DNA from: Mytilus edulis
Lineage: Eukaryota
NCBI RefSeq assembly: GCF_963676685.1
Contig: NC_092345.1
Location: 92,628,001 to 92,692,000 of the forward strand
Reading direction: 5' to 3'
Length of the DNA stretch: 64,000 bases
Shown here: positions 1 to 64,000 of the stretch, in pieces
How positions within the stretch are numbered: the stretch's first letter is position 1
Layout of the letters: every line of letters starts with the position of its first letter
The notes under the pieces: model-generated
What the model was told of the DNA's origin: nothing
The model's input: the letters and a program-made list of their open reading frames with translations, nothing else
Databases searched by the model: none
Program-made: the position numbers and the translations under genes

Positions 1-4
1 ACAG

Positions 5-3000
5 GATCAAGTAGGGAAAGTAGTATAAGAAGTGGGGCTAGTACAACACCATCAGATTTAGGAGACTCTAAGCCACCAAGTGTTGTAGGAAGTAAGTTAT
101 GAATGACGGTATTGGGTTTTATATTAGGAATGGTTTATACTAGATATAAGATTACTGATTACTGATATCTTTAATGAGTTGATTTTAAGTAATAGAAAGC
201 TTTATATAGTTTTGGGCTGTAGCACCTTATTACTAACAAACAGTCAAATCAAGTTTATGTTGAGAAGGTTAAAGACAGGCAAATCTGTATTTGAAATATT
301 ATTTCTTAAAATACAACTGTGTGTGTTGTCCTATCCTGCAGTACATAATACTTTTTCAGTCACTGAACAGCTGTCCCATAAAATTGTGTGTTGGAACAGT
401 TTACACAAAAATCATTTCCGTCTATATGATTAGTAAATAATATATGATTCATGAGTTTCTAACATTATTACATGAGAAAACTAAAAACTTACCCTCACAT
501 TTATTAGAATATTGTTTTACTTGAAATAATGTAACCCATCTTAATATATACATAGGTCCATTTTTGGAAAAGATTCTTACAGACAGTATAGCTCTTTTCT
601 TGTGGTGTACTACTTATATCATGTGCCTAGTTCAATGATATTCTTAAATTTTATAAACAATTATACATTATTATTGTTATATGTATGATAGAGGCAAAGG
701 TTAGGTTCTGTAAGTATAGATTGTTTTTATTTTGCATTATTGCCTTAGGTCTAAGTTATTTGGCATCCAGTTTTAGCTTAGGGGTTTTCAGTCTTTTTTA
801 TGCCAGTTGCATTGGGTCTTTTTCCATTACATATGTCTGTTTGAAAATAATTTTCCAATGAATATGATATCAATATTTTCAAATAAAATTACTAACAGCA
901 TGGTTGCATTATTTGAGATAGCTTTTACCCAGAATGCACCTTTCTTGCAGAAGATGACACAGACAACGTCAATGGTGATAAAGGTATATTTATGACCTGC
1001 ATTGCTTGTTTTTGGTGTTTGACATATTCTGCATGTTTATAATCACTGCTTGTGTCTCATGCTGCACATAGGGTCTGGAGAAAAGGAGATAAAAAAATAT
1101 CAGATTATTTCTCAAATCTATTATTGGTAAAAATTTCAGTTTTGATCAGAGAGAATGTTCCAACAGACTATACTTCCAAGTACTTATCTTTGATTTTGAT
1201 GTATTTAGAACTGAACTGTTTCAGGAACATAATATACAAATCTCTTTGTTTTAAAACTGTTCGGGTAACCGTTTGGTAACTGTTTTATTGTATTTCATGA
1301 ATAGCCTCTTTGTAACAGATGCATTTTTAAACTTAATTAATACATTTTGATGGATGTTTTAATTAAATGAACTCCACAGCTATGCATGTCAGACAGGAAA
1401 CTTTCATTTAAACTAAATCAGTAGATAAAATCAACTGTTAATGCTTGATTATTGCAGATTGAATTTTCTTCCATTGGAAAATTAAAGTTGATAATTTTTC
1501 GCTAAAGATAATATAAAACATAGCTCCTCAGTCGAACACTAACCTATTTGCATTCCTAAGGAAATGGGTTAACAGAAAAAAGATTAATTGGCAACATTAT
1601 ATTTATATATTTAGATGATTTAATATGATTTGGAGTGATAATTTTTTTTTTTCTTTATGGATAGAAATATTAATGTTTGTTTCATATATAAAATTTTGAT
1701 ATTCATTTGTTTCCACATTTATTCATACATTCTCTCTGTAATAAAACAGTATTGCCACCACACATTGGTCTTCAATTTATGAAAAGAAATTTAATTGAGT
1801 TTGTTCATTATCAAATTATCTGTTTCATTGTTTCAGTTTAATTATAAACATGGCTCTAACGAGGCCCCTCATGGGGGGGTCCTAGTAATCACATAATCAC
1901 CATTTTTTTGCCAATATAATCACAATAATCATTAAATAATTGCTTATCTTTAGTAATCAAATAATCATAAACTAAAAATACAGTCCTAGGTAATCAAATA
2001 ATCATGAAATATTTGGCTTAATAATCAAATAATCATTAAAAAAACGGCCAAGTAATCACATAATCAAAAACCCCATGAGGGCCCTCTCTAACTAGTACTC
2101 TGTTATTTTAAAATAATATCTTCGTATGATGGTTTGAAAGTTATGCATGCATGTTGTCAATATTGCTTTAAAATTTCTTTTTGCAACTTTCAAAAGTTAA
2201 ATGTACAACTAAAATAACAAGCACAGCTATTATATATAAATTGTACACGATTTAGCAAAAGTTGTAAAGTAGATAGATACCACTTAAATATTGTAAATTA
2301 ACAAACTATTGTGTGCATTTATTGATGCGTTTTTAAAAAAAATGAACAAACATGTGAGTTTGATATTTGTGATTTTAGAAAAAAGCTAAATACAGATTCA
2401 TGTATTAGATATCAGAATGCAAGGTTCTTATAATCAAGTAGTTGCATTATTAGCATTACATGTGATAAAAACCTCTCAATAATTTCTGTATTCGAAGCAA
2501 CATTACACAGCTGATTGTACACTATTCATAAAAAGATGAGAAAGTAGATTTACAACTTAGATAATCAGTGGTTGGTCCAGAAATGTTCATAAGAGGGGGG
2601 CCACTCCAGTCATGCTTCAGTGATCCCCAAATAATTAACCAAATTTTTTCCAAAGAAGAGTTGGGCTTTGGCCCCCTGGAAAACCCTCTAAATCTGCCTC
2701 TGATAATGATAGTTGATTGTACAACATTTAGCCAAAGTTGAGAAAATAGATGTACAAAAATAAGTAACATAACTGATTGTACATCATTCAGCTAAATAGA
2801 CAAAGTAGATGTACAATGTAAATAACATACACAGCTAAATGTATACATTTTCAACATAAGAACTTATAAGATATACACAGCTGATTGTAAACTTCATAAA
2901 GTAGTGAAAAGGGAGACGGATTAATATAAGGGAAACCTTGTTTCCGAATCCTTTTGTAATATGTTATCACTGTATTTATATGTGTATGCCATGTACATGA

Positions 3001-6000
3001 TTTTTTGAAATAAAATATGTTTAAAGTAGTGAAATTGAAAGTAGATGTACAACTTAAATATCATAGAAAACTGATTTTAACAATAAGTTGAGTTTTATAT
3101 GATTGGGCAGTATCTATGTATTCATTGCTAAGCAGAAGCTTATTGTGTAACGCACATATATGCAGATTTATAGAACAGATAATTTTTATTACTTCGTTGA
3201 CTATGTATATCTCGAATAAAAAACCAACAAAAAGTGACAAACTTTTGACAGTAAAAAACATACTAAAACTATCATTTATGGCTTGAAACATATTTTATAG
3301 GTTAAAGGCTTGATAATCTGTTCTACAATTCTTGTAATGAATAGCCAACAAACATGGTTAGCACATATATATAAAAATAAGAAGATGTGGTATGAACGCT
3401 ATGAGACAACTCACCACCAGAGACCAAATGATGTAAAAGTTAACAACTACATGCCACTATGAGCACGGCATGTTTTATTAACTACTGGTATTGTCAGTAT
3501 GAACTAAAATATTTTAAAGTTTTGAATCCTCTTAAATTTGGTTGACTTTTCGATATTTGAAAATAAAAACTATTTTATTTTTGAATAAGAAATAAGTGAA
3601 ACCATAATGATAATGTAAAGTTGATTAAATATGTTTCTTGAACCATATCTACAAGAGGTAAGACCAAACAAAATAATACAAATGTGTATAAAAAGCCATA
3701 ATCTAACCAAAAATTGTGTACTTCCATTTCAGGTATATCAGACATATCCTCCCAGTCATCTCATCATACTATTGTTACACAGAGTATTAAAGATGGCATC
3801 CTTAATGTTGCTAGACAAACATCAGATTTAAAAGTAGATTTAAAACATTTGCGGAGAATTCAGCAGCTTAATAATGAATCAATGACTGATTCTATACAAG
3901 AAACTATCAAAAAGATTTCGGTGAGTAATATTGAAATACTGTGTCCAAACTTGCCCCATCTGTCCAGGGTTTGACCTCTGTGGTTGTATCAGGTTGCACT
4001 CCATAAAGCATTTTATTGAATCTTGATATATGTATCTTCATTTAGAGATAGTTTTCAATGTGAAAATAAAATTAATGCTAATGAATTTTTGAAAAAGCTA
4101 TTGTAGTATGAATACTTCAATGTTTTTATGAATGCTCTTGTTATACTACGTTATACTAAACAAGAGTGTGTTTATTATTTGTAGAAGGTGCTAACAACAG
4201 TTCCTGGAGCTGAACACCAGGTTCTTCGTCAACAACGATCAGATATAGACACACAATGTAAACATTACAAAGATGATGGCAGTAAAGTGCTAAGAGAATT
4301 AGGGTATGTTAGTATGATCAGATATAGACACACAATGTAAACATTACAAAGATGATGGCAGTAAAGTGTTAAGAGAATTAGGGTATGTTAGTATGATCAG
4401 ATATAGACACACAATGTAAACATTACAAAGATGATGGCAGTAAAGTGCTAAGAGAATTAGGGTATGTTAGTATGATCAGATATAGACACACAATGTAAAC
4501 ATTACAAAGATGATGGCAGTAAAGTGTTAAGAGAATTAGGGTATGTTAGTATGATCAGATATAGACACACAATGTAAACATTACAAAGATGATAGCAGTA
4601 AAGTGCTAAGAGAATTGGGGTATGTTAGTATGGTAGTTGTAAGGTGTTGATTAGGGTCATCTATTTGATTTGACAGACATGTGACAGAGTTGTCAAGCCA
4701 CAACTGGAGATTTGTAAATTTTCAGCTGGAGTTTTTGGCCTCATAACTGGAGATTTTTTATCAACATACGCAATGATTTTGTTGTGTGTTTAAACTGCAT
4801 ATCTTCCTTTTTAGCTCAACTGGCCCGAAGGGCCAAGTGATCTTTTCTCATCACTTTGCGTTGGGCGTCGGCATTGTTAACTTTTACAGAAATCTTTTCC
4901 TCTGAAACTACTGGGCCAAATTAAACCAAACTTGGCCACAATCATCATTGGGGTATCTTGTTTAAAAAAATGTGTCCAGTGACCCAGCCAACCAATCAGG
5001 ATGGCAGCCATGGCTAAAAATAGAACATAAGGGTAAAATGTAGATTTTGGCTTATATCTCTGAAACCAAAGCATTTAGAGCAAATCTAACATGGGGAAAA
5101 ATTGTTAATCAGGTCATGATGAAAATGGTCCATTGACCCCTTAAGGAGTTATTGCCCTTTATAGTCAATTTTTAACAGTTTTTGTAAATTTTTGTAATCT
5201 TTTACAAAAATCTTCTCCTCTGAAACAACTAAGACAAAATGTAACCAAATTTGTCCACAATCATCATAAGAGTATCTAGTTTAAAAAATATGTCTGATGA
5301 CCCTGCCCACGAACCAAAATGGCTTACATGGCTAAAAATAGTACATAGGGTAAAATGCAGTTTTTGGTTTATATCTCTGAAGCATTAAGAGCAAATCTGA
5401 CCGGTGGAAAAAATGTTCATCAGATTTAGATATATCTCCCCTGAAATTTTCAGACAAATCCGACAACCAGTTGTTGGGTTGCTGCCCCTAAGTTAGTAAT
5501 TTTATGGAAATTTTGCAGTTTTTTGCTATTATCTTAGATATTATTATAGTATCTAATAATATCTTGTACTATAAATTATGATTTTAACCTTATTTTACAT
5601 GATTTCCAAAGCATCAGTAAATACAGGTGAGCGACACAGGCTCTTTAGAGCCTCTAGTTTGTTAAAAGAACAATAAGGCCATTTTACTTGATAAAAATAG
5701 AAGATAAGGGGTTTTCAGATATTTATTTGTTATGTATAATTCAAGATAAAGTGATCAGCCATCATACATAGTTGGCAAAAAGTACCTGTGATTAAGCTAC
5801 ATTGTCAACTTTGGTACCACTACTGCACATGATTGTAACAGAAGGTGTTAAATTGATAGAGTTGTAGGCTTGCTGGTGGGTAGCTGTCTCCATAAGTTTG
5901 GTCAAGTCATTAGTGCCACTAAAGTCAGCTTTGCATGAATGTGGTAAGCATGGTCCTGACCCTTGGTACAGGATCTGCACCATTTGAAATCAGATATCCA

Positions 6001-9000
6001 GGCAAGAGTTGAATTTGGCTAGATACTTGGACTTCTTTTATTTGCTGCTGGGCTATTTGGTGGTAAAATACAGTTTGCATTTTGTTAAGTTCTAAAATTT
6101 TAGAATTGTCCAAGACAACTATACTTATATAGGTATTGCTAGACAAGCCATAAATTTAATATTTGAGTTGATTTCAATTTATCTTTGAGGTTCAGTAAAT
6201 ATTCCATGTTTTTAGCATCATATTAAATTGTTTTTTATACAACTTGTACAATTTAATCCTTTGTCAGTATTTCACTTTAAATCAACCAGGCTTGTGTCTT
6301 AAACTAGCTAGTTGAGCACCAGGTAATTGCCTATTATCTCTAATTTATTGTTGTATATGCCATGTATGCAGTCTAATCCTAAACACATCACGCAAATTTT
6401 ACCTATTTTACCATTTGACACAAAATCAATGACAGGAAACTTCCGTTTTTCTCTGATTGTTCCCATATCAATTTTGAGTTTCTCTGACTTTCTTTGTCCA
6501 TATCGATTTTGTAAACAAATTTGTCTACTGAAATTTTTTTGAGGTTGACATTTTCAAAAGCAGATTTCAAATTTTAACGGGGGGGACAGAAGAGGGTCTG
6601 AAAAACGGGTCCGGTGGGAGTCAAAATGTGGAAGATTTTAACCCCTGCCGGAAGAATCACATGTATGAATTGATCACGAGTTAAAGAAAAAAAAATATGA
6701 TACACTAACTAAAGTAAATTCCTACTACTGAGATGATATGCTAGTAATTATACCCCACATCATAAATACTACAGTTACTACCCAACCTTTATGATAAAAG
6801 TTAGTTTTTAGTAATTTCTTGGGACAGCTTGCAGCCTATTTAAACAAAGATAAGGAAATCAAATGTAATATACTGTGCATTTCCATATTAAATAACTAGT
6901 TGGATTTGTTAACAACTAAACTAACACTGTTTGTGTGCAGTAATAGAACAGTTGATCTCTAACATTTATTGAAGAGCTACAAAAAAATTTAAAGTTATAA
7001 ACAACAACGTGTTATGAGATAAATGGGGCAGACAAAATTAAGATAATAACCAATACAAAACCAAGTATATTATCCATGTCTATCTACAGTGTTCTACTTA
7101 ATGCATACTGTAAATGAGAAAATACAATAACATCTTATTTTTTGAGATTAATTAAGAGATATGTTATCTTAATTTCAAATTTTCATTTGAAAATTATCTC
7201 ATAAATTAAAACTTTTCCTTGACAGATTTTTCTGTGTGCTGTGTGTACATGGTGTAGGGAAACTTAGAACACTGGCTTGTCTTTGGTGTCAGACTCTGTG
7301 CTGGTTGATTTTGATTAAGTAATGGATATTAAGACAACATCTAAGATGGAAGTTACGTGAAACAAGATGTAAATTAATTAGATAAATTAATAGATTTTTT
7401 TTGCAGAGATTTAGAATCGTCAGTAGAAGAAATGAGAGAGGATGTGATATCTAGGCAATGTCGAGTAAATCTGGCCGATGTCGAAGGAATGGCTCTTGTT
7501 CTTAGTCATGTGACCAAACATCTTGGAGAACTTAGATGTATGTTCTTAGTTACAAACATAAAGCATATAAACATTTTTATTCTACTTAAATAAATATGTT
7601 TGTGTATCACAAAATTTAGGCTTTTTTTGCTAGGTGTGCTCTGTATTTTAAAAGAAACTCTAACTAACTACCGGAACTCTTGAAATGAATGCTTTCAAAA
7701 TGCAAAGTACCTTCTCATAAACTATAGAATTCTACAAGAATTTACACAACAGCATTTTCTTATAACTTATTTACCAATAGATTATTCTCCATAGTAGCTC
7801 AGTTTTAATACTAATTATTGAAATTATTTTCAGGTCGTTTCCCCGGATTACAGGATCATATGAAGAAAGTAATGAGTGGTGAAATGGAAGTAGTCATCAA
7901 AGAAGAAAAGTAGGTTATAAATTGAACATCTTATATTACAATGTTTACAGGTCTGTATTAGGCTAAGAAATAGATAAAAAAAAAAAAAAGCCCTCATAAC
8001 TCTTTCTGTGTAGTAAAAAGATGATGATCAAAATGTTGCTAAGAATAAGAAATTGATGTTTTAAAATCCAAGATAATCTCAAATCCAAAATCTCCATTAT
8101 TAAGATAGGGTAAACAGAAAAGCCTTACCTGTTAACAAACTGACTTGATATTTCAAGTTTAAAGGGGGAATTTACCAAAATAATTATCTTTTTGATTAAA
8201 GATTAAAGAGTGTTGAATTGCTAAGGAAATTGGATAAGCTTGTTCTACAGTTGTTTGCAAAAAAATTGTGTTTGACCCAGGGCTTCCAAAAAATATTTTA
8301 GCCAGCCGGACATTTTTTATATCTGATCCCAATTTTAATCCCTTAAAAGTCACAAAAGGCAATTATGGTAATCAGATGGCCATCCCAATGATTGACATAA
8401 GATAAAAAAAAAAAAACATATTAAGGCTCGAGCGTATAAAAATTTCAGAAAAAAAATAAACATTTGTTTTTCATTTCAAATTTAATTTGTTACCTTTTGT
8501 AGTTGTTACTTATTATATGGTACAAAAATCATTCAAAACAAACAATTCTTGTTGGCCCCAGATGACTTTTAAAATGTATACATCATTGAAAAAGTTCAAA
8601 AATATCTCCCTTTGGTGGGAAAATGCCATTTTTTGGCTTTAAAATTGAAATATCTTTTTTAACTCATCGGTGACCTATATTTTTTAATATAATTTCCACA
8701 TAAGCTGTACTTAAACTAATTATTGTAAAATTTGAGCGATTTCTGTAATAAATTTCTTTCTTTTTTCTTTTCGATATTACCTTTATTTCTCCTATTACTT
8801 CAACAGAAAAAAAACACCTTTATAAAAATGTATGCTTCTTTCGAAGGCAGATTGTGAGCGCAAATGAACAGTGACCCCACTTTTTTATTTTTATTTTTCT
8901 ATTAACTATAAGATAAAGTTCATTTATAGAAAAATATAGAGAAATCCTATATAAATGATTTAGACCCGCGAACCCCCTTAAGCTTTACTTTGATATGAAT

Positions 9001-12000
9001 TTGATGTTCTGACGTAAGTTGTTAAATTGGCAGTGCATCATTCAAAGTGTGCACATCAGCGTGCTTATATCTGCCTTAGACTCTTTAATTGTGCAAAATA
9101 ACATTGTCAGAAGCCTAACTTTAGTTTTTAAAATCACATATTCCTAAAACCGGATGTTGACTTGACAATGGTAAAACATGGACCAGAAACAGATACGTAA
9201 AATCTGTGTACATTTACAAAGAACGACCTAGTGAAGAAGCTCTTTCCACTTTATTTCTTCAACAAAATACGTGAAATGAACGTTAGATACAGGTATCAAC
9301 AATTATTTTTGCATTTTAGAAGAAATGTAGGATGCATAATTAAATTTCCCACCTGCGCACATGGGTACACGTGTTCTAGTTCATTCAACGTAGTTCTGAC
9401 AACTTTTCATTTGAAACCTTTTTAATTTTTTCATTAAATCATGTTTATAAACGTATTTCTTATAATTTTAATCTTTTAGACTTAATCAATTAGATACAAA
9501 CTGCTGAAATGTAAGAAAATAACTCAGTGTGAAAAGACCTATCAATTTATACGATGTCCGGTACTGTCTACTGAAAACAGTTTACCTATCACCTGAACAG
9601 GTAGATTTCAGCTGTCCCATCAACTAATAAGCTTTGATTAAAATTAGAAAGTATTGAAGAAGGGGTTGTTTTGAAAGTAATTAATAATCCTTTCACTTTT
9701 ATGACCGGAAATGTGGTTGTTAAAGGCAAAAGTTGGGTCAAAAAGATCGTGAATTATGTTAAAATGACCATCTCTTAAGAAAGCCTTGAACACTAAAAAG
9801 TAGATGACCGTTTCATGCTTTGCCCAGCTGGACTTTTACCGGAATATGTGACCGTTTTGGAAGCCTTGGTTTGACCTTAAATGTTTTTGTTTATTCGCTT
9901 TAAAAGGGCAATAAATCATGACGTATAACTATGTTGATATTAAGGGAGATAACTCTAACCATAAATGCTGAAATTTTGCTTGAAAAAAATTGTACTAGTT
10001 AAAACCTGATATGATTTTCTCAATATAGGTCATAACCTGTATTTTCACTTTCAGTGGTTGACATGTTTGCACAAATACTAGTATATAGCAACTTATAGAA
10101 TTTTTGTGGCCCACTAACTTAGTTACCATTGTTCATCAATCTGTCATTCTGTCATTCCACAACAAACAGTTACGAAGACTTTTTCTAAACGCCTTTGCAG
10201 ATTGAGCTGAATTTTGTTGACTGCTATTTTTGCCGAAATTATGGGCTTTGGACTCTGAAAATATCCTCTCCAATTTTAGTATGTTTTGAAAATGATATTC
10301 TATTGGTATGTTTTAGATTTTTGAAAGATGAACCTGATAGAATTGAAGAAGCTTTAAAGAGATGTAAAAGGTTAACTGGCACACTTTTTACATTGAAAAG
10401 GTAACATCTTTATTTGGATCTGACATGAGAAGAGTTGGTTGTAATAATGGTTTATCTGAAAATAATTTCAAGAGTTTTTGATAGTGTGTAGATTGAAATG
10501 TTTTATTCAGATACCTCTGTTTAAACACCCTTATTGCCAAGAATTGAACCATAATGGGACACCTTCATTTTATCCCAAAAGATTTCAATATACCTGAAAA
10601 TTTGAAATCAAAAAGTGGAAAAGTATGTATGTATGCAGAAAACTTATATCTTTAATGAAGTTATACCTCTGACTTATTCAAACAGCAGTATTGCAAGTAA
10701 GTTTGTTATTTTGCCATAAGAGGAAGAGAAATTCCTGTTGTGACAGTTCTTTATTCTAAATATTATCAGTAGATCAGTTTTAATTTCAGACAGGCTGTAA
10801 ATTAATGAGGAACTTAGTAACACGCTGTCTTCAGACTATACAGTTTACAAACAAAAAATTGTATTGCTTAAAGTTTGCCATAGATAATATCTGACTTTTC
10901 TTTATACTCCTCAGATAAAAAGTAAAACCCTTGTTTCAAAGTAAAAGCGTTTTTCTTTATTTTCTTTTAGCATTTTTTTTTTTTTTACTGAAGGCAAACA
11001 TAAAATGTTTCACAACATCCATTTCAGGTTGGCATCAGCTCAGGAACAACGTCCTTTACATGTGCCAAGTGGTGACAGGGTAGGAGGAAGGATAGCTACA
11101 CATGTAGATAGAAAGGAATTGTTAGACAATATACAGGCTGTTGTTCCTGATCATCAATCAAGACTTCAAAGTATAAAGGTAACAGGAAATATTTTACTTC
11201 CCCACACAGGGAGATTGTATGTAATTAAAAAAAATGGATTAAAAAGTTCTGTAGTGCAAACATTTTCTTATTAATAATTGTATTCAATTTTCATATCAAT
11301 CCTGGAAATAAAATGTTCTAGATTTTGTACAAAATTTTCTAATATTTTTCCTTTCGGGATATTGATCCATCAGATTTGAGAATATATAATTTGGATACCC
11401 AACAATTAAAAAAAAAAGTAAAAAAAAAAAAATAGTATCATAGGGATTCATAGCCATTGATATGAATCAGACTTGAAAACTGTCAATCAGTTTCCCAGCA
11501 TGCTTGATTTTAGAGATATATATGTTTTTGTTTAGAATATATTCTCTGTACATTATTCAAAGTAACTACTCTAGAGGTTTGAGGTCCATCAGCCGTTAGT
11601 GATTGTAGGCATTATTGTCAGTTCTGTTTGTCTTCTACTCTTGTTGGTTTGATGCAATGGGTAACTGAAAATAGCTCATTTCGTTCTGTTCTGAGATAAC
11701 AGAATAAAAAATATTGCTTTCCATTGATGAATGTTTGATGATTTTTCAGAATCAAGCTGTGAGTATCCTACATGAAATCCTGTCGCTATCTATATATTAT
11801 TAAGCTTATGAACTTCTCAGGGGTTGATGCAAAATGAACACTAAATTTGCTTGTTTATCCAATACTAACAATAGCTCTGTACTCTGGAGATTATTAGCTT
11901 GGCATGAAAGTATAGGACAAAATATCAGTGGAACAAAATTACTAATGGAAGATAGTTCACAACTTCAGGAGATGAAAAAAATAGAATTTAAAAGATGTTT

Positions 12001-14802
12001 TAAATTTAAGTAGCCATCACAGCTTTGAAGAATTAGATAAATGCAAATTTATTTATGTTAAGCTTGGTCTTAATGAGTTAAATAAATTAAGTGACAGTTT
12101 TTTGTGATTTGCTTATTGAAATTTGTCGAAGATGAACTGTATTTCTGACTAAAAGAAAAGGATCCATGTGTTTTTGCTTAGCTGACCAACCCTATTGTTA
12201 TTTTTTTTTGATCATTTTTGAATAAACAACATTAAAGTCGAACTGCTTTTCTGATTCAAACCTGTAAAAAATTATCGAAAAATAAAATTATTTCCTTACC
12301 TACCAATCCTGATTTTTTCAGCATGTTAGCACACAACAAAGTGAAGTGAAAATTCTTTAAGATACTTTCCATGCCTGTCTAGATTTGTTTATGATAAATG
12401 TATGCTCCAATATTGAATTAACAAAATGATGGAATGTATATTGCAATCTTTTCCTTACATTAGAATAGTAACCCACGGTTGAAGGATATTAGAATTGGCA
12501 CTTTTCTCACTTCCAAATGTTTGAAATGACAATGACATTTATTTACTCTTGCAAACAGCAACCCAATAACATAAAAAAAAGCCAAGAAGAGACATTATAT
12601 TTATGTAACAGAGGTCAACTAACTGTAACAGTCTAAACAAGGGTTGAATATTATAAAGACTACCTGTACCAAAAGTGTGGAATCAATGCCAAATATTTTA
12701 AAGTTGAAAAAGCTCTCTAAGAATTATAAAAAGAGAACCACTTTCGAGGCTCCTTACTTAGACTTGATATATTTTAGGGTAAATCTTGTTATTAGAGGGT
12801 TGAATACCACAAAGTACAACCAATTAATAGTGTCTTCATACAATGTATTTGGTAGGAGAATGTGTGTCAAACAAAAACTAATTTGAAATATAGTCTGTCT
12901 CACTTGGATATTCATGCAAATTTTGGATTAACACTGATACATGATACTCACATAAAAACCAAACATTTAACAAGATAACTTATAATTTTGCTCATGAAGG
13001 AGCTTGTTAAGGGATAAAGTTGCATAGCAATATCCTCACCAAACTAATAATTGTAGTTTGTATATAATGAATTATTTTAGCAATCTTTCGATTTCTATCA
13101 ATTTAAAAACTGATACTTGATATTTGATCAATTTCAGGCTGCAGATGCTTCAAGAGAAAGAAAAAAGAAGATTATTACCCAACAGGAAGCATTGAAATTT
13201 GGAAAATCATTAGAGAAAGCTACAAAGGCATTAAAATCTGCTGCTGAGAAAGAATATGCTACTAAGCCAAAATCTAAAGTTGATACAGGTTGTGCTAGTA
13301 AAGGACATTGTGAAGGTCAGGACTCTAAGCCAGACCCATCATGTGTCATCAAACCTCAATCTACCTCAGAAACTCCATTAACAACGAAATTCTCTGTTCC
13401 ACTGACTAGTTCTACAACAGAAAAAATTGTTCTGTCTAGTTCAACTAAAGGAAGTGATGGAGCTACTCAGCGAAAACAAATTGATGAAAAAATAGTAAGA
13501 ACTACAAGTGATACAAAGGTACCACCTTCTTCACTGTCTTCTACAGAAGAAGAAAATATTAAAAGGTCAGCTGCTAAATTGTCCATTCAGAAAAATGCAG
13601 CACGAGCAGCCTTCTTTAGTTCTCTTACAACACCCCCTACTTCCCCATCAGAGGAAAAAAAGGGGGTATCTCCTGATTCAAGAGATTCACCAACTCGAAC
13701 GACAATGGACTACACTGTTCGTATTTCGCCATGTCGTTCAACTGTGTCAGGAGCAACTAAGTATATTGTGAAGGATAGTACTAACATCAAAAGTAGTTCA
13801 TCAGCAACACGTCCTACAGCAAAAGTGTCATTTTCATCACCATCGTCATCATCATCATCGAGTGATTCTAGTCCTTCACCAAACTCTCCTATTTTAGTAA
13901 GTGCTAGAGCTTCAAATATTCCTAGGTTTTCTGCTAGGCCAGAAACTGAATCTCGAGAAAAATTTACATATCAAAAAGAGGCAACTGTGCAAAAACCTTC
14001 TATTTTGAAAAGTTCTGGTTCAAGAAGTGACCAAAACAAATCAAAGGAGGTGACATTGACAGGAAGTGATAAAAACATTTCTTTTGAAGATAAACAAGGA
14101 GAAAATTCAAGGTCAAGTGAATCAATTCTTAAAATCAGTGATCAAGAAAAATCTAAGGAAATTTCTCCCTCAAATGTACAAACAGTGCCAAGATCTCAGT
14201 CAGAAACAGTATCAAGTCCATCAAATAAACCTGATGTTCGACCAAAGAAAATCCCTCCTCCACCTCCTCCTAGACGGAGTAGTAAACTTGTTAGGAGTGG
14301 CCCTGGACTAATGTCTCCTGTGGGTCAGGATGAAAGTAAATCTGACATTCATGATTCAATCATCGTAGCGGGAAATAATGATGGAACCGTGAAATCTGCA
14401 ACTACTTGTACTTCTACACCAAAACCTGCTATTCCTCAAAAACCTTCTAGAATTACTCGCGATCGAATCTTATCTGATCAGTCTAAACAGACAGTAGAAA
14501 AAAATACAAATTTAAATGGTGCAGCCATTAAACCTAAATCATCTGTTGATGTGAAAAAAGATTCAGATGAGTTAGGACATGAAGATCGTGAAGGCAGCAT
14601 AGATAGCAGTGCTAGTTCTAGTAGTAGTAGTGAATCACAACAAAGTGTTGTAGAAAAAGACAGATCTACAGCCACAACACCAAATGGGGGACCCTCAACC
14701 AGGAAACCTAAACCCCCACCACCCGTTAGGAAATCTAGTCTAGCTGATAGTTTTGAAGAAAAATCAAACAGTGGTAAAACTGATGATGTTAATAAAAGTT
14801 AA
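5..14802 (+). CDS. AIP3/Bud6-domain coiled-coil protein (SRCIN1/p140Cap, KIAA1217/sickle tail, Drosophila CG32809 family), 5'-partial, spliced
   Basis: Exons: join(5..91,3733..3920,4185..4303,7407..7537,7834..7909,10317..10400,11028..11178,13138..14802). All junctions are GT-AG and phase-compatible. The translation includes DLESSVEEMREDVISRQCRVNLADVEGMALVL...RFPGLQDHMKKVMSGEMEVVIKEEKFLKDEPDRIEEALKRCKRLTGTLFTLKR, resembling the SRCIN1/KIAA1217 AIP3 core (FPGLQ..M...FLKEEP.R...LKRC), and LLDNIQAVVPDHQSRLQSIKAAD, resembling Bud6. The first exon (5..91) is less certain. Confidence 0.85.
1861..2086. mobile_element. MITE with ~16-bp TIRs and 6-bp TSD
   Basis: Ends GAGGCCCCTCATGGGG and CCCCATGAGGGCCCTC. 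TCTAAC at 1855-1860 and 2087-2092. Internal TAATCA(A/C)ATAATCA repeats. Confidence 0.8.
2566..2702. mobile_element. Small MITE (CAGTGG...CTCTG)
   Basis: Imperfect TIRs, with ATAAT duplicated at 2561-2565 and 2703-2707. Confidence 0.6.
4237..4631 (+). repeat. Tandem array of 5 x 79 bp comprising an exon 3' end plus its 5' splice site
   Basis: Unit starts at 4237, 4316, 4395, 4474 and 4553. Each unit carries GG|GTATGT. Confidence 0.95.
4810..5658 (+). mobile_element. Helentron-associated non-autonomous element (HINE/DINE-like), same family as 22331-25537
   Basis: 5' end TTTTAGCTCAACTGGCCCGAAGGGCCAAGTGA. 3' end GGTGAGCGACACAGGCTCTTTAGAGCCTCTAGTT (subterminal IR plus hairpin). ~1.5 copies of the ~500-bp core; inserted in a T run. 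Confidence 0.8.
5860..6045 (-). pseudogene. Degraded hAT-type transposase N-terminal zinc-finger fragment
   Basis: Across frameshifts it reads KKSKYLAKFNS/AWISDFKWCRSCTKGQDHA/HSCKADFSGTNDLTKLMETATHQ, resembling the KF..W...F.W....A.C..C..DFS....ND...H motif of TTF-type zinc fingers. A CAGAGTTGTCAA hAT-like end lies at ~4685. Confidence 0.5.
8278..9868. mobile_element. Non-autonomous hAT-type element with a nested insertion
   Basis: TIRs CAGGGCTTCCAAAA / TTTTGGAAGCCTTG. 8-bp TSD GTTTGACC at 8270-8277 and 9869-9876. Confidence 0.85.
8425..8977. mobile_element. TTAA-flanked (Kolobok-like) non-autonomous element nested in the hAT element
   Basis: TTAA|GGCTCGAGCGTATA ... TAGACCCGCGAACCCCC|TTAA; the left end is partly eroded. 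Confidence 0.55.
13138..14802 (+). CDS. Large terminal exon of the AIP3-family gene: S/T/P/K-rich disordered tail
   Basis: Acceptor atttcAG at 13131-13137, then 1665 nt open to TAA. Contains an SxIP-like SNIP and PPPPPPRRSS / PPPPVRKSS motifs. Confidence 0.9.
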   Translation, partial: AADASRERKKKIITQQEALKFGKSLEKATKALKSAAEKEYATKPKSKVDTGCASKGHCEGQDSKPDPSCVIKPQSTSETPLTTKFSVPLTSSTTEKIVLSSSTKGSDGATQRKQIDEKIVRTTSDTKVPPSSLSSTEEENIKRSAAKLSIQKNAARAAFFSSLTTPPTSPSEEKKGVSPDSRDSPTRTTMDYTVRISPCRSTVSGATKYIVKDSTNIKSSSSATRPTAKVSFSSPSSSSSSSDSSPSPNSPILVSARASNIPRFSARPETESREKFTYQKEATVQKPSILKSSGSRSDQNKSKEVTLTGSDKNISFEDKQGENSRSSESILKISDQEKSKEISPSNVQTVPRSQSETVSSPSNKPDVRPKKIPPPPPPRRSSKLVRSGPGLMSPVGQDESKSDIHDSIIVAGNNDGTVKSATTCTSTPKPAIPQKPSRITRDRILSDQSKQTVEKNTNLNGAAIKPKSSVDVKKDSDELGHEDREGSIDSSASSSSSSESQQSVVEKDRSTATTPNGGPSTRKPKPPPPVRKSSLADSFEEKSNSGKTDDVNKS

Positions 14803-16007
14803 TGATTGTAATTAGTATTACGTTAAATTCAGGGCTTTGTTGAAAATATTTGTTCATATACAAAGGCTTAAAACAGAGTGTCGGCATATATTGTCATATT
14901 ATTTTCTTTTAATACTCTTGCAGAATTTTCTGTATAATTTGCCATGTATTGCTTTCACATAAGCTTTTTCTTAAAAGTGGTTCAGAATCCAGATTTTCCC
15001 CTTATTTTAAATGTGACTAAATTGATTCAAATATAGAACACATTCAAAAGCTTAAAATAGAGTAGCTTTAATTTATCAATTATTTGTCGTTGCTATTTTA
15101 ATTTTAAGTTTGCTGAAAAATGTGTGTAGATATTAGTGAAGAATTAACTTTCAGATTTAATGGTTGTTTTAGTATGGTATCTCTTACATTGTCTGTCTGT
15201 CTGTCAACATCTTTGATTAAGTAGGTCAATACTGAACAGATAAAAAAAGTTATCTATTTTATCAAAATAATGACTTGGATATACAGTAGTTGTTGTTTAA
15301 GTTTTAATTTCCTGGCAAATAAAATCTGTATCTACATTTTGCATGGATTTGGACAATGGATGAAGTTAAAGGTCAGTCAGCAATAGCAGTATTCTGAGCT
15401 AATGTCCAAATTCCTAAATCTTTGTTATTATTAATTATTGTTCGATGTTTTTTTGGACAGCCAAAATAGAAAATTTAGTACCATTAGCTGTTTTGAAGAT
15501 GAAAATATGCAAGGGCATTCCTATTTATCATACTGCCTTAGGAATAGCTATTTATGAACATCTATCATTTTCATAGACTTGTAACAGAACAAAAAGATAT
15601 CATGCATTGATCATGTTGATATATTTAATGTTCATATGCTGTGCATTTACTTCATATTTTAACATTTGACACTTCAAGGAAAGGTATTAATGTTTTTACT
15701 TTTGATACATGTTATGTTTATTAAAGGTGCTTATTTTGTGTAACTGGCATGTTATATATTTCTATTTTTTCTTGTTATGAACCAGAAGGGTTGTGAACTA
15801 TTTATTTATACACAAAAGTTAGTGCAATATTGACTATTGGGTTGTTTCCCCTTGTCCTATACATAATGTTAAATGTACGTTATTGAAAAAAAGGAAGACA
15901 TACACTGTTGTAGGTGAAAAATCACTTAATTTGTTCAATTTTATTGTTTTTTGTATAAAATGTATGTGACTGATAGGAACAATTATGATTGCTATAAAGC
16001 AGTAGTA

Positions 16008-16207
16008 CTATGAATTCATTAATATCTGTGGGTACCAATTTCCGTGGATTGATGAAAACTTTATTTTTTGTGGATATTTGATTTCGTGGTTTTCCAAAAG
16101 TCTGCATTTAATCTCATAGCAAATTTGCAATTCGTTGAATATTTAAATTCGTGGCTACTCTGCACCCTAAAAACATTGGTATCCAACAAAGAATACTGAA
16201 TCCGCAG
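16008..16207. mobile_element. TA-flanked Tc1/mariner-type MITE; related copies at ~20073-20273 and 48968-49175
   Basis: TA|CTATGAATTCA...TGAATCCGCAG|TA, with shared TTTCGTGG internal motifs in all three copies. Confidence 0.7.
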
Positions 16208-16544
16208 TAATCTTTAGATTTAAACCAACATTTATTACGTTATAACTTACAGAAGATTGAGAGAATTTACTCTTATTTGAACAGTCATGCTAATTTACTC
16301 AGTTTTTTTTTGTTTCTTTACTGTTATGCTATAGGAATACATTAACAAAAAAAAGGCACTTTTAAGGAATTCTTTGGTACTGTAATTTTACTTTATGAAA
16401 TATTTGTAGGAAACCATTCTCTGGCTGTTTGTCTTTGTTTTAAATGCTTTTTTTTAAGACTGTTTGACTATATTTGCTTAATTTTAACTGAAAAAATAAT
16501 TTTTGTTATGGCTTAAATTACATGGATTGCTAATTATTTATAGT

Positions 16545-16935
16545 ATAACTAATCGCCGTATTTGAATATCAAAAATAAGACAACGCGTGACCGAACGACG
16601 CATGGATTAAACGAGTGCGCAGCACGAGTTTAATCCATAGCGGCGTTCAGTCACAAGTTGTCTTATTTTTGATATTCAAATACGGCGATTAGTTATTCTT
16701 TTTATTACATTGGCAAATGGCTTTTTTTTTATGAAATTAATGTGGAAAATGTAAGGAACTATATCTTTTTCCTACGCATTGACAATTTGTTTTGATCCGA
16801 CGTTATCGACGTCTTGACAACGCCTATTGTTGTATGACGTCAGAGAGTGAAATAACCCCGTTTATTTCACATGTGAAATTATCGGTTTTTATCTAACTGG
16901 GAAATCAATGTAATTCATTGCAACCAATGTAATAA
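16545..16935. mobile_element. Palindromic hairpin element (possibly Crypton-derived non-autonomous)
   Basis: Near-perfect ~152-nt hairpin at 16545-16696, plus a second IR pair TTATTACATTGG...CCAATGTAATAA at 16702-16935. CpG-rich compared with its flanks. Confidence 0.6.
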
Positions 16936-19544
16936 TTATTGTTAGCATGTATGTTAATAATAGGGAAATATAATAAACAGAAATAGAATTATTTTATTAT
17001 ACTACTGATACAATTTAAGAAGACAAATGATTTAAGGTCAAATAAGGTCAGAAATGGTACCTTCTTTTTTCAGTCTTTTTACATGAGGTTGAAAACTAAA
17101 ATAGTAATTTGTTCTGGTGAAACTTGTGATGAAACTATGGCCCTTAGACTTACAAAAATCATGGAATTTTACTACTTGTGGAATGATTCCTTGATGTCTT
17201 TTTACTGTATCTTAAAATGTTGAGCTATTTTTTTGTATGTTGTGTAATACTGCATTTGTTCTTCTTTTGAGAAGTATGGTCCTTGCTCTTTCTTCTTTTA
17301 ATTCTGTGTCATTCTTTTTTTATTTATTTTTTATTTGATAAGGATATGTTCCAATTGCAAGTTATTTAGATATATTTAAATCAAGAAGTTGAAATGGCTT
17401 TAAATTGTCTGATTTAAGCTTTTATGTTTTGAAAATTTACATATTATGCCATCTCAAACAAATTCTTCTTTAAAGTGTTATAATATTTTATGAGATAATA
17501 CAATGTCAGGTTCACATGCCATGCTTGAAGCGAATTACTATGAATGTCTTACATAGTGCTTCTGGTGAAAATACAAAAGAATGGAAATTTAAAAAAAATA
17601 TTATTAAAAAATTAAATTATGAAACTAAATATCTCTGCATTTTAAGGAGATCATGTTATTGATATTGAAATTGTATGATGATGTCAGATCTAATTATAAT
17701 TATGTACTTGCAGAATATGAAATTGTTGAAAGCATTTATGTTGTTGTTGTTTTTTTTAATTACATTTCTAGAAAGAAAGCAATAGGAAAAAAATGTTGTG
17801 CCTATGATTGATTGATTGATCTTTTGTGTTTTAACACCACTTTAAAGCGCTACTTTTTGGCTATTTGGTGGTGTAATATAAGTTCACTTAGATTGGCATT
17901 TAATAGAGATGGCAGTCAAATATACATGTATTAAATCAACTGGAAAATGTGCACTAAGTAAAAAAAAAAGTGCACACACTGAAATGTCTCACCTGCTTTA
18001 CTTATGATTAAAATTATGTTGAATGTTTAATATGAAGGTTTTACTACAAGTATCACATAAACTTAACATTATCAATGATTCATGAAAATGAGTTAAATCA
18101 TTCAAGACTCACACATTACAATCATGCCATACACAAAATATATAGTGGTCAGACTGCTTTAAGTATTTGATAACCTGACAAAACCACAAAAACATGGCAT
18201 TAACCTAAGTCCTGAAAAAAGATCTTCTTTATGTTATTCCTGCCAGGTTTGTTTAGTTTGACCTATTGGTTAAATTATGTTTTAAGTCACAGATTTTTAG
18301 GTAGATTTTAAAATAGACCCATTATAGTAACATAAATGCCGAAACTGTTTCGTAATGATCTTGCTCTTTTATCCAAAGTAACATGTTTACACCACCTTAA
18401 TTGTCAGAAGTTTGCTCATGCCCAATTGCAAAATGGCTTACAAAAAGGATCAATTTAAAAAGCTTTGGTTGAGTTGGCTCTAGGATTGCAGAAAAAAACC
18501 ATCAATACAGATATTAGATTTATAAGCCTCTTGATTAATTTGTGGAGATTTGTAGCAATCAGCTCATCTGTCTTGTCACAATTTGTTTTTGCTCTCTTAT
18601 TTAAAAAAAATTGGCATGATAATTCGCCACTAACCTAGAAGCATTTGCATGTACAAGGAGGAAACTATATATTGAAAGTCATGGTAAAAAATTTAGCCAT
18701 CCCCTGGGCATATGTACAAAAATCTTCTTTGTTTTAAACTTGTCCAGTACATAATACCCCTATTTCCAGAATACGAAAAAACCATTTCATGGATTAACTT
18801 GGCATTTTATTTCAACACTCAGTGGTGTCAAGTGCACATACAAGAAATTCCTACATTGATGATCCATTTATATAACATGTATGAATCAACATGATACATG
18901 TATAAACAATGGATGAACTTTGACACCCGATGAATTATACATGTACAAAGAGGACACATTGACAGACATGGTGGAAAAAAATACATGGTCTACCTATTGA
19001 TATTTAAATGCCAACATTGAAACACAATTTCTATAAAAAAAAACTAATGTCACTTCCATTAGCAGTCTCTATTTTTATGTTGTTCATGGGTAAACATATA
19101 TGCTTTGTTTAAATGGAATACCCCTGATTAATTGCATCATAATTTTCTAATTGTGATACTTGTAGTTGGACCTCTTTGATGGATTCTATCATTATCCTCT
19201 AGCAGTAATGTTGATTACTATAACTATAAATCATTTGGTTAAGGTAACCTAGAAACAAAAATGCAAAACAGCCAATATGTATTTTCATATATTTAAGGAG
19301 TAGTAGTATGATTTTCAATGAGACCGCTATCCACAAGAGACCAACATATGTAGATGTTTGCAACCATCATGATCATAGGCAACCATACAGCCTTCAACAA
19401 TGAGCAAAATTCATACTGCATAGCAAGATATTAAAGGTGCCAACAAGACGAATTGAGCTAAGGTCATATATATTATGGTTGTTAATATATTGAATTATGG
19501 ATCGGCTTCATAATCAATTTTTATATCAGTATTAAACATAGTAC

Positions 19545-20040
19545 ATAAGAATGTATACACAGAAATGTCTCACCTGCTTTACTTATCATTATCATTATTG
19601 AAATTATGTTGAAAGTCTGTAGCACAAAGTTTTTACTATAAGTACCCAATAAACTTGATCCATGTAAATGTAAAGAAATCCCATCAGATTGACGTGTACA
19701 CCTTTCAATTATAGCATACACCAAATTTAGTTAGCCTAAGCCTATTTCTTGTAGCATCTGAGAAATGGATAGTAATTATGAAAACTGAACATCAATGAAC
19801 CATAAACACAAGTTCAAGGTCAGATGAACAATGCAAGACACACATGCACACCTTTCAATCATTTCATACACCAAATATAGTATCACTAATGCTTATGGTA
19901 TCTGCAAAATTTACCAAATCCAATAAACCATGAAATTGGGGTCAAGGTCACATGAAACCTGCCAGACAGACTTAGATACCTTGCAATCATAACCTACACC
20001 AAATACAGCTGATCTGTTCCTGATGTTATCTTAGAAACAG
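19545..20040 (-). repeat. Degenerate HINE-like repeat (AAGAGTGCACACACTGAAATGTCTC family); copies at ~17965-18230 and ~32718-32995
   Basis: Shared terminus and decayed ~120-bp cores (GGTCAAGGTCAGATG...CAGACA...TACACCAAATA). Confidence 0.55.
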
Positions 20041-20800
20041 AGTTTCATTTTAATATTTCTGTCTTCCAAATACCGTGGATTGTTTTATTTATGTGGGTTC
20101 AAATTTTCGTGGATGGGGAAAAACTTACATTTTCTGGGATATTTTATTTCATGGTTTTGCTGCAATCTGCATGCAAGCCTTAAGATCATTTGTTATTGTT
20201 GAACATTTAATTTCGTGCTTTAACTACCCATGAAATCTATAAAAATTGATTACAAATAATGATGAACCAATAGCCAAAACACAAAATATGAAAATCAGTC
20301 ACTATGAAAGAGCAAGAAGTCAAAAAAGGAGTTGACTGGTGTATCTTGTATTGGTGGTCATTTCATTCAAGAATATTGCCTAAAATGCAGAAAAAGGTTA
20401 AAAACAAATTGGAAGTTTCGATATTAGAGCAGTTTTTCAAACACTATAAGCAACAGGTTAATAATATTTAGTGTATAGATTGACTTCTGGTTTACATGGT
20501 CATAGCGTAGGGTTCATCTGATTTAGTCCTTATGTTTTTAGATCATTAATAAAGTAAATAAATAAACTCATCATTGTAAAGTATATATCATGCCTGCAGT
20601 TATAAAACTTAAATATGAAAAACATTCAAAATGAAATTCAATAATGACCAGTAAAGTATGCCACAACATTTCAGATTCTGCTTATATTTCGGATATAAGC
20701 CAAAAACTGCAGATTTACCTTTGTACAATTTTAGCAAAGGTTATGGTAGTTCATGAATTAAAATCTTGGACACCCTTTATAAACTGACCATTACAAGAAA

Positions 20801-23800
20801 AACTAGGGGCTCTCAAGAGCCTGTGTCGCTCACCTTGGTCTATGTGCATATTAAACAATGGACACAGATATTTAATTCATGACAAAATTGTGTTTTGGTG
20901 ATCGTGATGTGTTTATAGATTTTACTTTACTGAACATTCTTGTTGCTACAATTATCTCTATCTATAATGAACTTGGCCCAGTAATTACAGTGGAAAATAC
21001 TTTCTAAAAAATTACAAAAATTTACAAAAATTTATGAAAATTGTTAAAAAATGACTATGAAGGGCAATAACTCCTTAAGGGGTCTATTGACAATTTTTGT
21101 CATGTTGACTTGTTTGTAGATCTTATTTTGCTGAACATTATTGCTGTTTACAGTTTATCTCTATCTATAATAATATTCAAGATAATAACCAAATCTGCAA
21201 AATTTCCTTAAAATTATTAATTCGGGGCAACAACCCAACAACAGGTTGTCAGATTTGTCTGAAAATTTCAGGGCAGATAGATCTTGACCCGATAAACAAT
21301 TTTACCCCTTTGTAAGATTTGCTCTAAATACTTTAGTTTTAGAGATATAAGCCGAAATCTACATTTTACCCCTATGTACTATTTTTAGCCATGGCGGCCA
21401 TCTTGGTTGGTAGACCGGGTCATCAGACACATTTTTTAAACTAGATACCCCAATGATGATTGAGGCCAAGTTTGGTTAAATTTGGCCCAGTAGTTTCAGA
21501 GGATAAGATTTTTTTAAAAGATTACTAAAATTTTAGAAAAATGGTTAAAAATTTACTATAAAGGGCAATAACTCCTTAAGGGGTAAACTGACAATTTTGG
21601 TCATTTCGACTTATTTGTAGATCTTACTTTGCTAAACATGATTGCTGTTTACAGTTTATCTCTATCTATAATAATATTCAAGATAATAACCAAAAACTGC
21701 AAAATTTCCTTAAAATTACCAATTTAGGGCCAGCAACCCAACATCGGGTTGTCTGTTTTGTCTGAAAATTTCAGGGCAGATAGATCTTGACCTGATAAAC
21801 AATTTAACCCCGTCAGATTTTCTCTAAATGCTTTGGTTTTAGAGTTATAAGCCAAAATCTACATTTGACCCCTATGTTCTATTTTTAGCCATGGCTTCCA
21901 TCTTGGTTGGTTGGCAGGGTCACGCCACAAATTTTTTAAACTAGATACCCCAATGATGATTGTGGCCAAGTTTGGTTAAATTTGGCCTGGTAGTTTCAGA
22001 GGAGAAGATTTTTTAAAAGAATACTAAAATTTTAGAAAAATGGTTAAAAATTGACTATAAAGAGCAATAACTTTGCTGAACATTATTGTTGTTTACAGTT
22101 TATCTCTATCTATAATAATATTCAAGATAATAACCAAAAACTGAAAAATTTCCTTAAAATTACTAATTTGGGGGCAGCAACCCAACAAAGGGTTGAACAA
22201 TTTGTCTGAAAATTTCAGGGCAGATAGATCTTATCCTAATAGACAATTTTACCCCTGTCAGATTTGCTCTAAATGCTTTGGTTTCAGAGTTATAAGCCAA
22301 AATCTACATTTTATTCCTATGTTCTATTTTTAGCTCACCTGGCCCAAAGGGCCAAGTGAGCTTTTCTCATCACTTTACGTCCGGCGTCCGTCGTCCGTCG
22401 TCCGTCGTCCGTCGTCCGTCGTCGTCCAGCGTTAGCTTTTACAAAAATCTTCTCCTCTGAAACAACTGGGCCAAATCAAACCAAACTTGGCCACAATCAT
22501 CATTGGGGTATCTAGTTTAAAAAATGTGTGGCGTGACCCGGTCAATCAACCAAGATGGCCCTATCTGCCCTGAAATTTTCAGATGAATCGGTCAATCGGT
22601 TGTTGGGTTGCTGCCCCTGAATTGGTAATTTTGAGGAAATTTTGCTGTTTTTGGTTATTATCTTGAATATTATTATAGATAGAGATAAACTGTAAACAGC
22701 AATAATGTTCAGCAAAGTAAGATCTACAAATAAGTCAACATGACCAAAATGGTCAGTTGACCCGTTTAGGAGTTATTGCCCTTTATAGTCAATTTTTAAC
22801 CATTTTTCGTAAATTAAAGTAATCTTTTACAAAAATCTTCCCCTCTGAAACTACTGGGCCAAATCAATCCAAACTTGGCCACAATCACCTTTGGGGTATC
22901 TAGTTTAAAAAATGTGTGGCGTGACCTGGTCAACCAACCAAGATGGCCGCCACGGCTAAAAATAGAACATAGGGGTAAAATGCAGTTTTTGGCTTATAAC
23001 TCAAAAACCAAAGCATTTTGAGGAAATCTGACATGGGGTAAAAATGTTAATCAGGTCAAGATCTATCTGCCCTGAAATTTTCAGATGAATCGGTCAATTG
23101 GTTGTTGGGTTGCTGCCCCTGAATTGGTAATTTTGAGGAAATTTTGCTGTTTTTGGTTATTATCTTGAATATTATTATAGATAGAGATAAACTGTAAACA
23201 GCAATAATGTTCAGCAAAGTAAGATCTACAAATAAGTCAACATGACCAAAATGGTCATTTGACCCGTTTAGGAGTTATTGCCCTTTATAGTCAATTTTTA
23301 ACCATTTTTCGTAGATTAAAGTAATCTTTTACAAAAATCTTCTCCTCTGAAACTACTGGGCCAAATTAATCCAAACTTGGCCACAATCTTCTTTGGGGTA
23401 TCTAGTTTAAAAAATGTGTGGCGTGACCTGGTCAACCAACCAAGATGGCCACCACGGCTAAAAATAGAACATAGGGGTAAAATGCATTTTTTGGCTTATA
23501 ACTCAAAAACCAAAGCATTTTGAGGAAATCTGACATGGGGTAAAAATGTTTGTTAGGTCAAGATCTATCTGCCCTGAAATTTTCAGATGAATCAGTCAAT
23601 CGGTTGTTTGGTTGCTGCCCCTGAATTGGTAATTTTGAGGAAATTTTGCTGTTTTTGGTTATTATCTTGAATATTATTATAGATAGAGATAAACTGTAAA
23701 CAGCAATAATGTTCAGCAAAGTAAGATCTACAAATAAGTCAACATGACCAAAATGGTCAGTTGACCCGTTTAGGAGTTATTGCCCTTTATAGTCAATTTT

Positions 23801-25727
23801 TAACCATTTTTCGTAAATTAAAGTAATCTTTTACAAAAATCTTCTCCTCTGAAACTACTGGGCCAAAATAATCCAAACTTGGCCACAATCATCTTTGGGG
23901 TATCTAGTTTAAAAAATGTGTGGGATGACCTGGTCAACCAACCAAGATGGCCGCCACGGCTAAAAATAGAACATGGGGGTAAAATGCAGTTTTTGGCTTA
24001 TAACTCAAAAACCAAAGCATTTTGAGGAAATCTGACGGGATAAAAATGTTTATTAGGTCAAAATCTATCTGCCCTGAAATTTTCAGATGAATCAGTCAAT
24101 CGGTTGTTTGGTTGCTGCCCCTGAATTGGTAATTTTGAGGAAATTTTGCTGTTTTTGGTTATTATCTTGAATATTATTATAGATAGAGATAAACTGTGAC
24201 AGCAATAATGTTCATCACAGTAAGATCTACAAATAAGTCAACATGACCAAAATGGTCAGTTGACCCGTGTAGGAGTTATTGCCCTTTATAGTCAATTTTT
24301 AACCATTTTTTGTAAATTAAAGTAATCTTTTACAAAAATCTTCTCCTCTGAAACTACTGGGCATAATTAATCCAAACTTGGCCACAATCATCTTTGGGGT
24401 ATTTAGTTTAAAAAATGTGTGGCGTGACCTGGTCAACCAACTAAGATGGCCGCCACGGCTAAAAATAGAACATAGGGGTAAAATGCAGTTTTTGGCTTAT
24501 AACTCAAAAACCAAAGCATTTTGAGGAAATATGACATGGGTAAAAATGTTTATCAGGTCAAGATCTATCTGCCCTGAAATTTTCAGTTGAATCAGTCAAC
24601 CCGTTGTTGGGTTGCTGCCCCTGAATTGGTAATTTTGAGGAAATTTTGCTGTTTTTGGTTATTATCTTGAATATTATTATAGATAGAGATAAACTGTAAA
24701 CAGCAATAATGTTCAGCAAAGTAAGATCTACAATAAGTCAACATGACCAAAATGGTCAGTTGACCCGTTTAGGAGTTATTGCCCTTTATAGTCAATTTTT
24801 AACCATTTTTCGTAAATTAAAGTAATCTTTTACAAAAATCTTCTCCTCTGAAACTACTGGGCCAAACTAATCCAAACTTGGCCACAATCATCTTTGGGGT
24901 ATCTAGTTTAAAAAATGTGTAGCATGACTTGGTCAACCAACTAAGATGGCCGCCACGGCTAAAAATAGAACATAGGGGTAAAATGCAGTTTTTGGCTTAT
25001 AACTATGAAACCAAAGCATTTAGAGCAAATCTGACAAGAAGTTAAATTGTTAATCAAGTCAATATCTACCTGCCCTGAAGTTTTCAGATGAATTGGACAA
25101 CTGGTTGTTGGGTTGCTGCCCTCCAAATGGTAATTTTTAAAGAAATTTTGCCATTTTTGGTTATCTTGAATACTATTATAGATAGCGATAAACTGTAAAC
25201 AGCAATAATGTTCAGCAAAGTAAGATCTAGAAATAAGTCAACATGACCTAAATGGTCAATTGACCCCTTAAGGAGTTATTGCCCTTTATAGTCAATTTTT
25301 AACAATTTTCATTAATTTGGTAAATTTATGTAAATTTTTACCAAATATAGTTCTCTGTTACTAATGGGCAAAGTTCATTATAGATAATATTGTAAGAAGC
25401 AAAATCGTTCAGTAAAGTAAGAACTTCAAACACATCACCATCACCAAAATACGATTTTGTCATGAATCCATTTGTGTCCTTTGTTTAATATGCACATAGA
25501 CCAAGGTGAGCGACACAGGCTCTTTAGAGCCTCTAGTTAGCCATTGCAGCCATCTTGGTTGGTTGGCAGGGTCACGCCACACATTTTTTAAACTAGATAC
25601 CCCTATGATGATTGTGGCCAAGTTTGGTTAAATTTGGCCCAGTAGTTTCAGAGGAGAAGATTTTTGTAAAAGTTTACGGACGACGGACGACGGACGCAAA
25701 GTGATGAGAAAAGCTCACTTGACCTTT
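20801..25727 (-). mobile_element. Helentron/HINE element (outer copy, minus strand) interrupted by an inverted copy of the same family
   Basis: Reverse-complemented 3' end AACTAGGGGCTCTCAAGAGCCTGTGTCGCTCACC at 20801. ~500-bp cores. The sequence resumes at ~25538 and ends with (GACG)n and GTGATGAGAAAAGCTCACTTG at ~25700-25727. Confidence 0.85.
22331..25537 (+). mobile_element. Helentron/HINE element (inner copy) with ~6 tandem ~500-bp core repeats
   Basis: Starts TAGCTCACCTGGCCCAAAGGGCCAAGTGAGC, then a (CGTCCGT)n microsatellite. Core marker CAAGATGGCC-like at ~22551, 22939, 23441, 23942, 24441 and 24941. Ends with hairpin GGCTCTTTAGAGCC-TCTAGT. Inserted at T|T. Confidence 0.9.
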
Positions 25728-26480
25728 CTTTCACTGACCAAGTTCTGTTGATGGTTTCAGAGGAATTTTTTGAAAGTTTATGCCGACAACATCACCAAGA
25801 CATGGTGATAATTCATATTTCTTTTTGGTCATTGTATGCTAAAAGGTGTTCACAGAAAAAGGCTAAAATATCATTCATCACCAAACACCACTCAAGACAA
25901 GTTAAATGGTTATCTGATACAAGAAGATCTGTGCTGCATTTTTTCTTTTTAATGAAAGATGTTTCATCCATCAAATGAGCTAACCTTTTACCTCTCGAGA
26001 TGTATGCATAAACATATATGATGCGGCCCTTTATAGCTTGCTGTTCGATGTGAGCCAAGGCTCCATGTTGAAGACAGTACTTTGACCTATAATGGTTTAC
26101 TTTTACAAATTGAAACTTGGATGTAGAGTGGTCTCATTGGCAGGCATACCACATCTTCTTATATCGACATAGATTTGGAGTCACACTTTGGGAATAATAT
26201 ACATTTGCAAGAGCAAAAAAAGTAATTACTATAATGTTGTGCTGCATTTAAGATGAAATCATATTATATTAGTGTATTGGTCTATGCTGTTGCCTTGGCT
26301 ATCAAATGGAGAAGAAACTATATACCAAACAGTTGTTTGAAGTAAAGCAGGATTTTATTTCTGCAGTGAGTGTGTGATCAGTGCTTCATATAGCTGTAGT
26401 ATATTATCTGATAACTTGATACCCAAGTTGTTTAATTTTTCTGAAAGTGCACAACAAAAAATGCAGTAATTATTAATAAT

Positions 26481-26486
26481 TTTATT
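26481..26486 (-). other. Candidate polyadenylation signal of ARPC2 (AATAAA on minus strand)
   Basis: TTTATT on + strand, ~690 nt past the ARPC2 stop. Confidence 0.4.
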
Positions 26487-27170
26487 TATAAATATTTATA
26501 CAGCCAAGTGTACATGGTATTTGTTCTGGCACTATAATAATGTTGAAATATATCTTTTCAACATTAGCATATAAAAATGAACAGTTCATCATAAAATATG
26601 ACTGTAAAAAAATACTTTCTCTTAATTATAATCCCATTATCTTTCATCTTTCTACAACGGGTAAAGAAAATAATAGGAAACATATTACATTATTATAACT
26701 TGGGTCACCGCCCATAATTGCAGGCATAACTTATGTTTTATGAGACAGCATACAAAAAACAGTATCTAAATATTCATTATTCACTCATTATTAACCACAT
26801 TTGCTTTTCATTTTTAAGTATGTGTTTGAATATATAGAACAGATAAAAAATCAGAACAAATCATACCAGGAAATATTGATTATGTAATTTGAAAGGGAGA
26901 TAATAATGGTTAAAATTGAAATCCATACCATTATGATTAACAACTGTTAAATGTGCAAAATATCTATTTGTAAGAAAAGTTATCTGATGCCAATGTTATC
27001 AGCAGTTTTTACTTATTAAATGACTTCTATACATTAGCATACAATTAAAAAATAAAACATTGGTCCAGCCAATTGGTTCTATCCCACAACTCCTTCATAC
27101 TGCAAGACTGATAGATGTAAAGCCACTTCTGTTATTTTGCACCAAAATATAAGTTACAACATAGTGTTCA

Positions 27171-30100
27171 TCAATTCATCTTGAAAGTCTTGCCACTGAA
27201 ATAAAACAAAAAAAACATTATTTTTTAATAATTAAGTTGGTTGAATTTTTTTCAAAACTTTGCTTCAAGTCATCATATAACATAATTAGAGATTTTTCTA
27301 AAATCTTAGATACCAAATTTCTGACAAATAACTGAAAATATGAATTTTATAATGTGTTATTTGATTCGCTATACATGTTTCTCTTATTCTAAGACAAATT
27401 ATACTTTCCCGAAAAAGTTAATTATATTTTTGATAAAACCATCCTCCTTTTCCCAGAATATTAATCACCTACTGAATTAGAATTATCTCCTGGTTTGTAC
27501 TGACATAGATCACATTTAGGGTACCACATTTGAAACAGGATCTGCTTACCCTTCCAGAGCCCCTGAGATCACTTTCGGTTTTGGTGTGGTTTGTGTTGCT
27601 CAGTTTTTAGTTTTCTTTGTTGCATTTTGTGTATTGTTGTTTTATGGTTGTTTTTTATGTTTTGTCATGGGGTTGTCAGTTTTTTTTTTACTTATGAGTT
27701 TGAATGTCCAGTCCCTTTGGTATCTTCAAGATATATTCATATCAAATCTATTTTGGCATAATTTTCGTCCTATGTTTTACTAATAATTTTTAACATCAAA
27801 TAACTATTTATGTTGCATTGCCAATAATTTACATATTGAATGTTATTTATTCATAATGTATACTAACGTAATTGTTTTCTTTTCTTTCTGTTGATCTGGT
27901 CGAGCTCTGTTCAGTACTTTTAGAAAATCTGAACACTTTGCTCTCATCCTCGAATGGATGTAGGCCTAAAAAATATAAACAATCATTTAATTATGAGTTT
28001 CTTATTATTGTTTCTAAAATATTTCATAAAAAAATGTGTATCAGACCTTTTTCAAATCATAACAAAATACAAAAAGAAATCTATTCAAGTACAAATTTTG
28101 TTGAATATATCAACTGCAATATATTTAATGTTTGGCCATTATGAATGTTGACTAAATATACTGTATGTGAGCCACAAGCAAAAGTGTTTTTTTACCAGAT
28201 TACATACAACATGTACAACACTAAACTTAATGTAAGTACATGTATTTGTAATTGTATAGAGACATAAGGTCCAAATTAACAAGTTTAAAAGAAGCACCCG
28301 GTTTTGTTGTTAAAGGATAAACACTATTCTAAGTTCCATGATTTCCAATCTGTCTATAAAATGAGGAAAATAATTTACCTTAGAACACTTTATATGATAA
28401 TGTAAATAATCTCGGAGTGTGTGGATTAGGTTGATCGTGTTATCACGTACAGCTGCACCAGTGTGACGAGGAAACAAAACTGAAATAACAAATCATTCAT
28501 TAATCAATAAATGTTAATATGAAACCAAGAGAATCTGAGATATATTTATTCCTTATCAATTTCAAACAAAATATATATAAATTTAAATATTACTATAGTT
28601 TATGAGTAAATATGAATCATAGCTTTACATATGATAAAGACAATTGTCTATTTTCCTTTTTGAAATACTGTCTCATTGACGAACAACACTTATTTTTTTT
28701 TGTATGTAAAATAATAATTTCAATAAACAAGACAAGAAACTAAAAGAAACTTGATTTCAAGTCGCTCCATATAACATGTGCATCTCTATACTTTAAGTCA
28801 TTGTATTAAAACCTACCAAAAGTAATATATCCTACATTATCCCCACCACGAGCGTCTGTTCCTTTCAATTCCATTGGAGGTTCTTTGTGACTAAACAATA
28901 CTTGTGGTGCTTGTTGGTAATTTCTTCTTCCTTCTTTAAATTCCTAAAATTATTAGGTGACAACATATTTTTAACTTTATGAAATACAAAATAAGTTTCT
29001 AAAGAGAGTACACTAGATATCTTAAACCTCTTCACTATCATTATTAGTACAGGTTTTTGGTTAAATTATCTAAACTGCATATGATGATAGTGGAGCTGAG
29101 GACAGTGCATGTTTTAGTGTTACCTATAAAAGAGCACTTTGATGTTTTTGGAAAGCATTTGTTTTGTGTGGATCCTCATGATCCCAGTACATATAATATG
29201 TTTGTTTAATTACGATTTTTTTAAATTACTGATAAAATGTACATCATTTTCAACAGTTTGACATATTTTAGTGTATTTTAAAAAGTTCAGAAGAGAAGTG
29301 CAAGATACCGTGCAAATTCTTTCAACTTCTGTTCAAGGAAATGATTTGTGATATAATCAGATGCAACTGTTATCAAACAAAACACTATAAAAATTGATTA
29401 ACTGCCACAACTCTTTTAAACTTTTGTTGTAATATCTTCAGTTATAGTTTTGTTAACTGCATTTTTCAACTACCAAAAATTTCATTTATAAGTTTTTGTA
29501 GTGACCTGTTTTCAGATTAAACTTACTGCCCTATTTTTGAGGATTTCTTGTGAATAGGTTAACCATTGAATTAAATGTCCAATGAAGAACAAATTCTATA
29601 AGTTTGTAGGCAAACTTTAATAAAATATATGTGAAATTATGTATTTAAAATAAATAATTGTGACAAACTAAACTGAAAACTAGAGTCTTTTTGACTTAAT
29701 AATCTTCGTACCTGCATAAATAATTTTCCTATAACAATATCGTCATCATCTTTAAACACTGTACTAAATATAACTGTCACTCTGTCTTTCTGGGCCTCAA
29801 CATACCTATAATATCATACTCAAAGATAATAAGACTCCTTGTGCCTCAACATACCTATAATTTCACATTGAAAGTTTGACTAAAAACAAAATATTGAAAA
29901 ATGAAGAAATGATTGGTGTACTAAAACATACTTTAACAAATAAGCAAAAAATCATATTCTGATAGGCCAATATAACCAATGATCTAGATTAAGCAAATAA
30001 AAATAAGCGTAATTATAAAAATAAGTTAATTTGTCAATGCGGTCAATGAAACTCATAGACATTCTGTATTTTTATGTAACATTGCCTATCTAGACAGCTG

Positions 30101-33100
30101 CATTTATGGTTTTGGTTAATTTCACTTGTCCGGGGGTCGGGCAATAGAATAATCCTTCTTGTCAAACCCTGTGGTATAGAAAACTTACATAGTTTCATCA
30201 TCTCTGTACTGTATGACTGCTCTTTTGGTACCAGTAACTCCCTTTTCCTGAAACTCAAAATATTTCTCAAACACTGATGCAAAACAATTCCTTTTCAGTA
30301 AAGCTGCTTTCTTAACAATTTCTTCAAAATCATCAGGAATGGTCTCTAAATTGTACAGAAGTGAAACACTGTAACCTACAAATAAACACAATATATAGGA
30401 ATATAAAAGACAACATATTTTACTTTAAGATTAGTCTTTTAAAATAAATTTAACTTGCATTTTTTGTCAAAACTCTGGTAATATTAAGGAAAAGCATGCA
30501 AAAATTCTGTACAGGAAAAATCTAAAACTATTCACATAATTTAATTAACCATTCTTCAGGATGGATGGTTTCAGACAAATTAATTGAAAATGTCTGCCAT
30601 TAAGAAAGCATTATAAGTCCTAGCTGTCATTCTTTTTTTTTATGAGGGACCCCAAGAAATATTATTACCAACAAGAGTAGGTAAATTATCATATTTGTTG
30701 CACTCTCCAACCAAAATAGGTTCAAATTGCAGGAAGAAGCTGGTATTTTACTATTATAATATCAATGAGAAGACAACCTGATAGTGTATATTTAAAAAGA
30801 ATTATATCTTTCTAATAAATTTATAATTGGTATTAGCATAATAGTTACCATCTTCTGTAGTTGTCATAAAGTCACCATATTCTCTTTTGATTAACTGAAA
30901 TAATAGAATAATTTATAACAATACAAGTTAGTTCATCATCTATCATATCTGTTTTTCATAAACTGTTTTGTTATAAATTATGCTGTTAGTTTTCTCAATT
31001 GAATTGTTTCACTTTTTCATTTCAGGGCCTTTTATAGCTGATCATACGGTATGGGTTTTTCTCATTGTTAAAGGCTGTATGGTTGCCTATAATTGCTTAC
31101 ATGCAATTCATTTGAACTTTGGTGGATAGTTGTTGCAAAGGCAATCATAAATCATCTCCTTATTTTTATAAGTATCATCATACGACAAAGGATTAGTTTT
31201 ATTTTCAACCATACAAAACAAATAGTGTATTAAGTGAGACATCCCAACAAAACCAGACCTATCTTTAATCTACAGAATATTAAATGACATCATTTGTAGA
31301 CATTTAATAAAAAATAACATTATTTAGTTTTACTCATTATTCATATTGTGATCAATTCATTTTTAAGTTTGGTCAAACAAAGTCCAACAAAAAATAAAAA
31401 ATAACCAGTAAACGATTTCAGTAAAATTCAACAAATAGCTTGAAAAAGATTATCAATGGGTTTGAATAAGATGATAAGCTATAAGAGTGGCACTAATTAC
31501 AGCTGCCACTTTATTATTCATACAATTTAACAATAAAATTTATTAATGCTTACATCCTCAGCACCATGCTCTTCTAAGTCTTTGTAAAATTTCAGTGAAA
31601 TACTGACCTAAAATATAAACAGGTATACTCATTGCTCATTTTAAAATATATTCATCACAAGTTAGTCATTTGGGAAATATCAAAATTAATAATAAGACAA
31701 GCAAAGGATGTGGTTATACTTATAATAATTGGGTAAGTGGGGTTCAGATGGTGAAGGCAGATGAATTGTATCATTTATCTTATATTTCATAAACTTAATA
31801 TGAAAATACCATGGTTAAAACATTGAATTAATCAACAAGCTTGTGAGCACTGAAGGGAAAAGATTGCTAAATTAATTTGCAATTATGTGTCTTTTAAATT
31901 AAAACATTGAATTTTAAAAATTTGAGTTGGAGTTATTTACTTTTGTTCATGATTTGTAGTTCAACCTATTTTTATAACAGATACATACACCATGCATTAT
32001 TTATGAAATTTTTGATAAATATTGGTTCTTAGCTAAGTGATAAAATTTCCCTTGTTTGATATCAACATTTACATTAGAAATGATAACCACCTATTGACAT
32101 TATATTGCATATTATACTGCAATCAGCTATTTTGCTATACAGATAAAGCTATACGTATAAACGTTAGTTTTATACGCCAATGACCTCAACTAACCTATAA
32201 GCCCCGCCTACTTACCGGAACTATTGTATTTCATCAACAACGTCACGTCACAACCATGACAACGTGTAGTAACAATGGTCAAACCTTTATAAATCTTAAC
32301 TTGTTATGTCTTCAAATTGGTAATTTGTATAGCATGTTTATTAAATATTATTAATTAAATTCATTTTCCCTTTCTAATTCCTTAAATTGTCAATGTTTTA
32401 CCGCCTAGACTACGCTCATAGGGAAATACCCCAAAATGGTACCACAAGAGGAAAATTCCAAACACTTTTTGTAACAATATTTGTTACATATTTTTATTTT
32501 TTTTATCGATTTCAGTATAAAAACAATATGCATATAGTGTCTTGAAATATGCAATTTATTTGTATTCGGCACGAAACAAGGGAAATGCTCGGTATAACCT
32601 TGCATTTCCCCCGTTTCTAAGCCTCATACAAATAAATTTCATATTACAAGACACTATATGTATATTGTCTAACTATCATTTATTTCACCCAATATTTGAA
32701 AAGTGTAAAAGTTTTAATAAGAGAGCACACACTGAAATATCTAACTAGGCTACTTGTTATTGAATTCATGTTGAAAGTCTGTAACATGAATGTTTTACTA
32801 CAACTACATGTATTAAGTAAACTTATCAATGTTCTGTGATAATGAGGTCAAGGTCAGATGCACCAGGCCAGACAGACATGTACACCTTACAATCCAAATA
32901 TAGTTAACCTGTTGCTTGTAGTATCTGATAAACTGGAAAAAGTTGGGGAAACTGATCATAGACAAATAAACCCTGAAAATGAAGTCAATGTAAGATAAGA
33001 AAAAGCCTGTCTCTCAAGTAATTAAATGGTTTCTTGAGACACAAAAGGCTCAAAACCAATAAATAAGCCCACATATACTTACTATTATTTTGGTTTTGTC

Positions 33101-36100
33101 ATTTTCTGGGTTTGATATATGGAATAAAACTCCATCGAAATCTGTAAAACATAATTGAAACAAAAAATTAACACAAAAAATGTTAAAAAAAACTATTTAA
33201 GTGATTACACTGTCATACAAATATTATCTTGCATCTGGAGTGATTTTCATGAAGTTTTAGGATGCATAAGTAAAAAAAACAAAGATAGCACATATGCAAT
33301 AATAATTTATGAAAATAAAGTGATGCTGTGTTTATTTTATTTAACAGCCGAAATAAGTTGATGTCATGAGTAATTTTGTTAACATTAATGAATAAGCATG
33401 ATAAGTGCAGAGAAATATTTTAGATATATTCTTTTTCTTTGCTATACATGATATACATCTACACCTTTAAACATATTTAAAAGTGTATTAAAACTATCTT
33501 ATGATTTTACAGATTTCACAAGAGATCAAATTGAAATAAAAAAAACGTACCTGCAACAGTGACATCAATTGATTCTGGTTTGTTTCTAAAATAAAAAAAT
33601 AAATAAAATAAAACTTCACTAAGACGATGCCCTAAAGGAGGCTTGAATTAAGTGCAGCAACATTAAAGTGTGATTTACAGTATATAGTTCATGTACCAAT
33701 ATACTATGCAAAAGAACAAAATTTACTTTTGGGTAGTTAGGCTACTGAAGGTTCTTTTACTGTAGTTTTAATCAGTTTTCCCAAGTACATTCATATTAGA
33801 AAACTGAAGTGATTCAAATATAAACATAAACATGATGAACATAGAGCTCAATCTCAACAGACTGAATAATATCTAAAGCAAATATGTAATGTTAAAAGGA
33901 AACTAAAATGGAATCAACACATCAGATGTATAAATTTTAGATGAAGTGTTAGTTTCCATACTTCTCATAAAAAAATTTTGTACTTAGGTTTGTAACAGAC
34001 TAATTGTTTAAAGTCTATTCTGTGTTGTACGGGGTTTCCGCTGACGGTCGCCATTTTAGCAATTTGCGAAAAAATAATAATTGTGGCGATTAAAATTCGT
34101 CATTGGCGAAAGAATTTGGCGAAATTAATATATATAACTATTTATTTTCAACCATCTCGTTTATTTACTTTTTATTTCAGGTTTCTCGGAATTTACCTGA
34201 TCAGACAATTCTCGGAATTCACCTTGAACTCGATAAGATTTTGACAGAAAATCAATAATCAGCTGATTGCATTTGATAGCAATCGACATCAAAGGACTAA
34301 TTAATAAAGGTGTTGATTGACAAAATGATATGGTTAAATGGCGCCCGTCACATGTTTCATCAAGGATTATTAACCACTTTGCGACACACATGTTTGAAGC
34401 AAAATTTTGACGACTCTTCTCCTTCTTTTAATGATAGTCCAGAAAAGAAAACTGTTGTTATGACAAAAAATGTACAAAAGCCAGAAAGGTCTCTGATTTT
34501 AAAACTATCATTTAACTTCGATATCGATAATTGATTTGAGTGGGTACTTCAAAGTCGTTTCAGTGACACACGTGCGAAAAAAAAAAGGAAAATTTTAAAA
34601 GAAAAATATATTTGTGTTACTTGGCCAAAAAAAAAATAATGTGGCGAAAAAAAATATTGTTTTGGCCAAAGAGGTGGCGAAAAAAATAATTGACCCAGGG
34701 GAAATCCTGGTGTTGTAAACCTTTATATTAATGAAGCACTAAAATCAACACAAAAACTTGTTAAAGTCTTAATCATACTTGCAGAAAATTCTATCTCAAA
34801 GTCCAATTGGAAAAATGGTTTCAGCATTGTAATAGGAAGGGGTCACAGATTTTTTTTTTAAATAACCTTTCAAGACGTCAAAACTATTTGGACTAATGAG
34901 TAATGAAAGGGGAAATCATCATAAATTTTTCCTAGGCCTTATCAAAACAAACTTTTGTCTAAACAGTTAATGTTAAGAATAATAGAAAATAGTGTGGGCA
35001 AAACAACCTGCGGTCAAACTGCCCAGGTTGTGAAGTGGAAACTTCTTAGAAGCCATTATTTGGTCAGATCATGTTTTTTCGTATATCATATGAATTCATA
35101 TAAATTTTAATGCATTCTTTTTTAATGGAAATTGTGATGTCACAATGCATTCTCAATAAACGTATTTACACTTTAGGTATTTAGCTGAATTTTGTCTCCA
35201 AATGACCGTAGATCGCCTCCGAATAACCTTTTGATGTCAAGCAACAATCACTTTTTTATTGTGACGTCAATTTTTTTGAATTGTTATGTCAAAGTTTACG
35301 GGAACCTGTGTGATTCTACGTAATGGCGGACAAATTTCCATACAAGTGTAAATACGTCTATAGTGCAATAACCAATGAGACGAAGATACTATTTTAATTT
35401 TTTTTTAATTTATAGATATAGGAAGATTTGGTGTGAGTGCCAATGAGACAACTCTCCATCCAAATAACAATTTATTAAAAGTAAACCATTATAGGTCAAT
35501 GTACGGCCTTCAACACGGAGCCCTGGCTTACACCGAACAACAATCTATAAAGGGCCCCAAAATTACTACTGTAAAACAATTCAAACAGGAAAACCAATGG
35601 TTTTATCTATATAAAAATCGAGAAACGAGAAACACATATGAATTACATAAACAAATGACAACTACTGTACTGTGTACTGTGTACATGTACATCAAATTCT
35701 TTATTTAAAGTCGAGTTGCATTCCAGACTTACATTGTAGGACTACAAGTCATCCTACGATTTTGTTAATACATATTTTCGAACATCCTGGCACTTTAAAT
35801 TTCTAGGAGGTGAAATTCTCGGGATTTTACCTCAAACTCTATGGGAAAATACAATTTTTAATTCCAATTTAAAACCAAACGGTAAAATTTATCACACAGA
35901 TTTTTAAAACACATGTCTATTATGATAAGGAGATTTGAAAACACGATCTCAAATTTAATTTTAATGATTCAACAAAAAATTAATTGAGTTTTAAGTTTGT
36001 GTACCTATATATGGTAAAACCCGAAGATTTGTCACCGCTTCAACTCCAATATTCAAATAGATAAACACAATGTAATTATCTGATTGGTCAATCTTCAGCT

Positions 36101-36384
36101 GTGATGCAAACATGAAATTATGTATATTGTCAATTTTATAGATCTTGCATTGTTTATATTTTTTGCTGTAAGTGTAATGCCAATTTATTGCATTATACGG
36201 GTAGTACTGATACTGTGATACATCGAAAGAACACGGAAGCATGTACTATACCGGGTTTATTTGTAACGCCCTAAAACTATATCCCTATACAAATCTAATG
36301 AATCTATTACCCTTCTTTTGCATTTTTGAATCTTAAATTCAGTGTTTCTTCAACAATTCGGTTATGAAATTCAAGCAAAATCAT
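27171..36384 (-). CDS. ARPC2: Actin-related protein 2/3 complex subunit 2 (p34-Arc), complete, 299 aa
   Basis: Exons: complement(join(27171..27195,27868..27965,28379..28479,28817..28943,29712..29805,30189..30375,30849..30894,31554..31607,33083..33141,33551..33585,36311..36384)) = 900 nt. Translation [15 protein letters not shown]...[18 protein letters not shown]...[29 protein letters not shown]...[16 protein letters not shown]...[17 protein letters not shown]...ITGKTFKMN* closely matches ARPC2 throughout. Confidence 0.97.
27525..27725 (+). repeat. Dispersed repeat (ACAGGATCTGCTTACCCTTCCAGAGC..CTGAGAT); second copy at ~56530-56735
   Basis: Two diverged copies within the window. Confidence 0.65.
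32523..32668. repeat. Imperfect ~146-nt inverted repeat (hairpin) in an ARPC2 intron
   Basis: ACAATATGCATATAGTGTCTTG...CAAGACACTATATGTATATTGT, with pairing continuing to the centre. Confidence 0.7.
34030..34709. mobile_element. hAT-type MITE in an ARPC2 intron
   Basis: Ends CGGGGTTTCC and GGAAATCCTG. 8-bp TSD GTGTTGTA at 34022-34029 and 34710-34717. Subterminal TGGCGA repeats at both ends. Confidence 0.8.
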
Positions 36385-36480
36385 TTTAGCAGTGACTTAT
36401 TCCTCTGAAAGAAGGGTGGGTTATTCCTTATTCCGGAACTGTTGTTGATTTCCAACCTTGCCTTTGTAACACTTCTTTTC

Positions 36481-36670
36481 ATTGGCCAATTTTTGTACTG
36501 GTTACCGGAGACTTGTAAAATTATTGCGTTTGCTCTAAGTGTGAATCAAATAATTGCCTTACCAGATGGCAGTTTTGATAAAGGTAATTTTATTGGATAA
36601 TCTAATTCTGATTTGAAAACAGCCGGGAAGACGGAAGTTGCCTTTAAGGCTTTATCAAGAACTTTTGAAT
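36481..36670. promoter_or_regulatory. Putative bidirectional promoter ARPC2/RACGAP1 with CCAAT boxes, CHR and ETS motifs
   Basis: ATTGGCCAAT at 36481-36490, ATTGG at 36592-36596, TTTGAA (CHR) at 36612-36617 and 36664-36669, CGGAAG at ~36632. ARPC2 appears to have a 5'UTR intron at 36405-36562 (minus-strand GTAAG...TTTCAG). Confidence 0.5.
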
Positions 36671-37461
36671 GACAATAGTTATAAGTAACAGTTAGGTATA
36701 CTAAAAACATAGGTATTTAAAAGTAGAAGAATATTATTGAAAAATTTCATGGGTCATTCAAAGAAATCCATGGTAAAAAAACGCCCACATCGGTCACAGA
36801 GACTCGGTGAGACAAATGGAGAGACAGGCCATAACACAAATCATTGTGTACTGACTCATTCTTGGATGAAAAATAAAATTTTAACACTTAAACAGAATTA
36901 CATGTCACAGGGTAATATGGCCACTTAATCTTTGTAAATTAAAATAGGGCGTTGAATATGTGACGAAATATAATGTTGCAAACCATTTATTTCACACTGA
37001 AAGTACATAAAATATTAATTATAATAAACATTTATTTCAAATGTTAACTTGAAGTTTCCTTCTAAATTGAACTATGAATTGGATAGAAGTACATGCATGT
37101 TAAGGCCTAAAAAAAATGTGATTACCTGAAAGTAGGGAAAAAGTTAGGGTGTCCCTTATGTAGCGTGCATGCTTAAGTGTGTGAAACTCGCATTAGTACG
37201 AGTTCACCGTATATATAGTGCTAGAAAAAGTGGCGGGTTGCATGCATAATAACTTCGTGCAGAGTAGTATATAGAGTAAAGTCTTTTTCTAACTGTCCGT
37301 CAATGAATGAACGTAGTAAATATATAGTACACACAACATATAGTGTAGTACTAGTATATAATTGTACTCTAATAAATAGCTACGGTGACATACAAATGTA
37401 CATATATCCTTATCTATCTCCATTTCCGTATTTACCTTTGCACATGAACGAGGTAAACAAC

Positions 37462-37927
37462 TGTAATGGTGGTCACTTTGTTTACTTGTCTATATTCTAT
37501 TTATTTGGGGATATTGGTTAACTTTAGAATTACTTATAGTTCCGTAACTCTTTCTTCCGAGACCGGCCATGAAATTATCCTTGTCGGGACTTCCTGTTCT
37601 GGCACGTGCCCGGCCGGGCTCGTTGTCCATAGGAACTATAAGTATGACGTCACTCACCGGGTTCTGGGCAGTCTACATTAAGGATTTAAAATGAGCAGAC
37701 GCTCATATCGTTTGGCTTTCAAATATGGAACGTTATAAGGACAAGTAGACTAGCCACCACCGTATTTTAGTATATTTATTCATGTAATCGTATGTTCAAC
37801 CATAATGTATGTCTTCAAATAAACATCTTGTTTATATTTACGTAGTTTTACGTACTTTGTCCAATATCCCAGAACTTGGGTAGACAACGGGAAAACGAAG
37901 CCAGTGGAAACTTCCACTCCCGTTACA
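37462..37927 (+). repeat. 5' LTR
   Basis: TG...CA ends, TGACGTCA at 37645-37652, AATAAA at 37818-37823, followed by the PBS. Confidence 0.93.
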
Positions 37928-38100
37928 TTGGGGGCTCGTCCGAGGGATATTTGAGGACAATAACTTAAACAAACATTGTGTTTGTACATTATTTCGGCGA
38001 TATGGTCGGAATAAAAGGTATTTTTGTATCCCTAGGAGTCAAAATCGAACAGTTTATTGTTCGTCTGCTTGTCATTTCCGCTGTTTGTGCCGGTCCGACA

Positions 38101-38485
38101 ATGACCAGTACTGCATGTAATATCGTTTTTTTACAACAATACAATTAAAGGTGACTTACCTTCAGAAAATGAAATTAGAAATCCAGATTTTAAATTCCAA
38201 ATTGGAGCACAAGGTGAACATTTTGTTCACGTTCCAGAGGAAATATGCTGGTCTTGCATAAGAGGAAAACAAACACAACATTTTTGTGTACACCACATCA
38301 AAATAAAATATTTAGCTGCATTTTATCGTGGTAGAAAGCTTATTATGGCTTTTCAATTTCCAGGAAGTCGGCGATTGTTTACGCCATGTTTACAATATGA
38401 CGTCATATTTTCGACGTCAAAGCACCTGCCATCTAAGGAATGTTTGTATGGAGGTACCAATGGGGAATACTCATTGTCGTTCTAA
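38101..38485 (+). pseudogene. Frameshifted ~127-aa ORF of unknown function inside the LTR element (CxxC...HxCxHH motif)
   Basis: ATG at 38101 in acaATG context. A stop-free frame runs 38105-38482 (126 codons) and is joined to the ATG by removing one T from the T7 run at ~38126-38132. Confidence 0.4.
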
Positions 38486-40094
38486 CCATGAAAAAGTTGT
38501 TTAATTTGTTAGTTTTGTTTATTGGTTCGTATTCATATTTATTGTCATAAATGGATTTGGAAAATCAAATAATTTGTTTTGATTATACTTCAAATTGTTT
38601 TGGATTAAAAAGTACATTTTGTACTTTGTACTTGCATTTCTGTCATGCAGTATTGTCTGCATATCTATGTCTTGTCAGTGTGGATGTAATAACAATTATT
38701 TACCTTTCTTGCATGGAAAGGAGGGAATTAACAATACTCAAACTTAAAAGTGGTACCGTAAGTCATAGGCTATATTGTGCCATCATGGATATTATACTGG
38801 AAATTTGTCCGGTTTATTTTGATATTGTAAAAAGGACTAAAAGTACAGTTTTTGTACTCGGTTATATTTATAATATAATATCTTGATATTTATTTTAACG
38901 TTGATCTTTGGAAATAAACTGAATTATCTCAGTTTGGTGGGATTGTTACGTCAGTTGAGGAAAATAATACTGAATCTTTTCAGTTGCTAAGCAATGTGGC
39001 TTAGGTAAATGTAGAAATTGTGGATATAGCGAGGATTTGGATTAAAATGACATTTTTGTCATACAGCTGGAATAGGGTTGTCTGGTACGAGTTGTGACTA
39101 GAATAAAGATAATAGAAGAACGTACACTCATTATCTTAGCTGTTGTTGGAAGCTGCTTTCGGTGGTGTATACATATAGAGGCAATTTTGGAAATACCTTA
39201 GGTGCTAGAATGGCGCGAGAATAGGTGTATATTTTGCGTATACATTTTTATTGTAAACCTTAATTGGTTCACCATGGGTATGTTGTCCACATGACTAAGA
39301 ATATTGTTTGGGGATTGCTGGAATACAAGGAATGATTTATTATTACAGTTCAATTGTTTTATATGACTTTCTAATTTTTGAATATATTTAATAAACAAAC
39401 AATCAGTTTGTATGGATTTCAGTATAGAAATGTGTGTTTTATATGGTTAAAGTAATACCATGGGCTATATGCTTTCGGTGACCAATAAAATTACATATTG
39501 GGGCACCCGATCAAGTGGTGCAGTACTCGTGTATGATAGACTTTTAAAGACTCTTGGTGAGTCAGGATTTTATAAGAAGAATGTGCTTCTTAATTTATTC
39601 CAGTGTCTGACAGAATATAGGTGGTAAAACTGAAACTGTTTCAGTGCGTGGATAGCTGGCCACAATGAGGGAACATATTGGATTTTATATTGGCCTTTTT
39701 GCCGATAAGTTTAACGTAACTAAACCACATGGAATTATAAATGTTGGGGAACACTTACTTGGACTACTTTACAGATTTGGAACCTCTACTAGACGAATTT
39801 TACCTTATTTACCTACCTGGAACCTTGGACAAGATGTGTGCCTGGATGCTCCGCTCGAACTTTATAATTGGATTCCTTACTCCGTGATGATGTCTCGTGA
39901 TGTATTTGTGACTTTTGAACATTTAGTGAATGACAATTGAATACTTTGAACTATTTATCAAATTATTTATTGACATTAACAGTAAATTAATTGTTGTTGA
40001 TAATTATATGTGTCTGTATTCTAAATTTTGGTAAGTATACCTCACCGATCTTTGGACTAATGTGTGGGCACATTATGTCTTAAGAGAGGGGGAG

Positions 40095-40560
40095 TGTAAT
40101 GGTGGTCACTTTGTTTACTTGTCTATATTCTATTTATTTGGGGATATTGGTTAACTTTAGAATTACTTATAGTTCCGTAACTCTTTCTTCCGAGACCGGC
40201 CATGAAATTATCCTTGTCGGGACTTCCTGTTCTGGCACGTGCCCGGCCGGGCTCGTTGTCCATAGGAACTATAAGTATGACGTCACTCACCGGGTTCTGG
40301 GCAGTCTACACTAAGGATTTAAAATGAGCAGACGCTCATATCATTTGGCTTTCAAATATGGAACGTTATAAGGACAAGTAGACTAGCCACCACCGTATTT
40401 TAGTATATTTATTCATGTAATCGTATGTTCAACCATAATGTATGTCTTCAAATAAACATCTTGTTTATATTTACGTAGTTTTACGTACTTTGTCCAATAT
40501 CCCAGAACTTGGGTAGACAACGGGAAAACGAAGCCAGTGGAAACTTCCACTCCCGTTACA
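40095..40560 (+). repeat. 3' LTR
   Basis: Copy of 37462-37927, preceded by the PPT; AATAAA at 40451-40456. Confidence 0.93.
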
Positions 40561-41296
40561 CAACCAAAACATTTTAAATGTAAATAGCCAAGAGTCTGAA
40601 GAGAGAACTTTTTGTGTTGCCAGACACAGCAACACTGCAAAGTCTTCGAAGTATTGATTTTGGTTCTTTACAAATGGACCCCTTCATTGTTAGTTCAGCC
40701 ATATTGAATAGAAGCAGTTTTTCACAATAGAGGTATAAATGTACTGAATACTATGTAGTCCAAATAAATACCACGTCTGGCCAGGCTATTTTGTTTTTTT
40801 TTCTTTGACGCCTTCCTTCGATGTCATAACGCTGAAGCCATTTATTATGTCGGGACATTGAGAGCAAATTTTGGGGGAACTTTGAGACCTAATTTTGACC
40901 TGAAATTTGCTTTGCCGGTTAGGAATTTTTGCGTAGTTACAAATTCCTACCCTTTTTGAGCTTATTTTTGCACGATATTTCCAGAAATATCCAACAGAAA
41001 TGATAAAATAAGTTATGATTCCATTTGAGGTGGACAAATATTTATGTTTCCAAAAAATTTCACAGAACTACCAAAATTCGTCACTTCCGAAGAGTATTAA
41101 ACTTGGTAAAATTTTATGGACCAGAATTTCTAGATAATGTAAATCGACTGATTCAGGATTTCAGGTCCATCAAATTTTAAAAATTACTCATACACTTGTC
41201 TATAAAAAAGTACATAATTTGAAATCAGAATGACCTATTCACCATTTCTGAATCTAATACTTGCTGGGTAATATTTTCAAAAGCATTCATCAAGAT

Positions 41297-42488
41297 CAGG
41301 GCTTACGTTACCAGGCGACTTGGGCGAAGAAGTCGCTTTCCCGACGGTCACTTCGCTTTCCCTGACCCCCAAAAGCGAAAACAAGTCGCCCTGTTCTTGA
41401 CGATACTCGCTTTCAGTCCCTTCCGTCATTGGACATTTTCAAATTTTACAAAGTTGATGAAACATCAATTTTTTATTGATAATTAAAGAAATTTAGACAT
41501 AATACTATTCATTATCTTTAGAAAAGAAGTTGAAGCATTGTCTTTGCAGTGTGTAGCGGGTTATTTGATAAAAATACAACATTTTAACACTTCGTGCATT
41601 TCTGCAAGTTCCGGTGCTTGTTACTTGAAAACGTGCATCAACCTAAATTTCGGCGGCAAAATAAGTTTGTTGCTTTATCTAAACGGGATAAAAGTTGCCT
41701 CCAGTAAATGTTTAATCCATTTATTGCTTTAAAAACGTCATGTTCCTTTCCAAATAACTTGTCAAACATCGTTTATTTTTGTAAATTTTCTTGCATTCGT
41801 CCGCCATTGACCGATATCTAAACTACGAATCTGAACCGGACAAGCTATGACCTAAATCTGTACTTTTACAATAATTACTACGGACACACGGATGGAAGGA
41901 ACAGCTGACAGAAGAATTTGATCCCAAAGGGAAAAATTACGTATTCCACTAGCATTAAGAGACTTTTGGTTACATCTAATTGATTGGTGTATATAATTCC
42001 CTATATTTTTTATGGATTGTTTCAAAGTTGCTTACATTTTGTAACTCTGAGACTATTAATTATATTATGGCCCAGCTTAATAACTTTTATATTTTTTGAT
42101 GAGAAACACTGAATTTCATATACAAGATAGATTTGAATTAAATTTTAATTGATATATTATTATATAATTTCTTTACATTTTTTAAAATATTTTTTTTTTT
42201 TTTTTAGTGCTAGATATTGAATATTTAGTTGGTAGTTTCTCACAAGAACCTTAGTAAAACTTAAACAACTTTTAATTTGAAATGTTACTTTAATTGTATA
42301 CTCAGATATGAATTGAATAATATAAAAAGAACATTATTTACATATGACCCTTTATACTATAGTAAAATCCAAACATTGTAGTGCACCGTGCGAATGAGCA
42401 CTTCTCTTTCAAATCTCACCACTTCTCCCTATCAGTTTCAAAAAGAGAAGTCACTTCTCCCTTTAATTCTGAAGTAGTGTGAGCCCTG
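41297..42488. mobile_element. Non-autonomous DNA transposon (CAGGGCT...AGCCCTG)
   Basis: Imperfect 15-bp TIRs, AAGAT duplicated on both sides, subterminal GTCGC/CACTTC repeats. Confidence 0.65.
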
Positions 42489-43037
42489 AAGATGTTGTGA
42501 TTGGTTTAAAATTCTAAACAATGGTACATGTAATTGAACCACTGACGTAATATTTCATTTAGATGAGATTACCCATAGTCTGTTAAATTATAAAAAGTTG
42601 AATGTGTAGCTGATTTTTCCTTAGATAATTGGATTAAGAATACTGTGGCAGATATTTTAAATGGTACAAATTAGCAATGGTACCAGTTAGTGGTAGTGCA
42701 AGTTAACATTATTATGAGTTGACTTTTAGGGGAATGAGTTTATGTGGTATCAGTTTACTTAACTAAAGTGTCCAAACTAAATAGAGCTACATGTATACCA
42801 AACTATCATTTGCCCTTACCCTAACACTAGCCCTGTGTTGAAGAATCTTAATAAATCATGCGTTGTGTTTTTCTATACGTTTAATCGTCGTGATAGCTAA
42901 TGCATATAATATAACGTCACAGAGTAAAGCGGTATGGTAACAACGTTACCATAACGTAATGTTTGTACTTCGTGTATTTTCCGACACCCTGAACTTAAAA
43001 CCTGTTCTAGAAGACTTAAACATACCCATACCATATT

Positions 43038-43673
43038 ATTATGCCCCACCTACGATAGTAGAGGGGCATTATGTTATCTGGTCTGTGCGTCCGTACGTCT
43101 GTCTGTCTGTTCGTTCGTCCGTCTGTCCCGCTTCAGGTTTAAGTTTTTGGTCAAGGTAGTTTTTGATGAAGTTGATGTCCAATCAACTTGAAACTTAGTA
43201 TACATGTGCTCTATGATATGATCTTTCTAATTTAAATGCCAAATTATAGTTTTGACCCCAATTTTACGGTTCACTGAACATAGAAAATGATAGTGCAAAT
43301 TTCAGGTTAAAGTTTTTGGTCAAGGTAGTTTTTGATGAAGTTGAAGTCCAATCAACTTGAAACTTAGTATACATGTGCCCTATGATATGATCTTTCTAAT
43401 TTAAATGCCAAATTATAGTTTTGACCCCAATTTTACGGTTCACTGAACATAGAAAATGATAGTGCAAAAAATTTCAGGTTAAAGTTTTTGGTCAAGGTAG
43501 TTTTTGATAAAGTAGAAGTCCAATCAACTTGAAACTTAGTATACATGTTCCCTTTGATAAGATCATTCTTATTTCAATGCCAAATTAGAGAATTTATTCC
43601 AATTTCACTGTCCACTAAACATAGAAAATGATAGTGCGAGTGGGGCATCCGTGTACTGTGGACACATTCTTGT
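43038..43673 (+). mobile_element. Helentron/HINE element with 3 x ~170-bp tandem cores
   Basis: Starts TTATGCCCCAC..GGGGCAT, then a (GTCC/GTCT)n microsatellite. Cores start at ~43132, 43301 and 43473. Ends GTGGGGCAT plus hairpin GTGTAC..GGACAC-ATTCTTGTTT. Confidence 0.85.
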
Positions 43674-43732
43674 TTTTTATTTGTTTTTTGTGTGTTATAT
43701 ATTGTTTAAATTTTTTTATATTCCAGGTGACA

Positions 43733-46700
43733 ATGGATACAAAGTTGACTTTCCTTGCAGCTTTTGATGACTTAATGAGGAATGCCAAGGTTCTTCAAGT
43801 TGGAATTGAGCCAGGTATTATCAAGCTAGAGTTGTTTATTGTCTTATAGTTTTCTAGTGCAAGGAAAGAAACAGACCTAACTTATTTATTCTTTTTAACA
43901 TGAGTTACAGACAAGTTTTATTTGTCATCTATGAATAAATTTCGCATTCAGACTAACTTAAACTATCTATTTGCACTAAGAATTTATCATTTAGCTATTC
44001 TTAAAAACAGTTGTAATTGTATTTCAATGTATTCCCTTTATTCTTACCCTGATTCGAATTCACTGAAAATAAAAAAATATTACTCTATACAGGTGAAAGA
44101 TAGACCAAAATCATTGCATAATTTCGTGTAATATTGATTTCCTTAGCTTCTCAGTGGTAATCTAACTTGACCATATTTACCAAAGTTATCAACAGTTCAT
44201 AAATAAATATGATGATTTTTATATATTTTAACATACTACAGGATAATCTTTTAAGGTACTGTGGGGCAATGTACATTGTAAGCACTGTGGGGACAACACA
44301 AATAGTTTGAAGGCGTCATATTGGCCTGAGAAGTACACAAATCTGTCTATGTTGGTGTTTCAAAGTTGATTGCTGTTTTTTCATGGCCCCTAAATTCACT
44401 TACTTAGTGGCCTAGTTGGCAACTACTGGCAACAAGATAATTTTGTCCTCTCATATCACATATCGTTGTATCAAGAATTATATTATAACTTCATTTGCAA
44501 AGAAATAAACAATCATAAATCAAATATTTTATGAAATTGTATTTTTTTTTTACATGGTTATTTCATTTTCAGAATTTAGAAGGTTTGTAGGAAATCAACA
44601 AGAATGTCAAAGAAAATGGAGAGATGCTGAGACGGAGCTGGATAGAATAAAGGAAAAAGTTAAAGCATTAGAGGAAGAAAACAGTTTATTAAAAACCAAG
44701 CTTAGACATGCACATGTTCAGATTGAAAGAGAGGCTGATGAAAGGAGGAGGATTGAACATAATAAACTAGAATTGGTTTGTTTTCATTAATACAATTTAC
44801 ATGCAAATCTTACATGTTCCATATATATGGCAATATTAAATCTGTGTATTAGAATATAGAACACATGAAGGCAAAATAACAGGTTAGCAATATGGCAGCT
44901 CTTTTCAATTAAAATCTTACAAGGGAAAATTACTATTATGCACGAAAATTTTGGGATTTTCAGTCGGAACTTATTTATAGGGTCGGTCGGCCAAACAAAC
45001 AATATTTTAATTAAGTTTACATAAACTTGACTTATGCTATTTAAATAATCTTAAATAAATTTGTTTTTTTTTGTTACATAATATATTTGTGTGTCTTTCT
45101 TGTAATCAAGCACTTTTCAAATCTAGCTCATTGTAGTTATTACTGTTTTTTTCCCAACAGGATCAGCAGATTGGACTGGTAAGGGAATTGTTATGTGATA
45201 AAAATAGTAAAAGTATGTTGCATGACCAAGACAGAGAGAGACTTGCTTTCCTTAATACCTTTACACAACAGAAATCAAGACTAGACACTTCTCCTTCCAG
45301 GAGGTAAGTTATTTCTTAATTTAACCTTTAAATAAAAAAAAGCTTGTTGAACTGTATCAGATTTTTTCTATTGAAAAATTCCATTTAATTCAGTAATGAA
45401 ACTAAACATTTTTAGTGGTCAACAGTCAATATTTGTCTTTTTTTTTTAATTTATACAAAAAAAGAATGAAATAAGTAGGATACAAATGGCAAAATATATC
45501 TGACATCAATAACCAAACATAAGTGCCACTTTGAACAAGCACTTGTTTTTTAATCTCACTAGTTTTCCCTATCATTTTAGAAAGTCACTTCTACTTTTGT
45601 TTCTCAAGATGTCAAGTGGTGTAAGCTCTGCAATCATAAAGCAATGATGATCAAGTAACGGCTTTTGATCAGCTTAGTTTTGTTTCTAGGAGGTACACTG
45701 GCTTTTAAACAATTAATTCTTTTGAAATAGAATTAATTTTTGTTATGTCTTATTACAGATTAAACACAATAAATGAGTCAACACATTCTATTCTGTCTGA
45801 CTCTGATTATGACAAGACAGAAGATGATTTACAATCAACATATCTCCGTAGTGGTCGAAAGTACAAACGGCCTTCAGCACCACCTATGGAGGAAGCTGAA
45901 CCAAAAAGACGAAGAAGTGATGAAGAGGTAATAGCAATACATTTTAACAGTACATTTGATATATGTCGGTTCTACATTGTTTTCTTTTTGTTTTTGTCTG
46001 GACTTGACACAGTTGCAAAGTCCAGACTTAGGCATGCTGTTTTCAATGGTAACAGAGCCAACAATTTGTTTAATCATTAGGTCAGTTTAATTAGAAACAT
46101 TAATTGTAAGTCAATGTTAAATGATTTGCCTTTATACAAGCCTAGAAACATCACATTTTCTTCTTTTTCAAAATAAAGACTTTCTAAAAGATAAATTAAA
46201 AAAAAAAAATTGATGGAAAATTTGAAACTATTTTTTTTAGAAAGAAAGTTCTCTGATCACAACAACAACTGTGACACTAGATGCAGTAGGTAAACCAATA
46301 GCAGCCACAACAAATGTTACTTCAGGTCCTCAAAGGAAACTAAACAAAAGTTTTAGTGAACCAGCTCTTGACAAGTATGGTTCCCCGGCAACAAGAATGG
46401 CAGGTATAGTAAAATAAACTTAGTTTTCAGGTTATTTCTCAAAAAGGAATAAAAAGTATATACTATACATATACATGTATATAAAAAAGAAGTTGTGGTA
46501 TGATTGCCAATGAGACAACTCTCCACAAGAGACCAAATGACATAGAAGTTAACAACTACAGATAACTGTACAGCCTTAAACAATGAGCAAAACCCATACC
46601 ACATAGTCAGCTTTAAAAGGTCCTGAAATAACAAATGTAGAACAATAGGAATGAGAACACTAAGGGCATAATTTAAGTAAAAAAAAATGAATGAAAAGCA

Positions 46701-49700
46701 AATATGTAACACATCAACAAACAACTTAGGACTGGCACATACATACAGAATGTGTCAAGGTTAAACATGTTAGCAAGATCACAACCCTCCTTAACCTCAG
46801 ACAGTGGTGTGACTGTACAAAATAAGAAGGAACTATAAAAATCAGTTTAAATATGTCTATCCATAACTTGTAACAACAACAAAATAAAAAGCCATGACAC
46901 AACATATCTTACATGGGTGTAACATTAAAGAAGTTTTAATTGACATTGCTTTCAAATTGAAAAAAAAAACTATTTTTTTTTTCACATAATACTGTACTGA
47001 AGAATATGCAGTTGAAGACTTCTGTTTCACTTTTAGTTTTCTTGTCCAATTTCACCCCTCATTCTTATGAACTTTATTTGGCTGCTGGCTTGATAACAGA
47101 AGTGCAAATTTGAAAAAAAAAACTTACTTGTAAGGCTGTATGGTTATATTTATATTCACAGATAGTGAACCTGAATCAGATGATTCTTGTTATGCTACAC
47201 CAGGCAATAGGAATAACAACAGACGCAAATCCAGAAGTAGAAGAACAACTTCAACAGCAGAGTAAGTCTAAGGTGTAGATCCGTTAGTGATTAGATTGCT
47301 GCTGCAGCATTTATAGTAGAAAGAAAAACTTTAATATGTTCTCATTTTTATGCAGTTTACAAAGAATAAACATGAATCTTTTAGTTGAAAATTTGAAATA
47401 GTAAAGATAGAGATCAAGGTAGTTTTTGGGAGCAACCCTCAACCATGTAATATGTTATAGCTCTTTTTACAATTGCTTTCATAGGGATACTTGGGACATG
47501 CTTGAATCTTTATTTCAAGGAGGATTGATTTTGCAGTGCATTATTATTTAGCTTCATTTCATTTAATGAACTGAATAAAAAAAAAAAAAAAAAAAAGTAT
47601 GCAATTTATTTAAAGTGGTTATTTTAGATTAGTTTTAAAACATAAAAAAGTTGTAATTGAATTGATAATTAAGAAGACCGGTATATGGTCATTCAAGAGA
47701 ACACCGATGTGAACAAGGAACTATAAAGGTTTGTGCCATATAAACTCTATTACTGCTGCTTTCACCCTTTTTTGATGTGCTAGATGTCAAAAAATATTAT
47801 TCAGAAAATAAAGAAGTTGGTTTTATGTGCTGGTTTTTGATTAATGTAGATTGTTTTGTTTCTATGATCCACATGTATACAGTATTGTTTGTTATTTTTC
47901 AGTACTCCTGGAATGAGAAAAGCTCTATCTGCCAGTAAAGGTCTAAATAGAGTACATTTCTTCATATCAAAAACAGTCATTAAACCAGAAACCTGTACAC
48001 CAGTAAGTATACACAGGTGTTAATGGTTATACACATAACTGTAAATATCAAAAACAGTCATTAAACCAGAAACCTGTACACCAGTAAGTATACACAGGTG
48101 TTAATGGTTATACACATAACTGTAAATAAGTGTCTTATGTTTGTTCGCTGAAGGTGGCAAGATAGGCCGCTGCCAGACATAGTTGTTTGTTATAGTTTTA
48201 TGAAAAAAATGGCATAATTAATAAAGGATATATATTGCAGTCTTTTTAATTGCTATCAGAGCAAAAGCAGTGGCACCAAAATGGGCATTTAAAATCACTG
48301 AAGAGGTCCTACGAAATGCAAGTATTTGTGTGATTGGAAGGCAATTAACATTTTTATCGTGTTTCTATACAACATAAATGTTTTGATTGCATTTATTAAC
48401 ATAATTTTAAACTTGAAGAACTTTCTTTTCAGTGTGGTAAAAGAATAGGGTTTGGAAGAATGGCAATGAAGTGTAAAGGTAGGAAACACTTTTTTGTTTA
48501 ACTTACATTAAAGTGTGATCATTTATCAGCAAAATGTTCAGGATTTGGAAATTATACAAGACAAGGTTGTACAGCAATTCTTATTGCCATACAAAAGCAG
48601 TGTTAATGTATCACTTAACTTTTGATGACACAAATAGATGCAATTCAGATTTCATTCCAAATCCATAACTAACATATTTTGAATGTTACTTCATCTAGAA
48701 AATTAAAAATAATGACACTTATTCCTGTTTATAAAAAAATGATGTAAATCAGATGTAGTCATCTCATATCTTTGTATATCACTCAGATATGCGAAGACTA
48801 CATTTATTTCAATTACAATTTATGGATTTTATTATGCCTCGACATTTTCAGTTTACTTTAATTAGAACTTAAATGAATGGTACAACAAAGTTCGTTATGG
48901 TATGATAAATAAAATTACTTCAGAAGCTAAAAAATAGACAACAGCTGTTTTCTGTCAATTTTATATATTGTGAATTCATTATTATTCGTTGGATACCAAT
49001 TTTCGTTGACTTCTTGGGTAAAGGTGAACCATGAAATTAGATGTTTAATGAATGACAAATTTTCTATAGGCTTGTATGCAAACTTTCGCAAAATAACGAA
49101 ATCGAATATCCATGAACATGTATATTTTCCTTAATCCATGAAAATAGGTACCCACGAAATTAAATGAATCCACAGTAGGCTTGTCTGACAATTGATAAAT
49201 GTTAGATTAATTCATTGATTTTCAATCCATAACTGCTTTTAGATAAAGATACTATCAAACATGACCATTACTATATTTGATATTTTTGTAATGTATTTAC
49301 TTTCAGACTGTAGAGCGTCCTGTCATCCAGATTGTAAAGACAGTTTACCACTTCCTTGTATACCTACAGCACCTAGTACACCTGGTGGTACAAAATTAAG
49401 TGGAGTAAGTCTGTTAACCTGCAGGTTATCTTACTGATCTGTGATCATTAAAAGATTTGCTTTACATTTTAAATATTGTAGCCTCATAATTTTGTCATCT
49501 TTCTGACTTGATATTTTATGCAAATTTCAAGTCCTGAGATGAGATTCCTTTACATAAAATTATCATAAATGCAACTTGTAGCAATGAGAAGTTTAATACT
49601 CATTTTAAATACAGCATAAAAAAGATATCCCCTGAAACTATCAACCCTCAAGAATTCAAATTGGTAAGTATAGAACTGTGGTGCTGTTACAGGCTATAAC

Positions 49701-52700
49701 TGTTGTACTATTGGATCTATTTCAATTGACTGGGCGGGTTTAACCTGTTCGCTTATTAAAGACCAGTCCATCAATAGACAGGTGTTTTGGGATAAAACAG
49801 CAGTAAAGTGTCTAGTTATTCGTCCCATATTATATGCTTAGTACTTTTGTCTATCTGTTTGGTGACACTGATAGGTGTCAGATTAGATATCAATAATAAT
49901 TATAACAGCAATTATCCTTAACACAAACATTTTCAAATAGACTGGCCTTATGCAAATTAGAACATAAGCTCTGCCCAATCAGTTGAAATTACAGCAATTG
50001 GTAATACAGGGAAGTGAATTTAAAGGTTGATTTTAAATTAATACAGGTGGATGTTATGTTTTTTTAATTCATATTGATATGTATCGATCTGTGGGCATTA
50101 CTCAAAAGTTATGCCAGCAATGCTAATTTTCAAAATTAATTATCAGTATTTTATCTTTCATAAAGACTGGCTAAAAAATCAGGAAACTATTGGAGATTGT
50201 ATATTGAAACACCAAAAAAAATGTATCTATATGTTCCTTTAGTTTTCAGTTATATTTTTTGAGAATTTAATATTTGTATGATTTTTTTTTTAGGGTTTAA
50301 TATCTGACTACACACCATTAGATCCACCATACATACCAGGAATAGTTGTAAGTTTTCACTGTATAATTATGATTACAAATTCTTAGATATAAGCCAAATA
50401 CGGAAAAGCTATGAGTTTTCTAGGATAGAAAATAATAGAAAATACTATTAAATGACATTTCAACATTGTTACTTTATACTTACAGACAAGCATTGGTTCT
50501 GTTGTTACTTTATACTTACAGACAAGCATTGGTTCTATGTTGACTCTTGAAATGTATCATGCAAAACAGGCACATTTTCATTTGAAATACCCCTTTGTTA
50601 AACACAACTTGCAGAAAAAAAATAATAGCGGAAAAATTTATACATATATATTAATACACACTGCTTAAATTGCCTATATGAGCTATTGTCATCAATTTCA
50701 ACTGCTTCTGTTTTAAAAGAAAATTTAACTTCTGAAGTATTTTGGTCCTCTGGCACATTCTTTTTATGATGTTCATTTGTATAATAGGTACATTGTGTAA
50801 ATGAAGTAGAAGCTAGAGGCCTGAGTGAAATTGGTTTATACAGAGTGCCTGGGTAAGTTACATGAAGTAGAAGTTAGAGGCCTGAGTGAAATTGGTTTAA
50901 ACAGAGTGCCTGGGTAATTTACACCGTAAAACTAATAAATCACAAAAATAAAATGAAAACTGGAACAAATCTTATCAGAATCTCTAATAATCTTTTACTG
51001 ATTGCACCAGAAGGTAATTTGTATTTTTGTATAGGGAAATAACCCTTTCTTTTTTATTTGTATATAACAACCTAAACTACTCTGTACTTTAAAAATTCAA
51101 TTTCCTTTCAAATACTGTTGGAAAATTGCCAAAAATTCCTATAATAATACTGTTTCCTTTTAAGAAATGATGAAAAATACAATGATATTTTAAATCATTT
51201 TATTTTATCAAATAATGAAAAGTGATGAAAATTTTGAGAAAGTATAGAAGTATTTGTCAGAAAGGTTTTGTTTTTCACTTTACTGTATTTTAGGGATACA
51301 TGAACTCGTTCCAAATATGAAAACAATTTCAGTTATCAATGTAACTCATTCTATGCGTAGTTTTAGAGCTTTATTAGATTAAATTTGGTTTTTATGACTT
51401 AATTCATCATAAACAAAACTAGCAACAATAGAACATGTATATTGAAGTTAATTATCAGGTTAATAATTATCTCCCCTTTAATTATCATCTGGCCTTATTT
51501 ATTGTGAAAAGTGTTTACAATTTGTTAACTGATATCTGTTTTCAGATCTGACAGCCAAGTTAAAGAATTAAAGAAAGATTTCTTCAAAGGAAAGGGTATT
51601 CCAAATCTGGTAAGTTGTTATTCGCCTCTGCAAGATATAAGTATAAAAAAAACTTATGACGTTAAGTCCTAACCAATTTAAAATAAGCAAGACATATCAG
51701 GTTTTCCACTCTTGTTTAATTCATAAATATGTTTCTTTCTGTAGATGGTAATTATCTGGAGAACCTACCAACCATGTATAACTTTTTTGCCTTAATTGGA
51801 TATATATATATTTATTTATTTATTTATTTAGTATGTCTTTTATTTCAGTCACATATAGATGATATACATGTAATATGTGGTTGCATCAAAGATTTTCTTC
51901 GAGGATTAAAAGAACCTCTAGTTACATATGGCCTGTGGAAGGACTTTGTGCATGCAGCAGGTAAAATACATATATATGGCACTTCCATTGCATAGCCTGT
52001 AACAAAAGTATGAGCATGACATAAAGATAGAAAATTTGGCAGTAGCCTAAACTCTATGTAAAAAACTTCTTATTTTAAGGTAGAAGACAGGGATAGTTCA
52101 TACCTTGTATACACTTTAAATAGAAATAAGAAGATGTTGTATGAGTGCCAATGAGACAACTCTCCATCCAAATCACAATTTGTAAAAGTAAACCATTATT
52201 ATGTTCTAAAGTTTCCATATGTCATATGAAAATTGTCCTTCAACTCATTTTCTTGGTTCATTAAATGCTTGAAAAAAAACTAGATTTTCAATCACATGAA
52301 TTCATATTTTATGATGAATTAAATATGGTTAATGGAATAAATGTTGTAAAGTAGTTTTCTCAGATATTTTAAGCAAAAAGGTCAGTTATATTTTGTATAT
52401 GGAATGTTTGTAAGGTGTACATGAATGAATGGCATGTTTCATTTGACCTTGACCTCATTCACATGCACATGGATAATTGCTAATGTTGTGTGTTATTGAT
52501 ACTTGTTTAAAATTTTCCACACATAAAAATGACATTTGGTTTAGGAAAGACTTTCCAGGTTGTGCTCTCTTGTTATGAAGATCCACATTTGGTTTAGGAA
52601 AGACTTTCCAGGTTGTGCTCTCTTGTTATGAAGATCCACATTTGTTGTTTCTGTATTACAAAGCTTAAAAACATTGTACAAACATTTTCTTTAATCTAAT

Positions 52701-55700
52701 CATGTGAAATATTTAAAATATAATCTGAACTAAATCTTAAATAAGTCTTTTTAAATGATATGAAATAGTATGTTATATTTGTTCTTGGTATATTATAGAG
52801 AACCGAGACAAATGTATGGGCGAATCAGAGGTCTACCAAGCTATAAGTAAATTGCCAACACCAAACAGAGACACATTAGCATTCCTTATACTGCATCTTA
52901 TACGGTAGAGTATTTAGGCCTATATGTTTATTTAAAAAGTTGATATTTGTCAAAATAAAATCAAATATTTCTTTTGAGAATATGTAAAAGTTGGTTCTTT
53001 TCTCATCAGGGCTATTCCAGAAAAAAATGTATGGGGGGGGGGGGGGGGTTGGAAGGCACATTATATTAATAATACATGGGTGATGGGTATCAGAGCAACT
53101 TTTCACACTATAATGCACTATAAGTCTCAATTACAATTGTCTGGGTGGCGGGTGCTGACAAAAAGTGCCTTCCAACCCCCCCATACATTTTTTTCTGGAA
53201 TAGCCCTCAAGAAAATTAGAAAATCACTTGTTCTGTTGTCAACTACAAAAGGTTGAACGCAAAATAGATTATCCCCAGAAATTTCTTAATTTTTTTGGCA
53301 AAATTAAAAATTGATTGTATTTTGATAGCATTAATTGTATGCATCATTTCCTGAAGTAGCTATAATCAATCTCATATTTCTATCCAATAATCTCAATAAT
53401 AAACTCTTTAATAAATTTATGAATTTACAGTAGTCAAAATTTTGAGATTCAAGAAATAAATCTTAGATGTATTATTTATTCATGCCTGTTTCTATTTCAG
53501 GGTATCTGAGTGTAAAGAGTGTAAGATGCCTGCCAGTAATCTTGCTAAAGTGTTTGGGCCAACAGTCATAGGATATTCAGTACCAGATCCAGAACCTTTA
53601 CAGATGATTAATGAAACAAAATACCAAGCAATGGTAATGTTTATTGGCAAAAGTTTGGAAACACTTCTTTCAAAAACTATGTTTCATTAAGGTCAGATCT
53701 TGTCTTCCATAGAATTTTTTCAACACTTGTTTTTTTAACAAAACTCATTCAGCAGAAAAAAGGTTTAAAAAGTTTTAAATGTTTAGGCACAAACAGACAA
53801 AAAAAGTTAATTTAAGTATTCATATATAACATGTGTTCCCAATGGCAAAGGCAGGTCTTGTAACCGCTTGACTCTGTCAGTCTGAAAGAAAAATTTTGTT
53901 CAAAGTTTTGTTGACTTTTATGAAAGGAAATAACTTGATATTTGGTCTGCAGCTTGATAATGTTGAGCTGTTATCTCCCCTAGGGAGTAGGCAATTTTTA
54001 CATTTGCTGTACATTTGCTGTGTAGCCATTTCCTGTTTGCTCATGTTTGAAATTTTATAACTCACATTGTACAAGAAAACTATTTGTCTTCTTAGCATCA
54101 TTTTAAGAGCATGATCAATTGTGCCCCAGTATATTTTTTACCTCTGTCAATTGCATACAGCCAAGCAGATTGAGACCTGGCATTGGTCTTGACAATTGGT
54201 GATAAAATAAATGAAGAGATAAATGCAGTTATTTAAACAAATTTGTTATGACCCACTTTAAGAGTGAAGGCTATATTGCAATCTATTGTTTTTCCAAAAA
54301 ATATTTGCATCAGTTCTCACAGAAACATCTGCACACAGTGATTTAATGTATGGTCAGCATCATGACAGTGATCGGTTGTAAATTATGAGCATGTTTCAAC
54401 TCATTCGTAATAGAAAATGATGATTTGTTTGTGTTTTTATAGGTGATGGACAAGTTTTTTGAGGTTCCAGAGAGTTACTGGGAGAAGTTCCTGAACATCG
54501 ATGAGGAAAATTTATATCCCAACACCTACAATACTCCAAAGACACCAGATGGTTTGTACTTTATGTAGTACCTTATAGGGTTCATAGTAGATATATTAGG
54601 CTTTTTACAACATAAATATAAATTTTATAATTTGTGAGTTGTTCAACAAAAAGACCCAAATCTTTACCAGTTACATGTCATATGGGTAGGAAGACATTTT
54701 TTGTAATTGTTCAATTTAAATCAGTAGTCAGTTAATGTCTTAGGAGAGCTACTGCTTTGTCTTCATGACAGATTTAGATGTAAAACCTTTCTTTTCTTTG
54801 GATTGTCTAAAGCATATTTTGATAGAATTCATTGTACAAATGCTTAAGTTGTTTGTGTGGTTTAAATTTTTGATAACAAAATAGTCTGAATAATTTTATA
54901 TTGATTGTCAGTAGTAAAATTGGAATTCAACATTCAACAAGTATTTTTTTGTATTTTGCAAATGGCTTTTTGTTGAATGCTGTAGTCTATTAATGGTTTA
55001 TATGTCCCCTCAATGATACACTTTTATTATACTGCCATTCTAAAAGCATTATTGCAATCACCTTGTTTGTCCAGCCATCAGTCAGTTTGATGATCAAATG
55101 TTTTTCATCACATTTACCTAAAAGACTACTGAGGGCTATTCCAGAAAAAAATGTATGGGGGTGTTGGACGGCAGTTGATCTTTTTTTGCATGGGTGATGG
55201 GGGGAGGAGGAATTGAAATTGTGTGGGTAGTTGTTCTCTTACATAACTTAATTAGATGGGTGGTTGTACCTAAAGAGAAGAAAATCTCTTCGTTTTCAGT
55301 TGATAGAACCTTTAAATATCGATAGAAAAAGTGTTTTATTCTGCGATTTTGTTTACTTTTTGCACATGTTAAATCCGTTGGATAATGCCCGAGCGTTTCG
55401 AATGGAACTATGTATGCATATCTGTGCTCCTAAAAGGAAGAGAGATACGAAGTGTCAGAGTAGTAACTGGTTTCCAGAATTTCTTTTTCAACTGTTCTCC
55501 CTGATATGACATGTTCGGTTACCAGATTGTTTACCGCATGGAAACAGTATGGCAGAACAGTGTGATGTTATTGCTGTTGTTCTCTCAGCTCTGATGAAAT
55601 AAGGGCATACATTAGGAATAAGGAAGAAAAAAAGGAGGATTCAGTGAAAAAGACTGAAATTAAAAAGCATTCTTAGATCGTTTGTTAGGAAAGTTGACAG

Positions 55701-58700
55701 TTATAGAACTTTAAAAAGTACTTGAGAAGTTCAATGTTTCATACACACGACAACAGAACAATCGAGCTGACATTCTTAAATTAGAAGACAAGGAGCTCGA
55801 AAATAGAAATCTTAAAGAAGATGACTTATTTGAATAAATTTGTTTAACACAATATCCAACATTATTTAACATCTGACAGCAGAAAATAAGGTTTCATGGG
55901 TTTATTTACATGGGTTTACAATACACATGTTAAATGATGATGATGTTTACCAGATAAAAAAGGTAATTGTTTTATTGCTGCTTTTCATCTTGATGGCTTT
56001 CACAATTTTACCAAAAAACCTGTTAAAACCAAACTTTAATTGTCAGCATAAGTTGTTTTTCGTTCATTTTTTCAAATAAATAAGCCTGTTAGTTTTTATC
56101 GTTTGAATTGTTTTACATTGTCTTATCTGGGCCTTTTATAGCTGACTATGCGGTATGGCCTTTTCTCATTGTTGAAGGCCCTACGGTGACCTATAAGTGT
56201 TAATGTCTGTGTCATTTTGTACTTTTTTGGATAGTTGTCTCATTGGCAATCATACATGTACCACATCTTTTTTATATTTGAATGCATAATTATAGTAATC
56301 ACCCAGTGCTTTGGACTGTTTGTGCTGAATGTAAGCTTTTAAGTACCATTCTTTAACTATATATGATCAATGAAACTTTGCATTTGTCTTATACCACCTG
56401 AAGATGTGCATCTGGCAAATTAATCCTGTCCAATGCATCCTAGGGGAGATAACTTATAGTGTGCAAACCCAACTCCTCCATATGAGACTTGTAACTGAAT
56501 TTATACATACAGTATAATGAACAATATGACAGATGCCACATGTTGGACAGGATCTTACCCTTCCAGAGCACCTGAGATAACAATGTTTTGGGGGTATATG
56601 TTGCTCTGTTGCCATTTTCTAGTTGTGTTATATGTGGATTTCTGTTCATATCTTTTTACATTTTGTTTTCTTTATTTGCATTGGCTTGGCACAGCTATTT
56701 TTTCCACATTTGAGTTTGATTGACCCTTTTGGAAATTATTGCCTGCCTCTCTTTATGATGGGTTATATTCTGTTACAGTGTTCCACCTGTACATGTAGTT
56801 AAAAATATTTCTGCACTCACAGATGCTTCAAAGTATAAAAAAGAAGATGTGGTATGATTGCCAATGAGACAACTATCCACAAAAGACCAAAAGGACTATT
56901 TTAATATTTAAAAACACAAGTAGAATAATTTATAAAAGTTGAATTGAATATTTCTCAAATCCTTGAGCAGAAGGTCCACACCACTTAAATCATTTGAAAT
57001 TAATGAAAATTAATATATACTGCAGCTTTTAAAGAAATCATATTAGACAACAGCAATACAAAAAAACATTCAGAGGTAACTCAAACACTGTTTTAAATAA
57101 TAAATGCAATATGATAGTTTTGTATATATAGTTGTTTATTTTCATGACACTGACAGTGACAAGTACAAAACACATTTATGGACACATCTGCAATAAAAGT
57201 TATTTTTAATGCCAAGAGTATCAGGACAAAATATAAAATGTTAAGCTTGAAATAAAATTCAGAATGGAGATGGTGAATGTATAAAAGAGACAACAACCCG
57301 ACCATAGAATAAACAACAGCAGAAGGTCACCAACAGGTCTTCAATGTAACGAAAAAATCCCGCACACGGAGGTGTCCTTCAGCTGGCCCCTAAACAAATA
57401 TATACTAGTTCAGTGATAATGAACGCCATACTAATATCCAAATTGTACACAAGAAACTAAAATTAAAATAATACAAGATTAACAAAGACCAGAGGCTCCT
57501 GACTTGGGACAGGCGCAAAAAAACTTTGTCACCAATAATTTATATCAAATATCTGATATTGTCAAAAGTGCAAAAAAAACCTTAAGAATTCAAAAACTTA
57601 TTAACATATATACTGTCATCAATATAGCCACTTTCTGGTATCAAAATGCATATTATTTTTGTTGCTAATTTGTGAACTTGAAAAAGCTAGCTTAAACTTT
57701 TTAAAATTATATGGGTAGTGGGGTCAAACTGAAAATGAATTGTATGGGTAGTTGTCCTATGATGAAATGTAATTTAGTGGGTGATGGGTATAAAAATAAA
57801 GTGCCTTCCAACCCCCCCATACATTTTTTTCGGGAATAGCCCTGAACAAAATTACTTCATATTTTATCAGCAGCTGGAAATGATGAGTTGTAGCATGTGT
57901 ATTTTCAGATCTTTTGTACAACTATTTTCTGTTTCTGATACTTTAAAATATCAATGGCTGTATCTTTTGCATGATAAAAACGTTTTTGAAATTACAGGAG
58001 ATAGCACAATTGAAAAGTATATTTTTTAATCAAAAGACAGTGTAATTTCAGCCTTTTTCTGGTTGACAACAGTGCAAGTGATTTTTCTAAAAAATATTTT
58101 GATGTTTTGTATGAGAAAAGACACAACTTTTACATATTATCAAAATTATCAAATTATTTGTCTACAAATCGTGACAACTTTAATCTCCATGAGATTTATT
58201 TTGTTTATTCTGTGAGGAGGGGAACATTTCTCTACCTTAAAATATTCAACTTATTTCCAAAGTTCCTAAGGATAATCAAATTGTTATGGCATCTATTATT
58301 AAGTGTTAACTTTAACAATGAAAAATATGTATGATGAATAATTATACTGAACACTAAATCTTATTTATTTCAGAATGATAAAGGTCAAGGGGTACAATCA
58401 AAATCACGTGATGGATATACACACACCGGAAGTTACAGTCGAACTCGCCGCTTGAAAGGTTAGTAGTTGCATTTTCTTGTTTATATCAATTAAATTTTGA
58501 TTAATAAGTTGGCATACCGAATGTCGGATAGTATGTAGTTTTAAAATACACAATTGTTTTTGCTAGAAAGCGTGCAGTTATTGCAAACACTTCGACGGTG
58601 AAATTTTGGAACTGTGTCAAAGTGTTCGCATTAACTACACGCTTTCCAGCAAGGATAATTGTGTATTTCAAAACAAGATAGTATCCTACATTCGGTGCAC

Positions 58701-59405
58701 TACCTTATTTATTAAATTTTATTGATATAAACAAGTAAATACGACTACTTACCTTTCAAGCGGTCTGCTCGACTGTTACTACCGGTGTGTGTATTTCCAT
58801 CACGTGATTTTGATTGTACCCCTTGAAGGTTATAATCGAAAACACTCAATTGCTGAAAAAAAAAATTTTTTTTTTATTTTACAGTTCCAAAGAGCTATCT
58901 AGGGCCAATTCATACACCAGAGACATATGAAAATAAGAGCAAGACCTGGGGAAAGAATGCAATGACTCCACGGTTAGTATTCTATCTGAGATGGAATCCT
59001 ATTTTCACTGAATTACTGAAAACAGCTGTTAAAAGCAAAATCACTTTGGTTTATTCATTATTTCTGGATGCCTCTCTCAATACACTTCCTATTGAGGACC
59101 ATTCCAGAAACACATTTTATTTCTTTTATCTTAATTTCTAGATTACTAACCATTTATGAATTGACACCTAACCTCCTTCATACATTTGTTTCTGGAAAAG
59201 TTCTTATAATGAAGTAACTTTGAAATTCACTTTAATTACCCTGTAAAATCTTAGCATGTTTTTTTTTTTTAATTCTTTAATGTCTGTTTTCATTCCTTTC
59301 TTAAACCACCTTTATAATAACTGCCAAATTCTGTATGCATGATACAATGTTAAATATCTTGAATTGCAGCTCATCCAGCAAATTTAACACATTTGGCTCA
59401 CCAAG
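43733..59405 (+). CDS. RACGAP1: Rac GTPase-activating protein 1 (MgcRacGAP/CYK-4, centralspindlin subunit); 3' end uncertain
   Basis: Exons: join(43733..43814,44573..44775,45161..45303,45759..45927,46241..46403,47162..47261,47903..48002,48433..48478,49307..49404,50294..50347,50788..50852,51546..51609,51849..51960,52799..52904,53501..53633,54443..54551,58885..58972,59370..59405), ~623 codons. Domains: N-terminal coiled coil (KLRHAHVQIEREADERRR), LSDSDYDKTEDD region, C1 domain ([41 protein letters not shown]), and RhoGAP domain with arginine finger GLYRVPG and NLAKVFGPT. The final exon is either beyond the window or read-through to TGA at 59452-59454. Confidence 0.93.
46480..46850 (+). repeat. 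Abundant dispersed repeat family (AAGAAGATGTGGTATGATTGCCAATGAGACAACT...)
   Basis: Related copies at ~3376-3460, 19300-19450, 35420-35670, 52125-52200 and 56836-56895 (+), and at ~26025-26165, 30975-31170 and 56080-56280 (-). Confidence 0.8.
47964..48125 (+). repeat. 2 x 81-bp tandem duplication spanning the RACGAP1 exon 7 donor
   Basis: Identical copies starting at 47964 and 48045. Confidence 0.95.
50466..50536 (+). repeat. Intronic 2 x 36-bp tandem duplication
   Basis: TTGTTACTTTATACTTACAGACAAGCATTGGTTCT occurs twice. Confidence 0.9.
50801..50922 (+). repeat. 2 x 61-bp tandem duplication spanning the RACGAP1 exon 11 donor
   Basis: Copies start at 50801 and 50862 and differ by 3 substitutions. 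Confidence 0.93.
52532..52644 (+). repeat. Intronic 2 x 53-bp tandem duplication with 7-bp microhomology
   Basis: ACATTTG occurs at 52532, 52585 and 52638, bracketing identical units. Confidence 0.9.
53009..53206. mobile_element. PIF/Harbinger-type MITE
   Basis: ~30-bp TIRs GGGCTATTCCAGAAAAAAATGTATGGGGG; TSD TCA. Confidence 0.85.
55133..57842. mobile_element. 2.7-kb PIF/Harbinger-type non-autonomous element (same TIRs as 53009-53206) with nested repeats
   Basis: TGA|GGGCTATTCCAGAAAAAAATGTATGGGGG ... CCCCCATACATTTTTTTCGGGAATAGCCC|TGA. Confidence 0.8.
58385..58826. mobile_element. Foldback element: ~210-bp inverted arms around a ~20-nt loop
   Basis: TCAAGGGGTACAATCAAAATCACGTGATGG ... CCATCACGTGATTTTGATTGTACCCCTTGA. 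Arms are complementary along their whole length with scattered mismatches. Confidence 0.9.
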
Positions 59406-59516
59406 GTATTGTATAAATTATCAAATGGATAGAAAGCATTTTGTGGCAGATTGAAAACAAATGTACTTGCAAATCTATTTTATATTAGTCCCAGGTTTTC
59501 AGCAGACCTGGCTTAA

Positions 59517-60292
59517 GGATGTATTCTTCTGACTTTTCAGTCTCGTTCAGTCTCGTTGAAATCTCGTTCTTAAATTATTTCCAAAACATATGATAGAAGT
59601 GGAAAATATCAATGAATTTTAAAAATATTATAATCAAACATAACTCTGTGAAAAAATTGTGTATTTACCATGAACGTTTTTTTAATAATCCAGTTTTCAA
59701 ATTTTACAACCATTCAAGTCAGTATTTTTAGTCAAAATTTTGAGAAAATGGGTGAGGGATACAAAAAATGATTTTACAAGAATAATATACATCCCATCTC
59801 ATTTTGGTCTTTTCAAATTTCTTAGATATGTATTTTTGCAATCATTTATAACAAAAAAGTTGAATTAATATGCATTTTGTTCTTTAAAATGAGAAAAATC
59901 ATAAAAATACAAAATTGGCAGTATGGTAAATTTTACACAAAAAAGCATCAAAATATGATAAAACTTTCTTATATTAACACCTACCTATAGTTTTTGTTAG
60001 TTAAATTTATTCAGATTGGTCCACTTCATCTTTATGGAAAGTATGAAAAAAAGTTTAATTGTGGAACTGTGATTTTTTTCAAGATAATAGCCCAAAAATA
60101 GGTAAAAATCGATAAAAAGTGAGAAAATCATCAAAATTGGGCATTTTCAAAGGGCCGTAGCAAAAAAAGAAGCACACCACCATATGATTTTTTCTTCACC
60201 AATTGTTTTGTTACAGTCTTATAAACCTAAAAATCAGGTTAAGAAAAAAAGTTTAATTCTAGAAATTTTTGGCTCCTCAGAGGTGTACATCC
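59517..60292. mobile_element. TTAA-flanked (Kolobok-like) non-autonomous element
   Basis: TTAA|GGATGTATTCTTCTGA ... TCAGAGGTGTACATCC|TTAA. Confidence 0.7.
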
Positions 60293-61703
60293 TTAAGGCT
60301 GTGTATGACTTTGGCCTTACTTTTGTCTTAATGAACTGTTTATACTTTGAACTTTTTAGAAGATCATCATTTTTCATACCCATGTGCCAATTTAATCTCA
60401 ATTTGACCTGAATCATCCTGGGGGTCACTTTGAACTATGCTTTCAATGATACAACTTACATACAGTATGGCCTCTGTAATAATTATAAGAATATACAGGT
60501 GAAAATGGCAATATGTATTTTTCTTGGCTTTCAACATCTGCTTCAGTTTGCTTTGTGGAGTGCAATAAAATAACTGAATGGTAAAAAATCTCCCTGAAAA
60601 TGTAAGGGTCAGTAGAGTCACACATATGTATTCTTATATATCCAAAGATGATTTGCTGTTAACCATTGTTGCCACAATTTATAAACAATAGAATAAAACA
60701 CCAAGCACCTTTGATATGCTTTTCAAAATTGAAATGGTTTCATTAAGGTGGTTAATGTTGGCAAGCTTATCTTAGAGCATACAGACTGTAGAGTTCTACA
60801 AAAACATCTGGTGCATGATTTAACAGTTTCCTCAAGGTTATATGATGTTCTTTTCCATACTATTTTACTTCACTGTATAAAATTTAACTCAATCATTTTG
60901 ATTGAAGATCTGTTCCTCACAAAATGGTTTCAATCTGCATGATATATATATATTTGGAATAGTGTGAACATATATTTGCATCTTATATAAATTATAGCTT
61001 TTATAGGTTTGAACATATTTATAATAACTTCCTACACACATTTTGTAGATGGTTAAAGATGCTGATTTTTGGTGTTTGCTTTATGTTGACATAGATATAG
61101 TAGATAAGTGGTTGATGGTATTTCAAATAACTATGTCCTTTCTCAGGAAACCAAATATGCATAACCATGATAACCAAAGCATACAAGATTCACAAAACTT
61201 TTGTTCAATGCATTTATTTAAACGCACAAAGTCAGAATGAGGATAAATAATTTATGATATTCAATAAAGAAATATTTTCCTTGAAAAAGTTTTAAATTAT
61301 AAATTTAAAAAAATAATCAACCATTCAAGGGAGGTATAAATGAAATAGAGATTGAGTTTTTATAAGCATGCAAATAACTTTTGTCAAGTTTTGAACAAAA
61401 TAAAAAGCAACACGATTTTATACTAGGAAAAATAATCTGCTTGTCTTTTCAGTTTTAATTTTGATATTGAAGATTATTTATTGCAAGTTTGATATGGTGC
61501 TAGCAAGTCTTTTTGGTATAATTACATGGAAAAAATAATGAATTGAGGTTTCTATTTTGAAATAAGGTATTTGGTATTGAACTATATTTGAATGACACAT
61601 AAATAAAGTATAAACATAATTGCTTCATGTACCTAAAAAAAACCTTTAAATCTTGAATATAACTTACATCTGATACATTTAAAATAATCAAGAAGAACAT
61701 TTA

Positions 61704-62172
61704 GGTGTCATACCACCAATTAAAAGTCTCTATCTGTTCAACAAAATTTTACAATTTTCACAGCTTTCTAAATATTTTTCCTTAAGTTTAACGTCATAGA
61801 AACCAGGTATAGCCTGAATCGTACATGTATCAGCTTTCTACATGCCAATTTTCAACAGATGTTTAAAATCATATAAAAAAGAGAAGGTCTTCCGAATAGA
61901 GGTACCACTAAAAATAACCCCTGGTTTTCTGGAAATCTTAAATTAGTATACTATGGAGTGCATTAATCCTCAATTTTGCATGCATATTTATAAACAAGTA
62001 AATTTTAGCTCAAAATGGTCTTAATATATTTCTCTTTCACCAAAAGTTTCATTTCTGCCAATTTGTTGGTTAGTTTAAGTAAGCAATGACATCAAATGCA
62101 CTATTTTTTGTCCGAGTAGGCCTACTTTCACATACGTTCTAAATTTGAGGGAGTAATTGGTGGTATGACACC
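61704..62172. mobile_element. MITE with ~19-bp perfect TIRs and TTTA duplication (Kolobok-like)
   Basis: TTTA|GGTGTCATACCACCAATTA ... TAATTGGTGGTATGACACC|TTTA. Confidence 0.8.
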
Positions 62173-63708
62173 TTTATGGATATAGACTTATTACTAATAG
62201 TAATATACATACATACAGCTGAACCTCCTTTCAGTCCTGGCCTCAGCTTCTTATAAGTTTTGTATTTTAAATGAATTATTGATTGTAGAAAGTTTCAGAA
62301 TAATAAGTTATTTCTCCTATAGAACATAACTATGTTTGGTTTTAATAGTCACTGGACCTTTCATAAATTTATATTTCCTGGTCACAGTTACCAAACATAT
62401 AGCTAACTTATTCAACATTGTTCATCAGATACATATCTGTTTTACATACATACATCAACAGCCCTCTAAGTAATGATAAAAATAACCATGTGCTTTCAAA
62501 AGATTGAAACAAACTCCTTGAGGTTCAACTGTATTAAAAATCTATTTGAAACTGACTTAAATGATATAGATATATATATCACAGGCTCAGCTAGTATAAA
62601 TTATAACAAGACTTTAGGCAAAACCATTATACAGATATAAAATAGGCATGGGGATTGGGGATTACATAATATACATTATGTAGTATCTTTATTATTTAAT
62701 TTAAAGTATTTTTATGACAAAATAAAAATTGTTTGAAATCGAATAAATGACAGTAAAATTTTTAAACTTATTATTTCTGAGGAAAATAAAAGATAATTTT
62801 TGTACATGTTAATTTATTTTAAATGAAGGACATTTTAGAAACTTAATTTAATACATTTAATTCAAGTGAAAATAAGAATTGTGTAAATATCTTCTAAAAT
62901 CATTGATACAAATGTTCATGTTTATAGAAAGGGCAAAAAATCCAAACTAATGCCACCTCTAGTTCCATTGAGACGGTCTATGAGTGAGACTTCTATTTGA
63001 GATAATTCTCTATTATACCAGGTAGGCATCTGTTAGCCATACAGATTGATAAAATAAAGTTGAATTGAGGATTTTTTCTTGCCATATCTGCTGTAGTTAG
63101 GAAATTAGATGTAAACACAGTCCGGGTATTGATTTTTTTTAAGTTTATTATTATTTTTAACATATTTTTGTGTTGTCAACATGTAATATATTTCCAGCAT
63201 TGATGGCTTTAGTGTTTTCACTTGCAAACAACTCTAGTTGTAAAATTTTTGGGGAAAATGATCGCAGGAACATGTGTGGTTGTGATTCACAACATTTTGT
63301 TTTTCTTTGAATATTTACAGAACAGATAAATTCAACATGATAAAAAGTTAATATCAGAGTTAGATTTTACACTATAACAAGCGTTTAGCCTTCATGTAAA
63401 ACAACTACTTTACGGGGAAATCCTGAAATGACAATAAAAAATCTCAAAATGTAAATACATTTAGCCAAATGCTAGATAGTTCAATTACATCAGCTAGAGT
63501 TGTTACTTATTTTATGTGTTTGGTTTACTTATATTAATGAGTTTGTTATAGTATAGTTGTATTATTGGTAGTTTAGATAAAATGTTCAATGTTGTATGAT
63601 ATGATAGGATGAAAATCTGTTAATATTCATTTCCTTATTTTTTGTGCTATTTTCACATTTCTTGATCAGTGTGAGAAAAGTGTATCTCCTTACTGTTCTC
63701 AGCAATTA

Positions 63709-64000
63709 CCGTATTTATTCTAATAAACGCCCCGGGGGCGAAGACAATTTCCGAAAGGGGGGGCGTCAATAAGAGAAACGAATTTCGTACCTTACTTCAT
63801 TGACCTTAACCTGAATTTTGTTGAAACAGACTATAGTAACATACACGCGTGTTTCTTATTGTCTCCATAATCTATAAATAGCGTTTATCGGTAACTGTGA
63901 CCTCATGTAATAATTTGTTAAAATTTTCGAATGAACAAGCGTGAACATCAATGGAACATAATTTCAACAGCTGAATTAGGGGTCATTATGTATCCAAAAG
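63709..64000. mobile_element. Left end of a probable Tc1/mariner(pogo)-type element running off the window
   Basis: TA|CCGTATTTATTCTAATAAACGCCC terminus with an abrupt rise in CpG. The other end is not visible. Confidence 0.45.

Follow-up and report, generated by a model that had tools for sequence, protein, structure and literature searches.

Tandem duplications that span splice donors are several-fold over-represented, i.e., about 3- to 6-fold, in the sampled blocks of mussel DNA. In the window, which is the whole 64,000-nucleotide stretch analysed, junction duplications are found at three genes of this Mytilus-type mussel: a gene of the AIP3 family, ARPC2, and RacGAP1. These events are splice-junction tandem duplications, or 'mirages', and such junction minisatellites are a class that is already known, from amphioxus mirages and from the human F7 VNTR. 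The explanation favored here, at roughly even odds (a probability of about 0.5), is that the donor excess arises from repair or unequal exchange at exon edges, together with the near-harmlessness of the resulting copies given predicted use of the first donor. On this view the excess would probably stem from DNA repair or allelic exchange, and not from gene regulation.

Duplications in the window

Six non-TE duplication events were recovered from the window by TRF and by our own repeat finder, four of the six lying on splice junctions and two, the controls, being wholly intronic:

4185..4303, + strand: host exon in gene 1, authentic donor after 4303 (tblastn with P0051 and P0053)
4237..4632, + strand: array of 5 x 79 bp, the exon's last 67 nt plus 12 nt of intron (TRF and own finder)
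29712..29805, - strand: host exon in ARPC2 (p34-Arc), authentic acceptor at 29805 (Pfam PF04045, E 2.4e-12; exon snapping)
29794..29861, - strand: 19-bp direct repeat at offset 49, 7 nt of intron plus 12 nt of exon, with a 30-nt filler between copies
47903..48002, + strand: host exon in RacGAP1, authentic donor after 48002
47964..48128, + strand: 2 x 81 bp, 100% identical, 39 nt of exon plus 42 nt of intron, with a 3-nt overhang
50788..50852, + strand: 65-nt RhoGAP exon of RacGAP1 (Pfam RhoGAP), donor after 50852 used in RNA
50801..50923, + strand: 2 x 61 bp, decoy donor with a +5 G-to-T change
50466..50536, + strand: 2 x 36 bp, wholly intronic control, missing from DNA run X10 (TRF and own finder)
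52532..52644, + strand: 2 x 53 bp, wholly intronic control (TRF and own finder)

The four junction duplications of the original prediction do exist, with junction positions checked against protein matches, and the 36-bp and 53-bp pairs are, as had been noted, the only comparable clean intron duplications in the window. Three of the four are true tandem arrays with units across an authentic exon-intron boundary, i.e., those of 79 bp (98% identity), 81 bp (100%), and 61 bp (95%). The ARPC2 case had been counted as tandem as well, but is instead a spaced 19-bp repeat and only loosely mirage-like. Nor are the units 'centred' on junctions, as they are mostly exon, with exonic shares of 67/79, 39/81, and 52/61. 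Decoy use was expected to add a stop or a frameshift and indeed every decoy site, in all four events, would give an in-frame stop.

Gene 1 belongs to the AIP3 family, with PF03915 precomputed on P0050-P0053 and the exons matching P0051, and is presumably KIAA1217/SRCIN1-like. The decoy donors of its array lie after 4382, 4461, 4540, and 4619, each leading to a stop. A synonymous variant alternates along the copies, which suggests stepwise expansion of the array. This array is a single locus in the assembly, and no alternative haplotig of either it or the 81-bp locus was found there.

In ARPC2, the decoy acceptor lies upstream, at 29854; its score is 3.6 versus 4.9 for the authentic acceptor, and its use would lead to a stop. 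No local template longer than 10 nt was found for the 30-nt filler, and a metagenome scan for ARPC2 alleles returned none. The repeat contains an AG|GT site that is usable as both acceptor and donor, although an intron of 49 nt, the candidate here, would probably fall below the length needed for splicing.

RacGAP1, spliced at first donors, has an open frame of 611 aa, 601/611 residues of which are identical to a M. californianus protein. Read checks covered its two events, the 61-bp and 81-bp pairs, using DNA runs which carry three organism labels and of which one, X1, may be from the very sample that was assembled. Either the 61-bp event or the 70-bp form from which it would derive is present in 4/4 runs compared (X1, X5, X8, and X10): the joint from 50858 back to 50789, i.e., the 70-bp form, is seen in X1, X5, and X10, and record 18 of X8 spans the 61/70-bp copy junction. 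The 61-bp pair would thus be a 70-bp duplication, running from nt 2 of the exon to donor +6 with 4-nt microhomology, from which 9 nt were lost. One 81-bp copy, in turn, is missing in X5, contig 10 of which joins 47963 to 48045. Like mirages, then, RacGAP1 displays polymorphism in both length (70- versus 61-bp forms) and presence (81-bp copy absent from X5). The two RacGAP1 events are real alleles in public DNA runs and vary between individuals.

A seeming inverted 'exon copy' at 58385-58826 was set aside as a multi-copy foldback element (40/40 scored candidates match), unrelated to the junction duplications.

Donor excess outside the window

Enrichment was assessed over 1.8 Mb outside the window, in eight blocks, one flanking the window and the other seven each chosen around DEAD-box genes, with exons that are ab initio predictions (Pfam match at E<=0.05 in 11/23 tested). 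Among genic tandem duplications with units of 45-150 bp, 13/32 span a predicted donor versus 2.48 expected (0 of 100,000 draws). A TRF version gives 16/45 versus 2.82 expected, and 7/24 versus 1.37 without blocks C2 and C12 (p=0.0003). As the first TE mask hid arrays of more than about 1 kb, including one of 44 x 75, the scan was re-masked, yielding 17/54 versus 3.31 and 13/51 versus 3.06 expected. With a within-gene null, donor-spanning counts are 13/37 versus 2.72 and 10/34 versus 2.42 expected, or 11/21 versus 2.61 and 7/19 versus 2.32 for genes with a donor array. Anchor tests likewise show a donor excess (21/712 versus 19/1778; 17/501 versus 28/4835, OR 6.0), and the excess survives adjustment of the null for GC (3.07 expected) as well as for GC plus twofold persistence (5.08 expected, p=0.0006). 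Enrichment is similar across identity bins (3/10, 7/13, and 3/9), including that of at least 98% identity (3/9 versus 0.67 expected), and is seen among two-copy events (7/18 versus 1.33 expected). From 10/428 to 13/437 of predicted donors, i.e., about 2-3%, have a tandem copy.

Units of 20-45 bp show no donor excess (0/29). Nor does a crude test for copies within 4-kb windows (30/526 donor windows versus 26/352 and 23/305 intron windows), a test in which long intronic arrays introduce a length bias and minus-strand exons with collapsed copies were mis-mapped. Intronic arrays attain copy numbers as high as those of donor arrays. In two arbitrary blocks with too few genes to be informative, C11 and C6 (190 kb, 59 predicted exons), the lone array proved on inspection to be a coding repeat.

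A junction-biased pattern extending beyond the window, as originally suggested, is thus supported mainly for donors, given their excess in 1.8 Mb of other DNA; acceptors display weak or no excess and are much less enriched. 'Selective filtering', which had been offered as another generator, fails on its own: filtering cannot raise donors above neutral intron, and so can only explain the asymmetry between donors and acceptors.

Unit geometry and differences between copies

Sampled donor units are mostly exon plus a short intron tail, with that tail no longer than 12 nt in 8/17 donor events versus 2.1 expected. Donor and intronic events cannot be told apart by the length of their microhomology. 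Most copies share 92-99% identity and their variants are structured; the differences between copies are 30 synonymous and 23 non-synonymous, a synonymous share in excess of both a neutral 0.25-0.28 (p<=1e-5) and a relaxed null of 0.40-0.44 (p=0.01-0.04), though no single class of difference alone exceeds the 0.44 null. The synonymous and tail counts omit 7/24 donor rows, three of them redundant (one complex array) and four doubtful or coding repeats. Array singletons are near neutral, at 12:18 synonymous to non-synonymous, versus 17:8 for shared or two-copy differences, this split omitting one further row and adding the 44 x 75 array.

Splice-site use

RNA contigs from X17, X19, and X20, i.e., 3/3 informative runs, use only the first RacGAP1 donor, with joints 50347-50788 and 50852-51546. 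Splicing at the authentic site is thus normal at 50852, as with mirages, at this one locus and in assembled contigs, from which rare forms are dropped and whose source animals are assumed, rather than demonstrated, to carry the duplication. No distal donor use was seen in these three contig sets, which hide rare forms. Changed positions are 9/101 in decoy donors versus 53/912 in the exon part (p=0.27), a low-power comparison in which neither faster nor slower change of the decoy donors is significant.

Competing explanations

Bias at birth might suffice by itself. That is, in genes that are methylated and expressed, breaks or nicks clustered where exons end on their 3' side (as due to a nucleosome edge, 5mC repair, an R-loop, or a paused polymerase) would give rise to sister-chromatid duplications, with selection keeping the donor side. 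This is possible, if on the unlikely side. Short tails point this way, as does an enrichment that is flat over identity bins and present in two-copy events. So too do the CpG-depleted gene segments that house 14/15 donor events (14 per 407 versus 1 per 130 exons) and the exon-side breakpoints, 3/17 of which have a CpG no more than 3 nt away versus 0.9 expected. The association with CpG or methylation is not significant, however (p=0.21), high-CpG segments may be false predictions, and birth bias alone does not predict the synonymous excess. Were births instead uniform, with intronic copies decaying, vanishing, or escaping detection and a constrained exon anchoring the junction copies, then the lack of excess in the crude window test would follow, as would the RacGAP1 donor duplication recurring over all runs and labels while the intronic 36-bp pair is missing from X10; intronic duplications also are GC-richer than background (0.356 versus 0.307). 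Persistence or detection bias as the sole cause nevertheless is improbable, as a null with twofold persistence plus GC still fails, the excess is already present at 98% identity or above, and acceptors, which should be hit equally, are much less enriched.

It is very doubtful that the decoys are functional, i.e., retained because they serve NMD-coupled regulation or represent a stage on the way to intron gain. Use of the first decoy leads to a stop in 15/17 donor events, but AT-rich tails would be expected to give stops anyway. The dual AG|GT site of ARPC2 fits such a role, and Ebner et al. propose that mirages lead to intron gain (PMC3087553) and some pseudo-sites are used in IFI6 and CBS (PMC1557585). 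Against it are RNA contigs with only the first donor, decoy donors that are no more conserved than the remainder of the unit, and presence that differs among individuals. The NMD-coupled regulation that had been envisaged accordingly finds no backing, nor is there a sign of intron gain in the window genes, where coding sequence is unchanged. Least probable of all is assembly artefact. The 81-bp pair is 100% identical with a novel junction displayed in no run, and read checks were confined to RacGAP1; yet copies in general differ in a structured manner, the 61/70-bp duplication recurs in independent runs, and artefacts would have no donor preference.

A possible mechanism

Exon-edge repair or unequal exchange, as favored here, could proceed as follows. 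Ordinary slippage or the repair of a break, in some cases where a few bases are microhomologous, would copy an exon's 3' end along with a short intron tail. In a highly polymorphic genome (in mussel, 1.73% heterozygosity and 36.78% hemizygous sequence, according to PMC7653742), exon plus splice motif may then be the stretch that is still alignable between alleles, such that other alleles, by unequal exchange or by conversion, would create, expand, and refresh junction units more often than intronic ones, leaving spare copies with synonymous allelic variants. Selection would purge duplications within exons, and would purge more of those at acceptors, where the decoy is the upstream copy, than of those at donors. 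At donors the mRNA would be unchanged because the authentic copy is the upstream one, in keeping with the upstream-first choice of 5' splice site described for F7 in PMC1557585, a rule that is mammalian.

Support for the allelic-exchange step is indirect. The synonymous excess is not specific to it, since an ordinary sister-chromatid duplication followed by evolution or conversion of the functional copy would yield one too, and the flat enrichment over identity bins also fits bias at birth. A bolder version, held tentatively and at somewhat under even odds, is that hyper-polymorphic mussel genomes copy exon ends genome-wide, with exons as islands of allelic homology, repair or exchange stopping shortly beyond the donor motif, and spare copies from other alleles at 2-3% of the donors in housekeeping genes. 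If true, exon-end copying would provide the origin that has been missing for mirage minisatellites, all the way from seeds of two copies to arrays of kilobases. A donor-biased excess combined with young two-copy alleles, in a much-resequenced genus, makes birth bias, allelic exchange, and persistence testable against each other. Extrapolating from 2-3% of donors, an invertebrate would offer natural tests of first-donor choice by the hundreds or thousands. Multi-copy exon ends also call for caution in read mapping and with intron-length markers in mussels.

Comparison with known systems

The original description of the phenomenon as little described holds for a genome-scale bias, no measure of which was found in the literature searched (subscription papers being outside its coverage), but not for the structure, which is the published mirage or splice-donor minisatellite. 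The amphioxus Adh3 minisatellite reportedly displays somatic instability.

Human splice-donor VNTRs (F7 IVS7, 37 bp; IFI6, or 6-16; CBS IVS13; LMNB2; PDGF), as described in PMC1557585, share with the mussel arrays a boundary-spanning first monomer, identical pseudo-donors downstream, and use of the upstream site. They are, by that account, few in number; the unit in F7 contains just 4 nt of exon and is mostly intronic, whereas the mussel units sampled are mostly exon, and IFI6 and CBS use some pseudo-sites, while none are seen in mussel RNA contigs (one locus). Intron gain through tandem or internal duplication (the Rogers model; Gao and Lynch 2009, as cited in PMC3087553 and PMC2809761; Farlow et al., PMC2809761) has in common with these events duplicated splice-like motifs and premature stops that NMD could mask. 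Unlike in that model, mussel duplications leave coding sequence unchanged, with no new intron or exon shown.

Closest are the amphioxus mirages, as reported for Adh3, the globins BflGb6 and BflGb9, troponin C, and PGBD5 in PMC3087553 and PMC3902484. There, as here, tandem copies span boundaries, on donor and acceptor sides, with units from tens of bp up to about 150 bp, length varying among haplotypes, and normal splicing apparently intact. The amphioxus reports are gene by gene and call the mechanism 'unclear'. What mussel adds to amphioxus is a measured rate, a donor bias, a short-tail geometry, and many two-copy precursors.

Genes and duplications

The window, positions 92,628,001-92,692,000 of its contig, holds three genes:

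AIP3-family gene (gene 1), + strand; PF03915, exons mapped
ARPC2, - strand; PF04045
RacGAP1, + strand; 611 aa open when spliced at the first donors, 601 of them identical to P0005, a M. californianus protein

One RacGAP1 exon matches a Mytilus galloprovincialis protein at 100% identity, which makes the source a Mytilus-type mussel. RacGAP1 apparently has alternative last exons (59370-59405 and 62928-63000), as two Mytilus reference proteins differ in their endings, just one of which was located in the window. A small gene 1 exon at 951-983 is probably alternative as well, a similar peptide being present in protein P0052 and absent from P0051. Within a RacGAP1 intron (58385-58826) lies a ~440-bp, MITE-like foldback element, of which there are copies of 97-99% identity at many loci. 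Each of its two arms carries a donor motif and an exon-like stretch, the latter scored as an exon by the exon finder. Nested tandem and inverted copies of a ~500-bp repeat family are found between gene 1 and ARPC2 (~20800-25700), and a near-identical ~480-bp pair (~37460-37930 and 40080-40560), which looks like the terminal repeats of a mobile element, stands on either side of some 2 kb of DNA close to where ARPC2 and RacGAP1 start.

In the window, TRF and a separate scan by offset detected six duplications that are neither TE nor low-complexity. Donors are spanned by three (5x79, 2x81, 2x61) and an acceptor of ARPC2 by one, in which a 30-nt filler separates the copies of a 19-bp repeat; the remaining two (2x36, 2x53) lie within introns. 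The four junction-straddling duplications of the original prediction are all present in the assembly, and every decoy site, that is, every spare splice site made by duplication, gives an in-frame stop, where a stop or frameshift had been expected. The units are mostly exonic, however, rather than centred on junctions as had been claimed.

Donor excess beyond the window

The sample consisted of 1.8 Mb, i.e., both window flanks and seven blocks of 200 kb, each with a DEAD-box hit, picked irrespective of repeats, at its centre. It is a housekeeping-gene-rich 0.13% of the 1.37-Gb genome. Exons were predicted by a finder that started from the window, was then retrained with the other blocks, and was applied to duplication-collapsed sequence so that copies could not make exons. 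Its 41 predictions in the window recovered 33/34 acceptors and 30/33 donors; only 11 of 23 predicted exons tested have a Pfam hit.

In the DNA beyond the window there are 32 genic, non-TE tandem duplications whose units measure 45-150 bp. Donors are spanned by 13 of them, versus 2.48 expected (0/100,000 draws), and acceptors by 2, versus 2.08. With GC adjustment the donor expectation is 3.07, and with doubled persistence in addition 5.08 (p=0.0006). Units of 20-45 bp show no donor excess (0/29 versus 0.97), nor does a crude test, and two arbitrary blocks were uninformative. Other counts are as follows.

Donor-spanning duplications, observed versus expected; in the anchor tests, donors versus control positions
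TRF: 16/45 vs 2.82; without the two richest blocks, 7/24 vs 1.37
TRF, mask sparing long arrays: 17/54 vs 3.31 and 13/51 vs 3.06
Within-gene null: 13/37 vs 2.72 and 10/34 vs 2.42
Gene-level count: 11/21 vs 2.61 and 7/19 vs 2.32
Anchor test, redundant rows included: 21/712 vs 19/1778, OR 2.8
Second anchor test: 17/501 vs 28/4835, OR 6.0

Acceptors are in excess in the second anchor test (9/513 vs 34/4846, OR 2.5, p=0.018), and not significantly so in the main count, both TRF runs (re-masked: units 45-150), the first anchor test or the within-gene null. The observation stands and carries over to the sampled blocks. That is, the suspected junction bias extends beyond the window at donors, with acceptors departing from expectation in one test.

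Events are concentrated in certain genes, among them gene 1, three of whose donors are amplified, each as an array. Arrays outside the window include:

L020 ~2026-5330, upstream of the window: gene 1 donor array, 44 x 75 bp, 3.3 kb
L021 2683-3258, upstream of the window: gene 1 donor array, ~7 x 83 bp
L171 3913-4131, ~4830-5580, ~5950-7295 and 8267-8354: two donor and two acceptor arrays of a DEAD-box gene

Further pieces outside the window, L052-L053 and L048, hold a second DEAD-box gene, with three donor events and a single acceptor event, and an mRNA-capping-enzyme gene, where two acceptor events accompany one complex donor array.

Anatomy and variation

The curated donor set is 17 events, after dropping 7 of 24 rows. 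Intron tails are ≤12 nt in 8/17, versus 2.1 expected (outside the window, 6/14 versus 1.7). Functional and spare copies differ by 30 synonymous and 23 non-synonymous changes. This synonymous share exceeds the neutral value (0.25-0.28) and, marginally, the value predicted when silent sites of the functional copy drift too (0.40-0.44). Array singletons are 12:18 and shared or two-copy differences 17:8 (synonymous:non-synonymous), with no class by itself exceeding 0.44. Donor positions do not evolve faster than the exonic part of units. Of 15 donor events, 14 are located in CpG-depleted segments, which is not significant (p=0.21).

Public DNA runs bear on two RacGAP1 donor events, and copies vary between runs, a check that the original prediction had proposed: one 81-bp copy is missing from an X5 contig, and the intronic 36-bp copy is absent from X10. 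The copy junction of the 50801 duplication is bridged in X8. In X1, X5 and X10, position 50858 is joined back to 50789, 4 letters at the joint being compatible with both sides; X1 is possibly the very sample that was assembled. The 61-bp unit of the window probably is this 70-bp duplication after the loss of 9 nt.

In RNA contigs of X17, X19 and X20 the first donor (50852) is joined to the next exon. The distal-donor joint was not seen in these contigs, which lose rare forms and come from presumed carriers of the duplication. The suggestion of raw material for NMD-coupled regulation or intron gain finds no support here.

Origin of the bias

A mutational process or selective filtering had been proposed. 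Selection cannot make duplications more frequent at junctions than in neutral intron; filtering alone therefore does not suffice, and a bias in birth or retention is required. Filtering does account for the donor/acceptor asymmetry, since the upstream copy is authentic at a donor and the decoy at an acceptor. In human F7 the upstream site has been shown to be chosen first (PMC1557585), and the RacGAP1 RNA contigs fit this.

The reading favoured, at about even odds (roughly 0.5), is repair or unequal exchange where an exon's allelic homology ends, as alleles strongly differ, tails stop close to the donor motif, and synonymous variants are present in the spare copies. Mussel heterozygosity is given as 1.73% and hemizygous sequence as 36.78% (PMC7653742), and the runs compared with the window display numerous intronic indels. 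The main rival, a birth bias tied instead to chromatin or transcription, would likewise supply the bias required and is rated the less likely of the two; the present data fit both.

Comparison with known systems

No genome-scale enrichment test for splice-junction duplications was found in the literature searched, so that 'little-described' holds for the donor excess and not for the structure. The mussel duplications share the structure of amphioxus 'mirages' (PMC3087553; PMC3902484), the generation of which is called 'unclear', which leave splicing unaffected and for which an intron-gain model is put forward (PMC3087553), intron gain being also the subject of PMC2809761. They are of the same class as the human splice-donor VNTR (PMC1557585), and differ in geometry from human splicing-modulating repeats (PMC10078293). 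The elements themselves thus belong to a known kind; what appears new is the donor-biased excess measured, together with the geometry of short intron tails and the skew towards synonymous differences.
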